DNA from: Betaproteobacteria bacterium | GTDB taxonomy: Bacteria; Pseudomonadota; Gammaproteobacteria; Burkholderiales; CAIKXV01 | Reading direction: 5' to 3' | Assembly (NCBI GenBank): GCA_947458265.1 | Contig: CANGYF010000009.1 | Span: 66,544-130,543, forward strand | Length of the DNA stretch: 64,000 bases | Part shown: positions 1 through 64,000 of the stretch, in pieces | How the letters are laid out: the number at the start of each line of letters is the position of its first letter | Position numbering within the stretch: position 1 is the stretch's first letter | Notes under the pieces: model-generated | Seen by the model: the letters and a program-made list of their open reading frames with translations, nothing else | Database searches by the model: none | What the model was told of the DNA's origin: nothing | Translations under genes and position numbers: made by a program

Positions 1-950
1 ACTTCCGTATCCCAGTACTGATCGCGCTCCTGGGTGGTGGCGATGAAGTGCTCGCGCCGGTCCTCGATCCACTTCACCGGCCGGCCGCACAGGCGCGCGG
101 CGAGCGTCACGCAGATCTCCTCCGGATAGGTGACCAGCTTCGGTCCGAAGCCGCCGCCGACATCCGGCGTCGCCACGCGGATCTGGTTCTCGTGCAGGCC
201 GAGGATCTCGCAGATCACGCGCATCGCTGCATGCGGCATCTGGGTGGAGCTCCACAGCGTCGTACGGTCTTCCAGCGCATCATGGCGCGCGACGCAGCCC
301 CGGCATTCGATCGAATGGCTGCCGCCGCGGTGCTGCCAGAACGATTCGCTGAACACGTGCTTCGCCTCGGCGAACACGCGCTCGGTCTCGCCGTAGGTCA
401 TGTCGAACTCGGCAAGCAGGTTGTGCGGCGACTCGCGATGCACCAGCGGTGCATCGGCCGCGAGCGCAGCCCGGCAGTCCGACACAGCCGGCAGCGGATC
501 GAAGTCGACATCGACCAGAGTCGCCGCATCCTCGGCGATGTAGCGCGTATCGGCGAGCACGATCGCGACCGGTTCGCCGACATGGACCGCTTCGTCGGCG
601 GCAAGCACCTGCCGGTTGTGGTCCTGCTTGTAGTGCGAGCTCGGCAGGCCGACCACCAGACGGTCGGTGGCGAAATGCGGCTTGAAGTCTTCGTAGGTGT
701 AGACCGCATGCACGCCGGGCAGCGCGAGCGCAGCCGAGGCATCGATGCTGCGGATCGCCGCATGGGCATGCGGGCTGCGCACGAACGCCGCCTGCAGCAG
801 GCCGGGCATGTGGATGTCGTCGACGAAGCGGCCGCGGCCGGTGATCAGTGCATCGTCTTCCAGGCGCGGGATGCTGGCACCGATCAGGCTGTCGCCCGGG
901 CGCGAAGGATCGACGATCGGCGGCATGGCAGTCGTAGCAGTCGTGCTCAT
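1..950 (-). CDS. Molybdopterin-binding large subunit of a xanthine-dehydrogenase/CoxL-family hydroxylase (set 1). Only the N-terminal ~316 aa are present; the 3' end runs off the window.
   Basis: Absent from the ORF track because it has no stop in the window. Manual reverse translation from the ATG at 950-948 gives MSTTATTAMPPIVDPSRPGDSLIGASIPRLEDDALITGRGRFVDDIHMPG..., a typical CoxL/XdhB-family N-terminus. ATGA overlap with the stop of the upstream 2Fe-2S subunit (947). Confidence 0.85.
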   Translation of the reverse strand, partial: MSTTATTAMPPIVDPSRPGDSLIGASIPRLEDDALITGRGRFVDDIHMPGLLQAAFVRSPHAHAAIRSIDASAALALPGVHAVYTYEDFKPHFATDRLVVGLPSSHYKQDHNRQVLAADEAVHVGEPVAIVLADTRYIAEDAATLVDVDFDPLPAVSDCRAALAADAPLVHRESPHNLLAEFDMTYGETERVFAEAKHVFSESFWQHRGGSHSIECRGCVARHDALEDRTTLWSSTQMPHAAMRVICEILGLHENQIRVATPDVGGGFGPKLVTYPEEICVTLAARLCGRPVKWIEDRREHFIATTQERDQYWDTE

Positions 951-1456
951 CGCACACCTCCTGCCGCGGCCGTACCGCGCATCGTCTTCGCAGCGGCCAG
1001 CGTCGCATCGACGATCGCCTGGTAGCCGGTGCAGCGGCACAGGTTGCCCGAGATCGCAACCCGGACCTCGGCCTCGGTCGGGTCCGGGGTGTCGTTCAGC
1101 AGTTCAACCAGCGTGGTCAGCATGCCCGGCGTGCAGAAGCCGCACTGCAGGCCGTGCAGGTCCTTGAACGCCTGCTGCAGCGGATGCAGCGTGCCATCGG
1201 CGGCCGCGATGCCTTCGACTGTCGTCACCTCGCGGCCGTTAGCCTGTACCGCGAGCATCAGGCAGCCGCGGGCGGAGCGCCCGTCCACCAGTACGGTGCA
1301 GGCGCCGCACACGCCGTGTTCGCAGCCCAGGTGGGTACCGGTCAGCTCCAGCTGGTGGCGCAGGAAGTCGGCCAGCGTATGCCGGACATCCACCGTCGCC
1401 TGCACGGCGCGGCCGTTGATCTTCAGCGAGATGCTGCGGGAAAGCGTCGAGTCCAT
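947..1456 (-). CDS. (2Fe-2S)-binding small subunit of Mo-hydroxylase set 1 (CoxS-like)
   Basis: ORF 947..1516 trimmed to the internal MDSTLSRSISLKINGR start. Contains GCEHGVCGACTV and CGFCTPG...CRCTGY, the two 2Fe-2S motifs of CoxS/XdhC-type subunits. Confidence 0.9.
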   Translation of the reverse strand: MDSTLSRSISLKINGRAVQATVDVRHTLADFLRHQLELTGTHLGCEHGVCGACTVLVDGRSARGCLMLAVQANGREVTTVEGIAAADGTLHPLQQAFKDLHGLQCGFCTPGMLTTLVELLNDTPDPTEAEVRVAISGNLCRCTGYQAIVDATLAAAKTMRGTAAAGGVR

Positions 1457-1469
1457 TCGTCTGCCTTGT

Positions 1470-2342
1470 TCAGTGTCCGGCCGGGGCGATGCTGGCCAGC
1501 GCCGCATCGAGCGCACGCCGCGACATCACGACGGCCAACTGCTGCCGGTACGACGCCGGCGCATGGATGTCTTCCATCGCCTCCAGCGCGCGGCAGGCCT
1601 CGGTCACCTGCCGGAACAGTGCCGGCGAGGCAACGTGCCCTACCAGCGCCTGCTCGACCGCAGCCACTCGGACCGGGGCCGGCCCGATGCCACCCAAGGT
1701 CAGCGAGGCCCGCGTGATCGTGCCGGCCGCGTCGGTCACCAGCAGCGCGGCAGCAAGCACCACCGCATAGTCACCATGCCTGCGCGCGAACTCGACGAAG
1801 CCATGTCCGTGGCCACGGGGCCAGTCGGGCAGTTCGATGTGCGTGAGCAGCTCGTCCGGCTCGAGCGACGGCGTCATGTAGCCGGCCGGGAACTCGGCGA
1901 ACGGCATCGTCCGGGTGCCGCGCGCGCTCTGCACGGTGATCGTCGCATCCAGCGCCGCGCACACCGACGGCAATTCCGCCGCCGGGTCGAGCTGGCAGAG
2001 CGAGCCGCCGATCGTGCCGCGATTGCGCGTCTGGCGATGGCCGACCCACTGGATCGCATCGACCAGCAGGGGGCAACGCGCACGCACCACCGCGGAATGC
2101 TCCAGGTCGCGCTGGCGCGTCATCGCGCCGATGCGCAGCGCCCCCGGGCGCTCCTCGATCGTGGACAGCGCGGCGATGCGCCCGAGGTCGACCAGGTGGT
2201 CGGGCATCACGAAGCGCATGTTGAGCATCGGCATCATCGACTGCCCGCCGGCGAGCAGGCGGGCATTGTCGAGGGATGCCATCAGGCTGCAGGCTTCCTC
2301 GACGGTGCCGGGGTCATGGTAGGCGAAGGCGGGCGGTTTCAT
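1470..2342 (-). CDS. FAD-binding medium subunit of Mo-hydroxylase set 1 (CoxM-like)
   Basis: 290 aa. AGGQSMMPMLNMR and RNRGTIGGSL motifs are typical of the FAD_binding_5/CO_deh_flav_C medium subunits. Lies directly upstream of the small and large subunits. Confidence 0.88.
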   Translation of the reverse strand: MKPPAFAYHDPGTVEEACSLMASLDNARLLAGGQSMMPMLNMRFVMPDHLVDLGRIAALSTIEERPGALRIGAMTRQRDLEHSAVVRARCPLLVDAIQWVGHRQTRNRGTIGGSLCQLDPAAELPSVCAALDATITVQSARGTRTMPFAEFPAGYMTPSLEPDELLTHIELPDWPRGHGHGFVEFARRHGDYAVVLAAALLVTDAAGTITRASLTLGGIGPAPVRVAAVEQALVGHVASPALFRQVTEACRALEAMEDIHAPASYRQQLAVVMSRRALDAALASIAPAGH

Positions 2343-2379
2343 CGTGGGTGCTCGGCAGCGCGCCCCGGGGGCGCATCGT

Positions 2380-3369
2380 TCATTGCGGGTCGAGCCGGAT
2401 GTTGGCTTCGCGCGTGAGCTTGACCCAGCGCGCGAAGTCGACCTTGAGGAAGGCGGTGAACGGCTCGAGCGGGGAGAAGTTGGCTTCCGAGCCCAGCTTG
2501 GCGAGCGCTTCCCTGGCTTCGGGCTGGGCGAGCGAGGCCTCGATCTCCCGGCCGTACTGGGCGACGATCTCCTTCGGCGTGCCGGTCGGCGCGAACACGC
2601 CGGTCCACAGCGTCACTTCATAGCCGGGCACACCCGACTCGGACACGGTGGGCACCTCGGGCAGCAGCGGCGAGCGGCGCGGCGTGGTGATCGCCAGCAC
2701 GCGCAGGCGGCCGCTCTTCACGAACGGCAGCGCTGCCGGCATCGTGTTGGTGCCGGCCTGCAGCATGCCGCCGACCAGGTCGGTGGTCGCCTGCACGCTG
2801 CCCTTGTAGGGGACGTGCACCATATTCGTGCCGGTGACGGAATTGAACAGCGCCATCGACAGGTGCGAGGTCGACCCGTTGCCGGCCGACCCGTAGTTGA
2901 TGTCGCCCGGACGCTTGCGCGCGAGTTCGATCAGGTCGCGCGTGCTCTTCACCGGTAGTGCCGGATGGGTCACCAGCAGCAGCGGCACGTCGGCCACGCG
3001 CGCGATCGCGACGAAGTCCTTCAGCGGATCGAAGCTGAGCTTGCTCGCCACCGCGGGCAGCATCACGATCTCGGAGGCCGAGCCGAGCAGGATGGTGTAG
3101 CCGTCGGGCGCAGCCCGGGCGGCGAACTCGGTGCCGATCGCGCCGCCGGCGCCGGTGCGGTTCTCGACGATGATCTGCTGCTTCAACCGGTCCTGCAGCC
3201 GCTGGCTGAGGATGCGCGCGGTGGAGTCGGAACCGCCGCCCACCGGGAACGGCACCACCATGCGGATCGGCTTCGCTGGCCAGGCCTGTGCGACCGCCCC
3301 GCCCGCAGCCATCGCGCCGGCCAGCGCCACCACCCCAAGCATCGACACACGTGCGTTCGACATCTTCAT
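2380..3369 (-). CDS. Bug-family (TctC-like) tripartite tricarboxylate transporter substrate-binding protein
   Basis: 329 aa with a signal peptide, then WPAKPIRMVVPFPVGGGSDSTAR...ENRTGAGG, the characteristic Bug/TctC N-terminal signature. Confidence 0.88.
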   Translation of the reverse strand: MKMSNARVSMLGVVALAGAMAAGGAVAQAWPAKPIRMVVPFPVGGGSDSTARILSQRLQDRLKQQIIVENRTGAGGAIGTEFAARAAPDGYTILLGSASEIVMLPAVASKLSFDPLKDFVAIARVADVPLLLVTHPALPVKSTRDLIELARKRPGDINYGSAGNGSTSHLSMALFNSVTGTNMVHVPYKGSVQATTDLVGGMLQAGTNTMPAALPFVKSGRLRVLAITTPRRSPLLPEVPTVSESGVPGYEVTLWTGVFAPTGTPKEIVAQYGREIEASLAQPEAREALAKLGSEANFSPLEPFTAFLKVDFARWVKLTREANIRLDPQ

Positions 3370-3443
3370 CCTGGATCTCCGTTCAGGGCCGGGCGAATGC
3401 CCGGACAGACAGTGGATTGCGGAGCCGCCCCGCGCGGCAGGTG

Positions 3444-5819
3444 CTACGCAGGGACGGCGCCGCGCTGCTTCAGAAGGGCCTTCAGCCGCTGCGGCGTCAC
3501 CGGCAACCGCGTGATCGCATTCGGGATGCCGATCGCGTCGTCGATCGCCGCTGCGATCGCCGCACCGACGCCGGTGATGCCTGCCTCGCCAGCACCTTTC
3601 ATGCCGAGTGCGTTGTTGGGGCTGGGTGCATCCTCGGTCAGCAGCACATCGACCGGCGGCATTTCGTTGGCGGTCGGCATCAGGTAGTCGGCAAAGGTCA
3701 CCGACAGTGGCTCGCCGCGCTCGTCGTAGACGAACTCCTCGAACAGTGCGCCGCCCAGGCCCTGCGCGACGCCGCCGACGATCTGCCCTTCGACCAGCAT
3801 CGGGTTGATCGCGCAGCCGATGTCGTAGGCGACATGGAATCGCTCGACCTTCGTCTCGCCGGTATCGGGATCGACCTTCACCAGCGCGGTATGGATGCCG
3901 TACGGATGGGTCATGCCGGCGGTCTCGAACCAGCCCTCGGCGGTCAGGCCGGGATTGCCGAACTCGACCGTGGCGGGGCTGGGCGCAAGCGCTGCAGCCA
4001 CCTTGCCGATCGGGATGCCGGGCTCGCCCGGCCGGTCGATGCGCACCACCTGCCCGTCGACGATGTCGAGCATCTCGACCGGTGCCTCGACCAGGTGCCG
4101 CGACGCGAACTCGAGCGCCTTGCGCCGCACGTTCAGTGCCGCCATGCGCGTGGCGCCACCGGTCATCACCGTCGCGCGCGAGGCATGCGAACCGATGCCG
4201 TACTCGAGCACGTCGGTGCGGCCGTGGATCACCTTCACGTCGCGGTACTCGACGCCAAGCGCATCGGCGGCGATCTGCGCCATCACGGTCTCGACGCCCT
4301 GCCCGATCGAGGACGCACCCGTGATCACCTGCACCTTGCCCTTCGTGTCGACCGTGACCTTCGCGCCGTCCACCGGCCCCAGGCCGCCCTTCTCCATGAA
4401 GAAGCCCATGCCGACGCCGACCAGCTCACCCTTTGCACGCCGCGCGGCGACCTGCGCCTGCAATTCGTCCCAGCGGATGTCCACCAGCGTCTTTTCGAGC
4501 AGGCCGGCGAAATCGCCGGAGTCGAGTTCGACCGCATGGTCCAGGATCTCCATCGCCCGCGCGTAGGGGTAGGCTTCCTTCGGGATCAGGTTGCGCCGCC
4601 GGATCTCGATGCGCGACAGCCCGAACTGTTCCGCCGCCGCATCCATCAGTCGTTCGCAGGCGTAGGTGGATTCGAAGCGCCCCGGCGATCGATAGGTGGC
4701 CGCCGGCGTCTTGTTGGTCATGCGCACGTAACCGACCGTACGATAGGACGGCACATGGTAGGCGCCGATCAGCGTACCCATCGCCATGTCGGGCACGCGC
4801 GCACCGTGGGTGCGCACATAGGCACCCTGGTCGTGCCAGAGCTTCGCGTCGATCCCCAGCAACCGGCCGTCCTTGTCGAACGCGCCGCGTACCACGTGGC
4901 GCTGTTCACGCGAGTGGTTGCAGGCGAGCAGGTTCTCGCGCCGGTCCTCGACCCATTTCACGGGACGGTCGAAGCGCTGGGCCGCGAGGCAGGTCAGCAC
5001 GTCCTCCGGGTAGATCTCGCCACGCACGCCGAAGCCGCCGCCGATGTGGCCTTCATAGAAGTGCATGCTGGCCGGGCTGCGCCCGATCAGCGTCGCCACC
5101 GCATCGCGGTGCGCATGCGGCCGCTTGCCCTGGCCGTAGCACTCGAGCACGTCGCGCGAGTGGTCGATGCGCGCGAGCGCGCCGCGGTTCTCCATCGGCA
5201 CGCCGGAATGGCGACCGACCTGCACGTCGACCTCGACGACCTTGAACGCGCTGCTCAGCGCCGACTCGATGTCGCCGAAGTTCTTGCGCAGCACCAGCGC
5301 CTCGGTGGACAGGCCGGGGGCGAATTCACCCGGCGCCGTGTCGGCCGACAGGATCACCGGCAATGCCTCGCCATCCATCGTCACCAGGTCGGCGATGTCC
5401 TCGGCGACATACGGATCATCGGCGAACACCACGGCGATCGGCTCGCCCACATAGCGCACCCGGTCACGCGCGAGGATGTACTGCCGGTAGGGCTCCAGCC
5501 CCTGGATGCTGGTCGGCCGGAAGGTGATCGGCGGGATGTCGGCGACGTCGGCGCCGGTCCACACGCCACGGCAGCCCGGGTGCGCCAGCGCAGCCGAGGT
5601 GTCGATCGAGCGGATGATCGCGTTCGCATACGTCGAGCGCACCACGCGCATGTGCAGCTGGTGCGGGAAGTTCAGGTTGCCGACATAGGTGCCGCGGCCG
5701 GTGACCAGCGGCGGATCCTCGAGCCGGGTGACGCGCTGGCCGACGAACTTGCGGCGCGGGTTGACGTCGCCGTTGTGGCGCTCGCCATGCTTCAGGCTGG
5801 ACGGTCCGTGGTCGCTCAT
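3444..5819 (-). CDS. Molybdopterin-binding large subunit of Mo-hydroxylase set 2 (xanthine dehydrogenase/aldehyde oxidase/CoxL family)
   Basis: 791 aa. N-terminus GQRVTRLEDPPLVTGRGTYVGN. Active-site-loop region reads ATYRSPGRFE, not the VAYRCSFR of true CO dehydrogenase. 4-nt overlap with the upstream small subunit. Confidence 0.9.
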   Translation of the reverse strand: MSDHGPSSLKHGERHNGDVNPRRKFVGQRVTRLEDPPLVTGRGTYVGNLNFPHQLHMRVVRSTYANAIIRSIDTSAALAHPGCRGVWTGADVADIPPITFRPTSIQGLEPYRQYILARDRVRYVGEPIAVVFADDPYVAEDIADLVTMDGEALPVILSADTAPGEFAPGLSTEALVLRKNFGDIESALSSAFKVVEVDVQVGRHSGVPMENRGALARIDHSRDVLECYGQGKRPHAHRDAVATLIGRSPASMHFYEGHIGGGFGVRGEIYPEDVLTCLAAQRFDRPVKWVEDRRENLLACNHSREQRHVVRGAFDKDGRLLGIDAKLWHDQGAYVRTHGARVPDMAMGTLIGAYHVPSYRTVGYVRMTNKTPAATYRSPGRFESTYACERLMDAAAEQFGLSRIEIRRRNLIPKEAYPYARAMEILDHAVELDSGDFAGLLEKTLVDIRWDELQAQVAARRAKGELVGVGMGFFMEKGGLGPVDGAKVTVDTKGKVQVITGASSIGQGVETVMAQIAADALGVEYRDVKVIHGRTDVLEYGIGSHASRATVMTGGATRMAALNVRRKALEFASRHLVEAPVEMLDIVDGQVVRIDRPGEPGIPIGKVAAALAPSPATVEFGNPGLTAEGWFETAGMTHPYGIHTALVKVDPDTGETKVERFHVAYDIGCAINPMLVEGQIVGGVAQGLGGALFEEFVYDERGEPLSVTFADYLMPTANEMPPVDVLLTEDAPSPNNALGMKGAGEAGITGVGAAIAAAIDDAIGIPNAITRLPVTPQRLKALLKQRGAVPA

Positions 5820-6313
5820 CGCGCCCCTCCCTGGCCGGCATCGCGCACCTGGCGTACCGCGCGCAGGATGTTCTGGTAGCCGGTGCAGCGACAGAGGTTG
5901 GAGGACAGCACCTCGCGCAGCGATTCATCGTCGATGTCGGGCTGCTGTTCGAGCGTGCCTGCGGCCAGCATCAGGAAGCCGGAGGTGCAGAAGCCGCACT
6001 GCAGCGCATGGTTGTCGATGAACGCCTGCTGCAACGCATGCAGCTTGCCGCCATCCTTCGACGAGGCTGCCAGGCCCTCGACCGTGCGCAGCTCGCGGCC
6101 CTGCGCCTGCACCGCGAACATCAGGCAGGAGCGCACCGGCGCGCCGTCCATCAGGACGGTGCAGGCACCGCAGACACCGTGCTCGCAGCCCACGTTGGTG
6201 CCGGTGAGCCCGCACTCGCCGCGCAGCGCGTCAGACAGCGTCTTGCGCGGTTCGACGCGGATCTCGTGCTCGGTTCCGTTCACGTTGAGCGTGATCGCCA
6301 TCTTCGATGCCAT
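5816..6313 (-). CDS. (2Fe-2S)-binding small subunit of Mo-hydroxylase set 2
   Basis: ORF 5816..6682 trimmed to the MASKMAITLNVNG start (ATG at 6313-6311). Contains GCEHGVCGACTV and CGFCTSG...CRCTGY motifs. Confidence 0.9.
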   Translation of the reverse strand: MASKMAITLNVNGTEHEIRVEPRKTLSDALRGECGLTGTNVGCEHGVCGACTVLMDGAPVRSCLMFAVQAQGRELRTVEGLAASSKDGGKLHALQQAFIDNHALQCGFCTSGFLMLAAGTLEQQPDIDDESLREVLSSNLCRCTGYQNILRAVRQVRDAGQGGAR

Positions 6314-6317
6314 CGGA

Positions 6318-7175
6318 TCAGTCCCCTGCCTGCGCATACGCGCGCCGCACCGCCGTGCCGACCAGGTCGCGGCGATAGTCGGCGGTGGTATGGATATCCT
6401 CGAGCGGATCGACGTCCGCCGACACCGCTGCCGCTGCGGCGGCGATCGCATCCGGGCTGGCGACGCGTCCCTCGAGCAGGGCTTCGGCCACCGTGATGCG
6501 CCGTGGCTGCACCTCGACGCTGCCGGTGCCGATGCGCACCTCGCGCATCGTGCCGCCGTCGTCGCGCCACGCCACCAGCGCCATCGCCAGCGCGTAGTCG
6601 CCTGCACGCCGGCTGAATTCATAGAACCCGGCGCGGCTACCGGCGGGCAGCAGCGGCAATCGCACTTCGGCAAGCAGTTCATCTTCTTCGAGCGCGGTGG
6701 TCATGATGCCCTGGAACCATTCGGACGCTTCGATCACCCGTTCGCCGCGCACACTGCGCGCGACCATGCGCGCGCCGAGGGTTGCCGCGACCAGGCACCA
6801 CTCCGAGGCCGGATCGGCATTGGCCAAGCTGCCGCAGAAGGTGCCGCGCTGGCGTATCGGATAGTGCGCGATGTTGTGCACGACCTGCGTCAGCAGCCGT
6901 CCGAGCGGGCCGGGTTCGACCGGCGCATGGAAAGCGGCATGGCGCACGCAGGCGCCGATCACCAGGTCGCCACCTTCGACGCGCACGCGCGAGAATTCCT
7001 CGACGCCGTTGATGTCGATCAGGTGCGACGGGAAGGCCAGGCGCAGCGCCATGCTGGGCACCAGGCTCTGCCCGCCGGCGATCACCCGGCCGTCCTGCGG
7101 CGCGTACTCGGCCAGCAGCGCGACCGCTTCATCGGCGCTGCGCGCCGGGTGCCACTCGAACGACCCTGCCTTCAT
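6318..7175 (-). CDS. FAD-binding medium subunit of Mo-hydroxylase set 2
   Basis: 285 aa. AGGQSLVPSMALR and RQRGTFCGSLANADP motifs. Syntenic with the small and large subunits. Confidence 0.88.
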   Translation of the reverse strand: MKAGSFEWHPARSADEAVALLAEYAPQDGRVIAGGQSLVPSMALRLAFPSHLIDINGVEEFSRVRVEGGDLVIGACVRHAAFHAPVEPGPLGRLLTQVVHNIAHYPIRQRGTFCGSLANADPASEWCLVAATLGARMVARSVRGERVIEASEWFQGIMTTALEEDELLAEVRLPLLPAGSRAGFYEFSRRAGDYALAMALVAWRDDGGTMREVRIGTGSVEVQPRRITVAEALLEGRVASPDAIAAAAAAVSADVDPLEDIHTTADYRRDLVGTAVRRAYAQAGD

Positions 7176-7852
7176 GGTTTCTTTCCGCCGAACAGGTTGC
7201 GCAACGACGCGAGCAGTGCGCCGAACAGCAGCGAGAAGCCGGAGATCGGCTTCACCGCCTGGGTCGCTGCCGGTGCCGGCCGGGTTGCCGCTGCTGCAGC
7301 CGTATCGGCCGCCGGAGCAGGGGCGCTCGCTCCCGCAGGGGCATCGGCCGCCATCGCGGCAGCGGGCGAGGTGACGACTTGCGCCGCCGCCCTGCTCTCG
7401 AGGATGCGTGCACGCAGGCAGTCGCCGAACTGGCCGATCAGCTGCGCGGCGACGCTCTGGATCATGCCCGAGCCACGGCCATACTGGGCGACCGATCCGG
7501 TCAGCGTGACGTTGCTGTGGATGTCGACGCGGGTGCTGGATCCATCGCCGATCGGCTGCAGCGAGAAATCGATCAGCGCCGAGGTGCTGCCGCGGCCCTT
7601 GGAATCGGCACCGGTCGCACGCATGCGGGCGCGATGCGCGGCGGCATCGGTTTCCTCCAGCTTGGCCTGGCCGACGAAGGACAGCGCGACCGGACCCAGG
7701 CGTACGCCGACCTTGCCCTTGTACGTCTGCGCATCGACCACTTCGGTGAGCTCGGCGCCCGGCAGGCAGGTGGCGATGCGCTCGATGTCGAGCAGCCAGG
7801 TCCAGGCCTCGGCAGGCGGCAGCGGTACATCGAACGCGTTGTCGAATTCCAT
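7172..7852 (-). CDS. CoxG-like SRPBCC-family protein with an Ala/Pro-rich C-terminal tail
   Basis: 226 aa. MEFDNAFDVPLPPAEAWTWLLDIERIATCLPGAEL... resembles carbon monoxide dehydrogenase subunit G (COXG) family proteins. 4-nt overlap with the FAD subunit. Confidence 0.75.
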   Translation of the reverse strand: MEFDNAFDVPLPPAEAWTWLLDIERIATCLPGAELTEVVDAQTYKGKVGVRLGPVALSFVGQAKLEETDAAAHRARMRATGADSKGRGSTSALIDFSLQPIGDGSSTRVDIHSNVTLTGSVAQYGRGSGMIQSVAAQLIGQFGDCLRARILESRAAAQVVTSPAAAMAADAPAGASAPAPAADTAAAAATRPAPAATQAVKPISGFSLLFGALLASLRNLFGGKKP

Positions 7853-7910
7853 GGATGCTCGTGCGCGGCCAGCGCGCGCTGTTGGGGTTGCTCGGTGGGC
7901 GCCCGCGCGG

Positions 7911-8987
7911 TCAGCTGCCCGTGTCGGTCACCCGCCACTCGATCTGTTCACCGCCACGATAGACCAGCGCACGCCCGTCCGGACCGTCGATCTTTATCTC
8001 TTCCGGCGCGGTCCAGGTGCTGCGCTCGAGGGTGATCGTGCCAGCGTTGACCGGCAGGCCATAGTGCAGCGGCCCGTTCAGCGAGGTGAAGCCTTCCAGC
8101 TTGTCGAGTGCCCCCGCCTGTTCGAACACCTTCGTGTACTGCTCGATCGCCACCGGCGAGTTGAACAGCCCTGCCGACCCGACCACGGCCAGCTTGCGCT
8201 CGACCGGATGCGGTGCAGAGTCGGTGCCGAGGAAGAAGCACTTGTCGCCGGAGGTCGCAGCCTCGACCAGCGCGCGCCGGTCGGCTTCGGTCTTGATCAC
8301 CGGCATGCAGTAGAGGTACGGACGGTTGCCCCAGCCGAGCCAGTCGGTGCGGTTGTGCGTGAGATGGTAGGGCGTGATCGTGGCGCCGACCTGCGGCGCT
8401 GCGCTGCGGATGTAGTCGACCGCGATCTTCGAGCTGATGTGCTCGAGCACGAACTTCAGCCCCGGGAAATCCTTGGTCCAGGGCTGCAGCCGGCGCTCGA
8501 TCCAGACCGCCTCGCGGTCGAACACGTCGACCTCGGGATCGACTTCCTCGCCATGCATCAGCAGCGGGATGCCGATCTTCTCCATGCGCGCCATCACCGG
8601 CCGGATCTTCCGGTAGTCGGTGACGCCCGCCGCCGAGTTCGTGGTGGCATTGGCGGGATACAGCTTGACCGCCGTGAACACGCCATCGCGGAAGCCTGCC
8701 TCGACCTCGTCCGGATCGGTCATGTCGTGCAGGTAGCAGGTCATCATCGGCTGGAACGTCGACCCCTCGGGCAGCGCCTGGTGGATGCGCTCGCGGTAGG
8801 CGATCGCATCCTTCACCGTGGTCACCGGCGGCAACAGGTTGGGCATGATGATCGCCCGTCCGAAGTTGCGCGCGGTGAACGGCAGCGACGCCTTGAGCAT
8901 CGCGCCGTCGCGCACATGCAGGTGCCAGTCGTCCGGCTTGCGGATGGTGATGCGGTCGACGGAAGGAGCAGGAGTGTTCTGTGCCAT
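7911..8987 (-). CDS. pyrC: Dihydroorotase, homodimeric type II (E. coli PyrC-like)
   Basis: 358 aa, collinear with E. coli PyrC. Conserved motifs: DDWHLHVRD, AVKLYPANATTNS (carboxylated Lys plus substrate loop), LLMHGE, LEHIS, FLGTDSAPH. Confidence 0.9.
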   Translation of the reverse strand: MAQNTPAPSVDRITIRKPDDWHLHVRDGAMLKASLPFTARNFGRAIIMPNLLPPVTTVKDAIAYRERIHQALPEGSTFQPMMTCYLHDMTDPDEVEAGFRDGVFTAVKLYPANATTNSAAGVTDYRKIRPVMARMEKIGIPLLMHGEEVDPEVDVFDREAVWIERRLQPWTKDFPGLKFVLEHISSKIAVDYIRSAAPQVGATITPYHLTHNRTDWLGWGNRPYLYCMPVIKTEADRRALVEAATSGDKCFFLGTDSAPHPVERKLAVVGSAGLFNSPVAIEQYTKVFEQAGALDKLEGFTSLNGPLHYGLPVNAGTITLERSTWTAPEEIKIDGPDGRALVYRGGEQIEWRVTDTGS

Positions 8988-9000
8988 CGTGGCCTCGCGT

Positions 9001-9948
9001 TCAGCTGATGCCCATCATACCGGCCTCGTAGGTATCGCGCGGCGGGTGGTCGATCATCGACCCCGTGAGCTCCGACACCTTCGCCACGCCATGCGCCTCG
9101 CACCACTTCTCGATGCCATCGATCATCGCGATCATCGCCGTCGGGTTGCGGAAGCTGGCATAGCCGACCTGTACCGCACTGGCACCGGCCATCATGTACT
9201 CGATCACGTCTTCCGCGCGCGAGATGCCGCCGACGCCGATGATCGGAATCTGCACGCACTTCGAGCACTGGTGGACCATGCGCATGATGATCGGGCGCAC
9301 GCCCGGGCCGGAGATGCCGCCATAGCCGTTGCCGATGTGCGACAACCGGCTCTCGATGTTGATCTTCAACCCGAGGATGGTGTTGGACACGGTGATCGCG
9401 TTCGCACCGCCCTTCTCGGCGGCCTCCGCCACGGCGCCGATCTCGCCGGCGTTGGGTGAGAGCTTGGCCCAGATCGGCAGCTGCGTCGCCTCGCGGCAGA
9501 GCTTCACGACCTTGTAGGTGTGCTCTTCATTCAGTGCGAAGTTGCCGCCGCCGGGGGCACGCGTCGGGCACGAGATGTTGATCTCGATCGCATCGACGCC
9601 CGGCACCGACACGTCGCGCGCCATCGCCGCGAAGTCCTCGATGCTCTCGGCCGAGATCGAGCACACCAGCGGCGGCGTGAAGCGCTTGTACTCGGCGACC
9701 TGCACGTCCTGGAAGTACTTCAGCCCCTTGGTCGGCAGGCCGATGGAGTTGATCATGCCGGAGTCGATCTCCGACACCCGTGGCGGCGGGTTGCCCGCAC
9801 GATAGCCGCGCGAGACGGTCTTGGCCACCAGCGCGCCGAGGCGGTTGAGGTCGATGATCTGCGAGAACTCGACCGAGAAGGTGCCCGAGGCGGGCATCAC
9901 CGGGTTGGCCAGCTTCACGCTGCCGATGTTGACCGAGAGATCTACCAT
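9001..9948 (-). CDS. pyrD: Dihydroorotate dehydrogenase catalytic subunit, class 1B-like (PyrD B type)
   Basis: ORF 9001..10413 trimmed to the MVDLSVNIGSVKLANPVMPASG start (ATG at 9948-9946). Motifs NSIGLPTKG, EINISCPT (class-1 catalytic Cys), GGISGPGVRP and IIGVGGI match L. lactis PyrDb-type enzymes. Confidence 0.85.
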   Translation of the reverse strand: MVDLSVNIGSVKLANPVMPASGTFSVEFSQIIDLNRLGALVAKTVSRGYRAGNPPPRVSEIDSGMINSIGLPTKGLKYFQDVQVAEYKRFTPPLVCSISAESIEDFAAMARDVSVPGVDAIEINISCPTRAPGGGNFALNEEHTYKVVKLCREATQLPIWAKLSPNAGEIGAVAEAAEKGGANAITVSNTILGLKINIESRLSHIGNGYGGISGPGVRPIIMRMVHQCSKCVQIPIIGVGGISRAEDVIEYMMAGASAVQVGYASFRNPTAMIAMIDGIEKWCEAHGVAKVSELTGSMIDHPPRDTYEAGMMGIS

Positions 9949-10808
9949 CCCAGGCACTCCTGCAGGTCGAAAACGGGGCCTTCCACGCACACCCGGCGCA
10001 TCTCCTTCTGGCCGTTGCGTTCGAAGGTACGCACGCAGATGTAGCAGGGGCCCAGGCCGCAGGCCATGATCTGCTCCATCGCCATCTGGCCGGGGATGTC
10101 GAACTCGCGGCCCAGCTTCTTCATCAGCTGCATCAGCCGGTTCGAGCCGCAGGTGAAGAACGCATCGGCGCGCTTCTCGGCGATCAGCTGGCGCAGGATC
10201 TTCTCGACGTTGTCGATGTTGCTGGTGCCGTCGGTGTCGAGCACCTTCACCACGCTGCCCACGCTCTCGAACAGGTCGGCTGCCAGCGCGAGGTCGGGAC
10301 TGCGCGCCGACAGGATGGCGGTGACGCGCACCCCCTTCTCGCCAGCGAACTGCGAGATCGGCGCCATCGTCGCCAGGCCCACGCCGCGGCCAAGCACGAC
10401 GATGTTCTTCCACTCGGGCTTCAGGTGGAAGCCGACGCCCAGCGGGCCGACCATGTTCAGCTCGTCACCGGGCTTGAGCGTCGCCAGACCCTTGGTGCCG
10501 CGGCCGACGACCTTGTAGAGGAACTCGAGGCGGCCGCTGGAGCGCTGGATGCGGTACACCGACTGCGGGCGGCGGAACCACAGCTCACCCTCGTCCGGCG
10601 ACGGGCACAGCAGGTGGAAGAACTGGCCGGGCTGGGCGGCGAGCGCCTTCGGCGTGGCCTTCACCACCAGGTGCTTGTATTCCTCGTTCACCCACTCGTG
10701 CGCGACGACTGGGACGATCGATTCCTCGGCCGGGCACTGCGGCGGCGAATGGCCGGTCCCGGGTTCGCCCACCTTCACGGCGGCGGTGGCAAACATACCT
10801 TGTGACAT
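9942..10808 (-). CDS. pyrK: Dihydroorotate dehydrogenase electron-transfer subunit-like (PyrK-type FAD/NAD plus 2Fe-2S)
   Basis: ORF trimmed to MSQGMFATAAVKV (ATG at 10808, GGAGGA Shine-Dalgarno sequence upstream). C-terminus MACGLGPCYICV...RVCVEGPVF is the PyrK 2Fe-2S motif. 7-nt overlap with pyrD. Confidence 0.8.
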   Translation of the reverse strand: MSQGMFATAAVKVGEPGTGHSPPQCPAEESIVPVVAHEWVNEEYKHLVVKATPKALAAQPGQFFHLLCPSPDEGELWFRRPQSVYRIQRSSGRLEFLYKVVGRGTKGLATLKPGDELNMVGPLGVGFHLKPEWKNIVVLGRGVGLATMAPISQFAGEKGVRVTAILSARSPDLALAADLFESVGSVVKVLDTDGTSNIDNVEKILRQLIAEKRADAFFTCGSNRLMQLMKKLGREFDIPGQMAMEQIMACGLGPCYICVRTFERNGQKEMRRVCVEGPVFDLQECLGW

Positions 10809-10846
10809 CGACTGTCCTCCTGGGGCGCGGTGGGTGAACGCGTGTC

Positions 10847-10904
10847 GAAACTCGTCTCTGACCCGCATTTCTTCGAAAAGAAATTCGGGTCAGAGACGAG
10901 TTTC
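10847..10904 (-). promoter_or_regulatory. 58-nt near-perfect inverted repeat (19 bp, one mismatch, then 7 bp of stem; 4-nt loop) in the leader/promoter region of the pyrK-pyrD-pyrC operon
   Basis: Checked base by base: 10847-10865 pairs with 10886-10904, 10867-10873 pairs with 10878-10884, and the loop is CGAA. No U-tract on either strand. The centre is AT-rich in a GC-rich genome. Confidence 0.7.
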
Positions 10905-10917
10905 TCGCGGACCCCGA

Positions 10918-10946
10918 ATTAGACGAGGCGCATGTCCAAAAAGCAA
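10918..10946 (-). promoter_or_regulatory. Candidate sigma70-type promoter for the pyrK-like operon (TTGCTT-N17-TCTAAT on the minus strand)
   Basis: Hexamers read on the minus strand: -35 at 10946-10941 and -10 at 10923-10918, with 17-nt spacing. The predicted start would place the 58-nt hairpin at the 5' end of the mRNA. Confidence 0.35.
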
Positions 10947-10983
10947 GGCTTTTCCAAAAAAAGAGACGGTTCGTGACGCCCGG

Positions 10984-11865
10984 TCAGCGGTGCTTCGCGA
11001 TCAGCCCGCGCAGGAACTTCGCGGCGGCAGCCCCCTTCAGCGCCCGGCTCCACATTTCCTCGGCCGCCTTCTGGTGCAGGGCCAGGGCCTCGGGCGCGGA
11101 GGTGATCATCGCCACGCCGATGCGCACGTTCGGCTGTTCGCCCAGGCGGAACGGCGACAGCACCAGCACCTGCCGGTCCGGCTGGCGCAGGATCTGGAAG
11201 CTGGCATGCGGCAGCGTGTCGGGCACGATGCCTATCTGGATGCCGATCGGCTGCTCCTCGGTCAGCTTCGCGAAGCGCGTGACCTCTCGCACCGCCTGGG
11301 CGCGGCGCTCGGCACGGACCGCCTCGTCGAGGTCGAGGCGGCCGACCAGGCCGTTGTGCAGGAAGCGTTCGATCTCGCTCGCCGAGATCAGGTTGACCAC
11401 CGCCGGTTGGCGCCGCTGGTACTGAGCCTTGCGCGCATGCAGGATCGCCATGATCTCGCCGACCTCGGCGATCGCCCGCTCCCGGCCGGGCAGGTCGGCC
11501 GGGATGCTCTCGGTCAGCACCTCGGCGAGTGTGGCGTCGAAAGCGTCCGACGCGAGCAGGTAGGAGATCGGCCCGGCCAGCACGATGATCTGCTCGGCGG
11601 TCTCTTCGTTCTGGCGCAGCCGCTCGAAGTAGGCCACGGCCGAGGCAATGTACTCGACGCCGACGCCGAGCAGCGTCGGCACCGACACGCCGAGCAGTTC
11701 CGACAACCGGCCGAGCGTCTCGATCTTTGCCAGTTCGCCCTTCTCGAAGCGATAGAGCGCCGCGCGCGAGATCTCGAGCCGGCGCGCGATCTCGTCGGCC
11801 GACAGCCCGGAGCCGAGGCGGAAGGCACGCAGCCGGTTTCCGATGTCGTCGAATCGAATGGCCAT
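10984..11865 (-). CDS. XRE-family helix-turn-helix transcriptional regulator with a ~220-aa uncharacterised C-terminal domain
   Basis: MAIRFDDIGNRLRAFRLGSGLSADEIARRLEISRAALYRFEKGELAKIETLGRLSELLGVS is a classic HTH_XRE domain. ATG at 11865 is preferred over the GTG at 11877. Confidence 0.8.
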   Translation of the reverse strand: MAIRFDDIGNRLRAFRLGSGLSADEIARRLEISRAALYRFEKGELAKIETLGRLSELLGVSVPTLLGVGVEYIASAVAYFERLRQNEETAEQIIVLAGPISYLLASDAFDATLAEVLTESIPADLPGRERAIAEVGEIMAILHARKAQYQRRQPAVVNLISASEIERFLHNGLVGRLDLDEAVRAERRAQAVREVTRFAKLTEEQPIGIQIGIVPDTLPHASFQILRQPDRQVLVLSPFRLGEQPNVRIGVAMITSAPEALALHQKAAEEMWSRALKGAAAAKFLRGLIAKHR

Positions 11866-12158
11866 CGAGCAGAGCACTGTTGCAGGTCGCGCCGATGGTA
11901 CTCGATTGCATGCGCCGCTCCGGCAGCCTGATCGCGCATCCGCCGGTGCCGGTGAAGACGGTGAAGGTACGGGTCGCCCATGCCAGGGACAACCCGGGGC
12001 GGCCTGGTCATCGCGCTCCCCGGGAGGTGTCGAACCGGTGTCTAATTTCTGATACCGTTCTCACAAAGCAAACAGATCGATCCAGGCGTAGCACTGCGCC
12101 GCCGGGCTCGGCACGGCGCTATCCTCGGCGCTGCACCGCCACGAACGTCACGGGAGAG

Positions 12159-13598
12159 ATGTCGATGGAAAACCAGGACCTCCGGAGCTGGCTCGCACGC
12201 ATGGAAGCCGCGGGCGAACTGCAGCATGTGAGCGGCGCCGAGCGGATGGAAGAGATCGGCGGCATCGTCGACATCTACCAGCGCAAGATGGGTCGCCAGG
12301 CGCTGCTGTTCGACGACGTGCCGGGCTATCCGCGCGGCTACCGCGTGCTGGCCAACGTGCTGACCTCGGTGCGCCGCATCGCGATGACGCTCGGCCTGCC
12401 CGACGATTCCACCGAGATGGACCTGGTGCGCTACTGGCGCAACTACATCGGCGGCGCGAACACGCACAAGCCCGAGGTCGTGAAGACCGGCAAAGTGCTC
12501 GAGAACGTGCTCTACGGCAAGGACATCGACCTGCTGAAGATCCCGACGCCCAAGTGGCACGAGGACGACGGCGGCCCGTACATCGGCACCGGCTGCATGG
12601 TGATCATGAAGGATCCGGACTCGGGCTGGATCAACTACGGCGCATACCGTGGGCAGGTATTCGACAAGGCCATCGCCACCGTGATGTGCTCGAAGGGCAA
12701 GCACGGCGACCTGCTGATGCAGAAGTACTTCGCGCGCGGCGAGCGCTGCCCGATCGCGGTGGTGGTCGGCGTGCATCCGGCACTGTTCATGGTCGCCGGC
12801 CTGGAGATCCCGTACGGCAAGAACGAGTACGAGGCAGCCGGAGCGCTGATCGGTGAACCGGTGCAGGTGATCGAGGGCCCGATCACCGGGTTGCCGATCC
12901 CGGCACATGCCGAGATCGCCTACGAAGGCTTCGTGTCGCCGGATGACCGGATCGACGAAGGCCCGCTCGGCGAATGGACCGGCTACTACTGCAGCGGCAA
13001 GTCGCCGCAGCCGGTGATCCGGGTCGAGTCGATGCTGCATCGAAACGACCCGGTGCTGCTGGGCGTGGTGCCGGCGGTACCGCCGAACGACGACAGCTAC
13101 TACCGCGGCCACTTCCGCGCAGGGGCGGTGTGGCGCCAGCTCGAGGGCGCCGGCATCCCCGGGGTCACCGGGGTCTGGTCGCACGAGGCCGGCGGCGGAC
13201 GCTACTGGCTCACGGTGGCGGTGAAGCAGATGTATCCCGGCCACTCGAAGCAGGTCGGGCTGGTCGCAGGCCAGGTGCATGCCGCCGCCTACTGCAACCG
13301 CTACGTGGTCGTGGTGGACGACGACATCAACCCGGCCAACATGGACGAGGTGGTCTGGGCGATGTGCACCCGGGTCGACCCGCGCGAGGACGTCGAGATC
13401 CTGAAGGGCTGCTGGAGCACGCGCCTGGACCCGATGTCCTATCCGGCGGAAGAGCCGGTGCTCAACTCGCGCATGGTCATCGATGCCTGCCGGCCGTGGA
13501 TCAAGCGCGCGACCTTCCCGGCGGTGGCACGCTCCAGCCCGGGGCTGGACGCACGCATCCGCGAGAAGTTCGGCGACGTGCTGCCCAAGGGGTTCTGA
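12159..13598 (+). CDS. UbiD-family (prFMN-dependent) aromatic/heteroaromatic acid decarboxylase
   Basis: ORF 11727..13598 trimmed to MSMENQDLRSWL (ATG at 12159, GGGAGA Shine-Dalgarno sequence). 479 aa. Shows UbiD hallmarks: LLFDDVPGYP, GGPYIGTG and EGPLGEWTGYY (the E-x-P-x-G-E-x-x-G-Y motif). Confidence 0.85.
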   Translation: MSMENQDLRSWLARMEAAGELQHVSGAERMEEIGGIVDIYQRKMGRQALLFDDVPGYPRGYRVLANVLTSVRRIAMTLGLPDDSTEMDLVRYWRNYIGGANTHKPEVVKTGKVLENVLYGKDIDLLKIPTPKWHEDDGGPYIGTGCMVIMKDPDSGWINYGAYRGQVFDKAIATVMCSKGKHGDLLMQKYFARGERCPIAVVVGVHPALFMVAGLEIPYGKNEYEAAGALIGEPVQVIEGPITGLPIPAHAEIAYEGFVSPDDRIDEGPLGEWTGYYCSGKSPQPVIRVESMLHRNDPVLLGVVPAVPPNDDSYYRGHFRAGAVWRQLEGAGIPGVTGVWSHEAGGGRYWLTVAVKQMYPGHSKQVGLVAGQVHAAAYCNRYVVVVDDDINPANMDEVVWAMCTRVDPREDVEILKGCWSTRLDPMSYPAEEPVLNSRMVIDACRPWIKRATFPAVARSSPGLDARIREKFGDVLPKGF

Positions 13599-13608
13599 CG
13601 GTCGAACG

Positions 13609-14856
13609 ATGCAAACCATGAGCCGATCCTCCCGGGCCACTGCCCCGCTGTCCCGGCCGGCGCTGCTCGTGCTGGCATTGCTGCTGTCGGCTGCGCCGGC
13701 GTCCGCCAACGAATGGCTGTCCTGCGTGAAGGAGCTGCGCACGATCGCCACCAGCAAAGGGGTGAGCGCGCAGGTGTTCGACACCGCCTTCGCCGGCGTC
13801 GAGCCGGACGCGGACATCCTGAAGGCGTTCGACAACCAGCCAGAGTTCACCATCCCGATCTGGGACTACCTCTCGGGGCTGGTCGACGACGAGCGCGTGG
13901 CCGACGGGCGCGCGCTGATGGAGAAATGGGCGGCGGTGCTGGCCCAGGCGGAAGAGAAGTTCGGCGTCGACCGGTTCGTGATCGCCGCCGTCTGGGGCGT
14001 GGAGTCCGACTACGGTCGCATCATGGGCAAGCGCGAACTCGTGCGTTCGCTGGCGACGCTCTCGTGCTCGAGCCGGCGCCAGGCATTCTTCCGGGGCGAG
14101 CTGCTGGCGACGTTGCGCATCCTGCAGAGCGGCGACATCCCCGCAGAGGCGCTGGTCGGCTCCTGGGCGGGCGCGTTCGGGCAGACGCAGTTCATGCCGT
14201 CGACCTACCAGCGGCTGGCGATCGATTTCGACGGCGACGGCCGGCGCGACATCGTCGCCTCGGTGCCCGACGCACTGGGCTCGACCGCGAACTACCTGAA
14301 GCGTGCCGGCTGGATCACCGGACAGCCCTGGGGCTACGAAGTGCGCCTGCCGGCGAACTACGGTGGCCCCTCCGGGCGCCGCACGAAACAGTCGATCGCC
14401 CAGTGGAACGAGCTGGGCATCCGCCAGGTCGATGGCAGCCCGCTCGCCGGCAACGGCCCGGCCGGCCTGCTGCTGCCCTCGGGCGCGAAGGGTCCGGCGT
14501 TCATCGTGTTGCGCAACTTCGATGCGATCTTCGCCTACAACGCAGCGGAATCGTATGCGCTGGCGATCGCCCATCTGGCCGACCGGCTGCGCGGCGCGGG
14601 CACCTTCCAGACGCCCTGGCCGACCGACGATCCCGGCATCGGCCGCGCGCAGCGGCGCGAGGTGCAGCAGCGACTGCTCGACCGGGGCTTCGACGTGGGC
14701 ACGCCAGACGGCATCGTCGGCGCGCGCACGCGAACCGCCATCCGCGCGTTCCAGGCCTCGGCCGGGCTCGCCCAGGACGGACGCGCCGGCCTGCGGGTGC
14801 TGCAGGCGCTGCGCACGTCGACGCCGAATCCACCGATGGCACCAGCGCAGAAATAG
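13609..14856 (+). CDS. Lytic murein transglycosylase (MltB/Slt family 3) with a C-terminal peptidoglycan-binding domain
   Basis: Signal peptide, then AVWGVESDYG and GAFGQTQFMPSTY...DFDGDGRRDI motifs of MltB-like enzymes. C-terminus VQQRLLDRGFDVGTPDGIVGARTRTAIRAFQ is PG_binding_1-like. Confidence 0.85.
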   Translation: MQTMSRSSRATAPLSRPALLVLALLLSAAPASANEWLSCVKELRTIATSKGVSAQVFDTAFAGVEPDADILKAFDNQPEFTIPIWDYLSGLVDDERVADGRALMEKWAAVLAQAEEKFGVDRFVIAAVWGVESDYGRIMGKRELVRSLATLSCSSRRQAFFRGELLATLRILQSGDIPAEALVGSWAGAFGQTQFMPSTYQRLAIDFDGDGRRDIVASVPDALGSTANYLKRAGWITGQPWGYEVRLPANYGGPSGRRTKQSIAQWNELGIRQVDGSPLAGNGPAGLLLPSGAKGPAFIVLRNFDAIFAYNAAESYALAIAHLADRLRGAGTFQTPWPTDDPGIGRAQRREVQQRLLDRGFDVGTPDGIVGARTRTAIRAFQASAGLAQDGRAGLRVLQALRTSTPNPPMAPAQK

Positions 14857-14898
14857 GCGTACGTTGGGTGCCATGACAGGCTCGCCCGCAGACTACCG

Positions 14899-15348
14899 AT
14901 GATCACCGACGGCATCTCGCACGCGATCCAGCTCGCCGTCGCACCGGTGTTCATGCTGACCGCCATCGCCGGACTGATCGGCGCGCTTGCCACGCGCCTC
15001 GGTCGCATCATCGACCGTGCACGCAGCCTGGAAGAACGCGTCCACGAAGGCCGGCTGGTCGACCAGCCGGCGGTGGAGGCGACCTACCTTGAACTGCGCC
15101 GGCTGAAGGTACGCGGCCGGGTCGTCAATGCGTCGGTCGGACTGCTGGCGCTGGCGGCGATGATGATCGGCGCGACCGTGCTGTCGCTGTTCCTCGGCGA
15201 GACGACCACCTCGAGGGTGAGCCCGCTGGTGTCGGTCACCTTCCTGTCCGGCGTCGTCTGCTTCGTGCTCGCGCTGGTCGGCTTCCTGCTGGAGACCCTG
15301 CTCGCCGGCTACACCCTGCAGTTCCGCGACCAGCCGCCGCCCCGCTGA
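14899..15348 (+). CDS. Small membrane protein, DUF2721-like
   Basis: 149 aa with three hydrophobic helices. The N-terminus ISHAIQLAVAPVFMLTAIAGLIGALATRLGRIIDRAR resembles DUF2721 family members. Confidence 0.55.
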   Translation: MITDGISHAIQLAVAPVFMLTAIAGLIGALATRLGRIIDRARSLEERVHEGRLVDQPAVEATYLELRRLKVRGRVVNASVGLLALAAMMIGATVLSLFLGETTTSRVSPLVSVTFLSGVVCFVLALVGFLLETLLAGYTLQFRDQPPPR

Positions 15349-15357
15349 GCCCTGCGC

Positions 15358-16383
15358 TCACCGCCTGGCGCGCGCCAGGTCGTACCAGGTCGGGTCGTAG
15401 TACTTCGACGGTGGCCCCATCTTCTTCTGCGGCACGCCATAGCGCTCGCGCAGCATGATCACGTTGCGAAGGCCCTGCAGATCCATCTCGCCGTTGCGCT
15501 GGAGCGCGGACTGTCCCCGGGTCATGCCTTCGACGGCACCGCGCGCGGCCGCTTCGTCCACCTTGACCCGCGCAGCGAGGATGCGCACCGCTTCGTCCCG
15601 GTTCGCAGGATCGTAGATCCAGTCGATCGCCGAACGCAGCGCGCGGATGTAGCCGACCACCGCCTTCGGATTCTCGTTCGCCCAGGCACGGTTGACGATG
15701 CGCACGTTGGCCTGGTAGCCACCCAGCGCGGACACGCCCTCGCCCAGCAGCGTGAACCCTTCCTGCCGGGCCACGCCGGTGAACGGCTCCGTGATCAGCG
15801 CCGCCGCGAACTTGCCGTCGCGCAGTGACTGCAGCCGGGCGCGCGAGTTGCCCACCGCGACGAAGCGCACGTCATCCGGACCGAGGCCGCCTTTCTCGAG
15901 CAGGTAGCGCAGCACGAACGCATATCCGGTGGTCAGCGAGTCGAGCGCCAGGTCGCGGCCCTTGAGGTCGGCGATCGAGCGCACGCCGGGGACCGCGAAC
16001 ATCGACAGTTCGGCCGAAGAGATGCCCATGATGGCCACCATGTCCGGCTCGCGATCGAGCTTCGCCGTGCCCTGCCCTTCCTGGTAGGCGATCAGGTTGT
16101 CGATGGCGGTGCTGGCGATCTGGAACTTGCCGGACACCAGGCTGCTGATCTGGAAACCGGAGTTGGGCGTCGCCGTGAGGTTCACCGCCAGCCCCTCGCG
16201 CGCGAAGAAGCCCTTGTCCTGGGCCACGTACGACGGCATCGCGTTGGCACCCGCGAAGACGATTGCCTCGATCGGTTGCAACGGCGCCGCCGCCCTCGCC
16301 AGGCTGGCCGGGAATGGCGCCAGTCCCGGCAACAGACCGAGGGCCAGGCTGAACATCCTTCTGCGTCGAATCGGTTCGATCAT
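15358..16383 (-). CDS. ABC-transporter substrate-binding protein, NMT1/THI5-SsuA/TauA-like (orphan)
   Basis: 341 aa with an RRRRMF twin-arginine-like signal. Overall similarity to nitrate/sulfonate/bicarbonate-family binding proteins. No permease or ATPase gene nearby. Confidence 0.7.
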   Translation of the reverse strand: MIEPIRRRRMFSLALGLLPGLAPFPASLARAAAPLQPIEAIVFAGANAMPSYVAQDKGFFAREGLAVNLTATPNSGFQISSLVSGKFQIASTAIDNLIAYQEGQGTAKLDREPDMVAIMGISSAELSMFAVPGVRSIADLKGRDLALDSLTTGYAFVLRYLLEKGGLGPDDVRFVAVGNSRARLQSLRDGKFAAALITEPFTGVARQEGFTLLGEGVSALGGYQANVRIVNRAWANENPKAVVGYIRALRSAIDWIYDPANRDEAVRILAARVKVDEAAARGAVEGMTRGQSALQRNGEMDLQGLRNVIMLRERYGVPQKKMGPPSKYYDPTWYDLARARR

Positions 16384-16418
16384 CGTTCCTCCATCTGGCG
16401 CTGCTGCGCCCTCTCCAC

Positions 16419-17441
16419 TCAGCGGTCGACACGCACCCCGGCAGCCTTGATCACGCGGCCCCAGCGAACGATCTCGTCCTTGATGAACGCGCTGAACTGC
16501 TCCGGCGTCGACGATCGGGCCTCGCCGCCAGCGGCAGTGATCCGTTCACGGACCTCCGGCGACTCGACCGCGGCGATCGTTTCCTTGCTGAGCCTCGCCA
16601 CCACGGCCTTCGGCAGGCCGGCGGGCCCGCCGATGCCGGCCCAGCTGGTGGAGCGGAAACCCTTGTAGCCCGACTCTTCCATCGTCGGCACGTCGGGCAG
16701 TTGCGGCGAACGCTTCTCGCTGCCTACCGCCAGCGCCTGGATGCGCCCGCCCTTGATGTGTCCGAGGCTGGCCGGCATGTTCACGAACATGAAGTCGAGT
16801 CGGCCGCCCAGCATGTCGGCGATCGCCGGACCACTGCCGTTGAACGGCACATGGGTCGGATCGATCTTCGCCACGCTCTTGAACAGCTCGAGGGTCAGGT
16901 GCGGCGTGGAGCCGATGCCGGTCGATGCGGCATTGGTCGCGCCCGGCTTCGAGCGCACCGTCGCCACCAGTTCGGCGACGGTCTTCGCGCCCTTGCTGCC
17001 GGTGACCAGCACATTGGGCGTGGTGCCGATCATGCCGATCGGGATGAAATCGCGATCGGTATCGAAAGGCAGCTTCACCCCCAGGTTCAGGTTCAGCGAG
17101 AACCCGGTGGACAGCGTGACCAGGGTGTGGCCATCCGGCACCGCCTTGGCGGCGATGCTGTAGGCCAGCGCTCCGGCCGCTCCGGGCCGGTTGTCCATCA
17201 CCATCGGCTGGCCGAGCGCCTCGCTCATCTTCGGCGCCACCGCCCGCACCAACTGGTCGGACAGGCCGCCGGCGGAGAAGTCGACGATCATCCGGATCGG
17301 CCGGCTCGGATAACCGTCGCCACTGCGTGGCTGGGCCTGCGCGATCGCCTGGGGTGCAACGACCGCCAGCGCGGCCACCAATGGCAGGCCCGCCGCGGTC
17401 CAGGACCGCCTGCCATGCTTTGCTGCGCGGGTCGGTTGCAT
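16419..17441 (-). CDS. Bug-family (TctC-like) substrate-binding protein
   Basis: 340 aa with a signal peptide, then YPSRPIRMIVDFSAGGLSDQLVR...DNRPGAAG, the Bug/TctC signature. Confidence 0.88.
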   Translation of the reverse strand: MQPTRAAKHGRRSWTAAGLPLVAALAVVAPQAIAQAQPRSGDGYPSRPIRMIVDFSAGGLSDQLVRAVAPKMSEALGQPMVMDNRPGAAGALAYSIAAKAVPDGHTLVTLSTGFSLNLNLGVKLPFDTDRDFIPIGMIGTTPNVLVTGSKGAKTVAELVATVRSKPGATNAASTGIGSTPHLTLELFKSVAKIDPTHVPFNGSGPAIADMLGGRLDFMFVNMPASLGHIKGGRIQALAVGSEKRSPQLPDVPTMEESGYKGFRSTSWAGIGGPAGLPKAVVARLSKETIAAVESPEVRERITAAGGEARSSTPEQFSAFIKDEIVRWGRVIKAAGVRVDR

Positions 17442-17458
17442 TGCGCTGTCCTCCGGGA

Positions 17459-17962
17459 TCAGAACGGAATATCGTCCTCGAAATCGTCGAAACCCGGGCC
17501 GCCGCCCTTGGCGGCTGCCGGCGCCGGCTTGCCGCGGGCTGCGCCGCCGCCGGACGAGCGCGGCGAATCGCCATCGCCCATCGAATCGCCGCCACCCATG
17601 CGGTCAGCGCCGGGTGCGCCGGCACCGCCGCGGCTGCCCAGCAGTTGCATGCTGTCGGCGACGATCTCGGTCGTGTAGCGCTCGATGTTCTCCTTGTCGG
17701 TCCACTTGCGGGTGCGCAGGCGGCCCTCGACGTAGACCGGCGAACCCTTCTTCAGGTATTCGCCCGCAATCTCGGCCAGCCGGTTGCGCAGCGTGACCCG
17801 ATGCCACTCGGTCTCTTCCTTCTTGTCGCCGGACGCCTTGTCCTTCCACGAATAAGTCGTGGCCAGGTTCAGGTTGCACAGCGCATTGCCGTCGGGCATG
17901 TAGCGCACTTCAGGGTCGCGACCGAGGTTGCCGACCAGGATGACCTTGTTCACAGATGCCAT
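17459..17962 (-). CDS. ssb: Single-stranded DNA-binding protein
   Basis: [36 protein letters not shown]... OB-fold domain, a Gly-rich linker and the acidic tail DDFEDDIPF. Confidence 0.97.
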
Positions 17963-17996
17963 TCGATACCTCCGCTACGGGCGTGGTGCTTGGTAC

Positions 17997-19250
17997 TCAA
18001 GCCTTGGATGGATGGGCGTTCCCGGTGTCGCCTGCCGCCGGCGCATCGCCGGGCCGGCCCGGTGAGCGCATGTCGGCCGCGATGGCCAGCCAGGCCACCG
18101 TCAGCAGCACGCAGAACCAGAGCACGGCGGCCAGACCGGCAGTCTGCGCAAGGATGCCGCCGACCGCGCCGCCGAGAAAGATCCCGAGAAACTGGATACT
18201 GCTGTATACCCCGATCGCAGTGCCGCGCAAGTGGCGCGGCGCGAGTCGAGAGACGAGGGAGGGCAGCAGCGCCTCCAGCACGTTGAATGCGATGAAGAAA
18301 GCCGCCAGCGCGGCGCCGGTGCCGACGACCGAATCGAGGGTCAGCAGGAAGGCACCGAACGCACCCAGCGTCAGCACGATGCAGGCCAGGAACACCTGCT
18401 TCAGGCGGTGCCGGCCCTCGGCATAGCCGATCGCCGGCACCAGGACCGCAAAGCTCGCGAGCATCGCCGGCCAGTAGACATGCCAGTGGTCGGCCACCGG
18501 CATCCCGGCGTCGCGCAGGGACACCGGCACCACCAGGAACAGCGCGGTCAGCAGCGCATGCAGCACAAGCACGCCGAAGTTCAGGCGGCGCAGCTCCGGT
18601 TCGGCCAGCACCGCGGCCAGATCGGCACGGAAGCGGCCGCGCACCGGCCGCCGGTCGCCGTCGCCCGCTGCCGCCCGGCCTTCCCCCGGTGCTGGCGGTT
18701 CCGGCACCAGCCAGCGCACCACGCCGATGGCAAGCAGGGCCAGCACGCCGGTCATCGCGAAGATGCCGCCCACGCCGATCGCGGCGTTGAGCGGCGGGCC
18801 CGAGATCAGCGACACCGCGAACGCGATGCCGATGGTGGAGCCGATGATCGCCATGGCCTTCGAGCGCTGGCTGTCGCGGGTGAGGTCGGCGGTGAGGGCG
18901 ATCACCACCGCCGAGATCGCGCCAGCGCCCTGCAGCATTCGCCCGAGGATCACTATCCAGATGTCGCTGGCCGAGGCGGCGACGAAACTGCCCAGCGCGA
19001 ACAGCGCCAGGCCGAAGTAGATGACCGTCTTGCGTCCGAAGCGGTCGGAGGCCCAGCCGAACGGAACCTGCAGCAGGGCCTGGGTCAGCCCGTAGATGCC
19101 GATCGCAATGCCGATCAGGAAACGGTTGTCGCCGCCGGACAGGCGGTCCGCGTACACGGCGAACACCGGCAGGATGATGAACAGCCCGAGCATGCGCAGC
19201 CCGTAGAGGGCGGACAGCGCGAGGCTTGCGCGCCATTCGAGGGCGTTCAT
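17997..19250 (-). CDS. MFS transporter
   Basis: 417 aa with about 12 hydrophobic helices. [13 protein letters not shown] is the MFS loop 2-3 motif. It sits in the uvrA-MFS-ssb arrangement common in Burkholderiales. Confidence 0.85.
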
Positions 19251-19366
19251 CGACGGGGCGCCGCGGCGGCAGGCTGGACGGGAACGGTCACTGGGGACTT
19301 GTGGACAGGTGTCTCGGTTATAGTAACAGGTTGCCTTTTTTACACGGCGTGGCTGGCAGGGCGGGC

Positions 19367-22273
<2,907 letters not shown>

Positions 22274-22317
22274 GTCGCCCGACGGAGCAACGCGGGCGCC
22301 CAGTGCGCGCCGCGAAC

Positions 22318-24723
22318 TCAGCGTCGCGCGTAGTCGAGGAACTTCTCCGGCGTCACCCGGATCGCCGCGCCGGTGGGGCAGGCGCGCACGCAGGCCGGCC
22401 CGCCGCGCAGGTCGGTGCACATGTCGCACTTCACCGCATGCTTGGCCCCATCCTTCGCCGCAGCCAGCGTCTCGCACCCTGGCTCGTCGGTCAGGCCGGT
22501 GAGCAGCCAGGAAAGCAGGCTCGGCCGGCGCCGCTTCTCCACCACCGGCACCAGCTGGATCACGCCGTACGGGCAGTTCTTCTCGCAGTTGCCGCAACCG
22601 ATGCAGGTGTCGAGGATCGTTACCTCGCCTTCGGGGCTGCGCTGGATCGCGTCCGGCGGGCAGTCCTTCATGCAGTGCGGGTTCTCGCAATGGCGGCAGG
22701 ACGTGGGCACGTGAATGCTGGCGAAGGTGGGCCCGGCCTCGCGGTCGAGCCGCGAATTGCCGTCGTGGGTATCCGCGCAGGCCTTCTCGCAGTTGTCGCA
22801 GCGGATGCACAGGCTCTCGTCGATCAGCAGCACGTCGGTGGCCTCGCCGACCCCCTGCTTCATCAGGAAGCTGATCAGGTTGCCCGGGTCCGGCTCGCTC
22901 TCGCGCGCTGCATTGGCGGCGATGCGCTCGAGCACGCGCGCCTCGACGCTCCCACGCAGCGTGTTGTTGCGCATCAGCACTTCGTTGAACGTGCGCGCAT
23001 CCAAGACGATGCTCTCGGTGGACACCGCCGCGCGCACGGTCGCCGATCGCGGCGCGTCGGACAGCAGCGCCATCTCGCCCACGTAGTTCCCGGCAGCGAC
23101 ATACGACAGCACCACCTCGCGCCCGCCCAGGGTGCGCGACACCGTCACCGAGCCGCGGCGGATCAGGTGCAGCCCATCGGCCTTGTCGCCTTCGTGGAAC
23201 AGCACCTCGCCGGCATTGAACACGCTGATGCGCGCATTGGCCACCATCTCGTCGAGGTCGGCCGCGCTGATCCACGGGGCGATATTCGCGCGCACCGCGC
23301 GCTTGAGGAACACCTCGTCGACGCGCCGGCGCACCGACTCCACGCTGCCGATCAGCTTGAGCATCGTGCGCCGCGGCGTCTCGAGCAGCACGCAACCCGG
23401 GCCCGCACGCACCGTGCTCGCGCGCCGGCGGCCCGACACCAGCCCCATCTCGCCGAAGAACTCGCCGGTACGCAGGCGCACGTCGCTGCGCTTGCCTTCC
23501 TTGTCCAGCACCTCGATCAGCACCTCGCCTGCGACGATGACGAAGAACGAATTGGAGTAGTCGCCCTTGGCGAACACCACCGCGCCGGCGGCAGGCTGCT
23601 GCATCTCGCTCTCCAGCAGCACCTCGCGCAGTTGCAGCGTGGACAGCCCGGAGAACACCGGCACGGTGCGCTGGATGCGCGCGAGCGCTCCGGCAACATC
23701 CGTCGCCGCGTGCCAGCCCGCCAGGCGTCGCTTGAGCAGCGGCTCGTCGGCGGGTTCCACCGGAAAGCCCAGGATCGACTCGACCACCTCGTAGCCCTGG
23801 TTCATCGCCTGCTTGATCAGCGGGTAGCCCCCCAGGGCACCGACGATATACAGGCCGGGCACGTTGGACTCGTAGGTCGGAGACAGTTCGGGCACCGCGT
23901 TCGGGTCGTCGTTCGGAAAGGTGACGCCGAAGCTTTCGACGAGGCGGCGCGGAGGCGTTGCGCCCAGCCGGGCGATCACCCGGTCGCAATCGATGCTGTC
24001 CGAGCCGTCGCGCGTCTGCACCCGTACGCGCAGCGCACCGGCATCCACCGCCTCGACCGCCTCGGGCCGGGTGCTGAAGCGACACTCGATCACGCCGTCG
24101 CGGATCGCGCTGGTGACCAGGTCTAGGTTGCCCTGCTTGCAACGCGTGAACTCCTCGTTGCGGTTTAGCAGTACCACCCGGTTGCCATTGGCCAGTGCCA
24201 GCGCGTTCTCGATCGCCGCATCACCGGCGCCGACCACCACGATGGTCTCGCCGACATGGGCGCCGGGATCGTCGAGCTGGTACTGCACGCGCTCGAGGTC
24301 CTCGCCTGGCACGCCCAGCCGCCGCAGGTTGCCCTGCAGGCCGATTGCCAGCACCACATGCTCGGCGTGCACCGGCTCCTGGCCCTCGATGCCGAGCACG
24401 AACGCGCCGCGGCTGCCGGTGATCGAGACCACGGTGGCGCGATGGCGCACCACGACCCCAAGCGTCGCCACCTGCTCATCCCAGGTCTGCAGGATGCGCT
24501 CGCGCTTCCCGGCAGCGAACGACAGGTCGCTGCGCAACGGCAGGATGGCCGGCTCGGCCATCACGTGCTTGCCTTTCTGGTAGCGGAAGATGGTGTGCGA
24601 GAGATGCGACTCGGATTCGAGCAGCACGTGCGACACCCCGCGGTGCGCGGCGCGCGCAGCGCACGACAGGCCGCCCGGGCCAGAGCCGACGACGGCGATC
24701 TTCACCGACACGGGGGGGCTCAC
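22318..24723 (-). CDS. Cytoplasmic fusion protein: FAD/NAD(P)H pyridine-nucleotide-disulfide-type oxidoreductase, two cyclic-nucleotide-binding domains and an NrfC/DmsB-like four-cluster [4Fe-4S] ferredoxin
   Basis: KIAVVGSGPGG and TIVVVGAGDAA are dinucleotide folds. FGEMGLVSGRRRASTVRA and VGEMALLSDAPRSATVRA are cNMP motifs. There are four Cys groups: CIRCDNCEKAC, CRHCENPHCMKDCP, CIGCGNCEKNCP and CDMCTDLRGGPACVRACP. GTG start at 24723 in a GTGA overlap with the upstream stop (alternative GTG at 24711). No signal peptide. Confidence 0.8.
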   Translation of the reverse strand: MSPPVSVKIAVVGSGPGGLSCAARAAHRGVSHVLLESESHLSHTIFRYQKGKHVMAEPAILPLRSDLSFAAGKRERILQTWDEQVATLGVVVRHRATVVSITGSRGAFVLGIEGQEPVHAEHVVLAIGLQGNLRRLGVPGEDLERVQYQLDDPGAHVGETIVVVGAGDAAIENALALANGNRVVLLNRNEEFTRCKQGNLDLVTSAIRDGVIECRFSTRPEAVEAVDAGALRVRVQTRDGSDSIDCDRVIARLGATPPRRLVESFGVTFPNDDPNAVPELSPTYESNVPGLYIVGALGGYPLIKQAMNQGYEVVESILGFPVEPADEPLLKRRLAGWHAATDVAGALARIQRTVPVFSGLSTLQLREVLLESEMQQPAAGAVVFAKGDYSNSFFVIVAGEVLIEVLDKEGKRSDVRLRTGEFFGEMGLVSGRRRASTVRAGPGCVLLETPRRTMLKLIGSVESVRRRVDEVFLKRAVRANIAPWISAADLDEMVANARISVFNAGEVLFHEGDKADGLHLIRRGSVTVSRTLGGREVVLSYVAAGNYVGEMALLSDAPRSATVRAAVSTESIVLDARTFNEVLMRNNTLRGSVEARVLERIAANAARESEPDPGNLISFLMKQGVGEATDVLLIDESLCIRCDNCEKACADTHDGNSRLDREAGPTFASIHVPTSCRHCENPHCMKDCPPDAIQRSPEGEVTILDTCIGCGNCEKNCPYGVIQLVPVVEKRRRPSLLSWLLTGLTDEPGCETLAAAKDGAKHAVKCDMCTDLRGGPACVRACPTGAAIRVTPEKFLDYARR

Positions 24724-26210
24724 TTCGCGCCCCCACGGCGCGCCGCCTGCAGCGTCGCCGCGAACTCGCGCAGCCCGGCCTGGAACGCGACAGGCTGGTA
24801 CTTCTCGTCGTCGGCCACCAGCGCGAGCAGCCGCCTGAGCCCGGGCCCGAGCTGGTCCGGCGCCACCGCCTTCTGCCGCGCAAGGAAGTCGCCAAGACTC
24901 TGCAGCGCGAACACCGCCTGTTCGGCACCGGCGTAGTCGGTGTACTGGCTGGCCAGCCCGTCGGCCACCAGGGCCTCCATCATCGCCTGCAGATCGGCGG
25001 CCGCGAAACGGTGGGCAGCGATGCGCGGCAACAGGCCGTCGATCGCCTCGTACACGGCACGCGCCTGCGCGATCGGGTCGCCGGCGCCGGCGATCGCCTG
25101 GTGCAGGCGGTCGATCTGCTTCGCCAGCGCGGCCCCGGCGTCGGCATCGACGCGACGCGCCACCAGCCGCAGCATCAGCAGGTTCGAGTCGTTCAGTCGC
25201 ACGATCCCGGGGCCGGCCTTGAGCCGGGCCGCGAGGTAGCGGTTGCCGCGCATCGACTGGTGGCACGCATGGCAGTCGAACAGCACCAGTTCCGGGAACA
25301 ACCCGTCGCGACCGCGCTGCGGGTGCAGGAAGATCGCCAGCTGCTCCTGCGAGGCCACCGCCTGGCCGATCGCCCAGGCACGCACGCCGTCCCACGTACC
25401 CTTGCGCTCGCGCCAGTCGGCGTCGATGCGGAAATGCGCCGGTCCGAGCAGGGTGAACGTGTCGAGCTCGAAGCTCATCCTCGGATGCCCGGCCGCCATG
25501 ATCCTGTGGGTGACCAGCTTCTGCGCGTTGCCGAAGTGACAGGACACGCACAGGCGTGCGCGGTCGATGTCGTTGCTGGTCGGGTACAGCCCGTGGGCGA
25601 TGTTGTCGCGGTGGCTCGCGCCGCTCTCGACGTGGCGCCGCAGCCAGCGCTCGGCCGGCCCGTGGCAGGACTCGCAGGTCACGCCCTCGGTGATCGAGAA
25701 CTCCGGTGCGCGGCGCGCCGCCGGCGCGTTGTGCGCGTGGCAGTCCAGGCATACCGCAGCGCGGTGCGCAGGTTCAGTCAGACCCATCCGCTTGACGATC
25801 GCCTGCGACTTGTCGCTGAGCAGCGTGCGATAGGCGCGCGCGTGGCGGTCGCTGCGCTGCCAGACATGGAACTCGGTCTGCAGCACGTTCGAGCCGGGCC
25901 ACGCCTCCGCCGAGCCGTGACACAGGCTGTTCGCGCAACTGGCCACGCCGAGCGTGCGCTCGGCCGCGTACTGGGGGAGCCCGCGGGCCGGGGCGGCGAC
26001 GCCCGGGACGGCTGCCACTGCACGGCCTGGCCCTGGCAGGCCACCCCACAGCGCACCCGCCACGATGCAGCCAACGATAGCCGCGGCGAACGCCAGGGCG
26101 AGCGCTCGGCTGCGGCGCGCGCCGGCAGGCAGCGCCTGTGCGCCGGGCTGTGCCGTGGTAGACGATGGTACGGGGACGGATCGACGCAATATGCGCACGG
26201 GGAACCTCAT
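24720..26210 (-). CDS. Multihaem c-type cytochrome (4 CxxCH plus 1 Cx4CH) with an N-terminal anchor/signal and a helical C-terminal domain
   Basis: Start at 26210 in an ATGA overlap with the upstream stop. Haem motifs: CANSLCH (Cx4CH), CLDCH, CESCH, CVSCH, CHACH. The N-terminal part looks cytochrome c554-like. Confidence 0.8.
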   Translation of the reverse strand: MRFPVRILRRSVPVPSSTTAQPGAQALPAGARRSRALALAFAAAIVGCIVAGALWGGLPGPGRAVAAVPGVAAPARGLPQYAAERTLGVASCANSLCHGSAEAWPGSNVLQTEFHVWQRSDRHARAYRTLLSDKSQAIVKRMGLTEPAHRAAVCLDCHAHNAPAARRAPEFSITEGVTCESCHGPAERWLRRHVESGASHRDNIAHGLYPTSNDIDRARLCVSCHFGNAQKLVTHRIMAAGHPRMSFELDTFTLLGPAHFRIDADWRERKGTWDGVRAWAIGQAVASQEQLAIFLHPQRGRDGLFPELVLFDCHACHQSMRGNRYLAARLKAGPGIVRLNDSNLLMLRLVARRVDADAGAALAKQIDRLHQAIAGAGDPIAQARAVYEAIDGLLPRIAAHRFAAADLQAMMEALVADGLASQYTDYAGAEQAVFALQSLGDFLARQKAVAPDQLGPGLRRLLALVADDEKYQPVAFQAGLREFAATLQAARRGGAK

Positions 26211-29200
26211 CGCCGGAACAGCGTGCGATCGACCTGGTCGCGCACGCGCCACGGATCGCCTTCAGGGCGCAGGTAGAGCCGTCGCTGCTCGGCCAGGTCG
26301 AGCGGGCGCGAGCCGATTCGGCCGAACACCGCCACCTGCCCGCCAGTCTCGTCGACCGCGCGGTCGCGCTCCAGCCCGCGCGACAGGGCAAGCGCAGGAC
26401 TGCGCGTGGGCCGCCAGGCAATCAGCTGCGGCCTGGGCTCCGGGCTGAAGCCGTAGAACTTCGGCTGCGTGTCCGGTGCAGTGAGCTGCACCACCTTCAG
26501 CCCGTTACGCCCGTCCGCGACGTATGCGAACAGCGACGCGTTGGTCGAGCCGACCACCACGTCGCGGGCGTCGTTCAACACACCGCCGGCAGTGAAGCGC
26601 TGGACCACCCGCGGCTGCTCCGGATTCTCGACGTCTACGATCACCAGCCCCTCGCGCCCGGCCGCGACATAGGCGTAGGTGCGCGCGACATACACGCGGT
26701 TGGCCTCTGCCATCGGCACGGTGGCGCCCTCGACGCGCCGCGGGCGCTTCACATCGGTGACATCGAGCACAACCAGCCCATCGCGCGCGGCGACGAACAG
26801 GTAGCGAAACTGCAGCGTCGCCGCGCGTGCGCCTTCGACCGGCACCACGGTGACCAGTTGCGGCTTGAGCGGGTCGTCGAGGTCGACCACCGCGATGCCG
26901 CGCTCGACGGCGACGTAGGCGTAGTGGCCGCCCATCGTGATATGCCGCGCGCCGCGCAGCGCACCGCCCGCGTCCCAGGTAAGTGCCCGGCGCAGGAAGT
27001 TGTTGCGCGGCTCGCCGTCCTGCAGCGTGTCCACGTTGACCACGATCAGGCCCTCGCGCGCATCGGAGATGAACGCGTAGTGGTAGATCGGGTGGAACGG
27101 CTGTTCCTGGTTGACCCGGCGCATCAGGTCGCCCTGGTTCTTGAACGGGGCCACCGGCTGGTTGGTGGGCAGCGCGACGCAGGTCGCCTCCGCCGAGCGC
27201 ACCCGCGTGTCCTGCCCGAGCGGCGAGAACGGCGCGCTGACGATGCGCTGCGAGAAGCCCTTGTTCGCGATCGAGGCGACGTCGTACACCACCATGCCGC
27301 CCGGGCCCTCGGCCGCGTAGAGGTATTCGCCACGCATTTGCAGGCACTCCACCCGGCCGCGGGTGCGCTGGTCGTGCGCCTCGCGCAGGCGCCTGCCTCG
27401 ATTGTCGTGCGCGGCGAACCAGTCCGGGTACGCGTAGCGGTGCAGGTAGCTGCCGATCACCGCCTGCGGCTCCTCCCACTCGGTGACCTGCACCGCCTCG
27501 ACATGGCGCTCGCTGCCGACCCACGCGTTGAAGCCGACGAAGTTCACGAAGCCAGTGCCGTGCAGCAGCAGCTGCGCCATGATGGCGTTGTTGTCGTTGG
27601 CGGCCGACAGGTGGCAATCGGTGCAGGTCTTGGTCTCGGTCTTGCGCTCGGTGTGCGCATAGTGCGGCGCGAACGCCTGGCTGGAGAAGCCGGCGGAGGA
27701 AACGGGCGGCTGCTGGATGTAGATGCGCTCGCGGTTGCTGTTGGTCGAGGACAGCAGCAGCGCCGAGCTGGAGCGGATCGGCACGATCTTGCCCTGCTTG
27801 ACCGGGCCGTGGCGGCCGAGCTGGAACACGTCGTCGCGCACCACCTGCGGGTTATAGGTGGCGTAGTTGCGCGTCGCACCACCCTCGTAGTGGAGGCGAT
27901 CGGTCTTCCAGTTCGCCTCGATCGGCAGGTGGCAGCCCGAGCAACTCGTCGTCCACGAGGTGTGGCAGGTCTGGCAGGCCATCTTGTCGTCGCCGTGCGC
28001 ACGCTCCTGCGCGGGCACGCCCGGCCCCCAGGACTGGCGATAGCTGTCGAAAGCGCCGCGCGCGGTGAGCTTGGACCGCGCCGCCTTCTCGTTGTAATTC
28101 CGGTGCCCGGGGGTGACGGTATCGCGCACCAGCGACATCTCCCACTCCAGCCCGGGGGTGAGGGTGGAGCGCTGGTAGAGCCGGCCGCCACGCCACTCGA
28201 AGCGCGCCCGCCCGTCGGGCACGCGCATCAGCGAGAGGTTGTTGCCGCCCGGGCGCGCCGCCGGGCCCGAGGTGAACAGCGTCGGGTAGCGGTCTGCGGT
28301 GCCGTGGCAGTCGGCGCACTCGATCTCGATCGCCGCCGCGACCTCGCCATAAATGTGGCCGTTGCCGTGGGCGTCCTGGGAGAAGTGGCAGTCCACGCAG
28401 TGCATGCCCACGTCGAGATGGATCGAGGACATGTGTACCGACTTGCTGAACTTCTTGGGGTCGTCGTCGGCGACGATGCGCCCGTCCTTGTCGAGCAGGT
28501 TGCCCCTGCGGTCGCGCTTGAAGACCGCGCGGAAGTTCCAGCCGTGGCCGTGGTAGTCGGCGAACTGGGTGTCCTTCAGCTTCGGGTTGAGGTCCCACAC
28601 CCGCTTCAGGAACTCGAGCGAGCCCCAGTTGCCGAGTACCGCCGCGCCCTCCGGGTTGCGGTCAAGGATGCGGCGGCGTTCGGTGTGCGACGGGTGGCGC
28701 TGCTTCTCGGGCCACATGAACGGCGCATCGGCCTCGTAGTCCCACATCGTGTAGCCGAAGAAACTGTTCACGAACACGTTCGGCTGGTGCATGTGGCACA
28801 CCATGCACTGCGAGGACGGAATCGCGCGGGTGAACTCATGCCGCAGCGGGTGGCCGCTGCGGTCGCGCGGGATCGTCGGATCGGCGCTTACGCTGGTGCC
28901 CGAGTGGCCGTGCTGTGCGTAGGGCCCGGAATGGCGCGGCTCGCGGTCGTTCGCGTAAACGACGTGGCAGCTCGCGCAGCCGGAGGAGCGGTAATCGCCC
29001 GGCTGGTCGTTGCTGCCGAGGAACCAGGTGAACGGGTCGTTCAACCGCGTCTTGGTGATGTTGATCAACGGCACCGCGATGCGCTGGCCGGTACCCGGGC
29101 CGCGCACCGACTGGCGGATATCCGGCCGCCCCGGCTCGTCCAATGTCTGCAGCCGGCCGAGCACGTTGGGCAGTCCGATCTCCGGGAACAGGCTCTGGAT

Positions 29201-29998
29201 CACCCGGCCGCCGCGCTCGAACACCCGGAACACGTCGCCCGGGGGCATCGTCTCCCAGGCCGGCAGCGGAAACAGCTGCGCGAGCACGCCCTTGGCGAGG
29301 AGGAAGGCATCGGGCTTGACCGGGTTGACAATGGTCGCGCCGATGCCGTCGCGGGTATAGGCCTCGCCGAACAAGCCGCGCTTGAACGCGAACTCCGGCG
29401 GCAGGACGCCGTTGTTGTAGGCCGCACCATTCCACAGCATCGCGCCAGTGGCCATCAGGCTGCGCTCGGCCGCCTGGATGATCGGCAGGTGGCAGGCACC
29501 GCAGGCTTCGCGCGCGACCCGGTAGTCCGACGGATTGGTGAAGCGGATGAACTCGGGGCTCTCGCGGTTGAGCAGGGTGTAGCTGCGCTCGGGCGTGGCC
29601 GAGGACGGGTAGTTCCACTCGTTCGCAAAGCGCGGCATCACGTGAGCGCGATCGAGCGCTGCACGGTAGTCGCGCATCCGGTCACCCCGGTAGTCCGAAC
29701 CTGTCGGCCGCTGCACCATCGCATCCCCGCCGTGGCAGTCGGTGCAGCCAAGAGCCACCGCCGGATTGCGATGCATGGTCGCATGGTCGGTGGCGGTGTG
29801 GCAGGACACGCAGCCGGCGGACTTGGAATACGCCTCGGCATGGGACTGCTTCGCCGGCGCGGGCGGCGCGCCGGTGAACATGATGTCCGGAGGGCTCACC
29901 GTCGGACGCGCGGTGAGGCTGCCCGCAGCCTGCGAGGCGGTCACGCCGCCGGCCAGGGCCACCGCGATGCCGACCCACAGCAGCGCCAGGGCAGCCAT
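26207..29998 (-). CDS. Decahaem c-type cytochrome fused to a C-terminal LVIVD-repeat (beta-propeller-like) domain, ~1263 aa, secreted
   Basis: Start MAALALLWVGIAVALAGGVTASQAAG (signal) at 29998. Ten CxxCH motifs: CVSCH, CTDCH, CGACH, CASCH, CMVCH, CVDCH, CADCH, CQTCH, CSGCH, CTDCH. Six LVIVD-like repeats: GMVVYDV, GLIVVNV, GIAVVDL, GLVVLDV, GLVIVDV, GLKVVQL. Confidence 0.85.
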   Translation of the reverse strand: MAALALLWVGIAVALAGGVTASQAAGSLTARPTVSPPDIMFTGAPPAPAKQSHAEAYSKSAGCVSCHTATDHATMHRNPAVALGCTDCHGGDAMVQRPTGSDYRGDRMRDYRAALDRAHVMPRFANEWNYPSSATPERSYTLLNRESPEFIRFTNPSDYRVAREACGACHLPIIQAAERSLMATGAMLWNGAAYNNGVLPPEFAFKRGLFGEAYTRDGIGATIVNPVKPDAFLLAKGVLAQLFPLPAWETMPPGDVFRVFERGGRVIQSLFPEIGLPNVLGRLQTLDEPGRPDIRQSVRGPGTGQRIAVPLINITKTRLNDPFTWFLGSNDQPGDYRSSGCASCHVVYANDREPRHSGPYAQHGHSGTSVSADPTIPRDRSGHPLRHEFTRAIPSSQCMVCHMHQPNVFVNSFFGYTMWDYEADAPFMWPEKQRHPSHTERRRILDRNPEGAAVLGNWGSLEFLKRVWDLNPKLKDTQFADYHGHGWNFRAVFKRDRRGNLLDKDGRIVADDDPKKFSKSVHMSSIHLDVGMHCVDCHFSQDAHGNGHIYGEVAAAIEIECADCHGTADRYPTLFTSGPAARPGGNNLSLMRVPDGRARFEWRGGRLYQRSTLTPGLEWEMSLVRDTVTPGHRNYNEKAARSKLTARGAFDSYRQSWGPGVPAQERAHGDDKMACQTCHTSWTTSCSGCHLPIEANWKTDRLHYEGGATRNYATYNPQVVRDDVFQLGRHGPVKQGKIVPIRSSSALLLSSTNSNRERIYIQQPPVSSAGFSSQAFAPHYAHTERKTETKTCTDCHLSAANDNNAIMAQLLLHGTGFVNFVGFNAWVGSERHVEAVQVTEWEEPQAVIGSYLHRYAYPDWFAAHDNRGRRLREAHDQRTRGRVECLQMRGEYLYAAEGPGGMVVYDVASIANKGFSQRIVSAPFSPLGQDTRVRSAEATCVALPTNQPVAPFKNQGDLMRRVNQEQPFHPIYHYAFISDAREGLIVVNVDTLQDGEPRNNFLRRALTWDAGGALRGARHITMGGHYAYVAVERGIAVVDLDDPLKPQLVTVVPVEGARAATLQFRYLFVAARDGLVVLDVTDVKRPRRVEGATVPMAEANRVYVARTYAYVAAGREGLVIVDVENPEQPRVVQRFTAGGVLNDARDVVVGSTNASLFAYVADGRNGLKVVQLTAPDTQPKFYGFSPEPRPQLIAWRPTRSPALALSRGLERDRAVDETGGQVAVFGRIGSRPLDLAEQRRLYLRPEGDPWRVRDQVDRTLFRR

Positions 29999-30077
29999 AC
30001 GCGATGCAAGCCCGGCAGGCCGGGCACCTGGCCTCTGGTTCACCGCTGCAGGGACGTGATTGGGCACCGTGGCGGCC

Positions 30078-32819
30078 TCAATAGGTGAGGATAAGGTTGG
30101 CGATGGCCGAGTACTGCCGGCTGTCGAGCGCATTGCCGTAGAGCTCGCGCAGGCCAGCCCCAGGGAACAGAACCGCGAGCGAGACGTTGATCACCACGTT
30201 CTGGATGAACAGCGGCCGGTACTGCACCGCCACCGATGCATCGTGGCCGATCATATTCGAATGCAGGCGCTGGTTACGCAGCGTCGCCAGCGACGACAGG
30301 TTGTCGAAAGCGAGCCGGTTGAGGTTGCCGATCAGCCGCACCTGCGGCGTGAGGTCCACGTCGGCACCGATGCCGATCAGGCGCAGCCCGGGGTTGGTGA
30401 AGTTCGCCTGGCCGTGCTCGCGCGAGGTGCGCAACGAAGCAAGCAGGCCGTTGCGCATCGACAGCGTGGTACCGCCCCCGCCCACCAGCGGCACCGCCTG
30501 GCGGATCCAGTAGCTGGTATCGGCGCCGGCGAACAGCGGGTTCTCCAGCACCGCGTCGAAGCCCTGCGCCTTCGCATCGAAAGGGTTGCGGTCGCCGGAG
30601 GCGTAGAGCGCGCTGGTGCGCAGCCGGATCCAGGAGAAGTCGCGCGAGACTTCGGCCGCGCCGAACCGTGCTTCGACCCGCTCGGGCTGGCCTGAGAGCT
30701 GGCCGCGGCTCACGTTACCGCTCGCCAGGTAGCCCGACAGGGACAGGTTCCAGCGGTTGTAGTGGCCGTCAGCGTTGAGGCCCAGCCAGGTAACGTCGTA
30801 GTCGTAGGGCCGACCCGAGCCGAACACCGCCGGCCGCTCGAGGAAGCCGTTGCCGTTGAAGAAGCGCGGGTTCGATCCCTCGCGGTTGCTGTTGCGCAGG
30901 ATGGTCCCCTGGGTGGTCACCCCAAGCACCGGGAAGTCCTGCCGGTAAAGATTGAACACGAACACGTCATCGTCGCGGGGGCGCTGCAGGATGTCGTTCA
31001 ACCCGCTGTTGGTGTCTTTCTCGAAGCGGCGGAACCACGCGAGGTTGTACTGGTACTGGTTATTGTCGCGGGTGCCGAACAGGCGAACCCCGAACGGCTG
31101 GTCGACGAACAGGAAACCGCGGAAATCGGAGGTGAACGGCTGCACGCCGACGCGCAGGCTGTCGAAGTCGTAGCGCTCGGACACGTCGCGCAGGTGCTTG
31201 TCGAAGAACAACTCCTGGAAGCCGACAAAGCCGTCGTTGCGGTTCGGACCGCTCACCGGGTCGATGTTGGTCAGCCGCACCTCTTCGGTCATCGTGCGGT
31301 TGAAGTTGACCACCGGCACGATCCGGTACTCGTAGTCGGGCGGCCGGAACACGGTGTTGCCCTTGATCAGGCCAAAGTTGAGGATGAGGGTCTGCGCGAA
31401 GGTCGCCTGGCGGCCGTTGCCAAACGAGCCCAGCGCACCGGGGCGCAGGGCGGACTGCGACCCGACCGGCACAGGCAGGCTGCGCGACTCGTAGAGCGAG
31501 TCCGAGATCGCGCTCACGTTGACGAACCACTCTGGCCCGAGCAGGTCCTCGAACACCGGCAGGTCGCCGCGCAGAGGGTTCGGGTTGTACGGATCCCATC
31601 GGTTGTACGGCAGCACGCCCAGTGCCTGCACGATGCGCCAGCGATCACGCACCGGGATCGAATCGCGCGGCGCCGACGGCGCGGGGCGGGCAGCCTGCGT
31701 CGGGTCGATCAGTGCGCGCCGCGGTTCGAGCGCACCGGCACCACCAGTCGGGCGACGCCGCTCGAGCGCGAGCGCCACTGGCGGGAGGTCTGGGCCACCC
31801 TGCGCCGGCGCGACACCGGGGCGCAGTGCCTCAGCCAGCCCGGCGGCGGACGCCGCGTCCGGGGCGGCTGGCTCGAGCGGCCCTCCGAGGTCGACCGGCT
31901 CCAGCGCCTGCCCGCTGCGCCGGCGGTCCACCGCCAGAACGTCCGCAGCGCCCTCGCGCCGCTGCCGTACCCAGGCCTGGTCGCCGTTGGCCCGCTGCAC
32001 GCGATACCAGTCGCCGAGGCGGCGGTCAGCCACCAGCAGCACGCCGATCTCCACCTGCGCCACGACCTCGGCGTCATCGGCCGCACGCGCCTGAAGTGCG
32101 AGCAGCGGCACCATCACCTGCAGCAGGAACGGCGCATCCTCGGGCGCTGGCAACGGTGCCGCCGGCACCGGGGCCGCTGCCGCGGCCACCGCCGAGGTCA
32201 CCCCCAGCGCGCGCGCATCCACCCAGCCGCGGCTGCGCGTCGCCGCCTTGCCTTGGCGCTCGACCTGCACCCAACTGCCTTCGCGCTGCGACGCCTGCAG
32301 CGGCTCGCCCACGACCAACCGGTCCAGTACACGGAAGCGCTCGCCGGCACCGGCGCGCAGGAGCGCCGGCTGCATCGCCTGCACCTCGACAGCCACCGCG
32401 CCAGGCAGCTCCGGGGGCAGCGCGACCAGCGCCGCCTCGCCGGTAGCGGGCGGGCCCGCCGCCGGAGCCTTTGCCCGGAGGCTACCGGGCGCAGGCCCTG
32501 AAGGCGTGGCTGCCACCCGCAAGCCGTCGGCAAACACCCAGCCCTGGGTGGCGCGACCGTCCTGCAGCCGTACCTGTGCCCAGCGGCCCTGCCGCTGCAT
32601 CACCACCGCCGGCACACCAGGCGCCCAGCCCGCGGTCTCGGGAGCGTCCTCCGAAGGTCGCTCGCGCAGCGGGGTCGGGCGCTCCACCCGCACCCGCTCG
32701 CTGGTGCCAGCCGGCGGCTGCGGCTGCGGCTGCGTCCAGGCTGGCGGCGCAACGAGCACCGCCCCGGCCAACGCAGCCGCAGCGGCAAGGCGCACGTGCT
32801 CAGAGGCCGTCGCAGACAT
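30078..32819 (-). CDS. Outer-membrane protein: signal peptide, three SH3b-like repeats and a ~560-aa predicted beta-barrel
   Basis: Start MSATASEHVRLAAAAALAGAVLV at 32819 (alternative GTG at 32795). The SH3b-like segments end in GWVFADGLRV, GWVDARALGV and AWVRQRREG. The C-terminal half has alternating amphipathic segments and ends ...AIANLILTY (terminal aromatic residue). Confidence 0.6.
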   Translation of the reverse strand: MSATASEHVRLAAAAALAGAVLVAPPAWTQPQPQPPAGTSERVRVERPTPLRERPSEDAPETAGWAPGVPAVVMQRQGRWAQVRLQDGRATQGWVFADGLRVAATPSGPAPGSLRAKAPAAGPPATGEAALVALPPELPGAVAVEVQAMQPALLRAGAGERFRVLDRLVVGEPLQASQREGSWVQVERQGKAATRSRGWVDARALGVTSAVAAAAAPVPAAPLPAPEDAPFLLQVMVPLLALQARAADDAEVVAQVEIGVLLVADRRLGDWYRVQRANGDQAWVRQRREGAADVLAVDRRRSGQALEPVDLGGPLEPAAPDAASAAGLAEALRPGVAPAQGGPDLPPVALALERRRPTGGAGALEPRRALIDPTQAARPAPSAPRDSIPVRDRWRIVQALGVLPYNRWDPYNPNPLRGDLPVFEDLLGPEWFVNVSAISDSLYESRSLPVPVGSQSALRPGALGSFGNGRQATFAQTLILNFGLIKGNTVFRPPDYEYRIVPVVNFNRTMTEEVRLTNIDPVSGPNRNDGFVGFQELFFDKHLRDVSERYDFDSLRVGVQPFTSDFRGFLFVDQPFGVRLFGTRDNNQYQYNLAWFRRFEKDTNSGLNDILQRPRDDDVFVFNLYRQDFPVLGVTTQGTILRNSNREGSNPRFFNGNGFLERPAVFGSGRPYDYDVTWLGLNADGHYNRWNLSLSGYLASGNVSRGQLSGQPERVEARFGAAEVSRDFSWIRLRTSALYASGDRNPFDAKAQGFDAVLENPLFAGADTSYWIRQAVPLVGGGGTTLSMRNGLLASLRTSREHGQANFTNPGLRLIGIGADVDLTPQVRLIGNLNRLAFDNLSSLATLRNQRLHSNMIGHDASVAVQYRPLFIQNVVINVSLAVLFPGAGLRELYGNALDSRQYSAIANLILTY

Positions 32820-34695
32820 TGGTGGCACTGGTGTCGAGGAACGGGGCGACCGGACACTGCACGTAGCGCAGGCGGGTGCCGGCGGCGCCGGGGACGATGG
32901 TGTCGGCGCGGATGCCCGCTGGCGCATTACCGATGCCGGTGGCGAGCCGAGTGCCGGCATTGGCCACGCCGAGGAAGGCGATCATGTCGTCCTGGTCCAC
33001 GCCGTCGCCGGAAATGCCGATCGCGCCTACCAGCGCCGCGCCACGGTAGATGGGCACGCTGCCGGGGAAGATCTGGATGCCGTTCTGCGCGCGCGGCAGG
33101 CCGGTACAACCGACCACGGCCGAGCCAGTCGCCGCGGCGACGATGTTGTTGAAAGACAGGTCGAGCTGCAGGCCGACGGTGAACGGACTCCACTGCGCGA
33201 ACGGCTTCGACAGCGGGCCGCTGGCCGAGCCGTTGATCCCATCGGGGAAGAACGGGCGAGCCAGGTTGCCGACCGCGCGGTTGCTGTAGGCGACGCCGTC
33301 GGACAGCGCCGCCGGATTGGCAACGAAGGCTCGCAACTGCGTGACATACGCCCCGATCGGCGAGGCCGGGTTGGGCGCGAGATAGGCGGCATCGGGCAGC
33401 GCCGCAAGGTCGGTCGCGGTGTTCGGATGCGAGAACAGCAGCGCGGTGCGCGCCTTCTGCAGCGACACATCGGTGCCGAATACCGGTGCATCGGCGGTGC
33501 GTACCAGCCCGAGCACCTCGCCGGCGGTGTCCACGATCGAGATCGTCACCTGCGCCGGCGAGCCGAGCGGGCGGCGGATCTGTGCGCGGGTGCGGTTGGC
33601 CACCCTTAGCGCCTCGGCAAGCAGCGCGACCACCTCCGCCTGGGCGAGCAGCCCGTCGGTGCCGGCACGCGGCGCGAAGCGATTGGCGTTGGCGCCGTCG
33701 ACCAGCACATAGGCACCCAGCGCCGCCAGCTCGGGCTGCGTGTCGGGCCGGTAGCCAGAGGCCGGCGTGCCGTAGGCCTCGCCGGCCACGAGCGCGGCGG
33801 CGGCGTAGCCGGCCACCGCCACCAGCGTGCCGGCGGTGCCGTTGATGCTGGCGAAGGCAGGCGCGGCGGCGGGGTTGGACAACAGCGCCTCGGAGTCGAC
33901 GAAGCGCAGGGTGCGCCCGTCAGCGGTGATCCGGTCGGCGCGCCGGTCAGCCGGCGCGGCGAAGCCGCTCGACCCAGCCACCGCGATCAGCTCGTCCAGG
34001 GCGGCGTCGACGTCATTGATGTCGAGGTCGATGCCGTAGGTGCCATCGGCGATCACGCCGATGCCACCGACCACCGTACCGTTCTTGTACAGCGGCAGGC
34101 CGCCGGGATCGGCGGCAAGCCCGAGCGGCGAGCGCTTGGGGCCGATGCTGCCGTCGGCCTGCCGGCGCATCAGGTCGGAGCAGGACAGCTGCGAGAACTG
34201 CACGCCGAACAGCGGGCCGCCCGGCTGGCCGGTCTCGCCCGGGTTGAAGTTCTGCTGCACGATCTGGCCGGCGGTGCGGGTGGTGAACGCATTGCCCTCG
34301 GATGACAGGTAGGCGCCGGTGAGTGCCTTGCTGATCGCAGCGAAGGTCGCCGGCAGCACGTTCACGCCTTCCAGCCCGCCGGAGACGCCACGCCCGCCGG
34401 AGATGTTGAACGTGGCGGCCGCGCCGCCCATGCTGAACACTGCCAGCACGTTGCCCACGCGGTCGACCACGGCGATGGTGGCGCTGGCGCCGCGCGCCTG
34501 CGCCTCGGCCACCGCCTGGCTCAGGATGCGCCCGACCTCGGCAGTGCTCAATGCGGTGGGCGTGGCGAAGCAGCCGCCCGTGCAGCCGCCGGAGGCACCC
34601 GGCGTGCCGCCGTCACCACCGCCACCGCCGCCACAGCCGGCGAGCAGGACAAACAGCAGCACAGACAGCATCCGACGTAGACCGGTCGCACTCAT
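32800..34695 (-). CDS. Lipoprotein with two tandem GlcG/HbpS-like (DUF336, haem-binding/'haem-degrading') domains
   Basis: Start MSATGLRRMLSVLLFVLLAGCGGGGGG (lipobox LAGC) at 34695 in an ATGA overlap with the upstream stop. Domain 1: ATIAVVDRVGNVLAVFSM...GGLPLYKNGTVVGGIGV. Domain 2: ISIVDTAGEVLGLVRT...SLQKARTALLFS...VPIYRGAALVGAIGISGDGVDQDD. Confidence 0.7.
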   Translation of the reverse strand: MSATGLRRMLSVLLFVLLAGCGGGGGGDGGTPGASGGCTGGCFATPTALSTAEVGRILSQAVAEAQARGASATIAVVDRVGNVLAVFSMGGAAATFNISGGRGVSGGLEGVNVLPATFAAISKALTGAYLSSEGNAFTTRTAGQIVQQNFNPGETGQPGGPLFGVQFSQLSCSDLMRRQADGSIGPKRSPLGLAADPGGLPLYKNGTVVGGIGVIADGTYGIDLDINDVDAALDELIAVAGSSGFAAPADRRADRITADGRTLRFVDSEALLSNPAAAPAFASINGTAGTLVAVAGYAAAALVAGEAYGTPASGYRPDTQPELAALGAYVLVDGANANRFAPRAGTDGLLAQAEVVALLAEALRVANRTRAQIRRPLGSPAQVTISIVDTAGEVLGLVRTADAPVFGTDVSLQKARTALLFSHPNTATDLAALPDAAYLAPNPASPIGAYVTQLRAFVANPAALSDGVAYSNRAVGNLARPFFPDGINGSASGPLSKPFAQWSPFTVGLQLDLSFNNIVAAATGSAVVGCTGLPRAQNGIQIFPGSVPIYRGAALVGAIGISGDGVDQDDMIAFLGVANAGTRLATGIGNAPAGIRADTIVPGAAGTRLRYVQCPVAPFLDTSATNVCDGL

Positions 34696-36428
34696 CGGTG
34701 AACTCCCTTCGCGCGCAGCGCCGCCAGCACCTCTGCCGCCGCGCTCTCGCGGGTGCCGTGGAAACCGTGGCACAGCGCGCACTCGGACCGTACCTTGCCC
34801 TTCTCCGCACGCGCGCCCACATGGCACTCGCGGCATTCGCGCACGCCAGGCATCGCCACATCGGCGGCACTGCGCGAGCGCTCGACCTGGTGGCAGTCCC
34901 CGCACTTGGCCGTCGCATGGCTCGCATGCGTGAAGCTTGAGTACGGCATCCACGCCTGCGTGACCCGCACAGGCGCGACGTCCCAGCGCGTGGGCCCGCC
35001 AGCCGGATCGCGCGCGCGCAGCACCTCGTGGCATGTGGAACACACCGCGCGCGTCTCGAACAGCTCGCGCAGCGCCAGCTCGGCGCGGCGGTCGGCCGAG
35101 CCAAGCGACGCAGAACGCTCCAGCGGCGTGGAGTCGGCGCCCGGCCGGGCGCGCGCCGTCGCACGTTCCTCGGTCAGCGTGCCGGCGTAGAGGTGGCGCG
35201 CGTAGTAGTCGCGCAGCATCGGCAGCATCGCCTCGACCCTGCCGTGCGGCACCTGCCGCGTCGCCCCCGGCTCGAAGGTGAGGGCGTGGCAGGACTGGCA
35301 GTGTCGCTCCATGGTGACCGGCGCGAAGCGCCGCCCGTCGCGTTCCGGTTCGTGACAGCTCGCGCACTCGAGGACCTCGCGCCGCTGCGGCCCGCGGATG
35401 CCTTTCGCATCAAGGTGGATCTCGTGGTTGAACTTCAGGTTGGAGCGCTCGCGCGGCGGCGGGACGTCATTCAGGCGCACGCGGCGCACCTGCGGCGGCT
35501 CGCCCGGGTCGAGCAGCGACAGCCGGAACTCCGGATGGTCGCGCGCGAAGTCGACCACCTTGCCCGACTGTGCCTGCCCGGCCGTGCGGCGGATATCGCG
35601 ATGGCAGTCGGCACAGAACGCCTGCGAGAACGGCTGCGCCTGCGGGCCCTTGTGGTCGCGATGGCACTCGGCGCAGCGGGTCGCAGCGAAGCGCTCTCCA
35701 TCCGGGCCGGTGAGTTCAGGGTGCGGCACGTGGTCGCGGATGCCCTTGTGGCACTCGAGGCAGGCGCGGTCACGCACCTGTACGAACGGCAACTCGTGGC
35801 AGGCGCGGCACTCGAAGGCCGCGGCCTGGTGCGCGTTCATGAGCGGGCCCGGGTCCCATGACTGCTGCATGCGATCCGCCCCCTCCCGCAAGCGCTGCGC
35901 GTCGGCGGCCGAGGGCGTACCGACCCAGGCCGCCGCGATCCCGCCGGGGCCGAACAGGTCGGGCGCGGCAGGCAGCAGCAGGAACGGCACCAGGATGCCG
36001 AAGAACATCAGGTAGGACAGCGTCCGGCGCCACGATCTCGCCGGCGGCAGCAGCACCTGCTGCGCCTCGCGGCCAGCGTCGGCGGCCAGCCGCGACGAGG
36101 GCTCGATACGCAGCGCGAGCGCGGCGGCGTCGGGCGGCGGATCGACGGTGATGCGAAACGGCCCGATGTCGATACGGTCGCCGGGCACGATACGCTGCGC
36201 ATTGACCACCCGGCCGTTGACCTCGAGCTCGCCGGAGAGGCTGGCGATCGTCGCCTCGTCCCCCGATACCGTGATGCGCGCATGCTCGAGCAGCACGCGC
36301 GGATCGGGCAGGTGCACCTGGCAGCCGGTACCGCGCCCCACCAACAGCACCGCCCCGGCGACACGGCGCGCGACACGCACCGGCTGGCCGTGTCGTCCGG
36401 GGGTGACGTAGGTGAGCTGGGTCTCCAT
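34692..36428 (-). CDS. FHA-like domain, single TM helix and periplasmic decahaem cytochrome c
   Basis: The N-terminus LLVGRGTGCQVHLPDPRVLLEHARITV...LEVNGRVV...GDRIDIGPFRITV is FHA-like. TM helix: LSYLMFFGILVPFLLLPAAP. Ten CxxCH motifs: CRACH, CLECH, CAECH, CADCH, CASCH, CQSCH, CSTCH, CGDCH, CRECH, CALCH. Confidence 0.8.
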   Translation of the reverse strand: METQLTYVTPGRHGQPVRVARRVAGAVLLVGRGTGCQVHLPDPRVLLEHARITVSGDEATIASLSGELEVNGRVVNAQRIVPGDRIDIGPFRITVDPPPDAAALALRIEPSSRLAADAGREAQQVLLPPARSWRRTLSYLMFFGILVPFLLLPAAPDLFGPGGIAAAWVGTPSAADAQRLREGADRMQQSWDPGPLMNAHQAAAFECRACHELPFVQVRDRACLECHKGIRDHVPHPELTGPDGERFAATRCAECHRDHKGPQAQPFSQAFCADCHRDIRRTAGQAQSGKVVDFARDHPEFRLSLLDPGEPPQVRRVRLNDVPPPRERSNLKFNHEIHLDAKGIRGPQRREVLECASCHEPERDGRRFAPVTMERHCQSCHALTFEPGATRQVPHGRVEAMLPMLRDYYARHLYAGTLTEERATARARPGADSTPLERSASLGSADRRAELALRELFETRAVCSTCHEVLRARDPAGGPTRWDVAPVRVTQAWMPYSSFTHASHATAKCGDCHQVERSRSAADVAMPGVRECRECHVGARAEKGKVRSECALCHGFHGTRESAAAEVLAALRAKGVHR

Positions 36429-36434
36429 CGCCGG

Positions 36435-37289
36435 CTACCAGAAGTAGAACACCGACACCACGTGCGCAATCAGCGCAGCGATGGCACCGAAGGACAGCGG
36501 CACGTGCAACAACAGCCATACCCGCATCGCCGCGCGCAGCTGCAGGTCGCGGCGCGCGCGCGCCAGCAGTTCGCGCTTGCGCACCATCGCCGCGAGCAGC
36601 CGCTCGCCCAGTCGTACCTGCTCTGTCGAGAGCTTCGGCGCGAGTGCGGCGGGCAACCGGGTACAGGCCTCGCGCGTGGGGCAGCGCACGCGCTCGCCGC
36701 GCAGCTCGCGCAGCAGCCCGCCGCCCACGCGCGACTGGCGCGCCCGCATCACCAGCGCGTTGACCTCATCGGGCAGGTTCATCGCCAGCGCCTCGCACTC
36801 GCGGTCGATCTCGCCGACCTTCAGGACGAGCGTGTCGATGGTGTCGTCGCCGAGGTTGGCGGTCACCAGCGCCGGGTAACGCAGGTAGACGAGCACCCCG
36901 TACACGCCGCTCGCCGATACCGCCAGAACCAGTACCCAGGCGAGCGTATGTACGTTCCAGCCCAGTTCGAAGCCGGCGTGCAGGGTGGCAACCACCAGGA
37001 CGGCACCGCCGAGGTACACGTGAGCGGAGGTCCAGCCCTGCACGGTGCCGAGTCTGGAGCCGTAGCGACGCTTGCGGATGCCCAGCAGCATCAGCCACAG
37101 CATCAGCAGCGCGGCGATAGTGCCCAGCGTGTAGCCAAGCCAGGTGCCGCCGTAGTGCTTGGGGTAGCGCGGCGTCGGGTCGATCCAGAGATACGCGACC
37201 GTGGCAACCACGACCAGACACAGCGCCAGCTTCAGATAGCGGGCGCGCCGGTACTCGAGCAGCGACTGGTGGTGGCGCGAGGCGAGCAT
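36435..37289 (-). CDS. Integral membrane protein (5 predicted TM helices) with two H-x13-H helices; putative di-haem b-type transmembrane electron carrier
   Basis: TM3 is SAHVYLGGAVLVVATLHAGF and TM5 is LLLHVPLSFGAIAALIAHVV. Each has two His exactly 13 residues apart. ATG at 37289 is preferred; the longest ORF starts at 37361. The stop lies 6 nt before the FHA-cytochrome start. Confidence 0.6.
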   Translation of the reverse strand: MLASRHHQSLLEYRRARYLKLALCLVVVATVAYLWIDPTPRYPKHYGGTWLGYTLGTIAALLMLWLMLLGIRKRRYGSRLGTVQGWTSAHVYLGGAVLVVATLHAGFELGWNVHTLAWVLVLAVSASGVYGVLVYLRYPALVTANLGDDTIDTLVLKVGEIDRECEALAMNLPDEVNALVMRARQSRVGGGLLRELRGERVRCPTREACTRLPAALAPKLSTEQVRLGERLLAAMVRKRELLARARRDLQLRAAMRVWLLLHVPLSFGAIAALIAHVVSVFYFW

Positions 37290-37412
37290 TTTTCGCACGG
37301 GTGACCGCTTCGACGGCGACGCGGCTGCAACCCAGCATGACGACATCAAGCGGACGATCATACTCGATCAATATGACAGGCCAGAAGGCCGCGCGAAGGC
37401 CCCCGAGGGCGC

Positions 37413-38225
37413 TCAGCGCGATGGCCTGGCAGCCGTCGCCGCTTCGAGCGGGGCCACCGGGGTGCATCCGGGGCATCCCGGCAGGGCGAACTCGAACATG
37501 CCAGGCGCGCGCTCGACGCCCGTCTCGCGCAGCAGCGGCAGCAACTGCTCGCGCACCCCCGGCGCCACCGACGCGCGCAGGTACGCCTGCTCCAGCCGCG
37601 CCTCCCGCCACGCAGCCTCCCCCGCCAGTTCGAGGTCCCCTCCGCGCGTGACCAGCCGCGCACGCGCCGAACCACCGTGCGCATCGACCTCGATCCGGTA
37701 ATCGCCGAGGACGATACCCGGCAGGTGGCGCGACCGCGCTTCGGACCAGTCGATACTCGCCTGCACCCGCCAGCCGCCGCGCTCGTGCGCGAGCGCCTGC
37801 ACCTGGAGCCGCGGCCGCCCGGCCAACGCGAGCGCCGCGGTATGCGGCCACAGCGCCACCAGCGCTTCAGCCGGGAGTGCCAGCTCGAACGGTGCTGCGG
37901 TCAGCGTGCCCACGCCCAGTTCGACCGCGACGTCCCGCGCGTCGAGCTGCAGGACGAGCGCCAGCACCGGGCGCAGGCCCGGCAGCGGGCGTACGCGCCA
38001 TTGCACTGGCCAGGAAGCGATCGGGACACCCGCGGGCGAGCGCCACTGCAGTCGGCCCGCGCCGTGCCAGAGGCCACCGCGCGCCTCCAGCAGCCGCAGC
38101 TGACCGGCAGAACGCGTGGCCAGCGCGCGATCGAGCCAGGTGGCCGGCGCGAGCAGGACCAGGGCCAGCGCCAGCACGACGATGGCGCAGCCCGCGCGCA
38201 GCAGCAGGCGATCCACGGTCAGCAA
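37413..38225 (-). CDS. gspN: Type II secretion system protein N
   Basis: 270 aa with an N-terminal TM helix, then LEARGGLWHGAGRLQW, typical of GspN. It is the last gene of the gspG-N string. Confidence 0.75.
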   Translation of the reverse strand: MLTVDRLLLRAGCAIVVLALALVLLAPATWLDRALATRSAGQLRLLEARGGLWHGAGRLQWRSPAGVPIASWPVQWRVRPLPGLRPVLALVLQLDARDVAVELGVGTLTAAPFELALPAEALVALWPHTAALALAGRPRLQVQALAHERGGWRVQASIDWSEARSRHLPGIVLGDYRIEVDAHGGSARARLVTRGGDLELAGEAAWREARLEQAYLRASVAPGVREQLLPLLRETGVERAPGMFEFALPGCPGCTPVAPLEAATAARPSR

Positions 38226-38240
38226 CCCTCGCCCGGCGCT

Positions 38241-38747
38241 TCAGCGGGTTGCAGCGGAGCGCACCAGCACCGCCTCGATGCGCACGGCGCCCCCGGGCAG
38301 GCGCTCGACCCGCGCCTGCAGGAGCGCCACGCGCTGCTCACGCAGCGCCTGCACCAGCATCAGCCAGTCGCGGAAGACGGCCGCGTCGGCAACCAGCCGC
38401 ACGCGATCCGGCGTCGCCCGGTCACCCTGCACCGCAGCCCGCGCGAGTCCAGCCGCCTGCGCCTGCCGCTGCACCAGCGCCGCGAGGTCGTCCGCGCTGG
38501 CGGGCACGACGCGCGCACGCAGGCGCGCGACCTCGTCGGCGTGCGCGTCCACCGTGGTGGCGGCGGCGCGCAGCTCCGGCAGACGGGCCTCCAGCCGCCC
38601 CCGCTCGCGCTCGGCATCCAGGGCCCATGCACCATAGACGATCAGCGCGGCGGCCGCGGCAAGCGCGAGCAGCCACGGTCGCCGCCATCCCGGGCGCCCC
38701 GGTGCGGCCGCCGGCCGTACTGCAGCGGTGCTCGTACGCGCGCTCAC
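38241..38747 (-). CDS. gspM: Type II secretion system protein M
   Basis: GTG start at 38747 in a GTGA overlap with the gspL stop. 168 aa with a single TM helix (WLLALAAAAALIVYGAWAL) and then a coiled region. Position between gspL and gspN supports the call. Confidence 0.7.
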   Translation of the reverse strand: MSARTSTAAVRPAAAPGRPGWRRPWLLALAAAAALIVYGAWALDAERERGRLEARLPELRAAATTVDAHADEVARLRARVVPASADDLAALVQRQAQAAGLARAAVQGDRATPDRVRLVADAAVFRDWLMLVQALREQRVALLQARVERLPGGAVRIEAVLVRSAATR

Positions 38748-39922
38748 CAGCGCCGCTCCGCCACGCGCAGGACGCCTGCGCCAGCCGCGCGCTGTACCTC
38801 CAGGCCAGCCTCGGTCAGGCGTGCGGCCAGCCGCGACAGCATCGCCGCATCGCCGGGCTCGAACGCAACCTCCAGCCGTGAGGCCTCGTACACCAACGCG
38901 CGGATGCGTGCCCGGTCGGCCGGGTCGAGGGCAGCGGCCACCGCCTCGACCAACGAGGGGAAATCGCCCGGATCGGCCACCCCGGCCGCCGCGCGCGTCT
39001 GCGCGAGCTGACGCCGCATCTGCACGGCTGGATCGGCCACCGCCACCGCCTCGGGAAAGGCGTCGCGGAAGCGGGCGGTCATCGCCGACTCCAGCGTACG
39101 CACCTGCGTGCGCAGCCGCCAGCCGTCCCATGCGAGGAACATGCCGTGCGCGGCCAGCGCCACCAGCACCACGGCCAGCGCCCAGCGCACGCCGGAAGCC
39201 CCGACCCTTGCGGCAGCGGTCGCCGGCGTGGCGCGCCAGAGGACCGGGGCGTGATCGACCGGGACGACGGCCGGGTCGAACGCATCTGCGGCGTGCACCG
39301 GCAGTCCGAGCGTGCGTGCCCAGACTTGCAGGTCGGGCAACGCCGCCGCCGCGACCGGGTGTAGCCAAAGCGCCGTCGGCGCGCGGCGCTCGCGCCGGGC
39401 GGCGGCCAGGCGAGCCGCCAGCGCCACCGGGGCGCAGCCGGCGTCGCCGGCGTCGATCCACTGCCCCGCATGGTCGCCAGTGCGAACGCAGCCCTCGTCG
39501 CCGCGCCAACCCAGGTGCCAGCCGTCGACCGGCGGCGGCAGCAGCAACGTCTCGACGTACACCGCCACCTCGTGCAGACCGCAAGCCGCGAGCCTTTCGA
39601 GCCACGCATCGATGCCGGCGCGATCGACGGCGGCAAGGGTGCTGTGTGCGCCGTCGCGGCCCAGTTCGACCACCCGATCGCCATCGGGATCGCCGGCGAG
39701 CCGGTCCTCGATCGCATAGCCGAGCGCGGCGCCGGTATCCCGGCGCGCCGCCGCCGGTAGCTGCGCTGCAACCAGCAGAACGTCGGCAGACCTCAGCACC
39801 AGTTCCACCCGGCTCGCCCCCGACCACGCCGGGGACTGTCCCCGGCCGCGGCGCGCGCCGAGCATCCAGTCGCAGGCCACGACGGGGTCGTGCAGCGCCA
39901 CGACCAGGCGCAACGTGCTCAT
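38744..39922 (-). CDS. gspL: Type II secretion system protein L
   Basis: Start MSTLRLVVAL at 39922 (ATGA overlap with the gspK stop). Cytoplasmic actin-like domain, mid-protein TM helix (WALAVVLVALAAHGMFLAW) and periplasmic domain. Syntenic position supports the call. Confidence 0.78.
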   Translation of the reverse strand: MSTLRLVVALHDPVVACDWMLGARRGRGQSPAWSGASRVELVLRSADVLLVAAQLPAAARRDTGAALGYAIEDRLAGDPDGDRVVELGRDGAHSTLAAVDRAGIDAWLERLAACGLHEVAVYVETLLLPPPVDGWHLGWRGDEGCVRTGDHAGQWIDAGDAGCAPVALAARLAAARRERRAPTALWLHPVAAAALPDLQVWARTLGLPVHAADAFDPAVVPVDHAPVLWRATPATAAARVGASGVRWALAVVLVALAAHGMFLAWDGWRLRTQVRTLESAMTARFRDAFPEAVAVADPAVQMRRQLAQTRAAAGVADPGDFPSLVEAVAAALDPADRARIRALVYEASRLEVAFEPGDAAMLSRLAARLTEAGLEVQRAAGAGVLRVAERRW

Positions 39923-40863
39923 CCGCGCCGGCGCCATACGATGCTGGGCGCGCCCGTCGCGGCGCGCGACAGCAGCGCCTCGGCCGACACGACCACCTCG
40001 CCTGCGCGCACCCGTACCTGCGCGATGAACCACGCCGAGCCCACCGCCAGCCCATCGAGGGAATCCGGTCCACGGTCGCCGGCGCGCGCGGCGAAGTCAG
40101 CGAGGCTGCGGAACGGCCGGCGCTCGCGCTCGAGCACGAGCGCGCGTGCAGCGCCAAGATCGCTGCCGGGCAGCAGCGCGCACAGGACTTCAGGTGTGGC
40201 TGTATTCACGTTCACGGCAGTGGCTACTGGCAGCGCAACGACATGCGGCCGCAGCCGCTCGAGGACCTGCGCATCATAGCCGCGTACGCGCGCGAGTTCG
40301 CCGCGTTCGGCCAGCGGCTGGTTGGCGGCGAGATACGGCGCTGCCAGCGCGAGGTAGAACGCGTCCTCTGCGCCATCGGGCCCGGATGCGCGCGCATCCG
40401 AGTCGAGCCAGTCGGCCAGCGCGTCGGCCAGTCCCGCGGGCAGGCCCAGGACTGCCAGCAGCCGGCGATAGCGGTCGAGCTGCGCCGGCAGCACCCGTCC
40501 CTGCGGCGCGATGCCGTTGAGGTTGAAGGCGCCCTGCGCATCGTCCAGCCAGCCGGAGACGGTGGCACCCTCGACCTCCAACGGGCCGATGTGCGCCGCC
40601 CAGGGCTCCAGCCGGTGGTCGACTCCGGTGGCGCGCGCCTCGCGCGCCAGCGCCGCGCGCGCCCAGTCCAGTGCAGCATCGGCCGCCGCCAGCGCCTGCG
40701 CACGGTCACTGCGCAGCGATTCGACCCGCAACCAGCCCGATTGCGCGTGCAGGATGGCGCTGGCCGCGGCGGCGGCCAGCGCCACCACCGCCAGCGCCAG
40801 CACCAGTGCGACGCCGTGCTGGCGCCCGCGGCAGACCGGCGCGGCGCGCGCGCGCCCGATCAA
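39919..40863 (-). CDS. gspK: Type II secretion system minor pseudopilin K
   Basis: Probable TTG start at 40863 (TTGA overlap with the gspJ stop). QHGVALVLALAVVAL hydrophobic N-terminus. GspK motifs: GAFNLNG, DSDARASGPDGAED and VNVNTA. Confidence 0.75.
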   Translation of the reverse strand: MIGRARAAPVCRGRQHGVALVLALAVVALAAAAASAILHAQSGWLRVESLRSDRAQALAAADAALDWARAALAREARATGVDHRLEPWAAHIGPLEVEGATVSGWLDDAQGAFNLNGIAPQGRVLPAQLDRYRRLLAVLGLPAGLADALADWLDSDARASGPDGAEDAFYLALAAPYLAANQPLAERGELARVRGYDAQVLERLRPHVVALPVATAVNVNTATPEVLCALLPGSDLGAARALVLERERRPFRSLADFAARAGDRGPDSLDGLAVGSAWFIAQVRVRAGEVVVSAEALLSRAATGAPSIVWRRRG

Positions 40864-41501
40864 GGGGCCACCGCCACGATACGCTCGACCAGCCGCGCCG
40901 CCGCCGGCGGTGACGCTGCCGCGCCCGGGCGCTCGCTGTCGGGTACGGACGGCCCGACGAGCGCGAGCCGCAGGCGCACCGCGCGCGGCAGCGCCGCTTC
41001 CCCGTCGACCGGCCAGCTCGGCCACCAGCGCCCGTCGCCGCCGAGATAGTCGATGCCCAGCCAGGCCACGCCAGACAGGGCCAGTTGGTCGACCGCGTCG
41101 CTATCGCGCGCGTCCAGCGCCGGCCAGGCCCGGCGCAGCAGCGTGCCATCGGCCGCCAGCAGGTAGGCGACGCGGGCGGCTGCCCCGCCGGCCGCATCGC
41201 TCGCGCCGCGGCTGAACGAGACACCCGTCGCAGCGTCGCCCTCCCACGCCGGTCTCGGACCGCCAGTGGCGCGCACCGGGCGCTCCAGCGCGCGCCCGGC
41301 CTCGTGAGCGAAGCGGTCGAAGAACGCCGCCACCGCCTGCCAGCGCGCCGCCTCGGCGGCCAGCCGCTCTCGGGCTTCGAGCACCGCGGCGAGGCTGCGC
41401 CAGCCCACCGTCGACAGCAGCGCGAGGATCGCCAGTGCCACCAGAACCTCGACCAGGGTGTAGCCGGCCAGGGTAGCGCGGCAGCAACGATCGCCGCTCA
41501 C
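40860..41501 (-). CDS. gspJ: Type II secretion system minor pseudopilin J
   Basis: GTG start (GTGA overlap with the gspI stop). Prepilin motif AGYTLVEVLVALAILALL. Confidence 0.8.
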   Translation of the reverse strand: MSGDRCCRATLAGYTLVEVLVALAILALLSTVGWRSLAAVLEARERLAAEAARWQAVAAFFDRFAHEAGRALERPVRATGGPRPAWEGDAATGVSFSRGASDAAGGAAARVAYLLAADGTLLRRAWPALDARDSDAVDQLALSGVAWLGIDYLGGDGRWWPSWPVDGEAALPRAVRLRLALVGPSVPDSERPGAAASPPAAARLVERIVAVAP

Positions 41502-41872
41502 GGTCGACGCAGTACGCCAGCGAGCCGTACCTCCCCGCCGCGACCGCCGTCCACCCGCACGGCGATCTCGACGCGCCGGAACGCGGAATCAGGCAATGCG
41601 TCGACCGTCTCGCGCCAGCGCAGCCGTACTCCCGCCTGCTCGGCGATGCCTTCGCTCACGCCGAGGTCAGGCCAGGCGCGCCGGGCGCGCAGTTCGGCCA
41701 GCCGGTTCTCCGCCTCCCAGGTGGCAAACAGCCGCGTGCGCAGCACCTCGGCTGAGACGGTCGACTGCGTGGCGGTCCCGATCGCCGCCAGCAACGCGAC
41801 AGCGACCACCGCCAGCGCCACCAGCACCTCGAGCAGCGTGAAGCCGGCCGCCGGCCGTTCAGCGCGGGACAT
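41498..41872 (-). CDS. gspI: Type II secretion system minor pseudopilin I
   Basis: 124 aa. MSRAERPAAGFTLLEVLVALAVVAVALLA prepilin motif. Size and position fit GspI. Confidence 0.8.
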   Translation of the reverse strand: MSRAERPAAGFTLLEVLVALAVVAVALLAAIGTATQSTVSAEVLRTRLFATWEAENRLAELRARRAWPDLGVSEGIAEQAGVRLRWRETVDALPDSAFRRVEIAVRVDGGRGGEVRLAGVLRRP

Positions 41873-42332
41873 CGTACGGTCCCGCCACGCCGCCGTCGAC
41901 ACCGGTGGACACCCGCCAGCGCGCGGCCGCATCGGCCAGCTCGACCTCGAGCCGCGGCGGCCATGCACCCGCGAACTCGACCGGCGTCGCGACCGCCACC
42001 GGGTGGCCGTCCACGCGCAGCGCCACCACCCGCACGCCCTGCGCCAGACGGCGCGTGCGCAGCGGCTCGGCGGGGCCGATCGCCTTCCAGTGCCCGGTGC
42101 CATCGGTGCGCGCGAAGCCGTAGCCACCGCCATCGCTGCGCCAGCGCAGCCCCACCCCCGACAGGCGCGCCTCGTCGTGGGCGAGCCGCAGCAACTGCGC
42201 AAGACGCACCGCCTCGCCGCGTGCATCGTCGTCGCCCGCACCGCGCCAGACAGGCAGCGCCAGCCCGGCGAACAGTGCCGCGACCAGCAGCACCAGCAGC
42301 AGTTCGACCAGCGTCGCACCGCGCCCGCGCAT
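41859..42332 (-). CDS. gspH: Type II secretion system minor pseudopilin H
   Basis: ORF trimmed to MRGRGATLVELLLVLLVAALFAGLALP (prepilin-like). Position between gspG and gspI. The start is uncertain. Confidence 0.7.
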   Translation of the reverse strand: MRGRGATLVELLLVLLVAALFAGLALPVWRGAGDDDARGEAVRLAQLLRLAHDEARLSGVGLRWRSDGGGYGFARTDGTGHWKAIGPAEPLRTRRLAQGVRVVALRVDGHPVAVATPVEFAGAWPPRLEVELADAAARWRVSTGVDGGVAGPYDVPR

Positions 42333-42396
42333 GCCGCCGCAATCGTGGCCGCAACCGTGGCCGAACTCGTGACCGAACTCGGGGCGCAGGCGCCGC

Positions 42397-42852
42397 TCAG
42401 GATGCCCAGGAACCGATATCCGCATTGCGACCCTCGCCTCCAGGTGCCCCATCGGCGCCGAGACTGAAGACATCGATGTCGCCGCGCAAGCCCGGGTTGA
42501 GGTAGCGGTAGGGCTGGCCCCAGGGGTCGAGCGGCAATCGCTCCAGGTAACCGCCGCTGCGCCAGTTCGACGGCAGCGGGCCGGTCTCGGGCCGGCGCAC
42601 CAGCGCCTCCAGGCCCTGCTCGGTACTCGGATAGTCGCGATTGTCGAGGCGATACATGCGCAGCGCCTGCACCAGCGTGGCGATGTCGTGGCGCGCAGCG
42701 GTGGCGCGTGCCTCGTCCGGCCGGTCGGCCACGCGTGGCACCACCAGTGCGGCGAGCACGCCGATGATCAGCACCACCACCATCAGTTCGAGCAGCGTGA
42801 AGCCGCTCGGGCGCCGCGCAGGACGGCTGGGCATTCGATTGCAGCTTCGCAT
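42397..42852 (-). CDS. gspG: Type II secretion system major pseudopilin G
   Basis: GFTLLELMVVVLIIGVLAALVVP prepilin motif plus the conserved GspG core (DIATLVQALRMYRLDNRDYPSTEQGLEALV...DPWGQPYRY...DIDVFSLGADGAPGGEG). ATG at 42852 has a GGATGGA Shine-Dalgarno sequence; alternative start at 42834. Confidence 0.9.
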   Translation of the reverse strand: MRSCNRMPSRPARRPSGFTLLELMVVVLIIGVLAALVVPRVADRPDEARATAARHDIATLVQALRMYRLDNRDYPSTEQGLEALVRRPETGPLPSNWRSGGYLERLPLDPWGQPYRYLNPGLRGDIDVFSLGADGAPGGEGRNADIGSWAS

Positions 42853-43047
42853 CGGTCCATCCATGATCGACAGAGTGTCCCCCATCCTTCGCACGGCAGT
42901 CAAAGCGGGCAGGCGCGCCACACACGCTCAGCGCGCGCGCCTCGGCGCGCAGGCAAACCGCTATACACTATCCGAGGGCAAAGCATGTGCGTGCGATCGC
43001 CACCGCGTCGCGACGCGCGCAAACGATGCGGGACACGTGGGGGGGAC

Positions 43048-43539
43048 ATGCGCGAGCAGGGCACGCGGCGGGAGCGCTGGCTGGAAGAGGCAGTCTGGCT
43101 CGGCGCGCTGGCGCTGGCAGCGGTCATCCTCGCGGTGTGGGCCCTGCGGATCACCGCCCCGGCATCGGTCGCCGCCGTGCCCGCCGCCGCAGCCGAGCCG
43201 GCGCGACTGGACCGTGCGTTCACCCTGTTCGGGTCCGATGCCACGGCTGCGTCGGGGGATGCCAGCGCCGCGCTGCCACGTCTGCTCGGTACCGTGCAGA
43301 CCGGCACCGGCCGTGGCTATGCCGTGGTCCGCGATACCGGCGGCAGCGTGCGCACTGTCGTCCCGGGCGAACGCTACGCCGCCGACTGGACGCTGGAAAC
43401 GGTGGAGCGCGATCGCGTGCTGCTGCGCGGCACCGACGGGCTGCACGAACTGCCACTGCCGGCGCGTACGCCAGTTGCGCGTGCATCCGAGATATCTGCC
43501 CCGACGGGCGCAATACGCGCCGGAGCGCTCCGGCCATGA
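43048..43539 (+). CDS. gspC: Type II secretion system protein C-like (short form; no recognisable PDZ domain)
   Basis: 163 aa with a TM helix (AVWLGALALAAVILAVWAL), then an HR-like segment (LLGTVQTGTGRGYAVVRDTGGSVRTVVPGERYAADWTLETVERDRVLLRG). ATGA overlap with the gspD start. Confidence 0.6.
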   Translation: MREQGTRRERWLEEAVWLGALALAAVILAVWALRITAPASVAAVPAAAAEPARLDRAFTLFGSDATAASGDASAALPRLLGTVQTGTGRGYAVVRDTGGSVRTVVPGERYAADWTLETVERDRVLLRGTDGLHELPLPARTPVARASEISAPTGAIRAGALRP

Positions 43540-45812
43540 CGCCTGTATCGTCCCTGCAGCCTCGACGAGGACTGCAGATAGCCACCCGCCTGTACGCCAC
43601 CGCCCTGATCGCCCTGGTCGCCCTGGTTGGCGTCGGCGCGCACGCTGCGAGCGCACAGCCGGCCGCATCCCCGCTGCCCGCGGCAGGCCCGGGAACGCCC
43701 CCGGCGGCGCCAGCCGCTATCCCATCCGCCGTGTCGACGGGTACTGCCACTGGCACTGCCGTCATCGCCCCGGTAGCGCCACTCCCGGACCGGCGCGGTC
43801 AGCGCCCTGGCAACGCCCGCCCCGCTGAGCTGGCGGTCGCCGACCTCGTAACGCTCAACTTCTCCAACGCCGACATCGAGGGCGTGCTGAAGGCAGTCAG
43901 CGAGATCACCGGCCGCAACTTCCTCGTCGACCCGCGGGTAAAGGGCACCGTCAACATCGTCTCGGCGCGACCGGTGCCGCGGGCGCAGGTGTACGACCTG
44001 TTGCTGTCGGCGCTGCGCATGCAGGGCTTCGCCACCATCGACGACCGCAACCTGGTCCGGGTAGTACCCGAGGCCGACGCCCGCCTGCTGTCCACGCGCA
44101 CGGTGGACGCCGGCGAGCGCGCGCGCGATCCCGGCGATGCGATCGTCACCCGCGTGTTCTCGCTGTCGCACGAGGCCGCAGCCCAGTTGCTGCCAGTACT
44201 GCGGCCGCTGATCTCGCCCAACAACGCAATCGCCGCCCTGCCCGGAAGCAACGCGCTGGTGGTCACCGATTACGCCTCGAACATGCAGCGCATCGAACGG
44301 ATCATCGAGCGTGTCGACCGCCCGGCCGGCGGCAGCGATCCGGTGGTGATCCCGCTGCGCCACGTCTCCGCAGTCGATCTGGCGCAGACGATCACCCGCC
44401 TGTTCAGCGAGCCTGCGGCGGCGGCCGACCCTCTGCAGCGCCTGGTGGTAGTGCCCGACGTCCGATCGAACACGCTGCTGGTGCGATCGGGCGACCCGGC
44501 GCGCCTGACCCGGGTACGCAATGTCGTTGCGTCGCTGGATGCCCCGGGCCGTGCCGGCGGTAACGCCCATGTGGTCTACCTGCGCAACGCCGATGCGGTG
44601 CGGGTGGCTGAGACGCTGCGCGCGATCTACGCCACCGAGTCCCCGGGCGCGCCGCGCCGCGCGGGGGCGCTCGCCGATGCCGGGCTGCCGCAGGCGACAC
44701 CGGCCGGCCCTCCCGGCGGCAGCGGCACCTCGCCGATGCCCGCCCCACGTCCGGCGACCGCACCGCAGGCTGCCGGCGGCGGCGCCGACGGGGTGAGCAT
44801 CCAGGCCGACCCGGCCACCAACTCGGTGCTGATCGTCGCACCCGACCCGGTGTACAACGACCTGCGCGCGATCCTGGACAAGCTCGACCTGCGTCGTGCC
44901 CAGGTCTACGTCGAGGCGCTGATCGCAGAAGTCACGGCCAGCCGCGCCGCCGAGTTCGGCGTGCAGTGGCAGGATCTGGGCAACGTCGGCAGCTCGGCGG
45001 GCGAGGCGCGCGGTTTCGGCGGCACCAACTTCGGCGGTGCCGGACAGAATATCGTCGGCATCGCGCGCAACGCCGCCAGCGTCGGCCGCGGCCTGAACGT
45101 CGGCGTGCTGCATGGGCAGGTGAGCATCCCGGGACTGGCCGGCCCGACGCTCAGCATCAACGCGCTGGTACGCGCGCTGGAGACGGACGCCAACGCCAAC
45201 ATCCTCTCGACGCCGACGCTGCTCACCCTTGACAACGAGGAGGCACGTATCGTGATCGGCCAGAACGTGCCGTTCATCACCGGCCAGTACGCGCTGTCGG
45301 GGGCGGCCGCCACCCCGACGCCGTTCCAGACGATCGAGCGGCGCGACGTCGGACTGACACTTCGCATCCGCCCGCAGATTTCGGCCGGCGGTGCGGTGCG
45401 CCTGCAGCTCTACCAGGAAGTGTCGAGCGTGCAGGACGCGACCAATGCGGCGGGTGTGATCACCAACAAGCGGGCGGTGGAGTCGAACGTCGTGGTCGAC
45501 GACGGGCGCATCGTGGTGATCGGCGGCCTGATCCAGGACACGCTCACCGACAGTGTCGAGCGGGTGCCGCTGCTCGGCGAACTGCCGGTGATCGGTTCGC
45601 TGTTCCGGTACACCAGCCGTTCGCGGGTGAAGACCAACCTGATGGTGTTCCTGCGGCCGACGCTGGTGCGCGACGAGCGCGGCGCCGAGGCGCTTTCGGG
45701 CGAACGCTACGAGTACATCCTCGGCGAGCAGAGGGCCGCGCAGCCGCCCTCGCGCCCGCTGTTGCCCGACATGACCGGCCCGCAGTTGCCGCCGCGCAAG
45801 CCCGCGCCATGA
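43536..45812 (+). CDS. gspD: Type II secretion system secretin
   Basis: 758 aa with a signal peptide, an Ala/Pro-rich linker and an N0 domain (LNFSNADIEGVLKAVSEITGRNFLVDPRVKG). Secretin core: SIQADPATNSVLI...VPLLGELPVIGSLFR. Confidence 0.93.
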   Translation: MTPVSSLQPRRGLQIATRLYATALIALVALVGVGAHAASAQPAASPLPAAGPGTPPAAPAAIPSAVSTGTATGTAVIAPVAPLPDRRGQRPGNARPAELAVADLVTLNFSNADIEGVLKAVSEITGRNFLVDPRVKGTVNIVSARPVPRAQVYDLLLSALRMQGFATIDDRNLVRVVPEADARLLSTRTVDAGERARDPGDAIVTRVFSLSHEAAAQLLPVLRPLISPNNAIAALPGSNALVVTDYASNMQRIERIIERVDRPAGGSDPVVIPLRHVSAVDLAQTITRLFSEPAAAADPLQRLVVVPDVRSNTLLVRSGDPARLTRVRNVVASLDAPGRAGGNAHVVYLRNADAVRVAETLRAIYATESPGAPRRAGALADAGLPQATPAGPPGGSGTSPMPAPRPATAPQAAGGGADGVSIQADPATNSVLIVAPDPVYNDLRAILDKLDLRRAQVYVEALIAEVTASRAAEFGVQWQDLGNVGSSAGEARGFGGTNFGGAGQNIVGIARNAASVGRGLNVGVLHGQVSIPGLAGPTLSINALVRALETDANANILSTPTLLTLDNEEARIVIGQNVPFITGQYALSGAAATPTPFQTIERRDVGLTLRIRPQISAGGAVRLQLYQEVSSVQDATNAAGVITNKRAVESNVVVDDGRIVVIGGLIQDTLTDSVERVPLLGELPVIGSLFRYTSRSRVKTNLMVFLRPTLVRDERGAEALSGERYEYILGEQRAAQPPSRPLLPDMTGPQLPPRKPAP

Positions 45813-45819
45813 CTGCGCC

Positions 45820-47319
45820 ATGACCGCGCCGCCAGTGCACCTGCCGTGGGCGTTCAGCGCGGCGCACGGGGTCGTCGCCGAGCCGGCGCGCCCCGAGGCG
45901 ATTGCCGCCGGCCCTGCGGCCGCGCTGGCAGTGGCTGTGCGGGCTGGCACCGACCCGCTGGCACTGGCCGAGGCGCGGCGTGCGTTGCGCCGGCCGCTGA
46001 GTGTGCGCGTGGTCGACGGCCCGCGCTTCGAGACGTTGCTGGCGCAGGCGCGCGAGGGCGCGGGAGAGGATGCCCACCACGTCGCCGACGAGATCGCGAT
46101 CGGCGCCGAACTGGCCAGCCTGCCGCTGGAGTTGCCGGCGGCGGCGGAACTGCTTGACGACGAGCACGACGCGCCGGTGATCCGGCTGGTCAACGCGCTG
46201 CTGGCCCGCGCTGCTCGCGACGGCGCCTCCGACATCCATGTCGAGCCGTTCGAGGAACGCTCCGTGGTGCGGCTGCGCCTCGATGGCACGCTGCGCGACC
46301 TGGTGGAGCCGCACCGCGCGCTGCACGCGGCACTGGTGTCGCGGGTGAAGATCATGGCCCGGCTCGACATCGCCGAGCGTCGCCTGCCGCAGGACGGTCG
46401 CATCGCACTGCGGGTGGCGGGCCGGCCCCTCGACGTGCGCGTATCCACCATCCCCACCGCGCACGGCGAACGGGTGGTGCTGCGCCTGCTCGACCGGCAG
46501 GCCGCCCGGCTCGACCTCGCCACGCTGGGCATGGACGCAGCGACCCTCGCACGTCTGGACAGGCTGATCCGCGCACCGCACGGAATCGTGCTCGTGACCG
46601 GTCCTACCGGATCGGGCAAGACCACAACGCTGTACGCTGCGCTGCGCCGGCTCGACGCGCGGTCGCTCAACATCATGACCGTCGAGGATCCGGTCGAATA
46701 CGACCTCGACGGTATCAGCCAGACGCCGGTGCATGGACGCATCGAGATGAGCTTCGCGCGCGCGCTGCGCGGCATCCTGCGCCAGGACCCCGACGTGGTG
46801 ATGGTCGGCGAGATCCGCGACCTGGAGACGGCGCAGGTCGCGGTGCAGGCGGGCCTGACCGGCCACCTCGTGTTCTCCACGCTGCACACGCAGGACAGCA
46901 CCTCGGCGGTGACCCGGCTGGTGGACATGGGAGTGGAACCCTTCCTGCTTGCCTCCGGCCTGACCGGCGTGGTGGCGCAGCGGCTGGTGCGCTGCCTGTG
47001 TACCGAATGCCGGCGCGAAATCGCGCTATCGCCGCAGCAGGCCGCGGAGGCGGGGCTGCCAGCAGGCACGTCCAGAGTCTGGCGCGCCGGCGGCTGCACC
47101 GCCTGCGGCGGCACTGGCTACCGGGGCCGTACCGGCCTGTACGAGCTGATGCCGATGGACGATGCACTGCGCGCGCGTATTCACGACCGCGCGCCCGAGG
47201 CGCGCCTGCGCGAGCAGGCGGTGGCATCGGGCATGGTGACCCTGCGCGAGGACGGCGTGCGCCGCGTGCTCGCCGGCGACACCAGCCTCGAGGAACTGCT
47301 GCGGGTCAGCCGGGAGTAG
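45820..47319 (+). CDS. gspE: Type II secretion system ATPase
   Basis: 499 aa. Walker A VTGPTGSGKTTTLYA, Asp/His boxes (MVGEIRDLETA, GHLVFSTLHT) and a tetra-Cys motif (CTEC...CTACGGTGY). Confidence 0.95.
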   Translation: MTAPPVHLPWAFSAAHGVVAEPARPEAIAAGPAAALAVAVRAGTDPLALAEARRALRRPLSVRVVDGPRFETLLAQAREGAGEDAHHVADEIAIGAELASLPLELPAAAELLDDEHDAPVIRLVNALLARAARDGASDIHVEPFEERSVVRLRLDGTLRDLVEPHRALHAALVSRVKIMARLDIAERRLPQDGRIALRVAGRPLDVRVSTIPTAHGERVVLRLLDRQAARLDLATLGMDAATLARLDRLIRAPHGIVLVTGPTGSGKTTTLYAALRRLDARSLNIMTVEDPVEYDLDGISQTPVHGRIEMSFARALRGILRQDPDVVMVGEIRDLETAQVAVQAGLTGHLVFSTLHTQDSTSAVTRLVDMGVEPFLLASGLTGVVAQRLVRCLCTECRREIALSPQQAAEAGLPAGTSRVWRAGGCTACGGTGYRGRTGLYELMPMDDALRARIHDRAPEARLREQAVASGMVTLREDGVRRVLAGDTSLEELLRVSRE

Positions 47320-47326
47320 CGCGGCC

Positions 47327-48517
47327 ATGTCGGCGTTCCAGTACCGGGCCTTCGCGCCCGACGGCGGCGAGGTGCGCGGCATCGTGCATGCCGACAGCGC
47401 GCGCCAGGCGCGTGCCGCGCTGCGCTCGCGTGGACTGCTGCCTGCAGCGGTGGACCGCCTCGGGCCGCAGGCGCAGGGGCGTCGCATCCCGGACGAGGCC
47501 CTGCCGCTGGTCACGCGCGAACTGGCGACCCTGCTCGACGCCGGCGTCGCGCTCGATCTCGCGCTAGCCGGCATGGAAGCGCAGGCCGCCTCAGCCACCC
47601 TGCGCGAAGTCCTCGGCGGGCTGCGCGAAGCGTTGCGAGGCGGCGCGTCGCTCGCCGCGGCGATGGCGCAGTGGCCGGCGAGCTTCCCGCAGCACTACCG
47701 CGAAGTCGTAGACGGCGGCGAGCGCGCCGGCGCGCTCCCGGCGGTGCTCGAACACCTCGCCGATTACCTCGATGCGCGGCGCGCGCTGCGCCAGCGCGTG
47801 CAACTCGCGCTGCTGTACCCGGCGATCGTCACCACGGTCGCGCTGCTGGTCACTGCCGGCCTGCTGGCGTGGGTGGTGCCACAGGTGGTCGAGGTGTACC
47901 GCGGCACCGGGCAAGCGTTGCCACTGCCTACGCGCGTGCTGATCGGCGCGAGCGATCTGCTGCGCAGCGGCTGGCCGCTGCTGCTGGCCGCACTGGCCGG
48001 CGGCGCGCTGGCGGTGCGCGCTGCCTGGGTACTGCCTTCCTGGCGGCTGCGGCTGGACCGCGCGCTGCTGCGCGTGCCAGCGCTTGCGCCGATGCTGCGC
48101 GCAGCCGATACAGCACGGCTGGCATGGACGCTGTCGGTCCTGCTGCGCGGCGGCGTGCCGCTGCTCGCCGCGCTGGACACCGCTGCGGGCACGCTGGCCA
48201 ACCGCGCACTGGGCGAGGCGGTGCGCGCCGCGGCGGAACGGGTGCGCGATGGCGCCAGCCTGTCAGCCGCGCTCGCCGAAGGACGCGCCTACCCGCCGGC
48301 GCTGGTGCACCTGTGCGCGAGCGGCGAGGCGAGCGGTCGGCTCGACACGATGCTTGCGCGTGCAGCCGGTATCGAGAAGCGCGCGCTGGAGCAGCGGCTG
48401 TCGGCTTGGCTGGCCGCTTTCGAGCCTGCGCTGGTGCTGGCGATGGGCGCGCTGGTGGTGGCCATCCTGCTGGCGGTGATGCTGCCCATCCTCGAACTCA
48501 ATCGCATCGTGCGCTGA
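47327..48517 (+). CDS. gspF: Type II secretion system inner-membrane platform protein
   Basis: 396 aa with duplicated GspF/PilC-type domains and three TM segments. Follows gspE. Confidence 0.92.
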   Translation: MSAFQYRAFAPDGGEVRGIVHADSARQARAALRSRGLLPAAVDRLGPQAQGRRIPDEALPLVTRELATLLDAGVALDLALAGMEAQAASATLREVLGGLREALRGGASLAAAMAQWPASFPQHYREVVDGGERAGALPAVLEHLADYLDARRALRQRVQLALLYPAIVTTVALLVTAGLLAWVVPQVVEVYRGTGQALPLPTRVLIGASDLLRSGWPLLLAALAGGALAVRAAWVLPSWRLRLDRALLRVPALAPMLRAADTARLAWTLSVLLRGGVPLLAALDTAAGTLANRALGEAVRAAAERVRDGASLSAALAEGRAYPPALVHLCASGEASGRLDTMLARAAGIEKRALEQRLSAWLAAFEPALVLAMGALVVAILLAVMLPILELNRIVR

Positions 48518-48596
48518 TCGAACCCCAAGCCACGCACCCCGACCGGACTTCACGGGTCTGCTCGATGCACGATTCGCGTAACCGACCCACGCTGCC

Positions 48597-48623
48597 ATGC
48601 AAAAGGGAGGCTCACGGCCTCCC
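48597..48623 (-). terminator. Rho-independent terminator downstream of rplQ (possibly bidirectional with gspF)
   Basis: GGGAGGC (48605-48611), loop TCACG, GCCTCCC (48617-48623). On the minus strand the stem is followed by TTTTG (48604-48600). Lies about 60 nt after the rplQ stop. Confidence 0.7.
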
Positions 48624-48685
48624 TCTGCTGCTGCAGCCCGCACCGCGACCAGCGCGCGTGCGCGCCGATCCGGACGTAGTGGGAC

Positions 48686-49078
48686 TCAGGCAGTCTCGCT
48701 GCCGGATGCTGCGGCCTGATCAGGCTGGTCCATCAGCATCACGAGGGCCATCGGCGCGTTGTCGCCCTGACGGAACCCTGCCTTCAGGATGCGCAGGTAG
48801 CCGCCATTGCGGGTGGCATAGCGCGGGCCGAGTTCATCAAACAGCTTGACCACCATGTCGCGATCACGCAGGCGGTTGAACGCGAGGCGGCGATTGGCCA
48901 CCGTTGCGGTCTTGGCGAGGGTGATCAGCGGCTCTGCCACCCGGCGCAGTTCCTTCGCCTTCGGCAGGGTCGTCTGGATGGTCTCGTGCTTGAGCAGCGA
49001 GTTGGTCATGTTCCGGAGCATCGCCAGCCGGTGGCTGGTGGTACGGTTCAGTTTTCGCAGGCCTTGACGGTGACGCAT
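48686..49078 (-). CDS. rplQ: 50S ribosomal protein L17
   Basis: [24 protein letters not shown]... is a canonical L17 sequence. Confidence 0.97.
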
Positions 49079-49121
49079 GGCGATACCTCAGTACGGCAAA
49101 TGACGTTGTTTTGAAGCCGGC

Positions 49122-50105
49122 TCAGTGCCCGGCAACCTTCTCGAGCCCGACCGGCGGCCAGTTCTCGAGCTTCATGCCGAGCATCAGGCCACGCGAGGCA
49201 AGGACTTCCTTGATCTCGTTGAGCGACTTGCGACCCAGGTTCGGCGTCTTCAGCAGTTCGGTTTCGGTGCGCTGGATCAGGTCACCGATGTAATAGATGT
49301 TCTCGGCCTTCAGGCAGTTGGCCGAACGCACCGTGAGCTCCAGGTCGTCGACCGGACGCAGCAGGATCGGATCGACTGCCGGCTCCTTGCGATCGTCGCG
49401 AGCACCCGGGGTGCCCTGCAGGTCGGCGAACACAGCCAGTTGGTCGACCAGCACGCGCGCGGCGTAGCGGATCGCTTCTTCCGGCTCGATGACGCCGTTG
49501 GTCTCGATGTCGATGATCAGCTTGTCGAGGTCCGTGCGCTGCTCGACGCGCGCGCTCTCGACCGCATAGCTCACCCGGTGCACCGGGCTGAACGAGGCGT
49601 CCAGGAGGATGCTTCCGATCGCACGACCTTCGCGTGCAGCCGGCCGGGCCGACGCCGGCACGTAGCCGCGGCCCGTCTCGACCTTGATCGTCATCTCGAG
49701 CTTGCCACCCGGCGTCAGGTGGGCAATCACGTGCTGCGGATTGATGATCTCGACATCGTGGCCAGCCTCGATGTCGGCCGCCGTGACGGCGCCAGCGCCG
49801 GTCTTGTTCAGCGTCAGCGTCACTTCATCGCGGTTGTGCAGCTTGAACACGATGCCCTTCAGGTTCAGCAGGATGTCAACCAGGTCTTCCTGCACGCCGT
49901 CGAGGGCCGAGTACTCGTGCAACACGCCGGTGATGTGGACTTCGGTCGCGGCATAGCCAGGCATGCTCGACAGCAGGACGCGACGCAGCGCGTGGCCGAG
50001 CGTATGGCCATAGCCACGCTCGAACGGCTCCATCGTGATCTTCGCCTGCACGGCCGACACCGGTTGTACATCGATGATGCGCGGCTTCAGGAAGCTGCTT
50101 TGCAT
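49122..50105 (-). CDS. rpoA: DNA-directed RNA polymerase subunit alpha
   Basis: 327 aa. [28 protein letters not shown] in the N-terminal domain and a C-terminal domain with [21 protein letters not shown]. Confidence 0.98.
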
Positions 50106-50266
50106 GAATTGACCTCTCGACCGGGAAAGATGGCGACGGAAATGCCTGCGTGATCACGCAGGGTCTTCGCCGCGAACTGGAGCTGTAGGTTCGGTACTTC
50201 GGTGCTGCGGGTACGGCAACGCGCAACAGGCGGGAGTGACCCCTGCCCGCTGCGCGCGCGGGTCGA

Positions 50267-50893
50267 TTACTTGGAGTAGAGCTCGACGATCAGCGATTCG
50301 TTGATCGTGCTGGGCAGGTCAGTACGCGCCGGAACGCTCTTGAACACGCCCTTGCCTTCCTTGGCATCGAGCGACAGCCATTCGGGCACGCCACGCTGCT
50401 CGACCGCTTCCATCGCCGCTTTCACGCGCAGCTGCTCGCGCGCTCCGGCCGACAGGCCAACCACGTCGCCCGGACGAACCTGGAACGAGGGAATGTTCAC
50501 CCGGCGGCCGTTGACGGTGACGCCGTTGTGGCGCACGACCTGGCGCGCTTCGCTGCGCGAAGCACCGAAGCCCATGCGGAAGGCGACGTTGTCGAGGCGG
50601 CACTCGAGCAGGGCGAGCAGGTTCTGGCCGGTGATCCCCTTGCGGCGATCGGCTTCCGCGTAAGTGCGGCGGAACTGGCGCTCGAGGATGCCGTAGATCC
50701 GGCGCACCTTCTGCTTTTCACGCAGCTGGAGCGCATAGTCGGACATGCGGTTCTGCTTCTGCCCATGCTGGCCGGGCGGGTTCGTGCGGCGCTCGATCGA
50801 GCACTTGTCGGTGAAGCACTTTTCGCCCTTGAGGAAGAGCTTTTCGCCTTCGCGACGGCACTGGCGGCATTTCGGATCGGTATTGCGGGCCAC
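50267..50893 (-). CDS. rpsD: 30S ribosomal protein S4
   Basis: 208 aa. [18 protein letters not shown] and an S4 RNA-binding domain. Confidence 0.97.
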
Positions 50894-50909
50894 GGTATGT
50901 GTCTCCTGG

Positions 50910-51299
50910 TCAGACGCGACGGCGCTTGGGCGGGCGGCAACCGTTGTGCGGCACCGGAGTCACGTCCGAGATGCTGAGGATCTTGAAGCCGACGGCGTTG
51001 AGCGCACGCACGGCGGACTCGCGGCCCGGTCCCGGGCCCTTGATGCGGACTTCGAGGTTCTTCACGCCACACTCCTGCGCGGCACGGCCCGCAGCCTCGG
51101 CTGCGATCTGTGCAGCGAACGGCGTGCTCTTGCGCGAGCCCTTGAAGCCCGAGCTGCCGGTGCTTGACCAGGACAGAGCATTGCCCTGCCGGTCGGTGAT
51201 CGTGACGATCGTGTTGTTGAACGACGCGTGGATGTGCGCGATACCCTCGGCGATGTTCTTCTTGACCTTCTTGCGGGTCCGCGTTGCGGTCTTAGCCAT
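50910..51299 (-). CDS. rpsK: 30S ribosomal protein S11
   Basis: 129 aa. [24 protein letters not shown]... is a canonical S11 sequence. Confidence 0.97.
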
Positions 51300-51314
51300 G
51301 TCTATCGAATCCTT

Positions 51315-51689
51315 TTAACCCGGCTTGCCGGACGTCGCCCGGATTGCCTTGCGCGGACCCTTGCGGGTACGGGCGTTGGTGCGGGTACGCTGTCCGCGAA
51401 CCGGCAGGCCGCGGCGATGCCGCAGGCCGCGGTAGCAGCCCAGGTCCATCAGCCGCTTGATGCTCATGTTCACCTCGCGGCGAAGATCGCCCTCGACGGT
51501 GAACTTTCCGACGTGGTCACGGAGCTTGTCCATTTCCGTGTCGGTGAGTTCTTTCATCTTGGTGGTGGGCTTGATCCCCGAAGCTTCGCAGATGGCTTTC
51601 GACCGGGAGGGGCCGATGCCATAAATGGAAGTCAGGGCGATCACCACGTGCTGATGATTGGGGATGTTTACGCCAGCAATACGAGCCAT
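51315..51689 (-). CDS. rpsM: 30S ribosomal protein S13
   Basis: 124 aa. [26 protein letters not shown] is a canonical S13 sequence. Confidence 0.97.
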
Positions 51690-51806
51690 GCGATTGTGCT
51701 CAGAACGAAAAACCGCTGATTATATCCGCCGGAAGCACTGGAGGCAACCTCGAAAGGTCTGGCCTTGTGCCCCGGTCGGGACTGAGGGTGGATCCGATGG
51801 TCCGGA

Positions 51807-51920
51807 TCAGCCCTGGCGCTGCTTGTGCCGCGGATCGGCGCAGATGACACGCACCACTCCGTGGCGGCGAATCACCTTGCACTTGCGGCAAATCTTCTTG
51901 ACTGAAGCCTGTACTTTCAT
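51807..51920 (-). CDS. rpmJ: 50S ribosomal protein L36
   Basis: Too short for the ORF track. Manual reverse translation gives [37 protein letters not shown] (37 aa, zinc-ribbon C-x2-C...C...H). Canonical position between infA and rpsM. Confidence 0.93.
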
Positions 51921-52027
51921 GATGACCCCTGGATAGTGCTGTCTTTACTGCGGGCCGCCGGGGCGGCCACCTGCGGATCTGTCTGCCAGCAACCCGGGAA
52001 ACCCTCACCCGGCGCCGCCAGCCTGTC

Positions 52028-52246
52028 TCAACGTGCGCGGAACGTGATCCGTGCGCGCGAAAGGTCGTAGGGACTGACTTCGACCGTCACCTTGTCGCCC
52101 GGAAGGATCCGGATGTAGTGCATCCGCATCTTTCCGGAGATGTGCGACAGCACCACGTGCCCGTTCTCGAGCTTTACGCGGAACGTCGCATTGGGCAGAG
52201 TCTCAAGGACTTCGCCCTGCATCTGAATTGTTTCTTCCTTCGCCAT
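52028..52246 (-). CDS. infA: Translation initiation factor IF-1
   Basis: 72 aa. [41 protein letters not shown] is a canonical IF-1 sequence. Confidence 0.97.
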
Positions 52247-52292
52247 CCGGTCGGAGCGCCTGTCTGGGAATTACGGTGGTATGCGGCAGCTA

Positions 52293-53618
52293 CTAGCGGG
52301 TCGGGAACATCCCGCCGCCCTTGAGGTTGGCCTTCTTGAGAAGGCTCTCGTACTGATGCGTCATCATGTAGGCCTGGACCTGCTGCATGAAGTCCATCGT
52401 CACCACGACGATGATGAGCAGGCTGGTGCCACCGAAGTAGAACGGCACGTTGAAGCGCACGATCAGGAACTCGGGGATCAGGCAGACGATGGTGATGTAG
52501 ATGGCACCGATCAGCGTGAGCCGGGTGGTGATGTCGCCGATGTACTTCGCAGTCTGGTCACCCGGGCGGATGCCGGGGACGAAGGCGCCGCTCTTCTTCA
52601 GGTTGTCCGCGGTTTCCTTCGGGTTGTACATCAGCGCGGTGTAGAAGAAGCAGAAGAAGATGATCGCCGCGGCGTAGAGCATCACGTACACCGGCTGCCC
52701 GGGATGCAGCATGCCGGAGAGGTCCTTCAGCCAGTTCATCCCTTCGCTTGCCCCGAACCACCCCGAGATCGTCGCCGGGAACAGGATGATCGACGAGGCG
52801 AAGATCGGCGGGATCACCCCTGCCATGTTCAGCTTCAGCGGCAGGTGCGAGCTCTGACCGCCATACACCTTCCGTCCCACCTGGCGCTTCGCGTAGTTGA
52901 CCAGGATCTTGCGCTGACCGCGCTCGACGAATACCACGAAGCAGGTGATGCCGATCGCGAGCACCAGGAGGATCACCACGAAGGCGATCGAGAAGGAACC
53001 CGTTCGCGCCAACTCGAGCGTGCCGCCGATGGCCTGGGGCAGGCCGGCGACGATGCCAGCGAAGATGATCAGCGAGATGCCGTTGCCGATGCCACGCTCG
53101 GTGATTTGCTCGCCGAGCCACATCAGGAACATCGTTCCGGCAACCAGGGTCACCACCGTCACGAACATGAACATCGCGCCAGGGGCGATCACCAGGCCGG
53201 GCTGCGCCTGAAGGGCGACCGAGATGCCGATGGCCTGGAACAGCGCGAGCACCGCGGTGCCGTAGCGGGTGTACTGCGTGATCTTGCGCCGCCCCGCCTC
53301 GCCTTCCTTCTTCAGGGCCTCGAGATGCGGGGAGACCACCGTCATCAGCTGCATGATGATCGAGGCAGAGATGTACGGCATGATGCCGAGGGCGAAGATG
53401 GAGAACCGCGACAGCGCACCGCCCGAGAACATGTTGAACATGTCGAGGATGCCGCCGCGCTGCTGGTTGAACAACTGCGCCAGCTGGTCGGGGTCGATCC
53501 CCGGCACCGGCACATGGGTGCCGATCCGGTACACGACCAATGCGCCCAGCAGGAACAGGAGACGCCGTTTCAGGTCCCCCATCTTGCCGCCGCCGATTGC
53601 CGATGCTGCTGTAGCCAC
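52293..53618 (-). CDS. secY: Preprotein translocase subunit SecY
   Basis: 441 aa with 10 TM helices. [14 protein letters not shown] and the rest of the sequence match SecY. Confidence 0.97.
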
Positions 53619-53674
53619 GCGCTATCCCTTGTAGACCGGCCGCATGCGACCGATATCGCCCAAACTGACCGGGG

Positions 53675-54130
53675 TTACTCCGAAGCCGGCGCTTCCGGCA
53701 TCGTCACCGAACCACCCAGTGCTTCGATCGCACTTTTCGCGCCCTTGGTGACGCCCAATCCGGACACCGACACTTTCTTCTCGAGCTTGCCGCACAGGAA
53801 CACCTTGGCGGTCTTCGCACCCGACGGAACCAGCTTGGCCGCCACCAGCGCTGCGAAGTCGATCACTTCGGCGTCGATCTGTGCCAGGTCACCCAGTCGC
53901 ACCTGCGCAATCGCGTTGGGATGCAGCGGCGTGAAACCGCGCTTCGGCAGGCGACGCTGGAACGGCATCTGGCCGCCCTCGAAACCGACCTTGTGGAAAC
54001 CGCCAGCGCGCGACTTCTGACCCTTGTGGCCACGACCACCGGTCTTGCCCGTGCCGCTGCCGATACCGCGGCCGACGCGCTTGCGTTTGCTCTTCGACCC
54101 GATTCCCGGGCTCAGTTCATTCAGGCGCAT
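53675..54130 (-). CDS. rplO: 50S ribosomal protein L15
   Basis: 151 aa. [24 protein letters not shown] motif. Confidence 0.96.
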
Positions 54131-54134
54131 GGTC

Positions 54135-54323
54135 TCAGCCCTCGCACTTCAGGAGATAGGACACCTTGTTGATCATCCCGCGCACTGCCGGGGTGTCCTC
54201 GACCTCGACCGTGTGTTGCCGGTGCTTCAGGCCGAGCCCGCGCACGCAGGCGCGATGCGACTCGCGCGTGCCGATCACGCTCTTCACCAGCGTGACCTTC
54301 AGTTTCTTTGCTGTCGTCGACAT
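54135..54323 (-). CDS. rpmD: 50S ribosomal protein L30
   Basis: 62 aa. [26 protein letters not shown]. Confidence 0.95.
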
Positions 54324-54392
54324 GGCAGTACTCTCGTTCTATCCGTTTGCAGCGCGACGGGACCCACAGGGCCCGCCGAACCCAGGCAGCCG

Positions 54393-54929
54393 TCAGGCGC
54401 CGGTGACCTCGGCCACCGTCTTGCCACGCTTGGCAGCGATCTCGGCCGGGGTGTTCATCGATGCGAGCCCGTTGAGGGTGGCGCGCACGACGTTGTAGGG
54501 GTTGGTCGACCCGAGGCACTTGGCCAGCACGTTGGTCACGCCCATCACCTCGAAGATCGCGCGCATCGGGCCGCCGGCGATGATGCCGGTACCGTCAGAG
54601 GCCGGGAGCATCAGAACCACCGACGCGCCATGGCGACCGACCACCGAGTGCTGCAGGGTGCCGTTCTTCAGATTGACCTTGACCAGCTTGCGCCGTGCCT
54701 CGTCCATGGCCTTCTGCACGGCCACCGGCACTTCGCGTGCCTTGCCCTTGCCCATGCCGATGCCGCCGTCGCCGTCGCCGACCACCGTGAGTGCAGCAAA
54801 ACCGAGGATCCGACCACCCTTGACCACCTTGGTCACGCGGTTGATCGCGATCATCTTCTCGCGCATGCCCTCGGTGTCGTCCTGCTTTTCCTGCCGGCGG
54901 TTATCGCGCCGGTTGCTGTTTTGCGCCAT
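54393..54929 (-). CDS. rpsE: 30S ribosomal protein S5
   Basis: 178 aa. [27 protein letters not shown]. Confidence 0.97.
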
Positions 54930-54992
54930 TCGAGTCTCTCGCTTGGTCTTGAGTCGGTCAGTGTTTCAGTGACGTTGTTTCAGTACGCCAGG

Positions 54993-55349
54993 TCAGAACT
55001 TCAGGCCGGCTTCGCGCGCGGCCTCGGCCACTGCCTTCACCCGCCCGTGGTAGCGGAAACCGGAACGGTCGAACGCAACCGCCTCGATTCCGAGTCCCTT
55101 GGCCTTCTCGGCGATCGCCTTGCCCACCAGGCTGGCGGCGGCAACGGTCGACGTCTTCGGGTTGGCGGTACGGATCGCCTCGTCGAGCGTCGATGCGGTG
55201 GCCAACACCCGGTCGCCGGTTGCAGCGATGACCTGTGCGTAAATATGGTTGTTGGAGCGGTACACCGCGAGGCGCACGGCACGCGCCAGCGCGACCTTGC
55301 GCCGGGTCTGCTTCGACCTGCGCAGGCGGGAGAGTTTGCGATCGAACAT
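54993..55349 (-). CDS. rplR: 50S ribosomal protein L18
   Basis: 118 aa. [16 protein letters not shown]...[14 protein letters not shown]. Confidence 0.96.
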
Positions 55350-55364
55350 GGTGTCGGCCTCGCC

Positions 55365-55898
55365 TTATTTCTTCTTCGTTTCTTTGATCACGACGACTTC
55401 GTCGGAATAGCGCACGCCCTTGCCCTTGTAGGGCTCCGGCGGACGGTAGCTGCGCACTTCCGCGGCGACCTGTCCGACGACCTGCTTGTCGATACCCTTG
55501 ATCAGGATCTCGGTCTGCGTCGGGGTCGCGACCGTGATGCCCTGGGGCATCTGGTGCACGACCGGGTGCGAGAAGCCGAGGGTCAGGTTGAGCTTGTCAC
55601 CCTGCGCCTGCGCCCGGTAACCGACGCCCACGAGCTGCAGCTTGCGCTCGAAGCCCTTGGTGACGCCCGTGACCATGTTGCTCACCAGCGCACGCAGCGT
55701 GCCGGACATCGCAGCGGCCTGGGAAGAGTCGTCGAGCACCTTGATGCGCAGCTCGTTGCCTTCCTTCTCCACCGCCACGCCGCCAGTCACCGCCTGCTGC
55801 GCGGTGCCCAGCGGGCCCTTGATGCTGATCGAGTCCGGCGCGATGGCGACTTCGACGCCAGCGGGCACCGCGACAGGAGACTTACCGATTCGAGACAT
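55365..55898 (-). CDS. rplF: 50S ribosomal protein L6
   Basis: 177 aa. [17 protein letters not shown]...[11 protein letters not shown]. Confidence 0.97.
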
Positions 55899-55925
55899 TT
55901 GCCGACTCCGTCCGCTCTATCAGGG

Positions 55926-56321
55926 TCAGTGCACTACGCACAGGACTTCGCCGCCGATACCGTGCTGGCGCGCCTGGCGGTCGGTCATCACGCCCTTGGA
56001 CGTGGACACGATCGCAACCCCGAGGTTGTTCATCACGCGAGGCAGGTCCTGCGTGCCGCGATAGACGCGCAGCCCGGGACGGCTCACGCGCTCGATCTTC
56101 TCGATGACCGGCTCGCCTGCGTAGTAACGCAGCGCGATATCCAGCACCGGCTTGCCATCATTCGGGCGCACCGCAAAGTCGTCGACGTAGCCTTCGTCCT
56201 TCAACACCTTGGCAATCGAAACCTTGAGCTTGCTCGACGGCATCTCAACGGACGTCTTCCCCGCCATCTGCGCGTTACGAATACGCGTCAGCATGTCGGC
56301 GATCGGATCACTCATGCTCAT
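55926..56321 (-). CDS. rpsH: 30S ribosomal protein S8
   Basis: 131 aa. [20 protein letters not shown]. Confidence 0.97.
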
Positions 56322-56331
56322 ACGAAAGCTC

Positions 56332-56637
56332 CTACCAGCTTGCCTTGGTCACGCCCGGAACTTCTCCGCGCATGGCGATTTCACGAAGCTTGTTGCGGCC
56401 GAGGCCGAACTTGCTGAACACGCCGCGCGGACGCCCGGTCAGCGCGCACCGGTTACGCACCCGCACCGGCGAGGCATCACGCGGCATGCGCTGCAGCTTC
56501 TCGCGAGCGGCCATGCGCTCTTCGTCAGACAGCTGCGGATCGCGCGCCTGCGCCATCAGTTCCTTGCGCTTGGCGGAAAACTTCTCCACGGTCGCGATAC
56601 GCTTCTGGTTGCGATTGATCAGGGACAGCTTTGCCAT
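56332..56637 (-). CDS. rpsN: 30S ribosomal protein S14
   Basis: 101 aa, long non-zinc form. ...[41 protein letters not shown]. Confidence 0.96.
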
Positions 56638-56647
56638 CTCTTGGTCC

Positions 56648-57187
56648 TCAGTTCCGGAACGGAAATTGGAAGGCGGCCAGCAGCGCGCGACCTTCCTCGT
56701 CGGTACGCGCAGTGGTGGTGATCGTGATGTTCATCCCGCGCACCGCATCGACCTTGTCGTAGTCGATCTCGGGGAAGATGATCTGCTCGCGCACGCCCAT
56801 GTTGTAGTTGCCACGGCCATCGAACGCCTTGCCGGAAATACCGCGGAAATCGCGGATACGCGGCATCGCGATGGTCACCAGGCGATCCAGGAATTCATAC
56901 ATGTGCTCGCCGCGCAGCGTGACCATGCAGCCGATCGGATAGCCTTCGCGGATCTTGAACCCGGCGATCGACTTGCGCGACTTGGTCGCAACCGGCTTCT
57001 GGCCGGCGATCTTCTGCATGTCGCCGATCGCGTTCTCGAGGACTTTCTTGTCCGCGACCGCTTCGCCGACACCCATGTTCAACGTGATCTTGAGGATCCG
57101 CGGGACCTGCATCTGCGTCTTGTAGCCGAACTTGGCAATAAGGTCGGGGACGACTTTCTCGCGGTAGTGTTCTTTGAGCCGAGCCAT
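56648..57187 (-). CDS. rplE: 50S ribosomal protein L5
   Basis: ATG at 57187 gives the canonical [12 protein letters not shown]... N-terminus. The track ORF starts at an upstream TTG (57196). Confidence 0.96.
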
Positions 57188-57249
57188 TTTTCGCAAAACC
57201 TCTTCGGGGGCGGATCACGCCGGGCGCAGGCGCCCGTGGATCCCGTGGA

Positions 57250-57564
57250 TCAGGCGCTTACCAGTTCGCCGTTGGACTTGTAGAACCGGACCTTGCGGCC
57301 GTCTTCCAGCACGCGGAAACCAACCCGGTCAGCCTTCTGGGTGGCCGGATTGAATACCGCCACGTTCGAGGCATTGATCGGCATCTCTTTCTCGACGATG
57401 CCGCCGGTCGTACCCTTCATCGGGTTCGGCTTCTGGTGCTTCTTGACGCGGTTGATGCCTTCGACGACGAGGTGCTCTGCGAGCACCTTGAGCACCGTGC
57501 CACGCTTGCCGCGGTCGCGGCCGGTCAGCACAATGACGTCATCACCCTTCTTGATCTTGTTCAT
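57250..57564 (-). CDS. rplX: 50S ribosomal protein L24
   Basis: 104 aa. [24 protein letters not shown] (KOW motif). Confidence 0.96.
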
Positions 57565-57588
57565 CGCTGGGTCTCCTGACCGAACGTC

Positions 57589-57957
57589 CTAGATGACTTC
57601 CGGCGCAAGCGAGACGATCTTCATGAATCGCTCGGTGCGCAGTTCGCGGGTGACCGGCCCGAAGATACGGGTGCCGATCGGCTCCAGCTTCGCATTCAGC
57701 AGAACGGCAGCGTTCTTGTCGAAGCGCACGCGCGACCCGTCCTGGCGACGCACGCCATGGGCGGTGCGCACGACGACGGCGCTGTAGACCTCGCCCTTCT
57801 TCACGCGCCCGCGCGGTGCCGCATCCTTGATGCTGACCTTGATCACGTCACCGATGCCGGCATAACGCCGCTTCGAGCCACCGAGCACCTTGATGCACAT
57901 GACCGACCGTGCACCGGTGTTGTCGGCCACGTCGAGGACCGACTGCATCTGGATCAT
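57589..57957 (-). CDS. rplN: 50S ribosomal protein L14
   Basis: ORF 57589..58203 trimmed to the canonical [17 protein letters not shown] start (ATG at 57957). 122 aa. Confidence 0.97.
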
Positions 57958-58406
57958 CTCATTCTCCTGTCCGACCGGGCCGCGTCGTGCGGCCGGGGAT
58001 TCGCCAGGCCCGTCCGGACAACGCCCGGGCGGGCACAACCTGACTGCCGAAGCGCCGCCACCCGCGGGCGCCGGCACTTCCGTGCTGCTGTTCGATGCAC
58101 CGGCGTAGCGCCGGTCCTGTCCGTGTATCCAACTTTTACCGCGGGTGCTGCCGGCTCGCGCCGACCAACTCTGCACCGACCGGCTCGCGCCGCGCCCGTG
58201 CAATCCACCTCACGGTCAGTCTTGGACCCCGCCCACGCGGGGAGTGCCGCCCGGCTGCTGGAACGTGTCTTTAACACTGAAGGTTGCGCTGTTGAACTGT
58301 CGCAACCACAGGCCTGCCACGTTCCACCCTGTGCAGCGCCAAACTTCTGGCGCTGCTGCCGGTCCCTGGTTCCGGACCGATAGATCCGAACTCAGGATAG
58401 CCGCAA

Positions 58407-58435
58407 AGTATGCACCTTTATCGCGTCGTTGCCAA
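58407..58435 (-). promoter_or_regulatory. Candidate sigma70 promoter of the spc operon (TTGGCA-N17-CATACT on the minus strand)
   Basis: -35 at 58435-58430 and -10 at 58412-58407, read on the minus strand just after the rpsQ stop. Implies a ~440-nt leader before rplN. Confidence 0.4.
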
Positions 58436-58458
58436 GCGATAAATGAAGCGGCGCAAAC

Positions 58459-58728
58459 TCAGGCCGTACGAGCCTTCTCGACCAGGCGTGCAACCTTCCA
58501 TGCCTTGGTCTTGGAGATCGGCCGGGTCTCGGCGATCTCGACCAGGTCGCCTTCGGCGACTTCGTTGGTCTCGTCGTGCGCGTGATACTTCTTCGAACGG
58601 ACCATCACCTTGCCGTAGAGCGGGTGCTTGACCTTGCGCTCCACCAGCACGGTGACCGTCTTGTCCATCTTGTCGCTGACCACGCGTCCGGTGAGGACGC
58701 GTGCGGTCGACGCTTCGGTTTCGGTCAT
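58459..58728 (-). CDS. rpsQ: 30S ribosomal protein S17
   Basis: 89 aa. [29 protein letters not shown]. Confidence 0.96.
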
Positions 58729-58751
58729 GGGAACTGTCCCTGGGATTGGTT

Positions 58752-58973
58752 TCAGGCCTCGCCGGCCGGCTTGTCGGCCGGCGCAGCGTTGGCGAGTTCG
58801 GTTGCGATGGTCCGCACGCGGGCGATATCACGCTTCACCTTGCGCAGCTCGCTCGTCTTGCCGAGCTGCTGGGTGGCATGCTGCATGCGCAGGTTGAACT
58901 GTGCGCGAAGGAGGCTCTTGACCTCGTCGCCCAGTTCAGCCGGCGTGCGTTGACGCAGTTCCTTGGATTTCAT
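58752..58973 (-). CDS. rpmC: 50S ribosomal protein L29
   Basis: ORF trimmed to [31 protein letters not shown] (ATG at 58973). 73 aa with an Ala/Pro-rich tail. Confidence 0.93.
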
Positions 58974-58974
58974 C

Positions 58975-59391
58975 TCAACCTCCGACCTGGCGCGCGACGA
59001 ACGCCGTGCGCAGCGGCAGCTTGGCCGATGCCAGGCGGAATGCCTCGCGGGCCAGCGTCTCATCGACCCCGTCCATCTCGTACAGCATCTTGCCGGGCTG
59101 AATCTCGGCGACGTAGTACTCGGGGTTGCCCTTGCCGTTACCCATCCGCACCTCGGCAGGCTTCTGCGAGATCGGCTTGTCCGGGAATATACGGATCCAG
59201 ATCCGGCCACCGCGCTTGATGTGACGGGTCATCGCCCGGCGAGCGGCTTCGATCTGGCGGGCAGTCAGGCGGCCGCGGTCCAGTGCCTTCAGGCCGAATT
59301 CGCCGAAGCTCACCTTGTTGCCACGGGTGGCGATGCCGCGATTGCGGCCCTTCTGCTCTTTACGGTATTTTCTTCTAGCTGGCTGCAGCAT
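58975..59391 (-). CDS. rplP: 50S ribosomal protein L16
   Basis: 138 aa. [19 protein letters not shown]. Confidence 0.97.
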
Positions 59392-60100
59392 TTCTCACTC
59401 CGGACTTGCGCGGCTTGCGTTCCGGCTCGATCGCGGGCGACGGTGCAACTTCCGGCGCCACTTCGTTCTTGCCAAGGACATCGCCCTTGTAGACCCAGAC
59501 CTTGATGCCGATGACACCATAGGTCGTCTTGGCTTCCGACACGCCGTACTCGATGTTGGCGCGCAGCGTGTGCAGCGGGACGCGACCCTCGCGATACCAC
59601 TCGCGACGGGCGATCTCGATGCCGTTCAGCCGCCCCGAGCTCATGATCTTGATGCCCTGGGCGCCCAGGCGCATCGCGTTCTGCATCGCGCGCTTCATCG
59701 CGCGGCGGAACATGATGCGCTTCTCGAGCTGGGAGGAGATCGAATCGGCGATCAGTTGCGCGTCGAGTTCCGGCTTGCGGATCTCCTCGATGTTCACGTG
59801 GACGTTCTGCACGCCCATGAACTTGCGCAGGGCGCTGCGCAGCGCCTCGATGTCCTCGCCCTTCTTGCCGATGACCACGCCGGGACGCGCGCTGAAAATG
59901 GTGATCTTCGCGTCGCGCGCCGGGCGCTCGATCAGCACGCGGCCGACCGCTGCATGCGCAAGCTTCTTCTTCAGGAAGTCGCGCACCTTGATGTCTTCCG
60001 CCAGCATCCCGGCGAAATTCTTGTGATTGGCGTACCAGCGCGAGGTCCAGTTGCGCTGGACCGCGAGCCGAAAGCCGATCGGATGGATCTTCTGTCCCAT
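59375..60100 (-). CDS. rpsC: 30S ribosomal protein S3
   Basis: ORF trimmed to [14 protein letters not shown] (ATG at 60100). KH and S3-C domains. The 3' end overlaps the rplP start by 17 nt. Confidence 0.96.
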
Positions 60101-60143
60101 ATGTGCCCTCTTTGCCCCGTCGTTCAGTCCATGGAGGCGGCGG

Positions 60144-60479
60144 CTACTTGCCGTCGCCCACTGCCAGATAGACGTGGCAGGTCGGTTTGGTGATGCTGGA
60201 CGCACGCCCCTTGGCGCGCGGCATGAAACGCTTGAGGCTGGTGCCGCGCTCGACGTGGATGAGCGTGACCTTCAGCTCGTCGATGTCCGCCGCATCGTTG
60301 TGCTCGGCGTTGGCGATCGCCGACTCGAGCACCTTCTTGATGATGACGGCACCCTTCTTCGGGCTGAAGGTGAGCAGGTTGAGCGCACGCTCGACCGGCA
60401 GGCCGCGGATCTGGTCGGCGACCAGGCGGCCCTTCTGCGCCGAGAGGCGTACACCACGCAATGTGGCCTTGGTCTGCAT
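60144..60479 (-). CDS. rplV: 50S ribosomal protein L22
   Basis: 111 aa. [26 protein letters not shown]. Confidence 0.96.
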
Positions 60480-60491
60480 GTGTATGGCTCC

Positions 60492-60779
60492 TTACCTGCC
60501 CGGGCCCTTGGCGGCCTTGCGGTCGCCAGAGTGCCCCTTGAACGTGCGCGTGTGCGCAAACTCACCCAGCTTGTGACCGACCATGTTCTCGGAGACGAAC
60601 ACCGGGATGTGCTGACGCCCGTTGTGCACCGCGATGGTGAGGCCGACGAAATCCGGGAGGATCGTCGAACGACGCGACCAGGTCTTGATCGGACGCTTGT
60701 CGTTGTTGGAACGCGCTTTTTCCACCTTGCCGAACAGGTGATGATCGACGAAGGGGCCTTTCTTAACTGAACGTGCCAT
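60492..60779 (-). CDS. rpsS: 30S ribosomal protein S19
   Basis: 95 aa. [15 protein letters not shown]...[16 protein letters not shown]. Confidence 0.97.
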
Positions 60780-60785
60780 CTCGCT

Positions 60786-61616
60786 TTACCCCTTGGTCGA
60801 GTTGCGGCGCCGCACGATCATGCTGCTCGTGCGCTTGTTCTTGCGGGTCTTGTAGCCCTTGGTCAACTGACCCCACGGGCTCACCGGATGACGGCCAGCG
60901 GCGGTCTTGCCCTCGCCACCACCGTGCGGGTGATCGACCGGGTTCATCGCCACGCCACGTACCGTCGGGCGCACGCCGCGCCAGCGCATCGCACCGGCCT
61001 TGCCGATCGAACGCAGGTTGTGCTCGGAGTTGCCGACTTCGCCGATGGTCGCGCGGCAGTCAACATGCACCTTGCGGATCTCGCCGGAACGCAACCGCAG
61101 CTGTGCGTAGCTGCTCTCGCGGGCCAGCAACTGGACCGATGCACCGGCAGAACGCGCAAGCTGCGCACCCTTCCCAGGCTGCATCTCGATGCAGTGGATC
61201 GTCGTGCCGACCGGGATGTTGCGGATCGGCAGGGTGTTGCCGGCCTTGATCGGGGCCTCCGATCCGCTCATCAGCTTCGCGCCCACCGCCACGCCGTTGG
61301 GCGCAATGATGTAACGGCGCTCGCCGTCGGCATAGCACAGCAGTGCGATGTTTGCGCTGCGGTTCGGGTCGTACTCAAGCCGCTCGACCTTCGCCTCGAT
61401 GCCGTCCTTGTTGCGCTTGAAGTCGACCACGCGGTAGTGATGCTTGTGCCCACCGCCCTTGTGACGGGTGGTGATATGGCCCTTGCTGTTACGGCCCGCG
61501 TTCTGGATCTGCTTCTCGAGCAGGGGCGCGAACGGCGAGCCCTTGTGCAGCTCGGGATTGACGACCTTGACGACGGCGCGTCGGCCGGCGGATGTGGGTT
61601 TTACCTTGACCAGCAT
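60786..61616 (-). CDS. rplB: 50S ribosomal protein L2
   Basis: 276 aa. [14 protein letters not shown]...[10 protein letters not shown]. Confidence 0.97.
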
Positions 61617-61617
61617 T

Positions 61618-61950
61618 TCAGCGCGCCTCCAGACCAGCGAACACGATTTCCTGGCCTTCCTTGATCTGCACGTAGGCCTTCTTCCAGCCCCGGCGACGGC
61701 CGACGAAACGCCCGAAGCGCTTCTCCTTGCCGTCGTAGTTCAACGTACGCACCGACACGACTTCGATCTTCTTGTCCTTGGTGCTGAACATCATCTCGAC
61801 CGCAGCCTTGATTTCCGGCTTGGTCGCGTTCTTCACCACTTCGAACACGATCTGGTTGTGCTTGTCGGCCACCATCGTGCTTTTCTCCGACACCAGCGGC
61901 GCCAGGAGAATCTGCATCAACCGCTCTTCGCGGGTAGCGGGAAGGCTCAC
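61618..61950 (-). CDS. rplW: 50S ribosomal protein L23
   Basis: 110 aa. GTG start in a GTGA overlap with the rplD stop. [24 protein letters not shown]. Confidence 0.93.
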
Positions 61951-62567
61951 TTGAGGATCTCCTCGAGGCGGGCGATTGCGTTCCGGGTGAAGAGCACCTT
62001 GTCGAACTGCAACAGCGAAAGCGGGTCGGTCTGCTCGACGCGCAACACACCCACGTACGACAGGTTGCGCGAGGACAGGAACAGGTTTTCGTCCAGCTGG
62101 TCGGTGACGATCAGCACGTCGTCGAAGCCCATGCCCTTGACCTTGTCGGCCAGCATCTTGGTCTTCGGCGACTCGACGGTGAACGCGTCGACCACGCAGA
62201 GGCGGTCTTCGCGTGCGAGCTGCGAGAGGATCGCAGCCACGCCGGCGCGATACATCTTGCGGTTCACCTTCTGGGTGAAGTTCTCGTCAGTCTGCGACGC
62301 GAACACCTTGCCGCCGCCACGCCACAGCGGGCTCGACGCACGGCCTGCACGTGCACGGCCGGTGCCCTTCTGGCGCCACGGCTTCTTCGTGCTCTTGTTG
62401 ACCTGGCTGCGCTCTTTCTGGGCACGGGTACCCTGGCGTGCGTTGGCCTGGTAGGCCACGACCACCTGGTGCACCAGCGCTTCGTTGAACTCGCGCGCGA
62501 ACAGCTGGTCGCTGGCCGCCATCGTCGAGCTCGACTTGCCCTGCGAATCAATGAGTTTCAGTTCCAT
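61947..62567 (-). CDS. rplD: 50S ribosomal protein L4
   Basis: 206 aa. [26 protein letters not shown]. Confidence 0.97.
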
Positions 62568-63211
62568 CAGGCACCTGCCTTGACCGCAGCGCGGACGATC
62601 AGATGGCCACCCTTGGCGCCGGGAACGGCACCCTTGAGCAGCAGAAGCTTGCGCTCGGCGTCGATGCGCACGATCTCGAGGTTCTGCACCGTGCGGCGCA
62701 CGTCGCCGAGGTGGCCGGCCATGCGCTTGCCGGGGAACACGCGACCCGGATCCTGGTTCTGACCGATCGAACCCGGGCTGTTGTGCGAAACCGAGTTGCC
62801 GTGGCTGGCGCGGTTCGACGAGAAGTGGTGCCGCTTGATCGCGCCGGCGAAACCCTTGCCGTGGGTCGTACCCGACACGTCAACCAGCTGGCCGACCTTG
62901 AACAGGTCGACGTCGATGACCGATCCGGGCTTGATGTCGTCCGCCACCGGCGCTGCGAGCCGGAATTCCTTCAGCGCGGTGCCGGCCTGCACGCCAGCCT
63001 TCGCGAAGTGGCCGGCCGCCGGCTTGATCACGCGGCTGGCACGGCGCGAGCCGAAGACCACCTGCACCGCCGAGTAGCCGTCGTTCTCGACCGACTTCAC
63101 CTGCGCGACGCGGTTGTTCGATACATCGACGACCGTCACGGGAACCGAATCCCCGTCATCGGTGAAGATGCGAGTCATGCCGACCTTGCGGCCGACGAGT
63201 CCGATACTCAT
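62567..63211 (-). CDS. rplC: 50S ribosomal protein L3
   Basis: 214 aa. [16 protein letters not shown]...[11 protein letters not shown]. Confidence 0.97.
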
Positions 63212-63332
63212 CTTGTTTCTCCGTATGCCGGTTACGATTGACCGGCGAGGGTTTGGTGTATCTGCTACGGGTACTACCAGTGCTGCAACTTCGGTGCTGC
63301 TGCTTCCGCCACCAGGGCGGAGCCTGCTGCGA

Positions 63333-63641
63333 TCAGAGCTTGATCTCGACGTCCACGCCCGCCGGAAGGTCCAGCTTCATCAGCGCGTCGACCGTCTTGT
63401 CGGTCGGATCGATGATGTCCATCAGGCGCAGGTGGGTACGGATCTCGAACTGGTCGCGAGAGGTCTTGTTGACGTGCGGCGAACGCAGGAGGTCGAAGCG
63501 CTCGATGCGGGTGGGCAGGGGCACCGGGCCCTTGACCACTGCGCCGGTGCGCTTGGCGGTATCCACGATCTCGATCGCCGACTGATCGATCAGCCGGTAG
63601 TCGAACGCCTTGAGGCGAATCCTGATTTTCTGGTTTGACAT
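63333..63641 (-). CDS. rpsJ: 30S ribosomal protein S10
   Basis: 102 aa. [21 protein letters not shown]. Confidence 0.97.
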
Positions 63642-63660
63642 TTCTCGCCTGCTCGAAGTC

Positions 63661-64000
<340 letters not shown>

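Follow-up and report, generated by a model that had tools for sequence, protein, structure and literature searches.

In positions 1-13598 of the window (the whole 64,000-nt stretch of DNA analysed), we identified a gene cluster that is real and widespread in uncultured soil bacteria. It is apparently undescribed: literature searches turned up no publication on this gene combination, in line with the initial annotation, which had not recognized a known pathway. On sequence comparisons we lean towards a regulated catabolic cluster for an N-heterocyclic (di)carboxylic acid; its core would be a diverged module of 'pyrimidine synthesis run backwards'.

Searches of this region with Pfam and NCBIfam profiles found all genes of the initial annotation at the positions given there. 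The minus strand carries genes in the order pyrK-pyrD-pyrC-coxG-coxMSL-bug-coxMS-coxL', with gaps of at most 74 nt (intergenic distances from pyrK to coxL2 of −7, 13, 58, −4, 4, −4, 74, 37, 13 and −4 nt). The co-directional, tight spacing from pyrK to the window edge noted earlier is thus borne out, and the junctions then quoted, 7852/7911, 3369/3444 and 2342/2380, are exact. Genes overlap by 4 nt at the coxG/coxM1, coxS1/coxL1 and coxS2/coxL2 junctions. No terminator-like site was found within the pyrK-coxL2 run; the only one on the minus strand (10964-10981, hairpin and T-run) lies directly 3′ of the regulator gene. Absent from the window are genes for TcuA, amidase and PyrE. The conserved block contains no CoA ligase gene, and UbiX was found in none of the loci examined.

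The window edge truncates the operon within coxL2, leaving a 5′ part of 316 codons (1-950, minus strand, identified by translation). The source contig (locus L001) carries the remainder of coxL2 (797 aa in full), a second bug gene overlapping it by 4 nt, and then a chromate-transporter-family gene. The proposed extent of ∼13.6 kb therefore holds the genes named, but the cluster continues further. The term 'island', if taken to mean recently acquired DNA, has no support: the G+C content is uniform with the flanks, no tRNA genes lie within 30 kb of the cluster and the MltB flank is the same in the close relatives L002 and L005.

The pyrK-like gene (9942-10808, minus strand) encodes an FAD/[2Fe-2S] electron-transfer subunit with DHODB_Fe-S_bind and FAD_binding_6 domains and the C-terminal Cys motif CGLGPCYIC...VC; the protein stays below all NCBIfam PyrK cut-offs (130.5 vs 220). 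The pyrC-like gene (7911-8987, minus strand) encodes a cyclic amidohydrolase of the type II dihydroorotase (DHOase) fold (TIGR00856, 404 bits vs cut-off 293; 384 bits with DHOase 4LFY). At the positions that we take to be the E. coli metal ligands and the carboxylate-binding Arg/Asn/His, the protein has the same residues as 4LFY. PyrC proteins of the window clade differ from canonical enzymes at the EHITT, CLP and CGCAG motifs; the canonical motifs altered here are kept in a sister clade described below.

The pyrD-like gene (9001-9948, minus strand) encodes an FMN subunit of the class 1B dihydroorotate dehydrogenase (DHOD) fold (NF005574, 319.7 bits vs cut-off 269; 216 bits with L. lactis DHODB 1EP1). 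The catalytic Cys, Lys43, Asn67, Asn124 and Asn189 are all kept. The motif N-I-S-C-P-T ends in Thr129, an invariant replacement of the Asn found in canonical enzymes. That Asn touches the orotate carboxylate in a solved DHOD-orotate complex (PMC12481576). The N1 contact is Asn67, which is conserved; the Asn-to-Thr change falls at the carboxylate contact instead. This change shows a presumably altered binding, yet is no demonstration of a deaza substrate.

Two sets of molybdenum hydroxylase genes follow on the minus strand. Hydroxylase 1 is encoded by coxM1 (6318-7175; FAD-binding medium subunit, FAD_binding_5 and CO_deh_flav_C domains), coxS1 (5816-6313; [2Fe-2S] small subunit, Fer2 and Fer2_2) and coxL1 (3444-5819; Mo-cofactor large subunit, three XDH-family domains). 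Hydroxylase 2 is encoded by coxM2 (1470-2342) and coxS2 (947-1456), with the same domain pairs, and by coxL2, whose full-length Mo-cofactor large subunit has Ald_Xan_dh_C, MoCoBD_1 and MoCoBD_2 domains. CoxL1 and CoxL2 share 35% identity. The nearest solved structures of CoxL1 are 6-hydroxypseudooxynicotine dehydrogenase (7DQX, 605 bits) and quinoline 2-oxidoreductase (1T3Q); the top structural match of CoxL2 is CoxL, with N-heterocycle hydroxylases at most 30 bits behind. The three-subunit architecture and the accessory gene coxG (7172-7852, minus strand; SRPBCC protein, PF06240 COXG) resemble aerobic CO dehydrogenase. However, the AYxCSFR copper-binding loop, the signature of that enzyme, is absent from both CoxL1 and CoxL2 (CoxL1 has ATYRSPGR at this position), and both score below the CO dehydrogenase equivalog cut-offs. 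Between the two sets lies bug1 (2380-3369, minus strand), encoding a TctC/Bug periplasmic carboxylate-binding protein (PF03401 TctC, 229 bits).

The decarboxylase placed 'next door' by the initial annotation is present on the plus strand (12159-13598), divergent from the regulator gene. It is a UbiD-family (prFMN-dependent) protein with UbiD_N, UbiD and UbiD_C domains (TIGR00148, 280 bits vs cut-off 245) and an ExxxxE motif at residues 267-272. Its nearest solved structure is PhdA (7PDA, 364 bits), a phenazine-1-carboxylate decarboxylase, which acts on an N-heteroaromatic acid. The family assignments and the nearest solved relatives of CoxL and UbiD are consistent with the logic of 'hydroxylate, reduce, hydrolyse, decarboxylate' suggested initially. 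The dedicated regulator is also present, though not simply adjacent: the gene for this XRE-family protein (10984-11865, minus strand; an N-terminal HTH matching HTH_31 and HTH_3, then ∼200 aa with no Pfam match) lies upstream of the pyrK operon on the same strand. The protein shares 42-55% identity with the regulators of simple pyrKD-carbamoylase-pyrC modules.

A conserved 38-nt promoter/operator motif (10932-10969, minus strand) scores 40.5 bits with a PWM built from 42 loci, in which it precedes pyrK; it is the sole site of at least 8 bits in the 64-kb window, and no copy was detectable at the UbiD gene of the window. Weaker copies occur in the divergent cox/ubiD promoter regions of L032, L040, L041, L054, L060, L063, L069 and L070 and 5′ of coxM1 in L013. 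The XRE regulator would control the pyrK operon through this operator. A near-perfect hairpin of 58 nt (10847-10904, minus strand; 27-nt arms, 96% complementary) is situated in the predicted 5′ leader, with a putative −10 element before it and the start codon of pyrK after it. The predicted fold of the leader has −59.6 kcal/mol (z = −5.7). The hairpin occurs once in the window and is missing from the closest relative, L002.

The comparison set comprised the 80 nearest genome loci, all from metagenome-assembled genomes of Burkholderiales and Alphaproteobacteria. PyrK was found in at least 79 of them, PyrC in at least 64, any Cox subunit in at least 59, CoxG in at least 44, and UbiD and the XRE regulator in at least 28 each; these counts are lower bounds, as many contigs are short. 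The conservation of neighbourhood that the initial annotation had proposed to examine was confirmed: pyrK-pyrD(-pyrC) is found alongside genes for Cox, CoxG, UbiD and the regulator in several orders and in two proteobacterial classes, with a shared operator motif. Clustered UbiD orthologues (28 of 80 loci) have 60-69% identity, and in many alphaproteobacterial loci (L029, L032, L038, L040, L041, L054) ubiD is located inside a coxM1-ubiD-coxS1-coxL1 array. In alphaproteobacterial loci, pyrC is directly followed by genes for an amidase and a TcuA-like dehydrogenase (NF006130, 588 bits vs cut-off 369). In cultured bacteria, the closest 'TcuA' homologues adjoin ETF or sulfonate-type transporters, without TcuB. 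A well-conserved gene for orotate phosphoribosyltransferase (OPRT; NF001729, 401 bits vs 245) is present in 43 of the 80 loci.

A sister module with the order transporter-pyrK-pyrD-carbamoylase-(pyrC)-XRE exists in cultured Proteobacteria, namely Klebsiella, Pseudomonas, Variovorax, Nitratireductor, Agrobacterium, Burkholderia and Cupriavidus. It resides on plasmids and chromids, for example the Klebsiella pneumoniae IncFIB lac plasmid NZ_CP050823, Pseudomonas putida NZ_MN310372, Variovorax sp. RA8 NZ_LR594663 and Nitratireductor sp. OM-1 NZ_CP029209. Literature searches found no published description of this module either. Its proteins are 42-47% (PyrK), 46-54% (PyrD), 50-51% (PyrC) and 40-55% (XRE regulator) identical to those of the window. 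A PyrE-like gene and a dedicated transporter frequently accompany the module. An M20 carbamoylase (TIGR01879) is present in every case, as are canonical motifs in PyrD and PyrC, and Mo-hydroxylases, CoxG, UbiD and TcuA are lacking; the window clade shows the reverse pattern. Among the 80 loci of the window clade, the PyrD motif is NxSCP-T in all 80, carbamoylase is found in none, TcuA in 44 and CoxL in 51, whereas the seven sister loci have NxSCP-N (7/7), carbamoylase (7/7) and neither TcuA nor CoxL (0/7 each). The sister module probably serves orotate catabolism, presumably like the classical orotate fermentation of Clostridium oroticum. The contrast argues that the substrate of the window clade is an orotate analogue and not orotate itself.

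In the pathway that we propose, the acid would be bound for uptake by Bug/TctC proteins, the membrane parts of the transporter being encoded elsewhere, and UbiD would remove one ring carboxylate. The two different CoxLMS-type hydroxylases, with CoxG, would oxygenate both ring carbons adjoining the nitrogen to yield a 2,6-dioxo-heterocycle-4-carboxylate, an orotate-like compound. PyrK/PyrD would use NADH to reduce the C=C bond of this compound, and the PyrC-like amidohydrolase would open the cyclic imide or ureide. In the alphaproteobacterial versions the amidase and the TcuA-like flavoprotein would complete the breakdown; in the window lineage their genes may be sited elsewhere or replaced.

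As a hypothesis only, we prefer as substrate class the pyridine-4-carboxylates, either isonicotinate or a dicarboxylate of pyridine (e.g. 2,4- or 3,4-PDCA); breakdown would pass through citrazinate (1-deaza-orotate), then tricarballylate monoamide and tricarballylate, to aconitate. An amidase-signature amidase and a TcuA homologue replacing the carbamoylase fit a carbon in place of N1. Still, the tricarballylate assignment is weak because of the contexts of TcuA homologues in cultured bacteria, and the OPRT genes in 43 loci count against the proposal, as they suggest that orotate proper does occur at some stage of the pathway.

The isonicotinate pathway of Mycobacterium sp. INA1, for which to our knowledge no genes have been described, is a chemical parallel in its opening steps. 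Its ring acid is reportedly citrazinate, said by Kretzer, Frunzke and Andreesen to be reduced and opened at a C-N bond to a propane-tricarboxylate derivative. It is also said to work on CoA esters, with CoA activation needed before reduction; the window cluster has no CoA ligase, and a UbiD step is not described for INA1. A later paper, citing Kretzer, Frunzke and Andreesen (1993), describes two successive hydroxylations by separate Mo enzymes leading to the 2,6-dihydroxy ring acid (PMC4548258). Citrazinate is a recognized orotate mimic and an inhibitor of OPRT (PMC5472421). For pyridine rings, ring saturation followed by cyclic imidase and amidase is proven logic (PMC9304392). Reductive pyrimidine catabolism (PreTA/DPD, dihydropyrimidinase, β-ureidopropionase) is similar in that a DHOD-fold flavoprotein reduces C5=C6, after which a cyclic amidohydrolase and finally a carbamoylase or amidase act. 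It differs in that the window PyrD reaches only 140 bits against PreA (cut-off 335) and retains the carboxylate-binding Lys and backbone site, and PyrC is a type II DHOase rather than a hydantoinase-type dihydropyrimidinase. Nicotinate rings are opened by an enamidase in Eubacterium barkeri and by the PuuE-type cyclic imidase HxnM in the hxn pathway of Aspergillus nidulans; both pathways use other reduction and ring-opening families, with no DHOD-B, DHOase homologues or UbiD. They share with the window cluster hydroxylation by Mo enzymes, ring saturation and hydrolytic C-N opening, followed by deamidation (PMC9304392).

In a rather unlikely alternative the pathway would have orotate itself as its central intermediate. 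Decarboxylation and hydroxylation would turn a precursor of the pyrimidine carboxylate type into orotate, which would be reduced to dihydroorotate and its ring opened, giving N-carbamoyl-aspartate; PyrE would salvage some orotate, and the amidase and/or the TcuA-like enzyme (with N-carbamoyl-aspartate as a 2-substituted succinate) would act in the carbamoylase's stead. Both PyrD and PyrC score above the cut-offs of the NCBIfam equivalogs (DHOD and DHOase, respectively) and keep the active-site residues listed above (in PyrC, the presumed metal and carboxylate ligands shared with 4LFY); OPRT equivalogs and a homologous module that probably handles orotate point the same way. This route has to contend with the carbamoylase, missing from every window-clade locus and present in every sister module, with the invariant substitution at one of the four orotate-binding Asn of PyrD and with clade-specific changes of PyrC motifs that stay canonical in the presumed orotate users. 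Moreover, we know of no natural compound that would give orotate via two hydroxylations and a decarboxylation.

It is improbable that the Cox-type enzymes are aldehyde or other dehydrogenases rather than ring hydroxylases, in a cluster degrading another compound class, where the substrate of PyrDK and PyrC would be some unrelated cyclic imide or enoate. CoxM1 and CoxS1 do have their best NCBIfam matches in subunits of glyceraldehyde dehydrogenase, a family against which CoxL1 reaches 539 bits (all below cut-offs); substrate specificity is not revealed by sequence in the Cox-type family, and the TcuA homologues of cultured bacteria occur in unrelated contexts. Yet the solved structures closest to CoxL1 are those of N-heterocycle hydroxylases, which also come close behind the best match of CoxL2; the linked UbiD has a nearest solved relative acting on an N-heteroaromatic acid, and PyrD and PyrC keep the residues with which orotate and dihydroorotate enzymes bind the carboxylate and the ring. 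We strongly disfavour, as very improbable, a chance adjacency in which pyrK-pyrD-pyrC would be an alternative NAD-linked pyrimidine biosynthesis set beside unrelated molybdoenzyme genes. PyrD and PyrC do belong by family to biosynthetic enzymes, but the linkage survives multiple rearrangements in two classes, operons have the operator motif in common, the dedicated regulator has its homologues in modules with a linked transporter and a carbamoylase, and three cox junctions have 4-nt overlaps.

Under the catabolic reading that we prefer, altered copies of pyrimidine-synthesis enzymes seem to have been reused in these bacteria for the breakdown of an orotate-like ring acid.

At a window G+C content of ~69%, the only coherent reading of positions 1-13598 is a run of minus-strand genes. 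All gene assignments of the initial annotation were upheld by family searches: on the minus strand, a PyrK-like protein (9942-10808), a class 1B PyrD-like protein (9001-9948), a type II dihydroorotase-like PyrC (7911-8987), the SRPBCC accessory protein CoxG (7172-7852), a first molybdenum hydroxylase set (CoxM1, 6318-7175; CoxS1, 5816-6313; CoxL1, 3444-5819), a Bug/TctC binding protein (2380-3369) and a second hydroxylase set (CoxM2, 1470-2342; CoxS2, 947-1456; the first 316 codons of CoxL2, 1-950). Upstream of the pyrK run, the same strand encodes an XRE-type regulator (10984-11865), whose gene is followed by a terminator-like hairpin of its own; divergent from it is the gene of a UbiD-family decarboxylase (12159-13598, plus strand). 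The run had been described as co-directional with short gaps, and indeed intergenic distances from pyrK to coxL2 are -7 to 74 nt, with no terminator-like site detected inside it. The operon is cut by the window edge; the source contig, a 720-kb metagenome scaffold, carries the remainder: the whole of CoxL2 (797 aa), another Bug gene (4-nt overlap with coxL2) and a chromate-transporter-family gene.

The term 'island', taken to mean horizontally acquired DNA, found no support in composition, tRNA genes or mobile elements. The flank past ubiD (13483-19250) is ordinary chromosome, with genes for a lytic transglycosylase (SLT_2), a DUF2721 protein, an NMT1-type binding protein, another Bug protein, Ssb, an MFS transporter and UvrA. 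Further along, the G+C content climbs to 72-76% at ~32-44 kb, where AT skew is strongly positive, and between 48 kb and the window end it falls to 62-65%; these two shifts are unrelated to the cluster.

Conservation of the neighbourhood was assessed in species-representative genomes scanned with a profile built from close relatives of PyrD. The scan yielded 80 loci, all from metagenome-assembled genomes (MAGs), belonging to Burkholderiales/Betaproteobacteria (75-98% PyrD identity) or to Xanthobacteraceae, Stellaceae, Micropepsaceae and other Alphaproteobacteria (62-72%). Window proteins were searched against these loci by tBLASTn and matches within <=10 kb were counted: PyrK was found in 79/80 loci, PyrC in 64/80, at least one Cox subunit in 59/80, CoxG in 44/80, the XRE regulator in 28/80 and an orthologous UbiD (60-97% identity) in 28/80, all of these counts being lower bounds because many contigs are short. 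The check suggested in the initial annotation thus shows a conserved neighbourhood, in which gene order varies while linkage is kept; in several alphaproteobacterial loci, ubiD is internal to the operon coxM1-ubiD-coxS1-coxL1, with coxM2/S2(-L2)-XRE-pyrK-pyrD-pyrC running divergently. Tightly packed 3′ of pyrC, alphaproteobacterial loci carry genes for an orotate phosphoribosyltransferase (OPRT, PyrE; NF001729, 401 bits; 43/80 loci), a TcuA-like flavoprotein (NF006130, 588 bits) and an amidase-signature amidase (35/80), followed by coxG. None of these three additional genes was found within the 64-kb window.

Several loci show further local variation. In L050 (7572-9212) and ~25 similar alphaproteobacterial loci, two conserved genes (251 and 286 aa) without Pfam or NCBIfam match, together with a BD-FAE/alpha-beta hydrolase gene, are divergent upstream of pyrK; this subgroup has no XRE regulator or UbiD within 10 kb, and these genes may encode an alternative regulator or transporter. 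Two Burkholderiales loci, L013 (16017-19958) and L011 (10358-14380), have an ABC importer (solute-binding protein, TOBE-domain ATPase and permease) between coxL1 and coxM1, which suggests an uptake system alternative to the Bug proteins. Near some clusters, e.g. in L040 (14297-15175 and 17659-18414), we observed a gene of the PuuE-type polysaccharide-deacetylase fold, the family that includes HxnM and other cyclic imidases, and a gene of the arylmalonate-decarboxylase/Asp-Glu-racemase family.

The loci also share a putative operator. A 38-nt motif upstream of pyrK is common to 42 loci (consensus CTGTTCAAAAATTGGAAAAAATCTTGATTTTGGGACAG; window copy at 10932-10969) and holds a -35-like TTGA/CTT. 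Eight alphaproteobacterial loci carry weaker copies in divergent promoter regions (coxM1/coxM2, coxS2 or ubiD), and such copies also precede coxM1 in L013 and a Bug gene in L074. At the sequence level, the shared motif is evidence for a single candidate regulon. Within the window it was detectable at pyrK alone, none being detected before ubiD, and this sole site fits a single long operon. The window pyrK leader also contains a near-perfect 58-nt hairpin (10847-10904; 27-nt arms), very stable as RNA (z = -5.7). It has no other copy in the window, is absent from the closest relative L002 (97-98% identical) and matches no Rfam family, so that its interpretation as a conserved regulatory RNA or repeat element was not upheld; a recent insertion or duplication may account for it.

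Each Cox set consists of an L subunit (hammerhead and two MoCo-binding domains), an M subunit (FAD domain) and an S subunit (two [2Fe-2S] domains). CoxL1 and CoxL2 share only 35% identity and are thus two different enzymes. Form I aerobic CO dehydrogenase was rejected, since the AYxCSFR loop is missing from both (ATYRSPGR in CoxL1 and TPVRGAGH in CoxL2 at the signature position) and the TIGR02416 score of 405 bits falls short of the cut-off of 991. Among solved structures, CoxL1 is closest to 6-hydroxypseudooxynicotine dehydrogenase and quinoline 2-oxidoreductase; the same two enzymes (466 and 445 bits) come close behind for CoxL2, after the top match 8UEM (475 bits), deposited as CO dehydrogenase CoxL.

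UbiD has three UbiD domains (TIGR00148, 280 bits; cut-off 245) and the acid/base motif ExxxxE (E267-x4-E272); its best solved relative is the phenazine-1-carboxylate decarboxylase PhdA. No homologue of a UbiX-type prenyltransferase was detected by tBLASTn in the window or in any of 90 loci with E. coli UbiX as the query; the UbiX supplying prFMN is expected elsewhere in the genome. In L002 (4445-8000), L004, L005 and L013 a second UbiD paralogue (~40% identical) and two Bug genes are inserted between ubiD and the regulator gene; the window lacks this insertion, its ubiD and regulator genes being 293 nt apart.

PyrD scores 319.7 bits against NF005574 (cut-off 269) and 270.7 against TIGR01037 (cut-off 270). 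It keeps Cys127, Lys43, Asn67, Asn124 and Asn189; the fourth orotate-binding Asn, which follows the SCP motif, is Thr (Thr129) in all 80 window-clade proteins, thus the canonical residue set is incomplete. A G-Y/F pair was read by pattern in 56 of the 80 (the pattern being unmatched in the other 24), versus G-T in the sister clade described below and in L. lactis DHODB. PyrK has the FAD/NAD domains and the C-terminal [2Fe-2S] Cys motif; it stays below every NCBIfam PyrK cut-off (best 130.5 versus 220), and its gene overlaps pyrD by 7 nt. PyrC scores 404 bits against TIGR00856 (cut-off 293). It matches the solved dihydroorotase (DHOase) 4LFY exactly in the HxH, KLYP, HGE, EH and DSAPH motifs and at the Arg/Asn/His positions; from E. 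coli DHOase we take these to be the metal ligands and the carboxylate-binding Arg/Asn/His. The motifs EHITT, C-L-P and CGCAG, which in E. coli DHOase structures presumably line the ring pocket and bind the ureide part, are replaced in window-clade PyrC by EH(I/L/V)SS, C-M-P and xGxAG/xGxPG, and are kept in sister-clade PyrC and 4LFY.

The sister clade was found by tBLASTn searches of PyrD against plasmids and chromids, which returned 87 records of homologues with 46-54% identity. Their context is invariably a transporter (MFS or TRAP)-pyrK-pyrD-'Zn-dependent hydrolase'-(pyrC)-XRE regulator, often accompanied by pyrF or a PyrE-like gene and by a gene for a 108-aa hypothetical protein. By TIGR01879 (277 bits versus 204) the hydrolase is a carbamoylase-family protein, and the regulators are 40-55% identical to that of the window. 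In the seven sister loci compared (L082-L088), PyrD has the canonical N-x-S-C-P-N motif (7/7), as against N-x-S-C-P-T in the window clade (80/80). The carbamoylase clusters with the reductase in 7/7 sister loci and 0/80 window-clade loci; conversely, TcuA is present in 44/80 window-clade and 0/7 sister loci, and CoxL in 51/80 and 0/7. Because both enzymes show clade-specific motif changes and the sister clade is canonical, PyrD and PyrC, the two ring-handling enzymes, are judged from their alignments to have diverged together at conserved pocket positions, with the downstream enzyme swapped.

The obvious reading of the sister module is that orotate would be taken up, reduced to dihydroorotate, opened to N-carbamoyl-aspartate and decarbamoylated to aspartate. 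We found no published description of the module, which has the appearance of a so far undescribed system for aerobic orotate utilisation. Locus L084 on a Klebsiella pneumoniae plasmid (NZ_CP050823, 7533-14770) has the order MFS-pyrK-pyrD-carbamoylase-pyrC-XRE-hyp108. In Klebsiella (53 plasmid records matched) the module adjoins lacY/lacZ on IncFIB plasmids of milk-derived K. pneumoniae; orotate is abundant in cow's milk. The module is also present on plasmids or chromids of Pseudomonas, Variovorax, Burkholderia, Cupriavidus, Nitratireductor and Agrobacterium. Variovorax RA8 (L082, 3847-6065) has, at a distance of 6 kb from this module, a deacetylase-fold gene and a gene for an amidase that shares 47.5% identity with the cluster amidase.

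Taken together, the window genes very probably form a conserved cluster for the catabolism of an N-heterocyclic carboxylic acid. On the strength of the enzyme families, the conserved linkage and the comparison with the sister module, we also lean towards a stepwise scheme acting on an orotate analogue: the Bug proteins would take up the acid, UbiD would decarboxylate the ring acid, the two molybdenum enzymes would hydroxylate positions next to the nitrogen, PyrDK would carry out NADH-dependent C=C reduction and the PyrC-like enzyme would open the ring by hydrolysis. An analogue is favoured over orotate itself, and among analogues citrazinate (2,6-dihydroxypyridine-4-carboxylate, the 1-deaza form of orotate) is favoured as the one keeping both chemistries. 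To dihydroorotate dehydrogenase (DHOD) it offers an enone whose hydride-accepting carbon bears the carboxylate, and to DHOase an imide C-N bond in the beta position relative to this carbon. In its favour, citrazinate is also a known orotate mimic that inhibits OPRT (PMC5472421). Two other candidates were discarded: 4,6-dihydroxypicolinate (3-deaza-orotate, which could derive from dipicolinate) has no amide bond where DHOase cleaves, and 2,6-dihydroxynicotinate has its carboxylate on the wrong carbon for DHOD geometry. The two molybdenum hydroxylases of Mycobacterium sp. INA1 are reported (Kretzer et al. 1993) to yield citrazinate; we know of no published gene sequences for its isonicotinate and 2-hydroxyisonicotinate dehydrogenases, and none were found. 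Two Mo-hydroxylations are part of the isonicotinate pathway of this strain (PMC4548258), and the order saturation-imidase-amidase is proven in Aspergillus nicotinate catabolism (PMC9304392). In a pyridine version of the scheme, which we put forward only tentatively, a pyridine-4-carboxylate or pyridine dicarboxylate would be decarboxylated by the prFMN enzyme (UbiD would admit dicarboxylates such as 2,4- or 3,4-PDCA) and hydroxylated twice to citrazinate, which would be reduced, opened as a cyclic imide and deamidated to tricarballylate, then oxidised to aconitate, the whole being controlled by the XRE regulator with its 38-nt operator. Tricarballylate as the ring-opened, deamidated product would explain why an amidase and a TcuA homologue replace the carbamoylase.

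Several observations temper this choice of substrate. In a solved DHOD-orotate complex the Asn of SCP-N hydrogen-bonds the orotate carboxylate, N1/O2 being held by the equivalent of Asn67 (PMC12481576); since the changed Asn is thus at the carboxylate and not at N1, the argument that Thr points straight to a deaza substrate was dropped. The conserved PyrE argues for real orotate in the pathway; alternatively it is inherited baggage or a counter-measure to an OPRT inhibitor. A TcuA-like enzyme could oxidise any 2-substituted succinate, N-carbamoyl-aspartate included. The closest cultured homologues of the TcuA-like protein (62-65% identical), annotated 'tricarballylate dehydrogenase TcuA' on a Bradyrhizobium plasmid (L089) and Paracoccus versutus pTAV3 (L090), are encoded beside ETF subunits or beside phosphosulfolactate synthase and NrtA/SsuA-type ABC transporters, without TcuB; nor, in the one operon considered (L050, by annotation), does a TcuB-like gene adjoin the TcuA homologue. 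As a name for this branch the NCBIfam equivalog is probably too narrow, and TcuA was downgraded from proof of tricarballylate to weak evidence. We hold our confidence in the cluster, the orotate-analogue scheme and the pyridine route at the stated levels because of the position of Thr at the carboxylate, PyrE and the occurrence of TcuA without TcuB in other contexts, and also because the window lineage lacks a nearby TcuA or amidase, no UbiX is clustered and all hosts are uncultured.

The initial annotation did not recognise the combination as a described pathway, and we likewise found no published description, in literature on the breakdown of orotate, isonicotinate, citrazinate and pyridine dicarboxylates, on UbiD and on tricarballylate that covered few subscription journals, so that a prior description is possible. 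Every enzyme family and the hydroxylate, reduce, hydrolyse logic are already known; what appears new is the gene combination, the co-option of diverged copies of DHOD-B and DHOase and the link to a UbiD decarboxylase and a defined operator. Aerobic pyridine-ring degradation by duplicated, neofunctionalised DHOD-B and dihydroorotase in uncultured soil Alpha- and Betaproteobacteria is a possibility to which we give less than even credence.

If confirmed, the cluster would clearly exemplify how a few changes in substrate-contact residues recruit anabolic enzymes to catabolism, with an unmodified intermediate, a probable orotate-catabolic module, still circulating on plasmids of cultured bacteria, Klebsiella included. 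It would also provide genes for hydroxylate-saturate-hydrolyse degradation of N-heterocycles, whose bacterial genetics are largely unknown. The prFMN decarboxylase, the two Mo-hydroxylases and an NADH-linked ene-reductase for dioxo-heterocycles could find use in making or removing pyridine carboxylates. In soil metagenomes this family forms hundreds of 90%-identity clusters, some with hundreds to >1,000 member sequences; its sources are metagenomes and MAGs, with no cultured host among the 80 closest genomes. Given this abundance in soil and the lack of a cultured host, the family would represent an unrecognised flux of soil carbon and nitrogen.

Follow-up and report, generated by a model that had tools for sequence, protein, structure and literature searches.

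A pyrK-pyrD-pyrC-like gene trio linked to molybdenum hydroxylase genes in uncultured Burkholderiales and Alphaproteobacteria: a possible catabolic module for an orotate analogue

Described routes for orotate and N-heteroaromatic carboxylates

The orotate route of Clostridium oroticum (Lieberman and Kornberg) consists of an NADH-dependent orotate reductase, which is a class-1B dihydroorotate dehydrogenase (DHOD), a dihydroorotase, and a ureidosuccinase. The locus described here lies in a window of 64,000 nucleotides, the whole stretch of DNA that was analysed, which is part of a 720-kb scaffold of a metagenome-assembled genome (MAG). As in C. oroticum, a PyrK/PyrD-type flavoprotein and a dihydroorotase-like protein are encoded (hereafter PyrK′, PyrD′, and PyrC′), and the order proposed for them is reduction followed by ring opening. 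Unlike C. oroticum, the host is an aerobic-type proteobacterium and no fermenting clostridium, the carbamoylase is absent, the PyrD loop is NISCPTR, and the pair is tied to two molybdenum (Mo) hydroxylases and a UbiD decarboxylase; the substrate is possibly other than orotate.

DHOD B of Lactococcus lactis is a PyrDb/PyrK heterotetramer (PDB 1EP1-1EP3). PyrD′ is ~40 % identical to its catalytic subunit and shares the fold, the cofactor residues, and three of the four conserved orotate-binding Asn; the catalytic Cys in NISCP and the FMN/orotate Lys43 align with 1EP1. It differs in the catalytic loop, where Asn is replaced by Thr-Arg, and in the change of VGTA to VG(Y/F)A. The partner subunit, with FAD and four-Cys [2Fe-2S] motifs, is likewise shared (E 5e-25 between PyrK′ and 1EP3, all four Cys retained), although PyrK′ carries an additional conserved N-terminal segment of ~30 aa.

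For pyridine carboxylates, Mycobacterium sp. INA1 reportedly forms citrazinate from isonicotinate by means of two Mo hydroxylases; reduction to a 2,6-dioxopiperidine-4-carboxyl compound and conversion to tricarballylate follow, by a route said to proceed via CoA thioesters. Two CoxMSL sets together with PyrK′D′, PyrC′, an amidase, and a TcuA-like protein match this by chemical logic only, and a CoA ligase is not conserved in the window's clusters. Nicotinate fermentation by Eubacterium barkeri, with nicotinate dehydrogenase, 6-hydroxynicotinate reductase, and enamidase, offers the same succession of Mo-hydroxylation beside the nitrogen, pyridone reduction, and ring opening by an amidohydrolase-superfamily enzyme; its ferredoxin-dependent reductase and its hydrolase are, however, unrelated to PyrK′D′ and PyrC′. 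The UbiD-family enzyme PhdA (PDB 7PDA), a homologue of the UbiD of the window, acts on an N-heteroaromatic carboxylate.

Cultured relatives of 40-55 % identity are found on 53 Klebsiella plasmids and in Variovorax, P. putida, and others, in the gene order transporter-PyrK-PyrD-M20 hydrolase-PyrC-XRE. These plasmid or chromid operons (Klebsiella, Variovorax sp. RA8, P. putida p716811-VIM, Roseomonas, Nitratireductor, and Agrobacterium) occur with or without genes for orotate phosphoribosyltransferase (OPRT) and pyrF, with OPRT in those of Roseomonas, Variovorax, and Nitratireductor. On paper, such an operon would be a complete orotate-degradation route; no published description of it was found in the literature. 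The core order is that of the window, with identities of 40-52 % for PyrK, 46-51 % for PyrD, about 50 % for PyrC, and 40-46 % for the XRE regulator over its full length. In a neighbour-joining tree the PyrD′ clade of the window is sister to this plasmid-operon group and stands apart from the canonical 1B enzymes. An MFS or TRAP transporter, an M20 Zn-hydrolase between pyrD and pyrC, and the loop NISCPN belong to the plasmid and chromid operons and are lacking in the window, whereas Mo hydroxylases, CoxG, and UbiD belong to the window and are lacking in those operons. The parallel with C. oroticum drawn in the preliminary description is strengthened by homologous cultured operons, in which an M20 hydrolase and a transporter make the route complete, and weakened for the window itself, the substrate of which may be an orotate analogue.

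Gene layout and conservation of the locus

The features of the window, by position, are given below.

10808..9942, minus strand: pyrK-like gene, 288 aa, start preceded by AGGAGG
9948..9001, minus strand: pyrD-like gene of class-1B type, 315 aa, 'TR' subtype with the NISCPTR loop
8987..7911, minus strand: pyrC, type II dihydroorotase-like cyclic amidohydrolase, 358 aa
7852..7172, minus strand: coxG (SRPBCC, PF06240), C-terminal tail hydrophobic
7175..6318, minus strand: coxM, FAD subunit of Mo-hydroxylase set 1, CoxM type
6313..5816, minus strand: coxS, [2Fe-2S] subunit of Mo-hydroxylase set 1, CoxS type
5819..3444, minus strand: coxL, molybdopterin subunit of Mo-hydroxylase set 1, 791 aa
3369..2380, minus strand: tctC, TctC/Bug-family periplasmic carboxylate-binding protein (PF03401)
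2342..1470, minus strand: coxM2, FAD subunit of Mo-hydroxylase set 2
1456..947, minus strand: coxS2, [2Fe-2S] subunit of Mo-hydroxylase set 2
950..1, minus strand: coxL2, molybdopterin subunit of Mo-hydroxylase set 2, N-terminal part only within the window
10984..11865, minus strand: XRE-family HTH regulator, 293 aa (Pfam HTH_31/HTH_3), a separate transcription unit upstream of pyrK′
10964..10981, minus strand: terminator-like hairpin and T-run directly 3′ of the XRE stop codon
10847..10904, no strand: inverted repeat with 27-nt arms in the XRE-pyrK′ intergenic region
12165..13598, plus strand: UbiD-family (prFMN) decarboxylase gene (TIGR00148), divergent from the XRE gene

The tight packing first reported for the trio is present, with the pyrD′ ATG overlapping the pyrK′ stop by 7 nt and a 13-nt gap before pyrC′. 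The string also goes on as described: coxG follows after 58 nt, and behind it are two Mo-hydroxylase sets of the CoxMSL type. The full coxL2 gene, read from locus L004 (10507-12900), encodes 797 aa and extends past the edge of the window, with a further tctC behind it. On this strand, from 14000 to 1, there is no terminator-like site within the string from pyrK′ to the cox genes, the sole one being that after the XRE gene. No gene for an amidase, TcuA, OPRT, or class-2 PyrD is present in the window and flanks of about 10 kb. The betaproteobacterial origin suggested earlier agrees with loci of 98-100 % identity, which come from Burkholderiales or Betaproteobacteria MAGs.

The trio belongs to a widespread, hitherto uncharacterised gene cluster found in lake and soil bacteria that have not been cultured. 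The same PyrK′/PyrD′ pair is found in 65 species-level MAGs of Burkholderiales and Alphaproteobacteria, and in no isolates, with the two genes adjoining in 60 out of 60 loci that hold both. Across these two classes (PyrK′ identity 62-100 %) the order and orientation of the genes vary, and the same neighbours recur despite the reshuffling: XRE, PyrC′, CoxG, two Mo hydroxylases, PhdA-like UbiD, and TctC. Orthologues of the regulator lie next to PyrK′ in 34 of the 65 MAG loci, and those of CoxG and UbiD are present in 35 and 26, respectively. Among the 34 loci of at least 15 kb, 20 have the XRE regulator, 19 PyrC′, and 19 UbiD, and orthologous Mo-hydroxylase or CoxG genes are close by in 29; the coupling to Mo-hydroxylase genes proposed from the single locus is therefore kept despite reordering. 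A deeper branch, 55 % identical, is represented by L072, with an amidase, a PyrC-like protein, CoxL, and UbiD.

Subsets of the MAG loci hold further genes. An amidase-signature amidase is encoded in 14 out of 65, and a TcuA-like dehydrogenase (NF006130, 590 bits, cutoff 369; below the stricter TIGR02485, 265 versus 372) in nine only, none of them of the window's own lineage. In L051, L056, and L057 the order is K′-D′-C′-TcuA-amidase. OPRT, about 70 % identical to the solved OPRT 4OHC, adjoins PyrD′ in 10 loci, and the clusters of L021, L036, and L043 encode three consecutive steps of the UMP pathway (DHOase, DHODH, and OPRT). The preliminary description had proposed a search of the rest of the genome for a class-2 pyrD and a second pyrC. 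In the relatives, the search for a class-2 pyrD was positive, with a canonical class-2 quinone DHODH (NF003645, 476-493 bits, cutoff 366) in the same gene string as PyrK′D′ in 11 MAG species; in these loci the 1B-like enzyme thus comes on top of the class-2 enzyme and does not replace it. No M20 hydrolase/carbamoylase and no credible MFS match were found in the window or in 72 MAG loci, and a dedicated MFS or TRAP transporter is lacking throughout the clade of the window.

Residue patterns of the encoded proteins

PyrD′ scores above the curated cutoffs for DHOD (NF005574, 320 bits, cutoff 269; TIGR01037, 270.7 bits, cutoff 270). The orotate-binding Asn that is replaced is the residue right after S-C-P, Asn132 in DHODA numbering, which contacts orotate (PMC12060061). 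Thr-Arg is present in its place in all 61 locus orthologues, in three members of the deeper branch, and in 11 out of 11 clade representatives, while 132 of the 139 other representatives have Asn. Likewise, NISCPTR is found in 64 out of 64 Mo-hydroxylase-linked members checked and NISCPN in six out of six plasmid-operon members. The NISCPT stretch with its catalytic Cys, pointed out earlier, exists; as a class-1B signature it does not stand, the canonical motif being NISCPN and NISCPT(R) a clade-specific departure. Because the change is at an orotate-contacting position, the substrate of PyrD′ may be an orotate analogue, and the loop would set the window's clade apart from plasmid operons that are probably orotate-specific. 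Thr is still able to hydrogen-bond a carboxylate, and NISCPTR may leave specificity unchanged.

PyrK′ matches PF10418 and is below all NCBIfam PyrK equivalog cutoffs, the best being 130 bits on NF004862 (cutoff 220). It has a C-terminal four-Cys [2Fe-2S] domain, an RxxS FAD motif, and a GxGxG nucleotide motif, and its gene overlaps pyrD′. Cys250, Cys255, Cys258, Cys274, RRPQS, and GRGVG are invariant in its orthologues, and GHSPxxCPAEE is unchanged across 23 of them.

PyrC′ reaches 404 bits on TIGR00856 (cutoff 293). As had been claimed, no metal ligand is lost and the substrate loop (KLYPANATTNS) is intact; the carboxylated Lys and the Arg, Asn, and His that bind the carboxylate are retained as well. 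DWHLHVRD, MPN, KLYPANATTNS, HGE, EHxSS, and GTDSAPH are retained across its orthologues. PyrC′ shares 53 % identity with the PyrC of Burkholderia and 52 % with that of Escherichia coli, whereas the latter two share 57 %. Since PyrC′ is equally far from both, it does not appear to be a vertically inherited copy, and these identities argue for a paralogue or xenologue over the inherited biosynthetic pyrC.

The closest solved structures to CoxL1 are 6-hydroxypseudooxynicotine dehydrogenase (7DQX, E 3e-180) and quinoline 2-oxidoreductase. The UbiD-family protein (TIGR00148, 280 bits, cutoff 245) has as its closest solved relative PhdA, the phenazine-1-carboxylate decarboxylase (7PDA, E 1e-107). 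For both, the nearest solved relatives thus work on N-heteroaromatic compounds. A search of the window and the loci with an approximate E. coli UbiX sequence as query gave no UbiX-like gene; one elsewhere in the genome is possible.

CO dehydrogenase was also considered for the large subunits and rejected. CoxL1 has TYRSPGR, neither AYxCSFR (form I) nor AYRGAGR (form II), CoxL2 lacks both motifs, and both are under the CODH profile cutoffs.

Candidate functions

From gene content, conservation, residue patterns, and homology, it is proposed, with a probability of roughly 0.45, that pyrK′-pyrD′-pyrC′ is an accessory catabolic module that acts in the reverse direction on an orotate analogue; catalytic direction, substrate, and the protective role discussed below are predictions. 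The ring opened is most likely that of an analogue, citrazinate foremost, or of orotate itself. Under control of the XRE-type regulator, TctC binding proteins would aid the uptake of a heteroaromatic carboxylate, the two CoxMSL-type hydroxylases would add a hydroxyl adjacent to the ring nitrogen, and the PhdA-like UbiD would strip a carboxyl group where needed, giving an orotate-like 2,6-dioxo ring carboxylate. Electrons would then pass from NADH through FAD and the [2Fe-2S] cluster of PyrK′ to the FMN of PyrD′, which would reduce the ring C=C in a reversal of the DHOD-B reaction. PyrC′ would cleave the cyclic amide or imide by hydrolysis, as in the reverse dihydroorotase reaction, and the amidase and TcuA-like FAD dehydrogenase encoded in the clusters of relatives would complete degradation.

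The leading candidate substrate for PyrD′ is citrazinate (2,6-dioxo-tetrahydropyridine-4-carboxylate), which differs from orotate in having CH2 in place of one ring NH. It could arise from isonicotinate or pyridine-dicarboxylates and be converted to tricarballylate monoamide, tricarballylate, and cis-aconitate. Such a route would account for two distinct Mo hydroxylases, a reductase, an imide-opening hydrolase, an amidase, and the TcuA-like protein. OPRT is unable to use citrazinate, therefore its presence in the cluster needs an extra hypothesis of protection, by which the class-2 DHODH and OPRT of some relatives would shield UMP synthesis from reverse-acting or analogue-inhibited enzymes. 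We know of no established abundant natural source of isonicotinate-type compounds in lakes.

A catabolic rather than biosynthetic role had been suggested at the outset. Accessory catabolic status, with the class-2 pyrD of 11 relatives and the divergence of PyrC′, speaks for it, while orotate as the substrate is the part that is weakened.

It is somewhat unlikely that the module serves true orotate catabolism in the manner of C. oroticum, with PyrK′D′ as NADH:orotate reductase, PyrC′ opening dihydroorotate to N-carbamoyl-aspartate, and the amidase or an enzyme encoded elsewhere freeing aspartate, CO2, and NH3. The Mo hydroxylases and UbiD would then convert pyrimidine carboxylates that are less oxidised or bear more carboxyl groups into orotate, or handle a parallel substrate under a shared regulator. 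The sister operons of cultured bacteria, complete orotate routes on paper, are consistent with this, as are the score of PyrD′ above an NCBIfam DHOD cutoff and OPRT beside PyrD′ in MAG loci and cultured operons alike. A near-canonical PyrC′ with every dihydroorotate-binding residue, together with the canonical OPRT and class-2 DHODH of the clusters, would also suggest genuine orotate or dihydroorotate chemistry. Against it are the clade-specific NISCPTR, where orotate-type operons have NISCPN, and a clade without the M20 hydrolase and dedicated transporter. Moreover, a quinone DHODH in the same cluster as an orotate reductase would form a futile cycle, the TcuA-like enzyme would be left without a role, and no natural compound is known to us from which two Mo-hydroxylations plus one decarboxylation would give orotate.

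Returning to the analogue, the boldest form of the proposal is unlikely as a whole: an undescribed aerobic pathway for pyridine-4-carboxylate mineralisation in freshwater and soil Burkholderiales and Alphaproteobacteria. If it were true, isonicotinate or lignin-derived pyridine-dicarboxylates would be converted to citrazinate via the two Mo hydroxylases and PhdA-like UbiD. A neofunctionalised DHOD-B (NISCPTR) and a dihydroorotase paralogue would run pyrimidine biosynthesis in reverse on a deaza-substrate, and the amidase and TcuA-like enzyme would feed cis-aconitate into the TCA cycle. The class-2 DHODH and OPRT of the cluster would be a built-in shield of UMP synthesis against the pathway's enzymes or intermediates, and the hosts would be abundant uncultured freshwater and soil bacteria.

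It is improbable that PyrK′D′ and PyrC′, with OPRT and class-2 DHODH in relatives, act forward as an extra or inhibitor-insensitive UMP branch, induced together with a catabolic cluster that has a substrate or intermediates inhibitory to the housekeeping enzymes, while other proteins reduce and open the heterocycle. Quinoline-4-carboxylates inhibit class-2 DHODH, which counts for such a branch, and an altered substrate-loop residue is the expected look of a resistant target variant; the three loci with DHOase, DHODH, and OPRT in one cluster also fit. However, in the clade from which PyrK′D′ derives, the operons of cultured members include a transporter and carbamoylase and are plainly catabolic, the K′-D′-C′-TcuA-amidase order resembles a linear degradative sequence, class-2 and 1B-type DHOD in one operon would be redundant for biosynthesis, and the clusters conserve no alternative candidate ring reductase.

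Adjacency of the pyr-like trio and the Mo-hydroxylase/UbiD genes through shared ancestry or co-transfer on one island, with no functional link, is very improbable: the close relatives are all MAGs from few lineages, and five of the 34 long loci are without orthologous Mo-hydroxylase genes within 10 kb, but the set recurs reordered and reoriented in two proteobacterial classes and in the 55 % deeper branch, the genes in the window are spaced as in an operon and no terminator interrupts them, and active-site subtype matches neighbour type perfectly (64 versus 6).

The inverted repeat upstream of pyrK′ is absent from loci L006-L010, which are 98-99 % identical to the window, and is unconserved in the family. 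It is found only in the window and in L005, with matching changes in both arms there, and may represent either an operator or a palindromic element that was inserted.

Gene string and conserved neighbourhood

The pyrK-like, class-1B pyrD-like and type II pyrC proteins of the window and their orthologues are referred to here as PyrK', PyrD' and PyrC'. Their genes and the adjoining genes are arranged as follows.

10808..9942, minus strand, pyrK-like (288 aa)
9948..9001, minus strand, pyrD-like (315 aa)
8987..7911, minus strand, pyrC (358 aa)
7175..3444, minus strand, coxM/S/L set 1 (FAD, [2Fe-2S] and molybdopterin subunits of a Mo hydroxylase), continuing the string after coxG
11865..10984, minus strand, XRE-type regulator, upstream of the pyrK-like gene on the same strand
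12165..13598, UbiD-family decarboxylase, divergent from the minus-strand string

The positions of the trio, the pyrK-pyrD overlap of 7 nt, the pyrD-pyrC gap of 13 nt, and the run-on from pyrC to coxG and the Mo-hydroxylase genes after 58 nt are as given in the preliminary description. Set 1 is followed by a gene for a TctC-family binding protein, a second coxM/S/L set that leaves the window, and then another tctC. There is a terminator-like hairpin 3' of the XRE gene, and no terminator-like sites were found inside the string from pyrK to cox. PyrC and PyrD pass their NCBIfam cutoffs (404 bits against 293, and 320 bits against 269); the PyrK-like protein is below every NCBIfam PyrK cutoff, the best being 130 against 220. 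The four-Cys [2Fe-2S], FAD and nucleotide motifs are retained in PyrK', the N-terminus of which bears a conserved extension of about 30 residues. PyrC' does retain all of the metal ligands and the PANATTNS loop with which it had been credited, as well as the carboxylated Lys and the Arg/Asn/His trio holding the substrate carboxylate.

The window is a piece of a 720-kb metagenome-assembled scaffold. Class-2 pyrD, a second pyrC, orotate phosphoribosyltransferase (OPRT), amidase, TcuA and M20 hydrolase genes were not found in the 64-kb window and its flanks, nor was there a match there to an approximate E. coli UbiX query. In the intergenic region between the XRE gene and pyrK' there is a near-perfect inverted repeat at 10847-10904, with 27-nt arms and a 4-nt spacer, which is present in a single copy in the window. 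It is also present in L005, one of the related loci, with paired changes in both arms, and is missing from L006-L010, which are 98-99 % identical; it is therefore not a conserved regulatory site and was rejected as an XRE operator. The repeat appears to be a palindromic element that was inserted recently.

There are 6533 homologues of PyrK' at E<=1e-10, of which the 120 best share at least 80 % identity with it and are nearly all metagenomic, and single clusters at 90 % identity hold hundreds of member sequences. A scan of loci, using one genome per species, recovered 65, all from metagenome-assembled genomes (MAGs), in Burkholderiales/Betaproteobacteria and Alphaproteobacteria (Xanthobacteraceae, Stellaceae, and Micropepsaceae). 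Those loci 98-100 % identical to the window have record titles of Burkholderiales or Betaproteobacteria MAGs. Several other titles are implausible (Bordetella parapertussis, Klebsiella pneumoniae, Chitinophaga pinensis, Streptomycetaceae; L006, L018, L019, L021, L023, L030, L042, L045, and L046), for loci that clearly carry the same Burkholderiales-type cluster, therefore titles are unusable for taxonomy.

When the window proteins were mapped on the loci, PyrK' and PyrD' were always adjacent. Of the 34 loci that span 15 kb or more, 29 contain Mo-hydroxylase or CoxG orthologues, 20 the XRE regulator, 19 PyrC', and 19 UbiD. The order and orientation of the cluster genes vary between lineages, although the gene content is constant, as would be expected of a functional module rather than of inherited synteny. 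The same association is seen in a deeper branch (PyrD 55 % identical), where L072 contains PyrK, PyrD, an amidase, a PyrC-like protein, CoxL, and UbiD. The CoxL of set 1 has the loop TYRSPGR where the CO dehydrogenase loop would be, and the solved proteins closest to it are 6-hydroxypseudooxynicotine dehydrogenase and quinoline 2-oxidoreductase; the Mo hydroxylases of the window are predicted not to be CO dehydrogenases. For the UbiD protein, the best solved relative is PhdA, the phenazine-1-carboxylate decarboxylase (PDB 7PDA, identity from the literature).

Two further proteins were seen in this neighbourhood. A second UbiD paralogue, about 41 % identical to that of the window, which lacks it, lies with its own TctC genes between UbiD and XRE in many Burkholderiales loci (L006-L010, L014, L017, L019, L024, L031, L045, and L046). 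A conserved cytoplasmic protein of about 325 aa with a periplasmic-binding-protein fold (c15) occurs in eight loci (including L024, L026, L027, L038, L045, and L069) and directly after PyrK' in L049. It has a weak Pfam Phosphonate-bd match and no NCBIfam match, and may be a non-oxidative decarboxylase of the 4,5-dihydroxyphthalate-decarboxylase type.

Active-site subtype and the plasmid operon

In a comparison library of 50 %-identity representatives, the relatives of PyrD' show a steep step: 11 representatives are 50 % identical or more, and the canonical class 1B enzymes that come next are 35-44 % identical. All 11 clade representatives have N-x-S-C-P-T-R, and NISCPTR is present in all 61 locus orthologues and in the three deeper-branch members (3/3), as opposed to the canonical N-x-S-C-P-N of 132 out of 139 other representatives and of each of the six plasmid-operon enzymes examined. 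A second change is in the VGTA motif, which has become VG(Y/F)A. The Asn that is lost corresponds to Asn132 of class-1A enzymes, one of the residues listed as hydrogen-bonding the orotate nucleus (PMC12060061). The earlier assignment of PyrD' to class 1B thus stands for membership of the DHOD-B family by sequence and does not extend to this defining substrate-binding residue, where Asn has given way to Thr-Arg; therefore a dihydroorotate dehydrogenase function is not to be assumed.

In a neighbour-joining tree, a simple distance tree, this Thr-Arg type is monophyletic beside the Asn type (NISCPN) of the plasmid operons, and both are apart from canonical 1B; on average, the two types are 49 % identical to each other and 40 % identical to the canonical enzymes. 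Without exception, the Thr-Arg type is found with Mo hydroxylases and UbiD, and the Asn type with a transporter and M20 hydrolase. Neither M20 hydrolase nor MFS transporter has a credible match in the window or the 72 MAG loci. The switch between Asn and Thr-Arg follows the type of neighbouring genes and, as a determinant of specificity, can be tested directly.

At the protein level, 89 plasmid records were found to have a PyrK homologue at 40-55 % identity, 53 of them from Klebsiella, several of the listed isolates of which are of milk or bovine mastitis origin; the others include Variovorax, Pseudomonas putida, Roseomonas, Neorhizobium, Nitratireductor, Agrobacterium, Burkholderia, and Cupriavidus. 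As annotated, the operon consists of a transporter (MFS or TRAP), PyrK, PyrD, an M20 'Zn-dependent hydrolase', and PyrC, plus an HTH regulator that aligns over its full length with the XRE protein of the window at 40-46 % identity. OPRT or pyrF is sometimes present, the latter adjoining the Agrobacterium version. In the one Klebsiella record examined for this, the operon adjoins lacZY (L075, K. pneumoniae CP071170.1, 8941-14150). Since the Klebsiella chromosome carries class-2 pyrD and pyrC, the plasmid copies are accessory; no match to the Klebsiella operon was found by megablast in complete E. coli genomes. On paper, the operon encodes the whole Clostridium oroticum route, in which orotate is taken up and reduced, its ring is opened, and the carbamoyl group is removed to leave aspartate, and it offers a ready experimental system for orotate utilisation. 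No gene-level description of it or of the MAG cluster was found in the literature searched, and the plasmid operon (L073-L079) is apparently undescribed.

The region 780-6948 of L076 (plasmid 2 of Variovorax sp. RA8) encodes an amidase 52 % identical to that of the MAG cluster, together with a hydantoinase/oxoprolinase A/B pair and a protein of the polysaccharide-deacetylase family. The amidase gene is 5 kb upstream of the orotate-type operon, and the group may be a further module acting on cyclic amides.

Additional cluster genes and candidate substrates

Clustering of the unassigned reading frames of the loci revealed four further recurrent genes. These are an amidase-signature amidase (14 loci); a TcuA-like FAD dehydrogenase (nine loci), an assignment above one curated cutoff (NF006130, 590 bits against 369) and below another (TIGR02485, 265 bits against 372); a canonical OPRT (10 loci; NF001729, 375 bits against 245), about 70 % identical to the solved OPRT 4OHC; and a canonical class-2 quinone-dependent dihydroorotate dehydrogenase (DHODH) with an NISSPNTPGLR loop (11 loci; NF003645, 476-493 bits against 366). 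Gene strings include K'-D'-C'-OPRT-PyrD2 (L021, L036, and L043), K'-D'-C'-TcuA-amidase-CoxG-PyrD2-UbiD-CoxM2S2 (L056 and L057), and XRE-K'-D'-OPRT-amidase-PyrD2-TctC (L060, L061, and L065). The class-2 pyrD that the preliminary description had suggested seeking elsewhere in the genome is thus present in 11 related species, within the PyrK'D' operon itself. Class-2 and 1B-type enzymes in one string (L021, L022, L034, L036, L043, L048, L056, L057, L060, L061, and L065) form an uncommon combination, and with orotate as the substrate of both they would run a futile cycle; such a cycle, with NADH- and quinone-linked enzymes on one substrate in one operon, argues for different substrates. FAD_binding_2 and aconitase-like genes near L070/L071 were dropped as tricarboxylate support, because the flavoprotein resembles KstD and not TcuA, and genes of mobile-element type lie between it and PyrK/D.

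All functional statements made here are based on sequence and gene context. On these grounds there is good support for viewing the trio as an accessory module that is regulated, serves catabolism and descends from an operon for orotate degradation, and for a functional link of the trio with the two Mo hydroxylases and the UbiD decarboxylase. The broader proposal made previously, that the trio is catabolic and not biosynthetic, is given a probability of about 0.8.

The general logic of the module is the one established for the degradation of N-heterocycles, namely hydroxylation next to N to give a lactam or imide, reduction of the conjugated double bond, and hydrolytic ring opening. Tentatively, and with slightly less than an even chance of being correct, the substrate of PyrD' may be an orotate analogue, such as citrazinate (2,6-dioxo-1,2,3,6-tetrahydropyridine-4-carboxylate), which is orotate with the NH beside the carboxyl-bearing carbon changed to CH2. 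Mycobacterium sp. INA1 reportedly converts isonicotinate to citrazinate by two successive Mo-hydroxylases, followed by reduction and opening to tricarballylate. Such a route would account for the two Mo hydroxylases, the reductase, the imide-opening dihydroorotase paralogue, the TcuA-like enzyme, and the altered substrate loop, as well as for an amidase in place of a carbamoylase, because the opened citrazinate product would be a carboxamide and not a ureide. UbiD would feed pyridine-dicarboxylates into it, and the TcuA-like enzyme would convert tricarballylate to cis-aconitate. On its own, it leaves OPRT and the class-2 DHODH unexplained; these may protect UMP synthesis from enzymes that run in reverse and have kept activity on the natural intermediates or, alternatively, from inhibition by the analogue.

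That orotate itself is the substrate is rather unlikely. The near-canonical PyrC' and OPRT and the sister plasmid operons would fit, but there would be no explanation for the change in the loop, the lack of a carbamoylase, the presence of a TcuA-like enzyme and of a class-2 DHODH in the cluster, or how Mo-hydroxylation would give rise to orotate. Dipicolinate via chelidamate, 6-hydroxypicolinate, 2,6-dihydroxynicotinate, pterin, lumazine, and ectoine were set aside as substrates, as were the uracil/barbiturate oxidative route and uracil carboxylation by UbiD, because they lack the imide/ureide geometry for DHOD and dihydroorotase or do not explain the neighbouring genes. A forward-acting, compensatory role of the trio is improbable, and its mere co-location with the Mo-hydroxylase cluster is very improbable.

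Orotate fermentation has been known since the 1950s. The enzyme pair and the proposed direction of the trio are the same, and the three-step logic parallels nicotinate fermentation by Eubacterium barkeri. Four features are new: a DHOD-B/dihydroorotase pair is coupled in the genome to Mo hydroxylases and a UbiD decarboxylase; the active site is of a Thr-Arg subtype; class-2 DHODH and OPRT are encoded within some of the clusters; and the clade is broad among uncultured bacteria. For reductive degradation of orotate-type rings outside the clostridia, this would be the first entry point at the level of genes, and it would show recruitment of pyrimidine-biosynthesis enzymes into N-heterocycle catabolism. 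As the clade is large and all 65 recovered loci are from MAGs, it may be a significant unrecognised heteroaromatic-carboxylate sink in lakes and soils. Annotation pipelines name all of these genes as pyrimidine biosynthesis, making metabolic reconstructions of these organisms misleading.

Other features of the window

On the minus strand, genes for a protein of 1308 aa that combines multihaem cytochrome c motifs with LVIVD repeats (26207-30133) and a 578-aa FHA-domain multihaem cytochrome (34692-36428) adjoin a type II secretion set (GspD, GspE, and GspL; 37400-48500); the region may be an extracellular electron-transfer or metal-redox locus. Also on the minus strand, 22318-25752 encodes a 1144-aa fusion of two cyclic-nucleotide-binding domains with pyridine-nucleotide-disulphide oxidoreductase and 4Fe-4S ferredoxin domains. 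G+C falls from about 0.72 to about 0.63 over 48000-64000, which we take to be a conserved ribosomal-protein/secY region and not foreign DNA, SecY (52293-53618) being the sole gene identified there. The window is also marked as core chromosome by uvrA (19226-22273) and ssb (approximately 17459-17962, called in the locus L001 and mapped to the window).

Follow-up and report, generated by a model that had tools for sequence, protein, structure and literature searches.

Seven co-directional, overlapping ORFs, numbered here G1 to G7 in the direction of transcription, were found on the minus strand between positions 22318 and 37361 of the window, by which we mean the entire 64,000-nucleotide stretch of betaproteobacterial DNA that was analyzed. 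The coordinates and tight coupling described in an earlier note on this DNA were read back from the sequence. A 6-nt gap (TAGCCGGCGATG) separates G1 from G2, ATGA overlaps join G2 to G3 and G5 to G6, and a GTGA overlap joins G6 to G7. The junction of G3 and G4 at 32800/32819, previously described as either an overlap or a 4-nt gap, proved to be an overlap of 20 nt. The gap between G4 and G5 is 79 nt, given a G5 start at 29998, which is the one chosen by gene callers in other assemblies; the gene calls of those assemblies include products of 578, 631, 913, and 1263 aa. The ORF of G1 opens at 37361, but the true start is more likely to be M25 (37289), since the 308-aa form is missing from the protein collection and homologues start at M25. 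The Pfam assignments given below for G3 to G7 and for the FHA domain of G2 exceed the curated thresholds, and Pfam and NCBIfam searches bore out the domains named earlier. The predicted locations of the products, spread over the cytoplasm, inner membrane, periplasm, and outer membrane, also held. In place of the 24 to 25 c-heme motifs first counted, 25 were found (10 CxxCH in G2, 10 CxxCH in G5, and 4 CxxCH plus 1 CxxxxCH in G6), each at least 90% conserved across 52 to 79 homologues.

G7 (22318..24723, minus strand) is a cytoplasmic flavo-iron-sulfur protein by its Pfam and NCBIfam matches and conserved cysteines, and sequence analysis revealed no signal peptide or transmembrane segment. It begins with a TrxR/YpdA-like FAD/NAD(P)H domain (Pyr_redox_2; residues 8-310, window positions 23794-24702), in which the homologue alignment showed no redox CxxC and whose PDB relatives are YpdA/Bdr. 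Two cNMP-binding domains follow (Pfam cNMP_binding, twice; about residues 357-586, 22966-23655), with the tandem cNMP domains of PKA-R/PKG as PDB relatives, and then a four-cluster ferredoxin domain (Pfam Fer4 families; residues 632-796, 22336-22830) related to the HycB3/HycB4 and HycB polyferredoxins. Sixteen cysteines are conserved in G7 homologues, consistent with four [4Fe-4S] clusters.

G1 (36435..37361, minus strand) is a five-helix inner-membrane protein and a putative diheme b-type cytochrome. The transmembrane segments were shown by hydropathy, and a cytoplasmic insert of about 110 aa lies between TM4 and TM5. Two H-x13-H pairs, H114/H128 and H286/H300, sit on the parallel helices TM3 and TM5 with the spacing found in cytochrome b. 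Both pairs and H138 were invariant in 50 homologues and were 93-100% conserved in 128 distant representatives at the 50% identity level. No known cytochrome b showed significant similarity to G1: sequence and profile searches of the PDB returned zero matches, and an hhalign comparison with E. coli CybB was null. In both gene orders, G7 was kept with G1 in every context sampled, and in Magnetococcus sp. YQC-9 the two form one in-frame ORF of 1127 aa, a single instance that comes from a metagenome-assembled genome. We consider it quite probable that G1 binds heme b and docks G7.

The only family signal for G1 was a weak, repeated match to PF01292 (cyt b561), sub-threshold in five of the six homologues searched. 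Members of this family exchange electrons with quinones, and G1 could on that basis act like HyaC, FdnI, or cyt b561 as a quinol dehydrogenase that feeds G2 from the quinone pool, with G7 as a redox/cNMP-sensing regulator or secondary input rather than the main electron source. The two regulatory cNMP domains on G7 would suit such a role. We nonetheless regard this as very unlikely, as G7 accompanies G1 in every context sampled and is once fused to it, four conserved [4Fe-4S] clusters are the mark of a wire and not of a sensor, and the conserved cytoplasmic insert of G1 suits protein docking.

G2 (34692..36428, minus strand) is a bitopic inner-membrane decaheme cytochrome c with 10 CxxCH motifs. 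A cytoplasmic FHA-fold domain (residues 29-89, window positions 36162-36344; Pfam FHA, 29 bits against a cut-off of 20.7) is followed by a single transmembrane helix (residues 135-160, 35949-36026) and by a periplasmic part made of a chain of c3/c7-like modules that matched Cytochrom_c3_2 and Cytochrome_C7. Besides its ten CxxCH motifs, G2 has exactly ten conserved histidines, a count consistent with bis-His ligation of all hemes. The FHA residues G31, R32, and H49 are conserved, and the canonical phosphothreonine-binding serine is replaced by alanine in most homologues.

G6 (24720..26210, minus strand) is a periplasmic pentaheme cytochrome with four CxxCH motifs and a conserved CxxxxCH. Its N-terminal half is c554-like (Pfam Cytochrome_C554), its C-terminal half carries no heme motif, and its homologues have Sec-type signal peptides. 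It is probably a relay from G2 to the outer-membrane module.

G5 (26207..29998, minus strand) encodes a secreted decaheme cytochrome of 1263 aa, whose ten CxxCH motifs are spread at low density through a domain of about 800 aa. All ten are conserved, and so are 17 further histidines of the protein. The C-terminus is an LVIVD beta-propeller (about residues 824-1209, window positions 26372-27529; Pfam LVIVD, 72 bits). A model of the propeller alone, which leaves the heme domain outside, had pLDDT of 85-95 and returned only generic propeller matches in Foldseek; no PDB relatives of G5 were found by sequence or profile. A partial match was obtained to NCBIfam ExtM (72 bits, cut-off 800), which is encoded in the Geobacter operon for selenite/tellurite reduction. 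The signal peptide of G5 is of the ordinary Sec type and lacks a lipobox. Of the seven proteins G5 shows the highest conservation, with 63-73% identity between classes, a level not usual for an exposed cytochrome. Together with the missing lipobox, this conservation points to an enzyme or buried subunit more than to an exposed contact cytochrome. The cell-surface location considered probable in the earlier note is unsupported.

G4 (30078..32819, minus strand) is an outer-membrane protein with a signal peptide, SH3b repeats (Pfam SH3_3 and SH3_4), and a C-terminal beta-barrel. The barrel predicted in the earlier note was recovered by AlphaFold2 (pTM 0.72) as 18 strands occupying the C-terminal 533 aa (residues 381-913, 30081-31679), and the chain ends in ...LILTY. 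The SH3b region precedes the barrel and would therefore be periplasmic; among homologues it is variable or absent, whereas the barrel is conserved. The best Foldseek match in the PDB was AlgE (3rbh, E 3e-16), followed by OprD/Occ porins, and MtrB was absent from the top 50 matches. MtrB, which sheaths MtrA, is much wider with 26 strands, while the G4 barrel is of AlgE/OprD size, and threading of a decaheme through it is doubtful on this model. No component of the locus belonged to the Mtr, Geobacter Pcc/Ext, or Tmc/Hmc systems when tested for membership, in agreement with the earlier statement that no architecture here matches those of Mtr/Pio/Mto or Geobacter.

G3 (32800..34695, minus strand) is an outer-membrane-type lipoprotein built from two expanded GlcG/HbpS-like (DUF336) domains that are homologous to each other. 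The Pfam HbpS-like match scored 81.8 bits, the N- and C-terminal halves share 31% identity (E 2e-8), and a lipobox was present in 47 of 60 homologues. Four cysteines are conserved in the homologue alignment, and no histidine is. The nearest solved relatives are EfgA/GlcG, of which EfgA is a formaldehyde sensor, and the C-terminal domain of PduO. The former description of G3 as a heme-binding lipoprotein is not borne out by these results.

Mapping of gene co-occurrence across genomes, as proposed earlier, found the seven genes together in nearly every one of 80 related loci of sufficient length, in beta-, gamma-, and alphaproteobacteria and in two gene orders, a linkage beyond chance. Relatives of G5 occur in at least 571 species genomes, and the LVIVD decaheme family has more than 7,700 clusters at 90% identity. 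Carriers are mostly aerobic heterotrophs such as Limnobacter, Halieaceae, Steroidobacter, Usitatibacteraceae, and Nevskiaceae. The system is accordingly not novel in the sense of rare, and a Ferrigenium preprint of May 2026 had already noted the three-gene core as "function unknown". The type II secretion system adjoining the cluster here is a neighborhood not kept elsewhere.

The seven genes do not form a single indivisible machine. The G7-G1-G2 core stands alone in Magnetococcus and in three other loci (L090, L091, and L092). At locus L088 the core is accompanied by two copies of G6, and G3-G5 are replaced by another multiheme cytochrome and a putative barrel, a protein of 522 aa that has a signal peptide and ends in ...RRKF, such that the pairing of cytochrome and barrel would recur. 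Two loci, L053 and L061, hold G3-G6 with the core absent within 10 kb. G7-G1-G2 is a self-standing core, and G3-G4-G5 is one exchangeable output set.

We tentatively propose, with a probability of roughly 0.45, that the locus encodes a modular system for electron export, driven by NAD(P)H and regulated post-translationally by cNMP and phosphorylation. NAD(P)H would be oxidized in the cytoplasm at the TrxR-like flavin domain of G7, and electrons would pass along the four [4Fe-4S] clusters of this protein to the heme of G1 on the cytoplasmic side. The two b-type hemes of G1, both bis-His, would take them through the inner membrane, and in the periplasm they would be accepted by the ten bis-His c-hemes of G2, which would be anchored beside G1. 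From there pentaheme G6 would pass them to G5. Acting at the outer membrane with the barrel G4 and the lipoprotein G3, G5 would then reduce an acceptor at or beyond that membrane. Observations that run against the export reading are the lack of a known cytochrome b match for G1, the narrow barrel, the missing lipobox and high conservation of G5, the FHA serine lost from most homologues, the type II secretion system that adjoins the cluster only here, the two loci without a core, and the origin of the fusion in a single MAG.

Electron flow is probably outward on thermodynamic grounds, given the potential of NAD(P)H (about -320 mV) and an inside-negative membrane potential that favors movement of electrons to the outside. 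Multiheme chains are in principle reversible, and electron uptake would have G5, G4, and G3 oxidize an outside or periplasmic donor (Fe(II), Mn(II), or reduced humics), with G6 and G2 as carriers to the inner membrane and with reduction there of quinone by G1 or of NAD(P)+ by G7. Such a role was put forward in the 2026 preprint for Ferrigenium straubiae, in which the same three-gene architecture was expressed in all conditions tested and the FHA-nonaheme cytochrome was proposed to feed the quinone pool from Fe(II) oxidases. A 2023 Gallionellaceae pangenome lists, without further discussion, a cluster of 10-heme "Forkhead-associated protein" in 27 of 87 iron-oxidizer genomes. Most carriers are, however, heterotrophs and not lithotrophs, and inward passage through a two-heme membrane protein opposes the membrane potential. 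Donors at the level of Fe(II) would have to reduce NAD(P)+ strongly uphill, with no coupling device visible, and G1 had no quinone-site family match in Pfam, in PDB profile searches, or in the CybB comparison. We therefore hold uptake to be unlikely.

Whether electrons reach the outer membrane, to act there or to cross it, or end on a periplasmic substrate is evenly balanced. The core might export NAD(P)H electrons to a reductase in the periplasm that has a substrate channel of its own, with no electron crossing the outer membrane. G4 would then be a solute-specific AlgE/OprD-like channel for a soluble, probably anionic substrate, G5 a multiheme enzyme reducing it for detoxification or redox balancing, and G3 an accessory or substrate-binding lipoprotein. 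The fold of G4 is that of 18-strand solute/polymer channels, and Arg, Asp, and Asn are invariant at many positions of its barrel, in which an internal loop rich in Gly is also highly conserved. The enzyme-like conservation, low heme density, and Sec signal without lipobox of G5 also fit, as does its partial ExtM match. Stand-alone cores adjoin genes for periplasmic enzymes, e.g. CCP_MauG and cupredoxin, and the core in the Ferrigenium preprint adjoins nirK. Against this, LVIVD and choice-of-anchor-B type propellers typify surface proteins, and in the L088 output set, too, a cytochrome comes together with a putative barrel. No catalytic heme, as marked by CxxCK, by a Lys/Tyr ligand, or by the lack of a distal ligand, was recognizable in the sequence of G5, and 17 spare conserved histidines are available for its ten hemes. 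To our knowledge, periplasmic reductases with their own outer-membrane channel are rare, which also counts against this alternative, and we judge it rather unlikely.

Under the export reading, binding of cyclic nucleotides to G7 would gate electron flow. The earlier note had described an NAD(P)H/cNMP module built into the system, and this module is indeed linked in function to the cytochromes: it travels with them in both gene orders, and G7 is fused to G1 in Magnetococcus. Adenylate/guanylate cyclase genes adjoin G7 in Limnobacter and in a Comamonadaceae isolate. At four loci the cyclase gene next to G7 is of the CHASE2-cyclase or cyclase-TPR type. Genes for PP2C, a double-FHA protein, and a Hanks kinase adjoin the cluster in 12-14 gammaproteobacterial loci; in some lineages a Ser/Thr kinase/PP2C/FHA circuit, possibly with the FHA-fold domain of G2 as its target, could provide a further gate. 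In betaproteobacterial loci, ccm genes adjoin the cluster.

The seven genes lie on the minus strand and are numbered in the order of transcription: G1 (36435-37361), a five-helix membrane protein; G2 (34692-36428), an FHA domain with a decahaem cytochrome c; G3 (32800-34695), a GlcG-like lipoprotein; G4 (30078-32819), SH3b domains with an outer-membrane barrel; G5 (26207-29998), an LVIVD-propeller decahaem protein; G6 (24720-26210), a pentahaem cytochrome; and G7 (22318-24723), a flavo-FeS protein with cNMP domains. The tight junctions described in the earlier note were exact in the sequence, with a 6-nt gap between G1 and G2, ATGA overlaps at G2/G3 and G5/G6, and a GTGA overlap at G6/G7; G3 and G4 overlap by 20 nt, and a gap of 79 nt separates G4 from G5, as read from the sequence. 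Independent gene calls in other assemblies of the same organism gave identical products of 578, 631, 913, and 1263 aa. No protein record was found for the 308-aa form of G1 and G1 homologues begin near M25, so the G1 start is probably at 37289. The GC content of the window is 62-76%, and promoter and terminator scans gave counts no different from those of shuffled sequence.

Pfam and NCBIfam searches at curated thresholds upheld the domain list of the earlier note. G7 matched Pyr_redox_2, two cNMP_binding, and 4Fe-4S dicluster families; G2 matched FHA and c3/c7 modules; G3 the HbpS-like/GlcG family; G4 the SH3_3 and SH3_4 families; G5 LVIVD; and G6 Cytochrome_C554. G1 matched no Pfam or NCBIfam family at threshold. 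The c-haem motifs, previously put at 24-25, total 25 (10 in G2, 10 in G5, and 5 in G6, the last being 4 plus one CxxxxCH), and all are conserved in 52-79 homologues from related loci. The initial observation as a whole was confirmed, with genes, junctions, domains, and haem motifs as they had been given.

In G7, 16 conserved Cys are enough for four clusters, the flavin domain is without a redox CxxC, and neither a signal peptide nor a TM segment was found. Among solved structures, the flavin domain is related to YpdA/Bdr, the tandem cNMP domains to PKA-R/PKG, and the FeS part to HycB-type polyferredoxins.

G1 has two H-x13-H pairs, H114/H128 and H286/H300, on helices that are parallel by hydropathy and the positive-inside pattern. 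Both pairs and H138 are invariant across 50 homologues, and the conserved His are kept at 93-100% across 128 representatives drawn from the family, which at 50% identity comprises 1706 clusters. Five of six G1 homologues gave weak matches to PF01292 (cytochrome b561/Ni_hydr_CYTB; E 1e-3 to 3e-2, 15-19 bits against a cut-off of 30.1). The G1 family profile found no match in the PDB, and its hhalign comparison with E. coli CybB was null, for which reason an assignment of G1 as a cytochrome b561 homologue was not adopted. Because the His pairs are conserved, the PF01292 matches only weak, and the PDB and CybB searches empty, G1 is a candidate for a new family of dihaem transmembrane cytochrome b, probably outside known families. 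No other part of the cluster is so poorly annotated, and G1 may be the most informative of all.

In G2, one TM helix follows the FHA fold, and apart from the His of the haem motifs exactly ten others are conserved, the number that ten bis-His haems would require. The FHA match (PF00498) covers residues 29-89 at 29.0 bits against a cut-off of 20.7; G31 is conserved in 45 of 45 sequences, R32 in 36 of 42, and H49 in 34 of 40, and N71 is Asn or Asp. The canonical FHA Ser position is Ala in 23 homologues and Ser in only 4. Since this phosphate-binding Ser is mostly replaced by Ala, though the Gly-Arg and His are kept, phosphothreonine binding by the fold is uncertain. G2 also matches the non-phospho YscD-like model PF16697.

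A cytochrome with cytosolic FHA, one TM helix, and a periplasmic multihaem domain was reported from Ferrigenium straubiae as a "Novel membrane-associated nonahaem cytochrome c", its gene adjoining those of a five-TM protein without InterPro match and of a cytosolic [4Fe-4S] protein (bioRxiv 10.64898/2026.01.22.701106). This module sits between nirK and an SHP-like gene, without G3-G6, and the cytochrome, expressed in all conditions tested, was assigned a function of "unknown" (bioRxiv 10.64898/2026.01.22.701106). The architecture of G2, G1, and G7 fits that description point by point, and as judged from the architecture described the Ferrigenium module is almost certainly of the same family, with nine haems against the ten of G2. 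The paper did not identify the five-TM protein as a possible b-type cytochrome and made no mention of NAD(P)H or cNMP domains. In a 2023 Gallionellaceae pangenome, 27 of 87 iron oxidisers have a 10-haem "Forkhead-associated protein", which is listed there without discussion; evidently both this protein and the Ferrigenium module are the core module, by which we mean G7-G1-G2. We know of no earlier account of the link to an NAD(P)H/cNMP flavoprotein, of the putative b-haems, or of the outer-membrane set. The seven-gene cluster was not found described in literature on LVIVD with cytochrome, GlcG/DUF336 with multihaem, cNMP with multihaem, or propeller with Burkholderiales; on checking, neither the Tenderiales Uet cluster nor an Idiomarina paper had any relation to it.

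Novelty in the sense of rarity did not hold, since relatives of G5 are encoded in at least 571 species genomes and the G5 family, "hypothetical" throughout, comprises more than 7,700 clusters at 90% identity; the G4 family has more than 7,000 clusters. Isolates with a G5 relative include Limnobacter alexandrii, Fontimonas, Parahaliea maris, P. mediterranea, Steroidobacter agaridevorans, and a Comamonadaceae strain. Examination of the best 80 loci bore out the co-occurrence of the seven genes, the set being complete in nearly every case where the contig was of sufficient length. Betaproteobacteria carry the genes as G1-G2-G3-G4-G5-G6-G7, Gamma- and Alphaproteobacteria as G7-G1-G2-G3-G4-G5-G6, and the retention of all seven genes in a rearranged order is strong evidence for their functional linkage. 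Conservation ranks as G5 > G7 ≈ G3 > G4 barrel > G6 > G1 > G2, to our knowledge the reverse of Mtr systems, in which the surface cytochrome is the most variable component.

The genomic contexts of distant G1 relatives revealed a modular organization. G7-G1-G2 stand alone in three such loci (L090, L091, and L092). A stand-alone core is also found in Magnetococcus sp. YQC-9, where in one case, from a metagenome-assembled genome, G7 and G1 form a single in-frame ORF of 1127 aa (L086 9953-13333, JAMOBI010000025.1, protein MEO5345780.1), preceded by a DUF1924 monohaem protein and followed by an FHA-like octahaem. The database entry of the fusion begins 17 residues late, so that the GxGxxG motif is missed. 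Two loci, L087 and L089, carry the canonical gene set. The variant locus L088 (8454-20840 of JGI 3300045634 Ga0486081_00109) retains G1, an FHA-less G2, G7, and two G6 copies, and in place of G3-G5 has an unrelated pentahaem cytochrome and a 522-aa protein with a signal peptide and a C-terminal ...RRKF, a putative barrel without Pfam match. In L053 and L061, G3-G6 are present and the core is absent within 10 kb. Given the stand-alone cores, the replacement in L088, and the core-less loci, the system is a core (G7, G1, and G2, often with G6) with exchangeable output sets. The L088 cluster adjoins a phage-type integrase and a Y1 transposase, which suggests horizontal mobility of the system.

Among the output proteins, G3 contains an internally duplicated, expanded GlcG-like domain, with a PF03928 (DUF336) match of 81.8 bits against a cut-off of 25 in three stretches, and 47 of 60 homologues have a lipobox. 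Haem binding, which the earlier note had ascribed to G3, was unsupported: no His is conserved across the 60 homologues, in which only four Cys are, and the PDB relatives are EfgA, PduO-C, and 2a2l, from a GlcG/HbpS-like family that includes non-haem roles such as that of the formaldehyde sensor EfgA.

The barrel prediction for G4 held. The conserved C-terminal 533 residues were modeled by AlphaFold2 from a 49-sequence alignment as 18 antiparallel strands (pTM 0.72), and Foldseek found the AlgE alginate exporter (E 3e-16) and OprD/Occ porins as the closest solved folds, with MtrB absent from the top 50 PDB folds. The predicted barrel is thus AlgE/OprD-like and no Mtr-type sheath. The 18-strand monomeric fold is the same as in AlgE/OprD/Occ (Foldseek E 3e-16 to 1e-8, TM-score on target 0.55-0.66), but identity is 8-13% with no Pfam alginate_exp or OprD match, and unlike those proteins G4 has N-terminal SH3b repeats and is always found among cytochrome genes. 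The SH3b region is variable among homologues and absent from some. The most conserved stretch of G4, at residues about 756-810 (within 30081-31679), reads ENP.FAGADTSYWIRQ..PL.GGGG..LS.RNG. The conserved Gly-rich segment, between strands 13 and 14, has the lowest placement confidence in the model (pLDDT 31-48) and may act as a plug within the barrel or as a loop that binds a partner.

The LVIVD (PF08309) match of G5 reached 72.1 bits against a cut-off of 20.2, and the C-terminal roughly 390 aa were modeled as a propeller (pLDDT 85-95) that resembles generic 7-8-blade propellers. Assignment of a fold to the haem domain was abandoned with an AlphaFold2 pLDDT of only 25-50 there (50-sequence alignment), and for this reason the Foldseek matches, all propellers, cover the propeller only. 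Against PDB sequences, G5, G4, and G1 gave either nothing or meaningless matches in sequence and profile searches. By neither method does the G5 haem domain have a PDB relative, and it shows only a partial match to ExtM. Outside the haem motifs, C885, C940, M959, H969, and H1019 of the propeller are conserved, and this Cys/Met/His set could be a disulfide or metal site. For G6, an IVGC motif in the window sequence raised a lipoprotein assignment, which was rejected as homologues mostly have ordinary Sec signals.

Surface exposure of G5, thought probable at first, is not supported, but electrons may still cross the outer membrane. The main rival to a conduit keeps the core but takes G5 as a periplasmic enzyme and G4 as a substrate channel for it. 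A crossing is favored by the dedicated, conserved barrel, by a propeller of the kind typical for surface proteins, and by the pairing of cytochrome and putative barrel seen again in L088, whereas the barrel has only 18 strands, G5 is extremely conserved with a plain Sec signal, and no secretion system is conserved.

The cluster resembles the MtrCAB/PioAB/MtoAB systems of Shewanella, Rhodopseudomonas, and Sideroxydans in grouping multihaem c-cytochromes, an outer-membrane beta-barrel, and an outer-membrane lipoprotein, and in the overall logic of a haem chain from inner to outer membrane, but none of their components is homologous to G1-G7. The DmsE/MtrA model TIGR03508 (decahem_SO) gave 24.9 bits with G2 and 21.7 bits with G6 against a cut-off of 192.2. 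The MtrB_PioB Pfam model did not match G4, whose 18 AlgE-like strands compare with about 26 in MtrB/PioB. No OmcA/MtrC model matched G5, and PF22113 was found for G2 only, at 23.5 bits against 30. Unlike the Mtr-type lipoprotein, G3 is without a haem motif, and the large decahaem G5 is without a lipobox. Electron input here would be by a cytoplasmic NAD(P)H flavo-FeS protein via a putative b-type membrane protein rather than by a CymA-type quinol dehydrogenase; a quinol-fed chain is a lesser rival.

The Geobacter clusters OmaB-OmbB-OmcB, ExtABCD, ExtEFG, and ExtHIJKL with ExtM likewise pair smaller-than-MtrB barrels with multihaem cytochromes, and G5 shares local haem-module similarity with ExtM (E 2.9e-20, two stretches). 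G5 is not an ExtM, since it scored 72.1 bits with the ExtM equivalog NF040943 against a cut-off of 800. Other Ext/Pcc family models were unmatched (GSU2203 decahaem, 17.8 bits against 325), and the Geobacter systems lack a cytoplasmic or b-type input module, a GlcG lipoprotein, and an LVIVD propeller.

Periplasmic multihaem c, membrane cytochrome b, and a cytoplasmic iron-sulfur protein also combine in the Tmc/Hmc/Dsr-type complexes of sulfate reducers, which have in common with this cluster a design linking periplasmic and cytoplasmic redox pools without obligate quinones. Their presumed direction is inward, and their hosts are sulfate reducers as opposed to the mostly aerobic hosts here. Scores with their models were 32 bits against 114 (TmcA), 26.6 against 400 (HmcA), and 32.7 against 420 (HmcB); no CCG domain and no NarI-type match of G1 were detected, and G7 combines flavin and polyferredoxin with cNMP domains where Tmc/Hmc have an HdrD-like CCG protein. 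With NOX and Fre-MsrQ the cluster would share the export of electrons across the membrane from cytoplasmic NAD(P)H via flavin and two stacked bis-His b-haems, the H-x13-H spacing being found in G1 as well, and, as in eukaryotic NOX, a tight post-translational control. However, six G1 homologues gave no match to PF01794 (Ferric_reduct) even at E<=10, G1 has five helices rather than six, G7 is TrxR/YpdA-like with four FeS clusters rather than FNR-like, and the recipients would be 25 c-haems rather than O2 or MsrP. The cluster failed every test for membership in Mtr, Geobacter Ext/Pcc, Tmc/Hmc, and NOX/MsrQ systems; the earlier note had likewise matched its architectures to neither the Mtr-type nor the Geobacter systems. 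It may combine the working of a porin-cytochrome conduit with that of a transmembrane module in the style of Tmc/Hmc or NOX/MsrQ.

What the data show are the components with their ligands and topology signals, the fold of the barrel, the linkage and modularity of the genes, and a single fusion. We infer a chain from NAD(P)H through G7, G1, G2, and G6 to G5. The FAD of G7 would be reduced by NAD(P)H and pass electrons to the four [4Fe-4S] clusters, the two b-haems of G1 would carry them across the inner membrane, and the c-haems would follow, ten in G2, five in G6, and ten in G5, with the chain ending at the G4/G3 outer-membrane assembly. Of the complete, novel conduit that the earlier note envisaged, the domains, barrel, linkage, and lack of a known-system match stood, while rarity, G3 haem binding, and surface exposure of G5 were not supported. 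The cluster is widespread and uncharacterized, and we know of no precedent for its cytoplasmic NAD(P)H/cNMP input and FHA-tagged multihaem. Inward electron uptake is another lesser rival, and the Ferrigenium authors speculate in this direction that the nonahaem cytochrome couples Fe(II) oxidation to quinone reduction (bioRxiv 10.64898/2026.01.22.701106). We favor outward flow, from the low NAD(P)H potential and the membrane potential, and the hosts, mostly aerobic heterotrophs, fit this direction.

Neighboring genes were surveyed in a census of 125 immediately flanking ORFs and by clustering of flank ORFs. A PP2C phosphatase, a double-FHA protein, and a Hanks kinase adjoin the cluster in 12-14 gammaproteobacterial loci, and CcmI/CycH and other ccm genes flank it in 13 betaproteobacterial loci. 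A CHASE2-sensor adenylate/guanylate cyclase of 754 aa directly adjoins G7 in Limnobacter (L031, L033, and L035, about 17.6-19.9 kb), and a TPR-linked cyclase directly follows G7 in the Comamonadaceae isolate (L034 17796-19607); where those loci carry the cyclase, the window has uvrA (19226-22273), convergent with G7. The core-less G3-G6 of L053 are flanked (254-5935, 14934-16676) by a caspase-domain (Peptidase_C14) and Sel1 protein, a Ser/Thr kinase, an autotransporter, PP2C, and a double-FHA protein. At 9024-12124 of L090, near the stand-alone core, a CHASE2 protein and another caspase-domain protein are encoded.

In its widest form, the proposal would make the core a NOX-like, cNMP- and phosphorylation-gated NAD(P)H "electron export valve" that bypasses quinones and, joined to G3-G6, gives ordinary aerobic Proteobacteria of soil, fresh water, and sea a way to deliver reducing power from the cytoplasm to the cell surface, with extracellular metals, humics, or O2 as possible targets. 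We consider this unlikely, at roughly one chance in five. Were it true with O2 as the target, it would provide an enzymatic source of the widespread NAD(P)H-stimulated extracellular superoxide from heterotrophic bacteria, for which we know of no machinery.

Trans-envelope and extracellular electron transfer is known almost wholly from a few anaerobic metal reducers and iron oxidisers. Metagenomes contain thousands of variants of the cluster, its carriers are mostly from oxic soils, fresh water, activated sludge, and sea water, and every component is annotated as "hypothetical" or by generic domain names. In cultured Limnobacter, Steroidobacter, Parahaliea, and Fontimonas it provides a definite candidate, accessible to genetics, for extracellular redox activities of aerobes that so far lack an explanation. 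If the model is right, it would add a new quinone-free input route, from NAD(P)H through flavin and FeS clusters to b-haems, and a new regulatory layer for envelope electron transfer (cNMP, FHA/kinase/phosphatase); G1 would be a new family of transmembrane dihaem cytochrome b, and the LVIVD decahaem G5 a new multihaem fold with no solved relative.

Directly upstream of G1 is a complete type II secretion system (37413-48517), with gspN (37413-38225), gspM (about 38241-38750), gspL (38744-40033), and gspJ (40860-41501) on the minus strand, as is G1, and gspD (42867-45812), gspE (45775-47319), and gspF (47240-48517) divergent on the plus strand. The distance between the gspN stop and the G1 start is just 51-123 nt. 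A link to type II secretion, suggested by the example of MtrC export, was rejected, as the adjacency is not kept in 80 related loci: tblastn found no counterparts of GspL, GspM, GspN, or GspJ there, and T2SS families are absent from the recurrent neighbors, which is why the adjacency is treated as coincidental. GspL occurs in L053 only, about 8 kb off. Elsewhere in the window are a xanthine-dehydrogenase-type molybdoenzyme (3444-5924), an SLT_2 lytic transglycosylase (13405-14856), and an MFS transporter (17997-19250). GC is sharply lower at 48000-64000 (about 63%) than at 38000-48000 (72-76%, the gsp genes), the lower value being that over the rpoA/rpsD/secY ribosomal-protein operon, at 49122-53621 and beyond.
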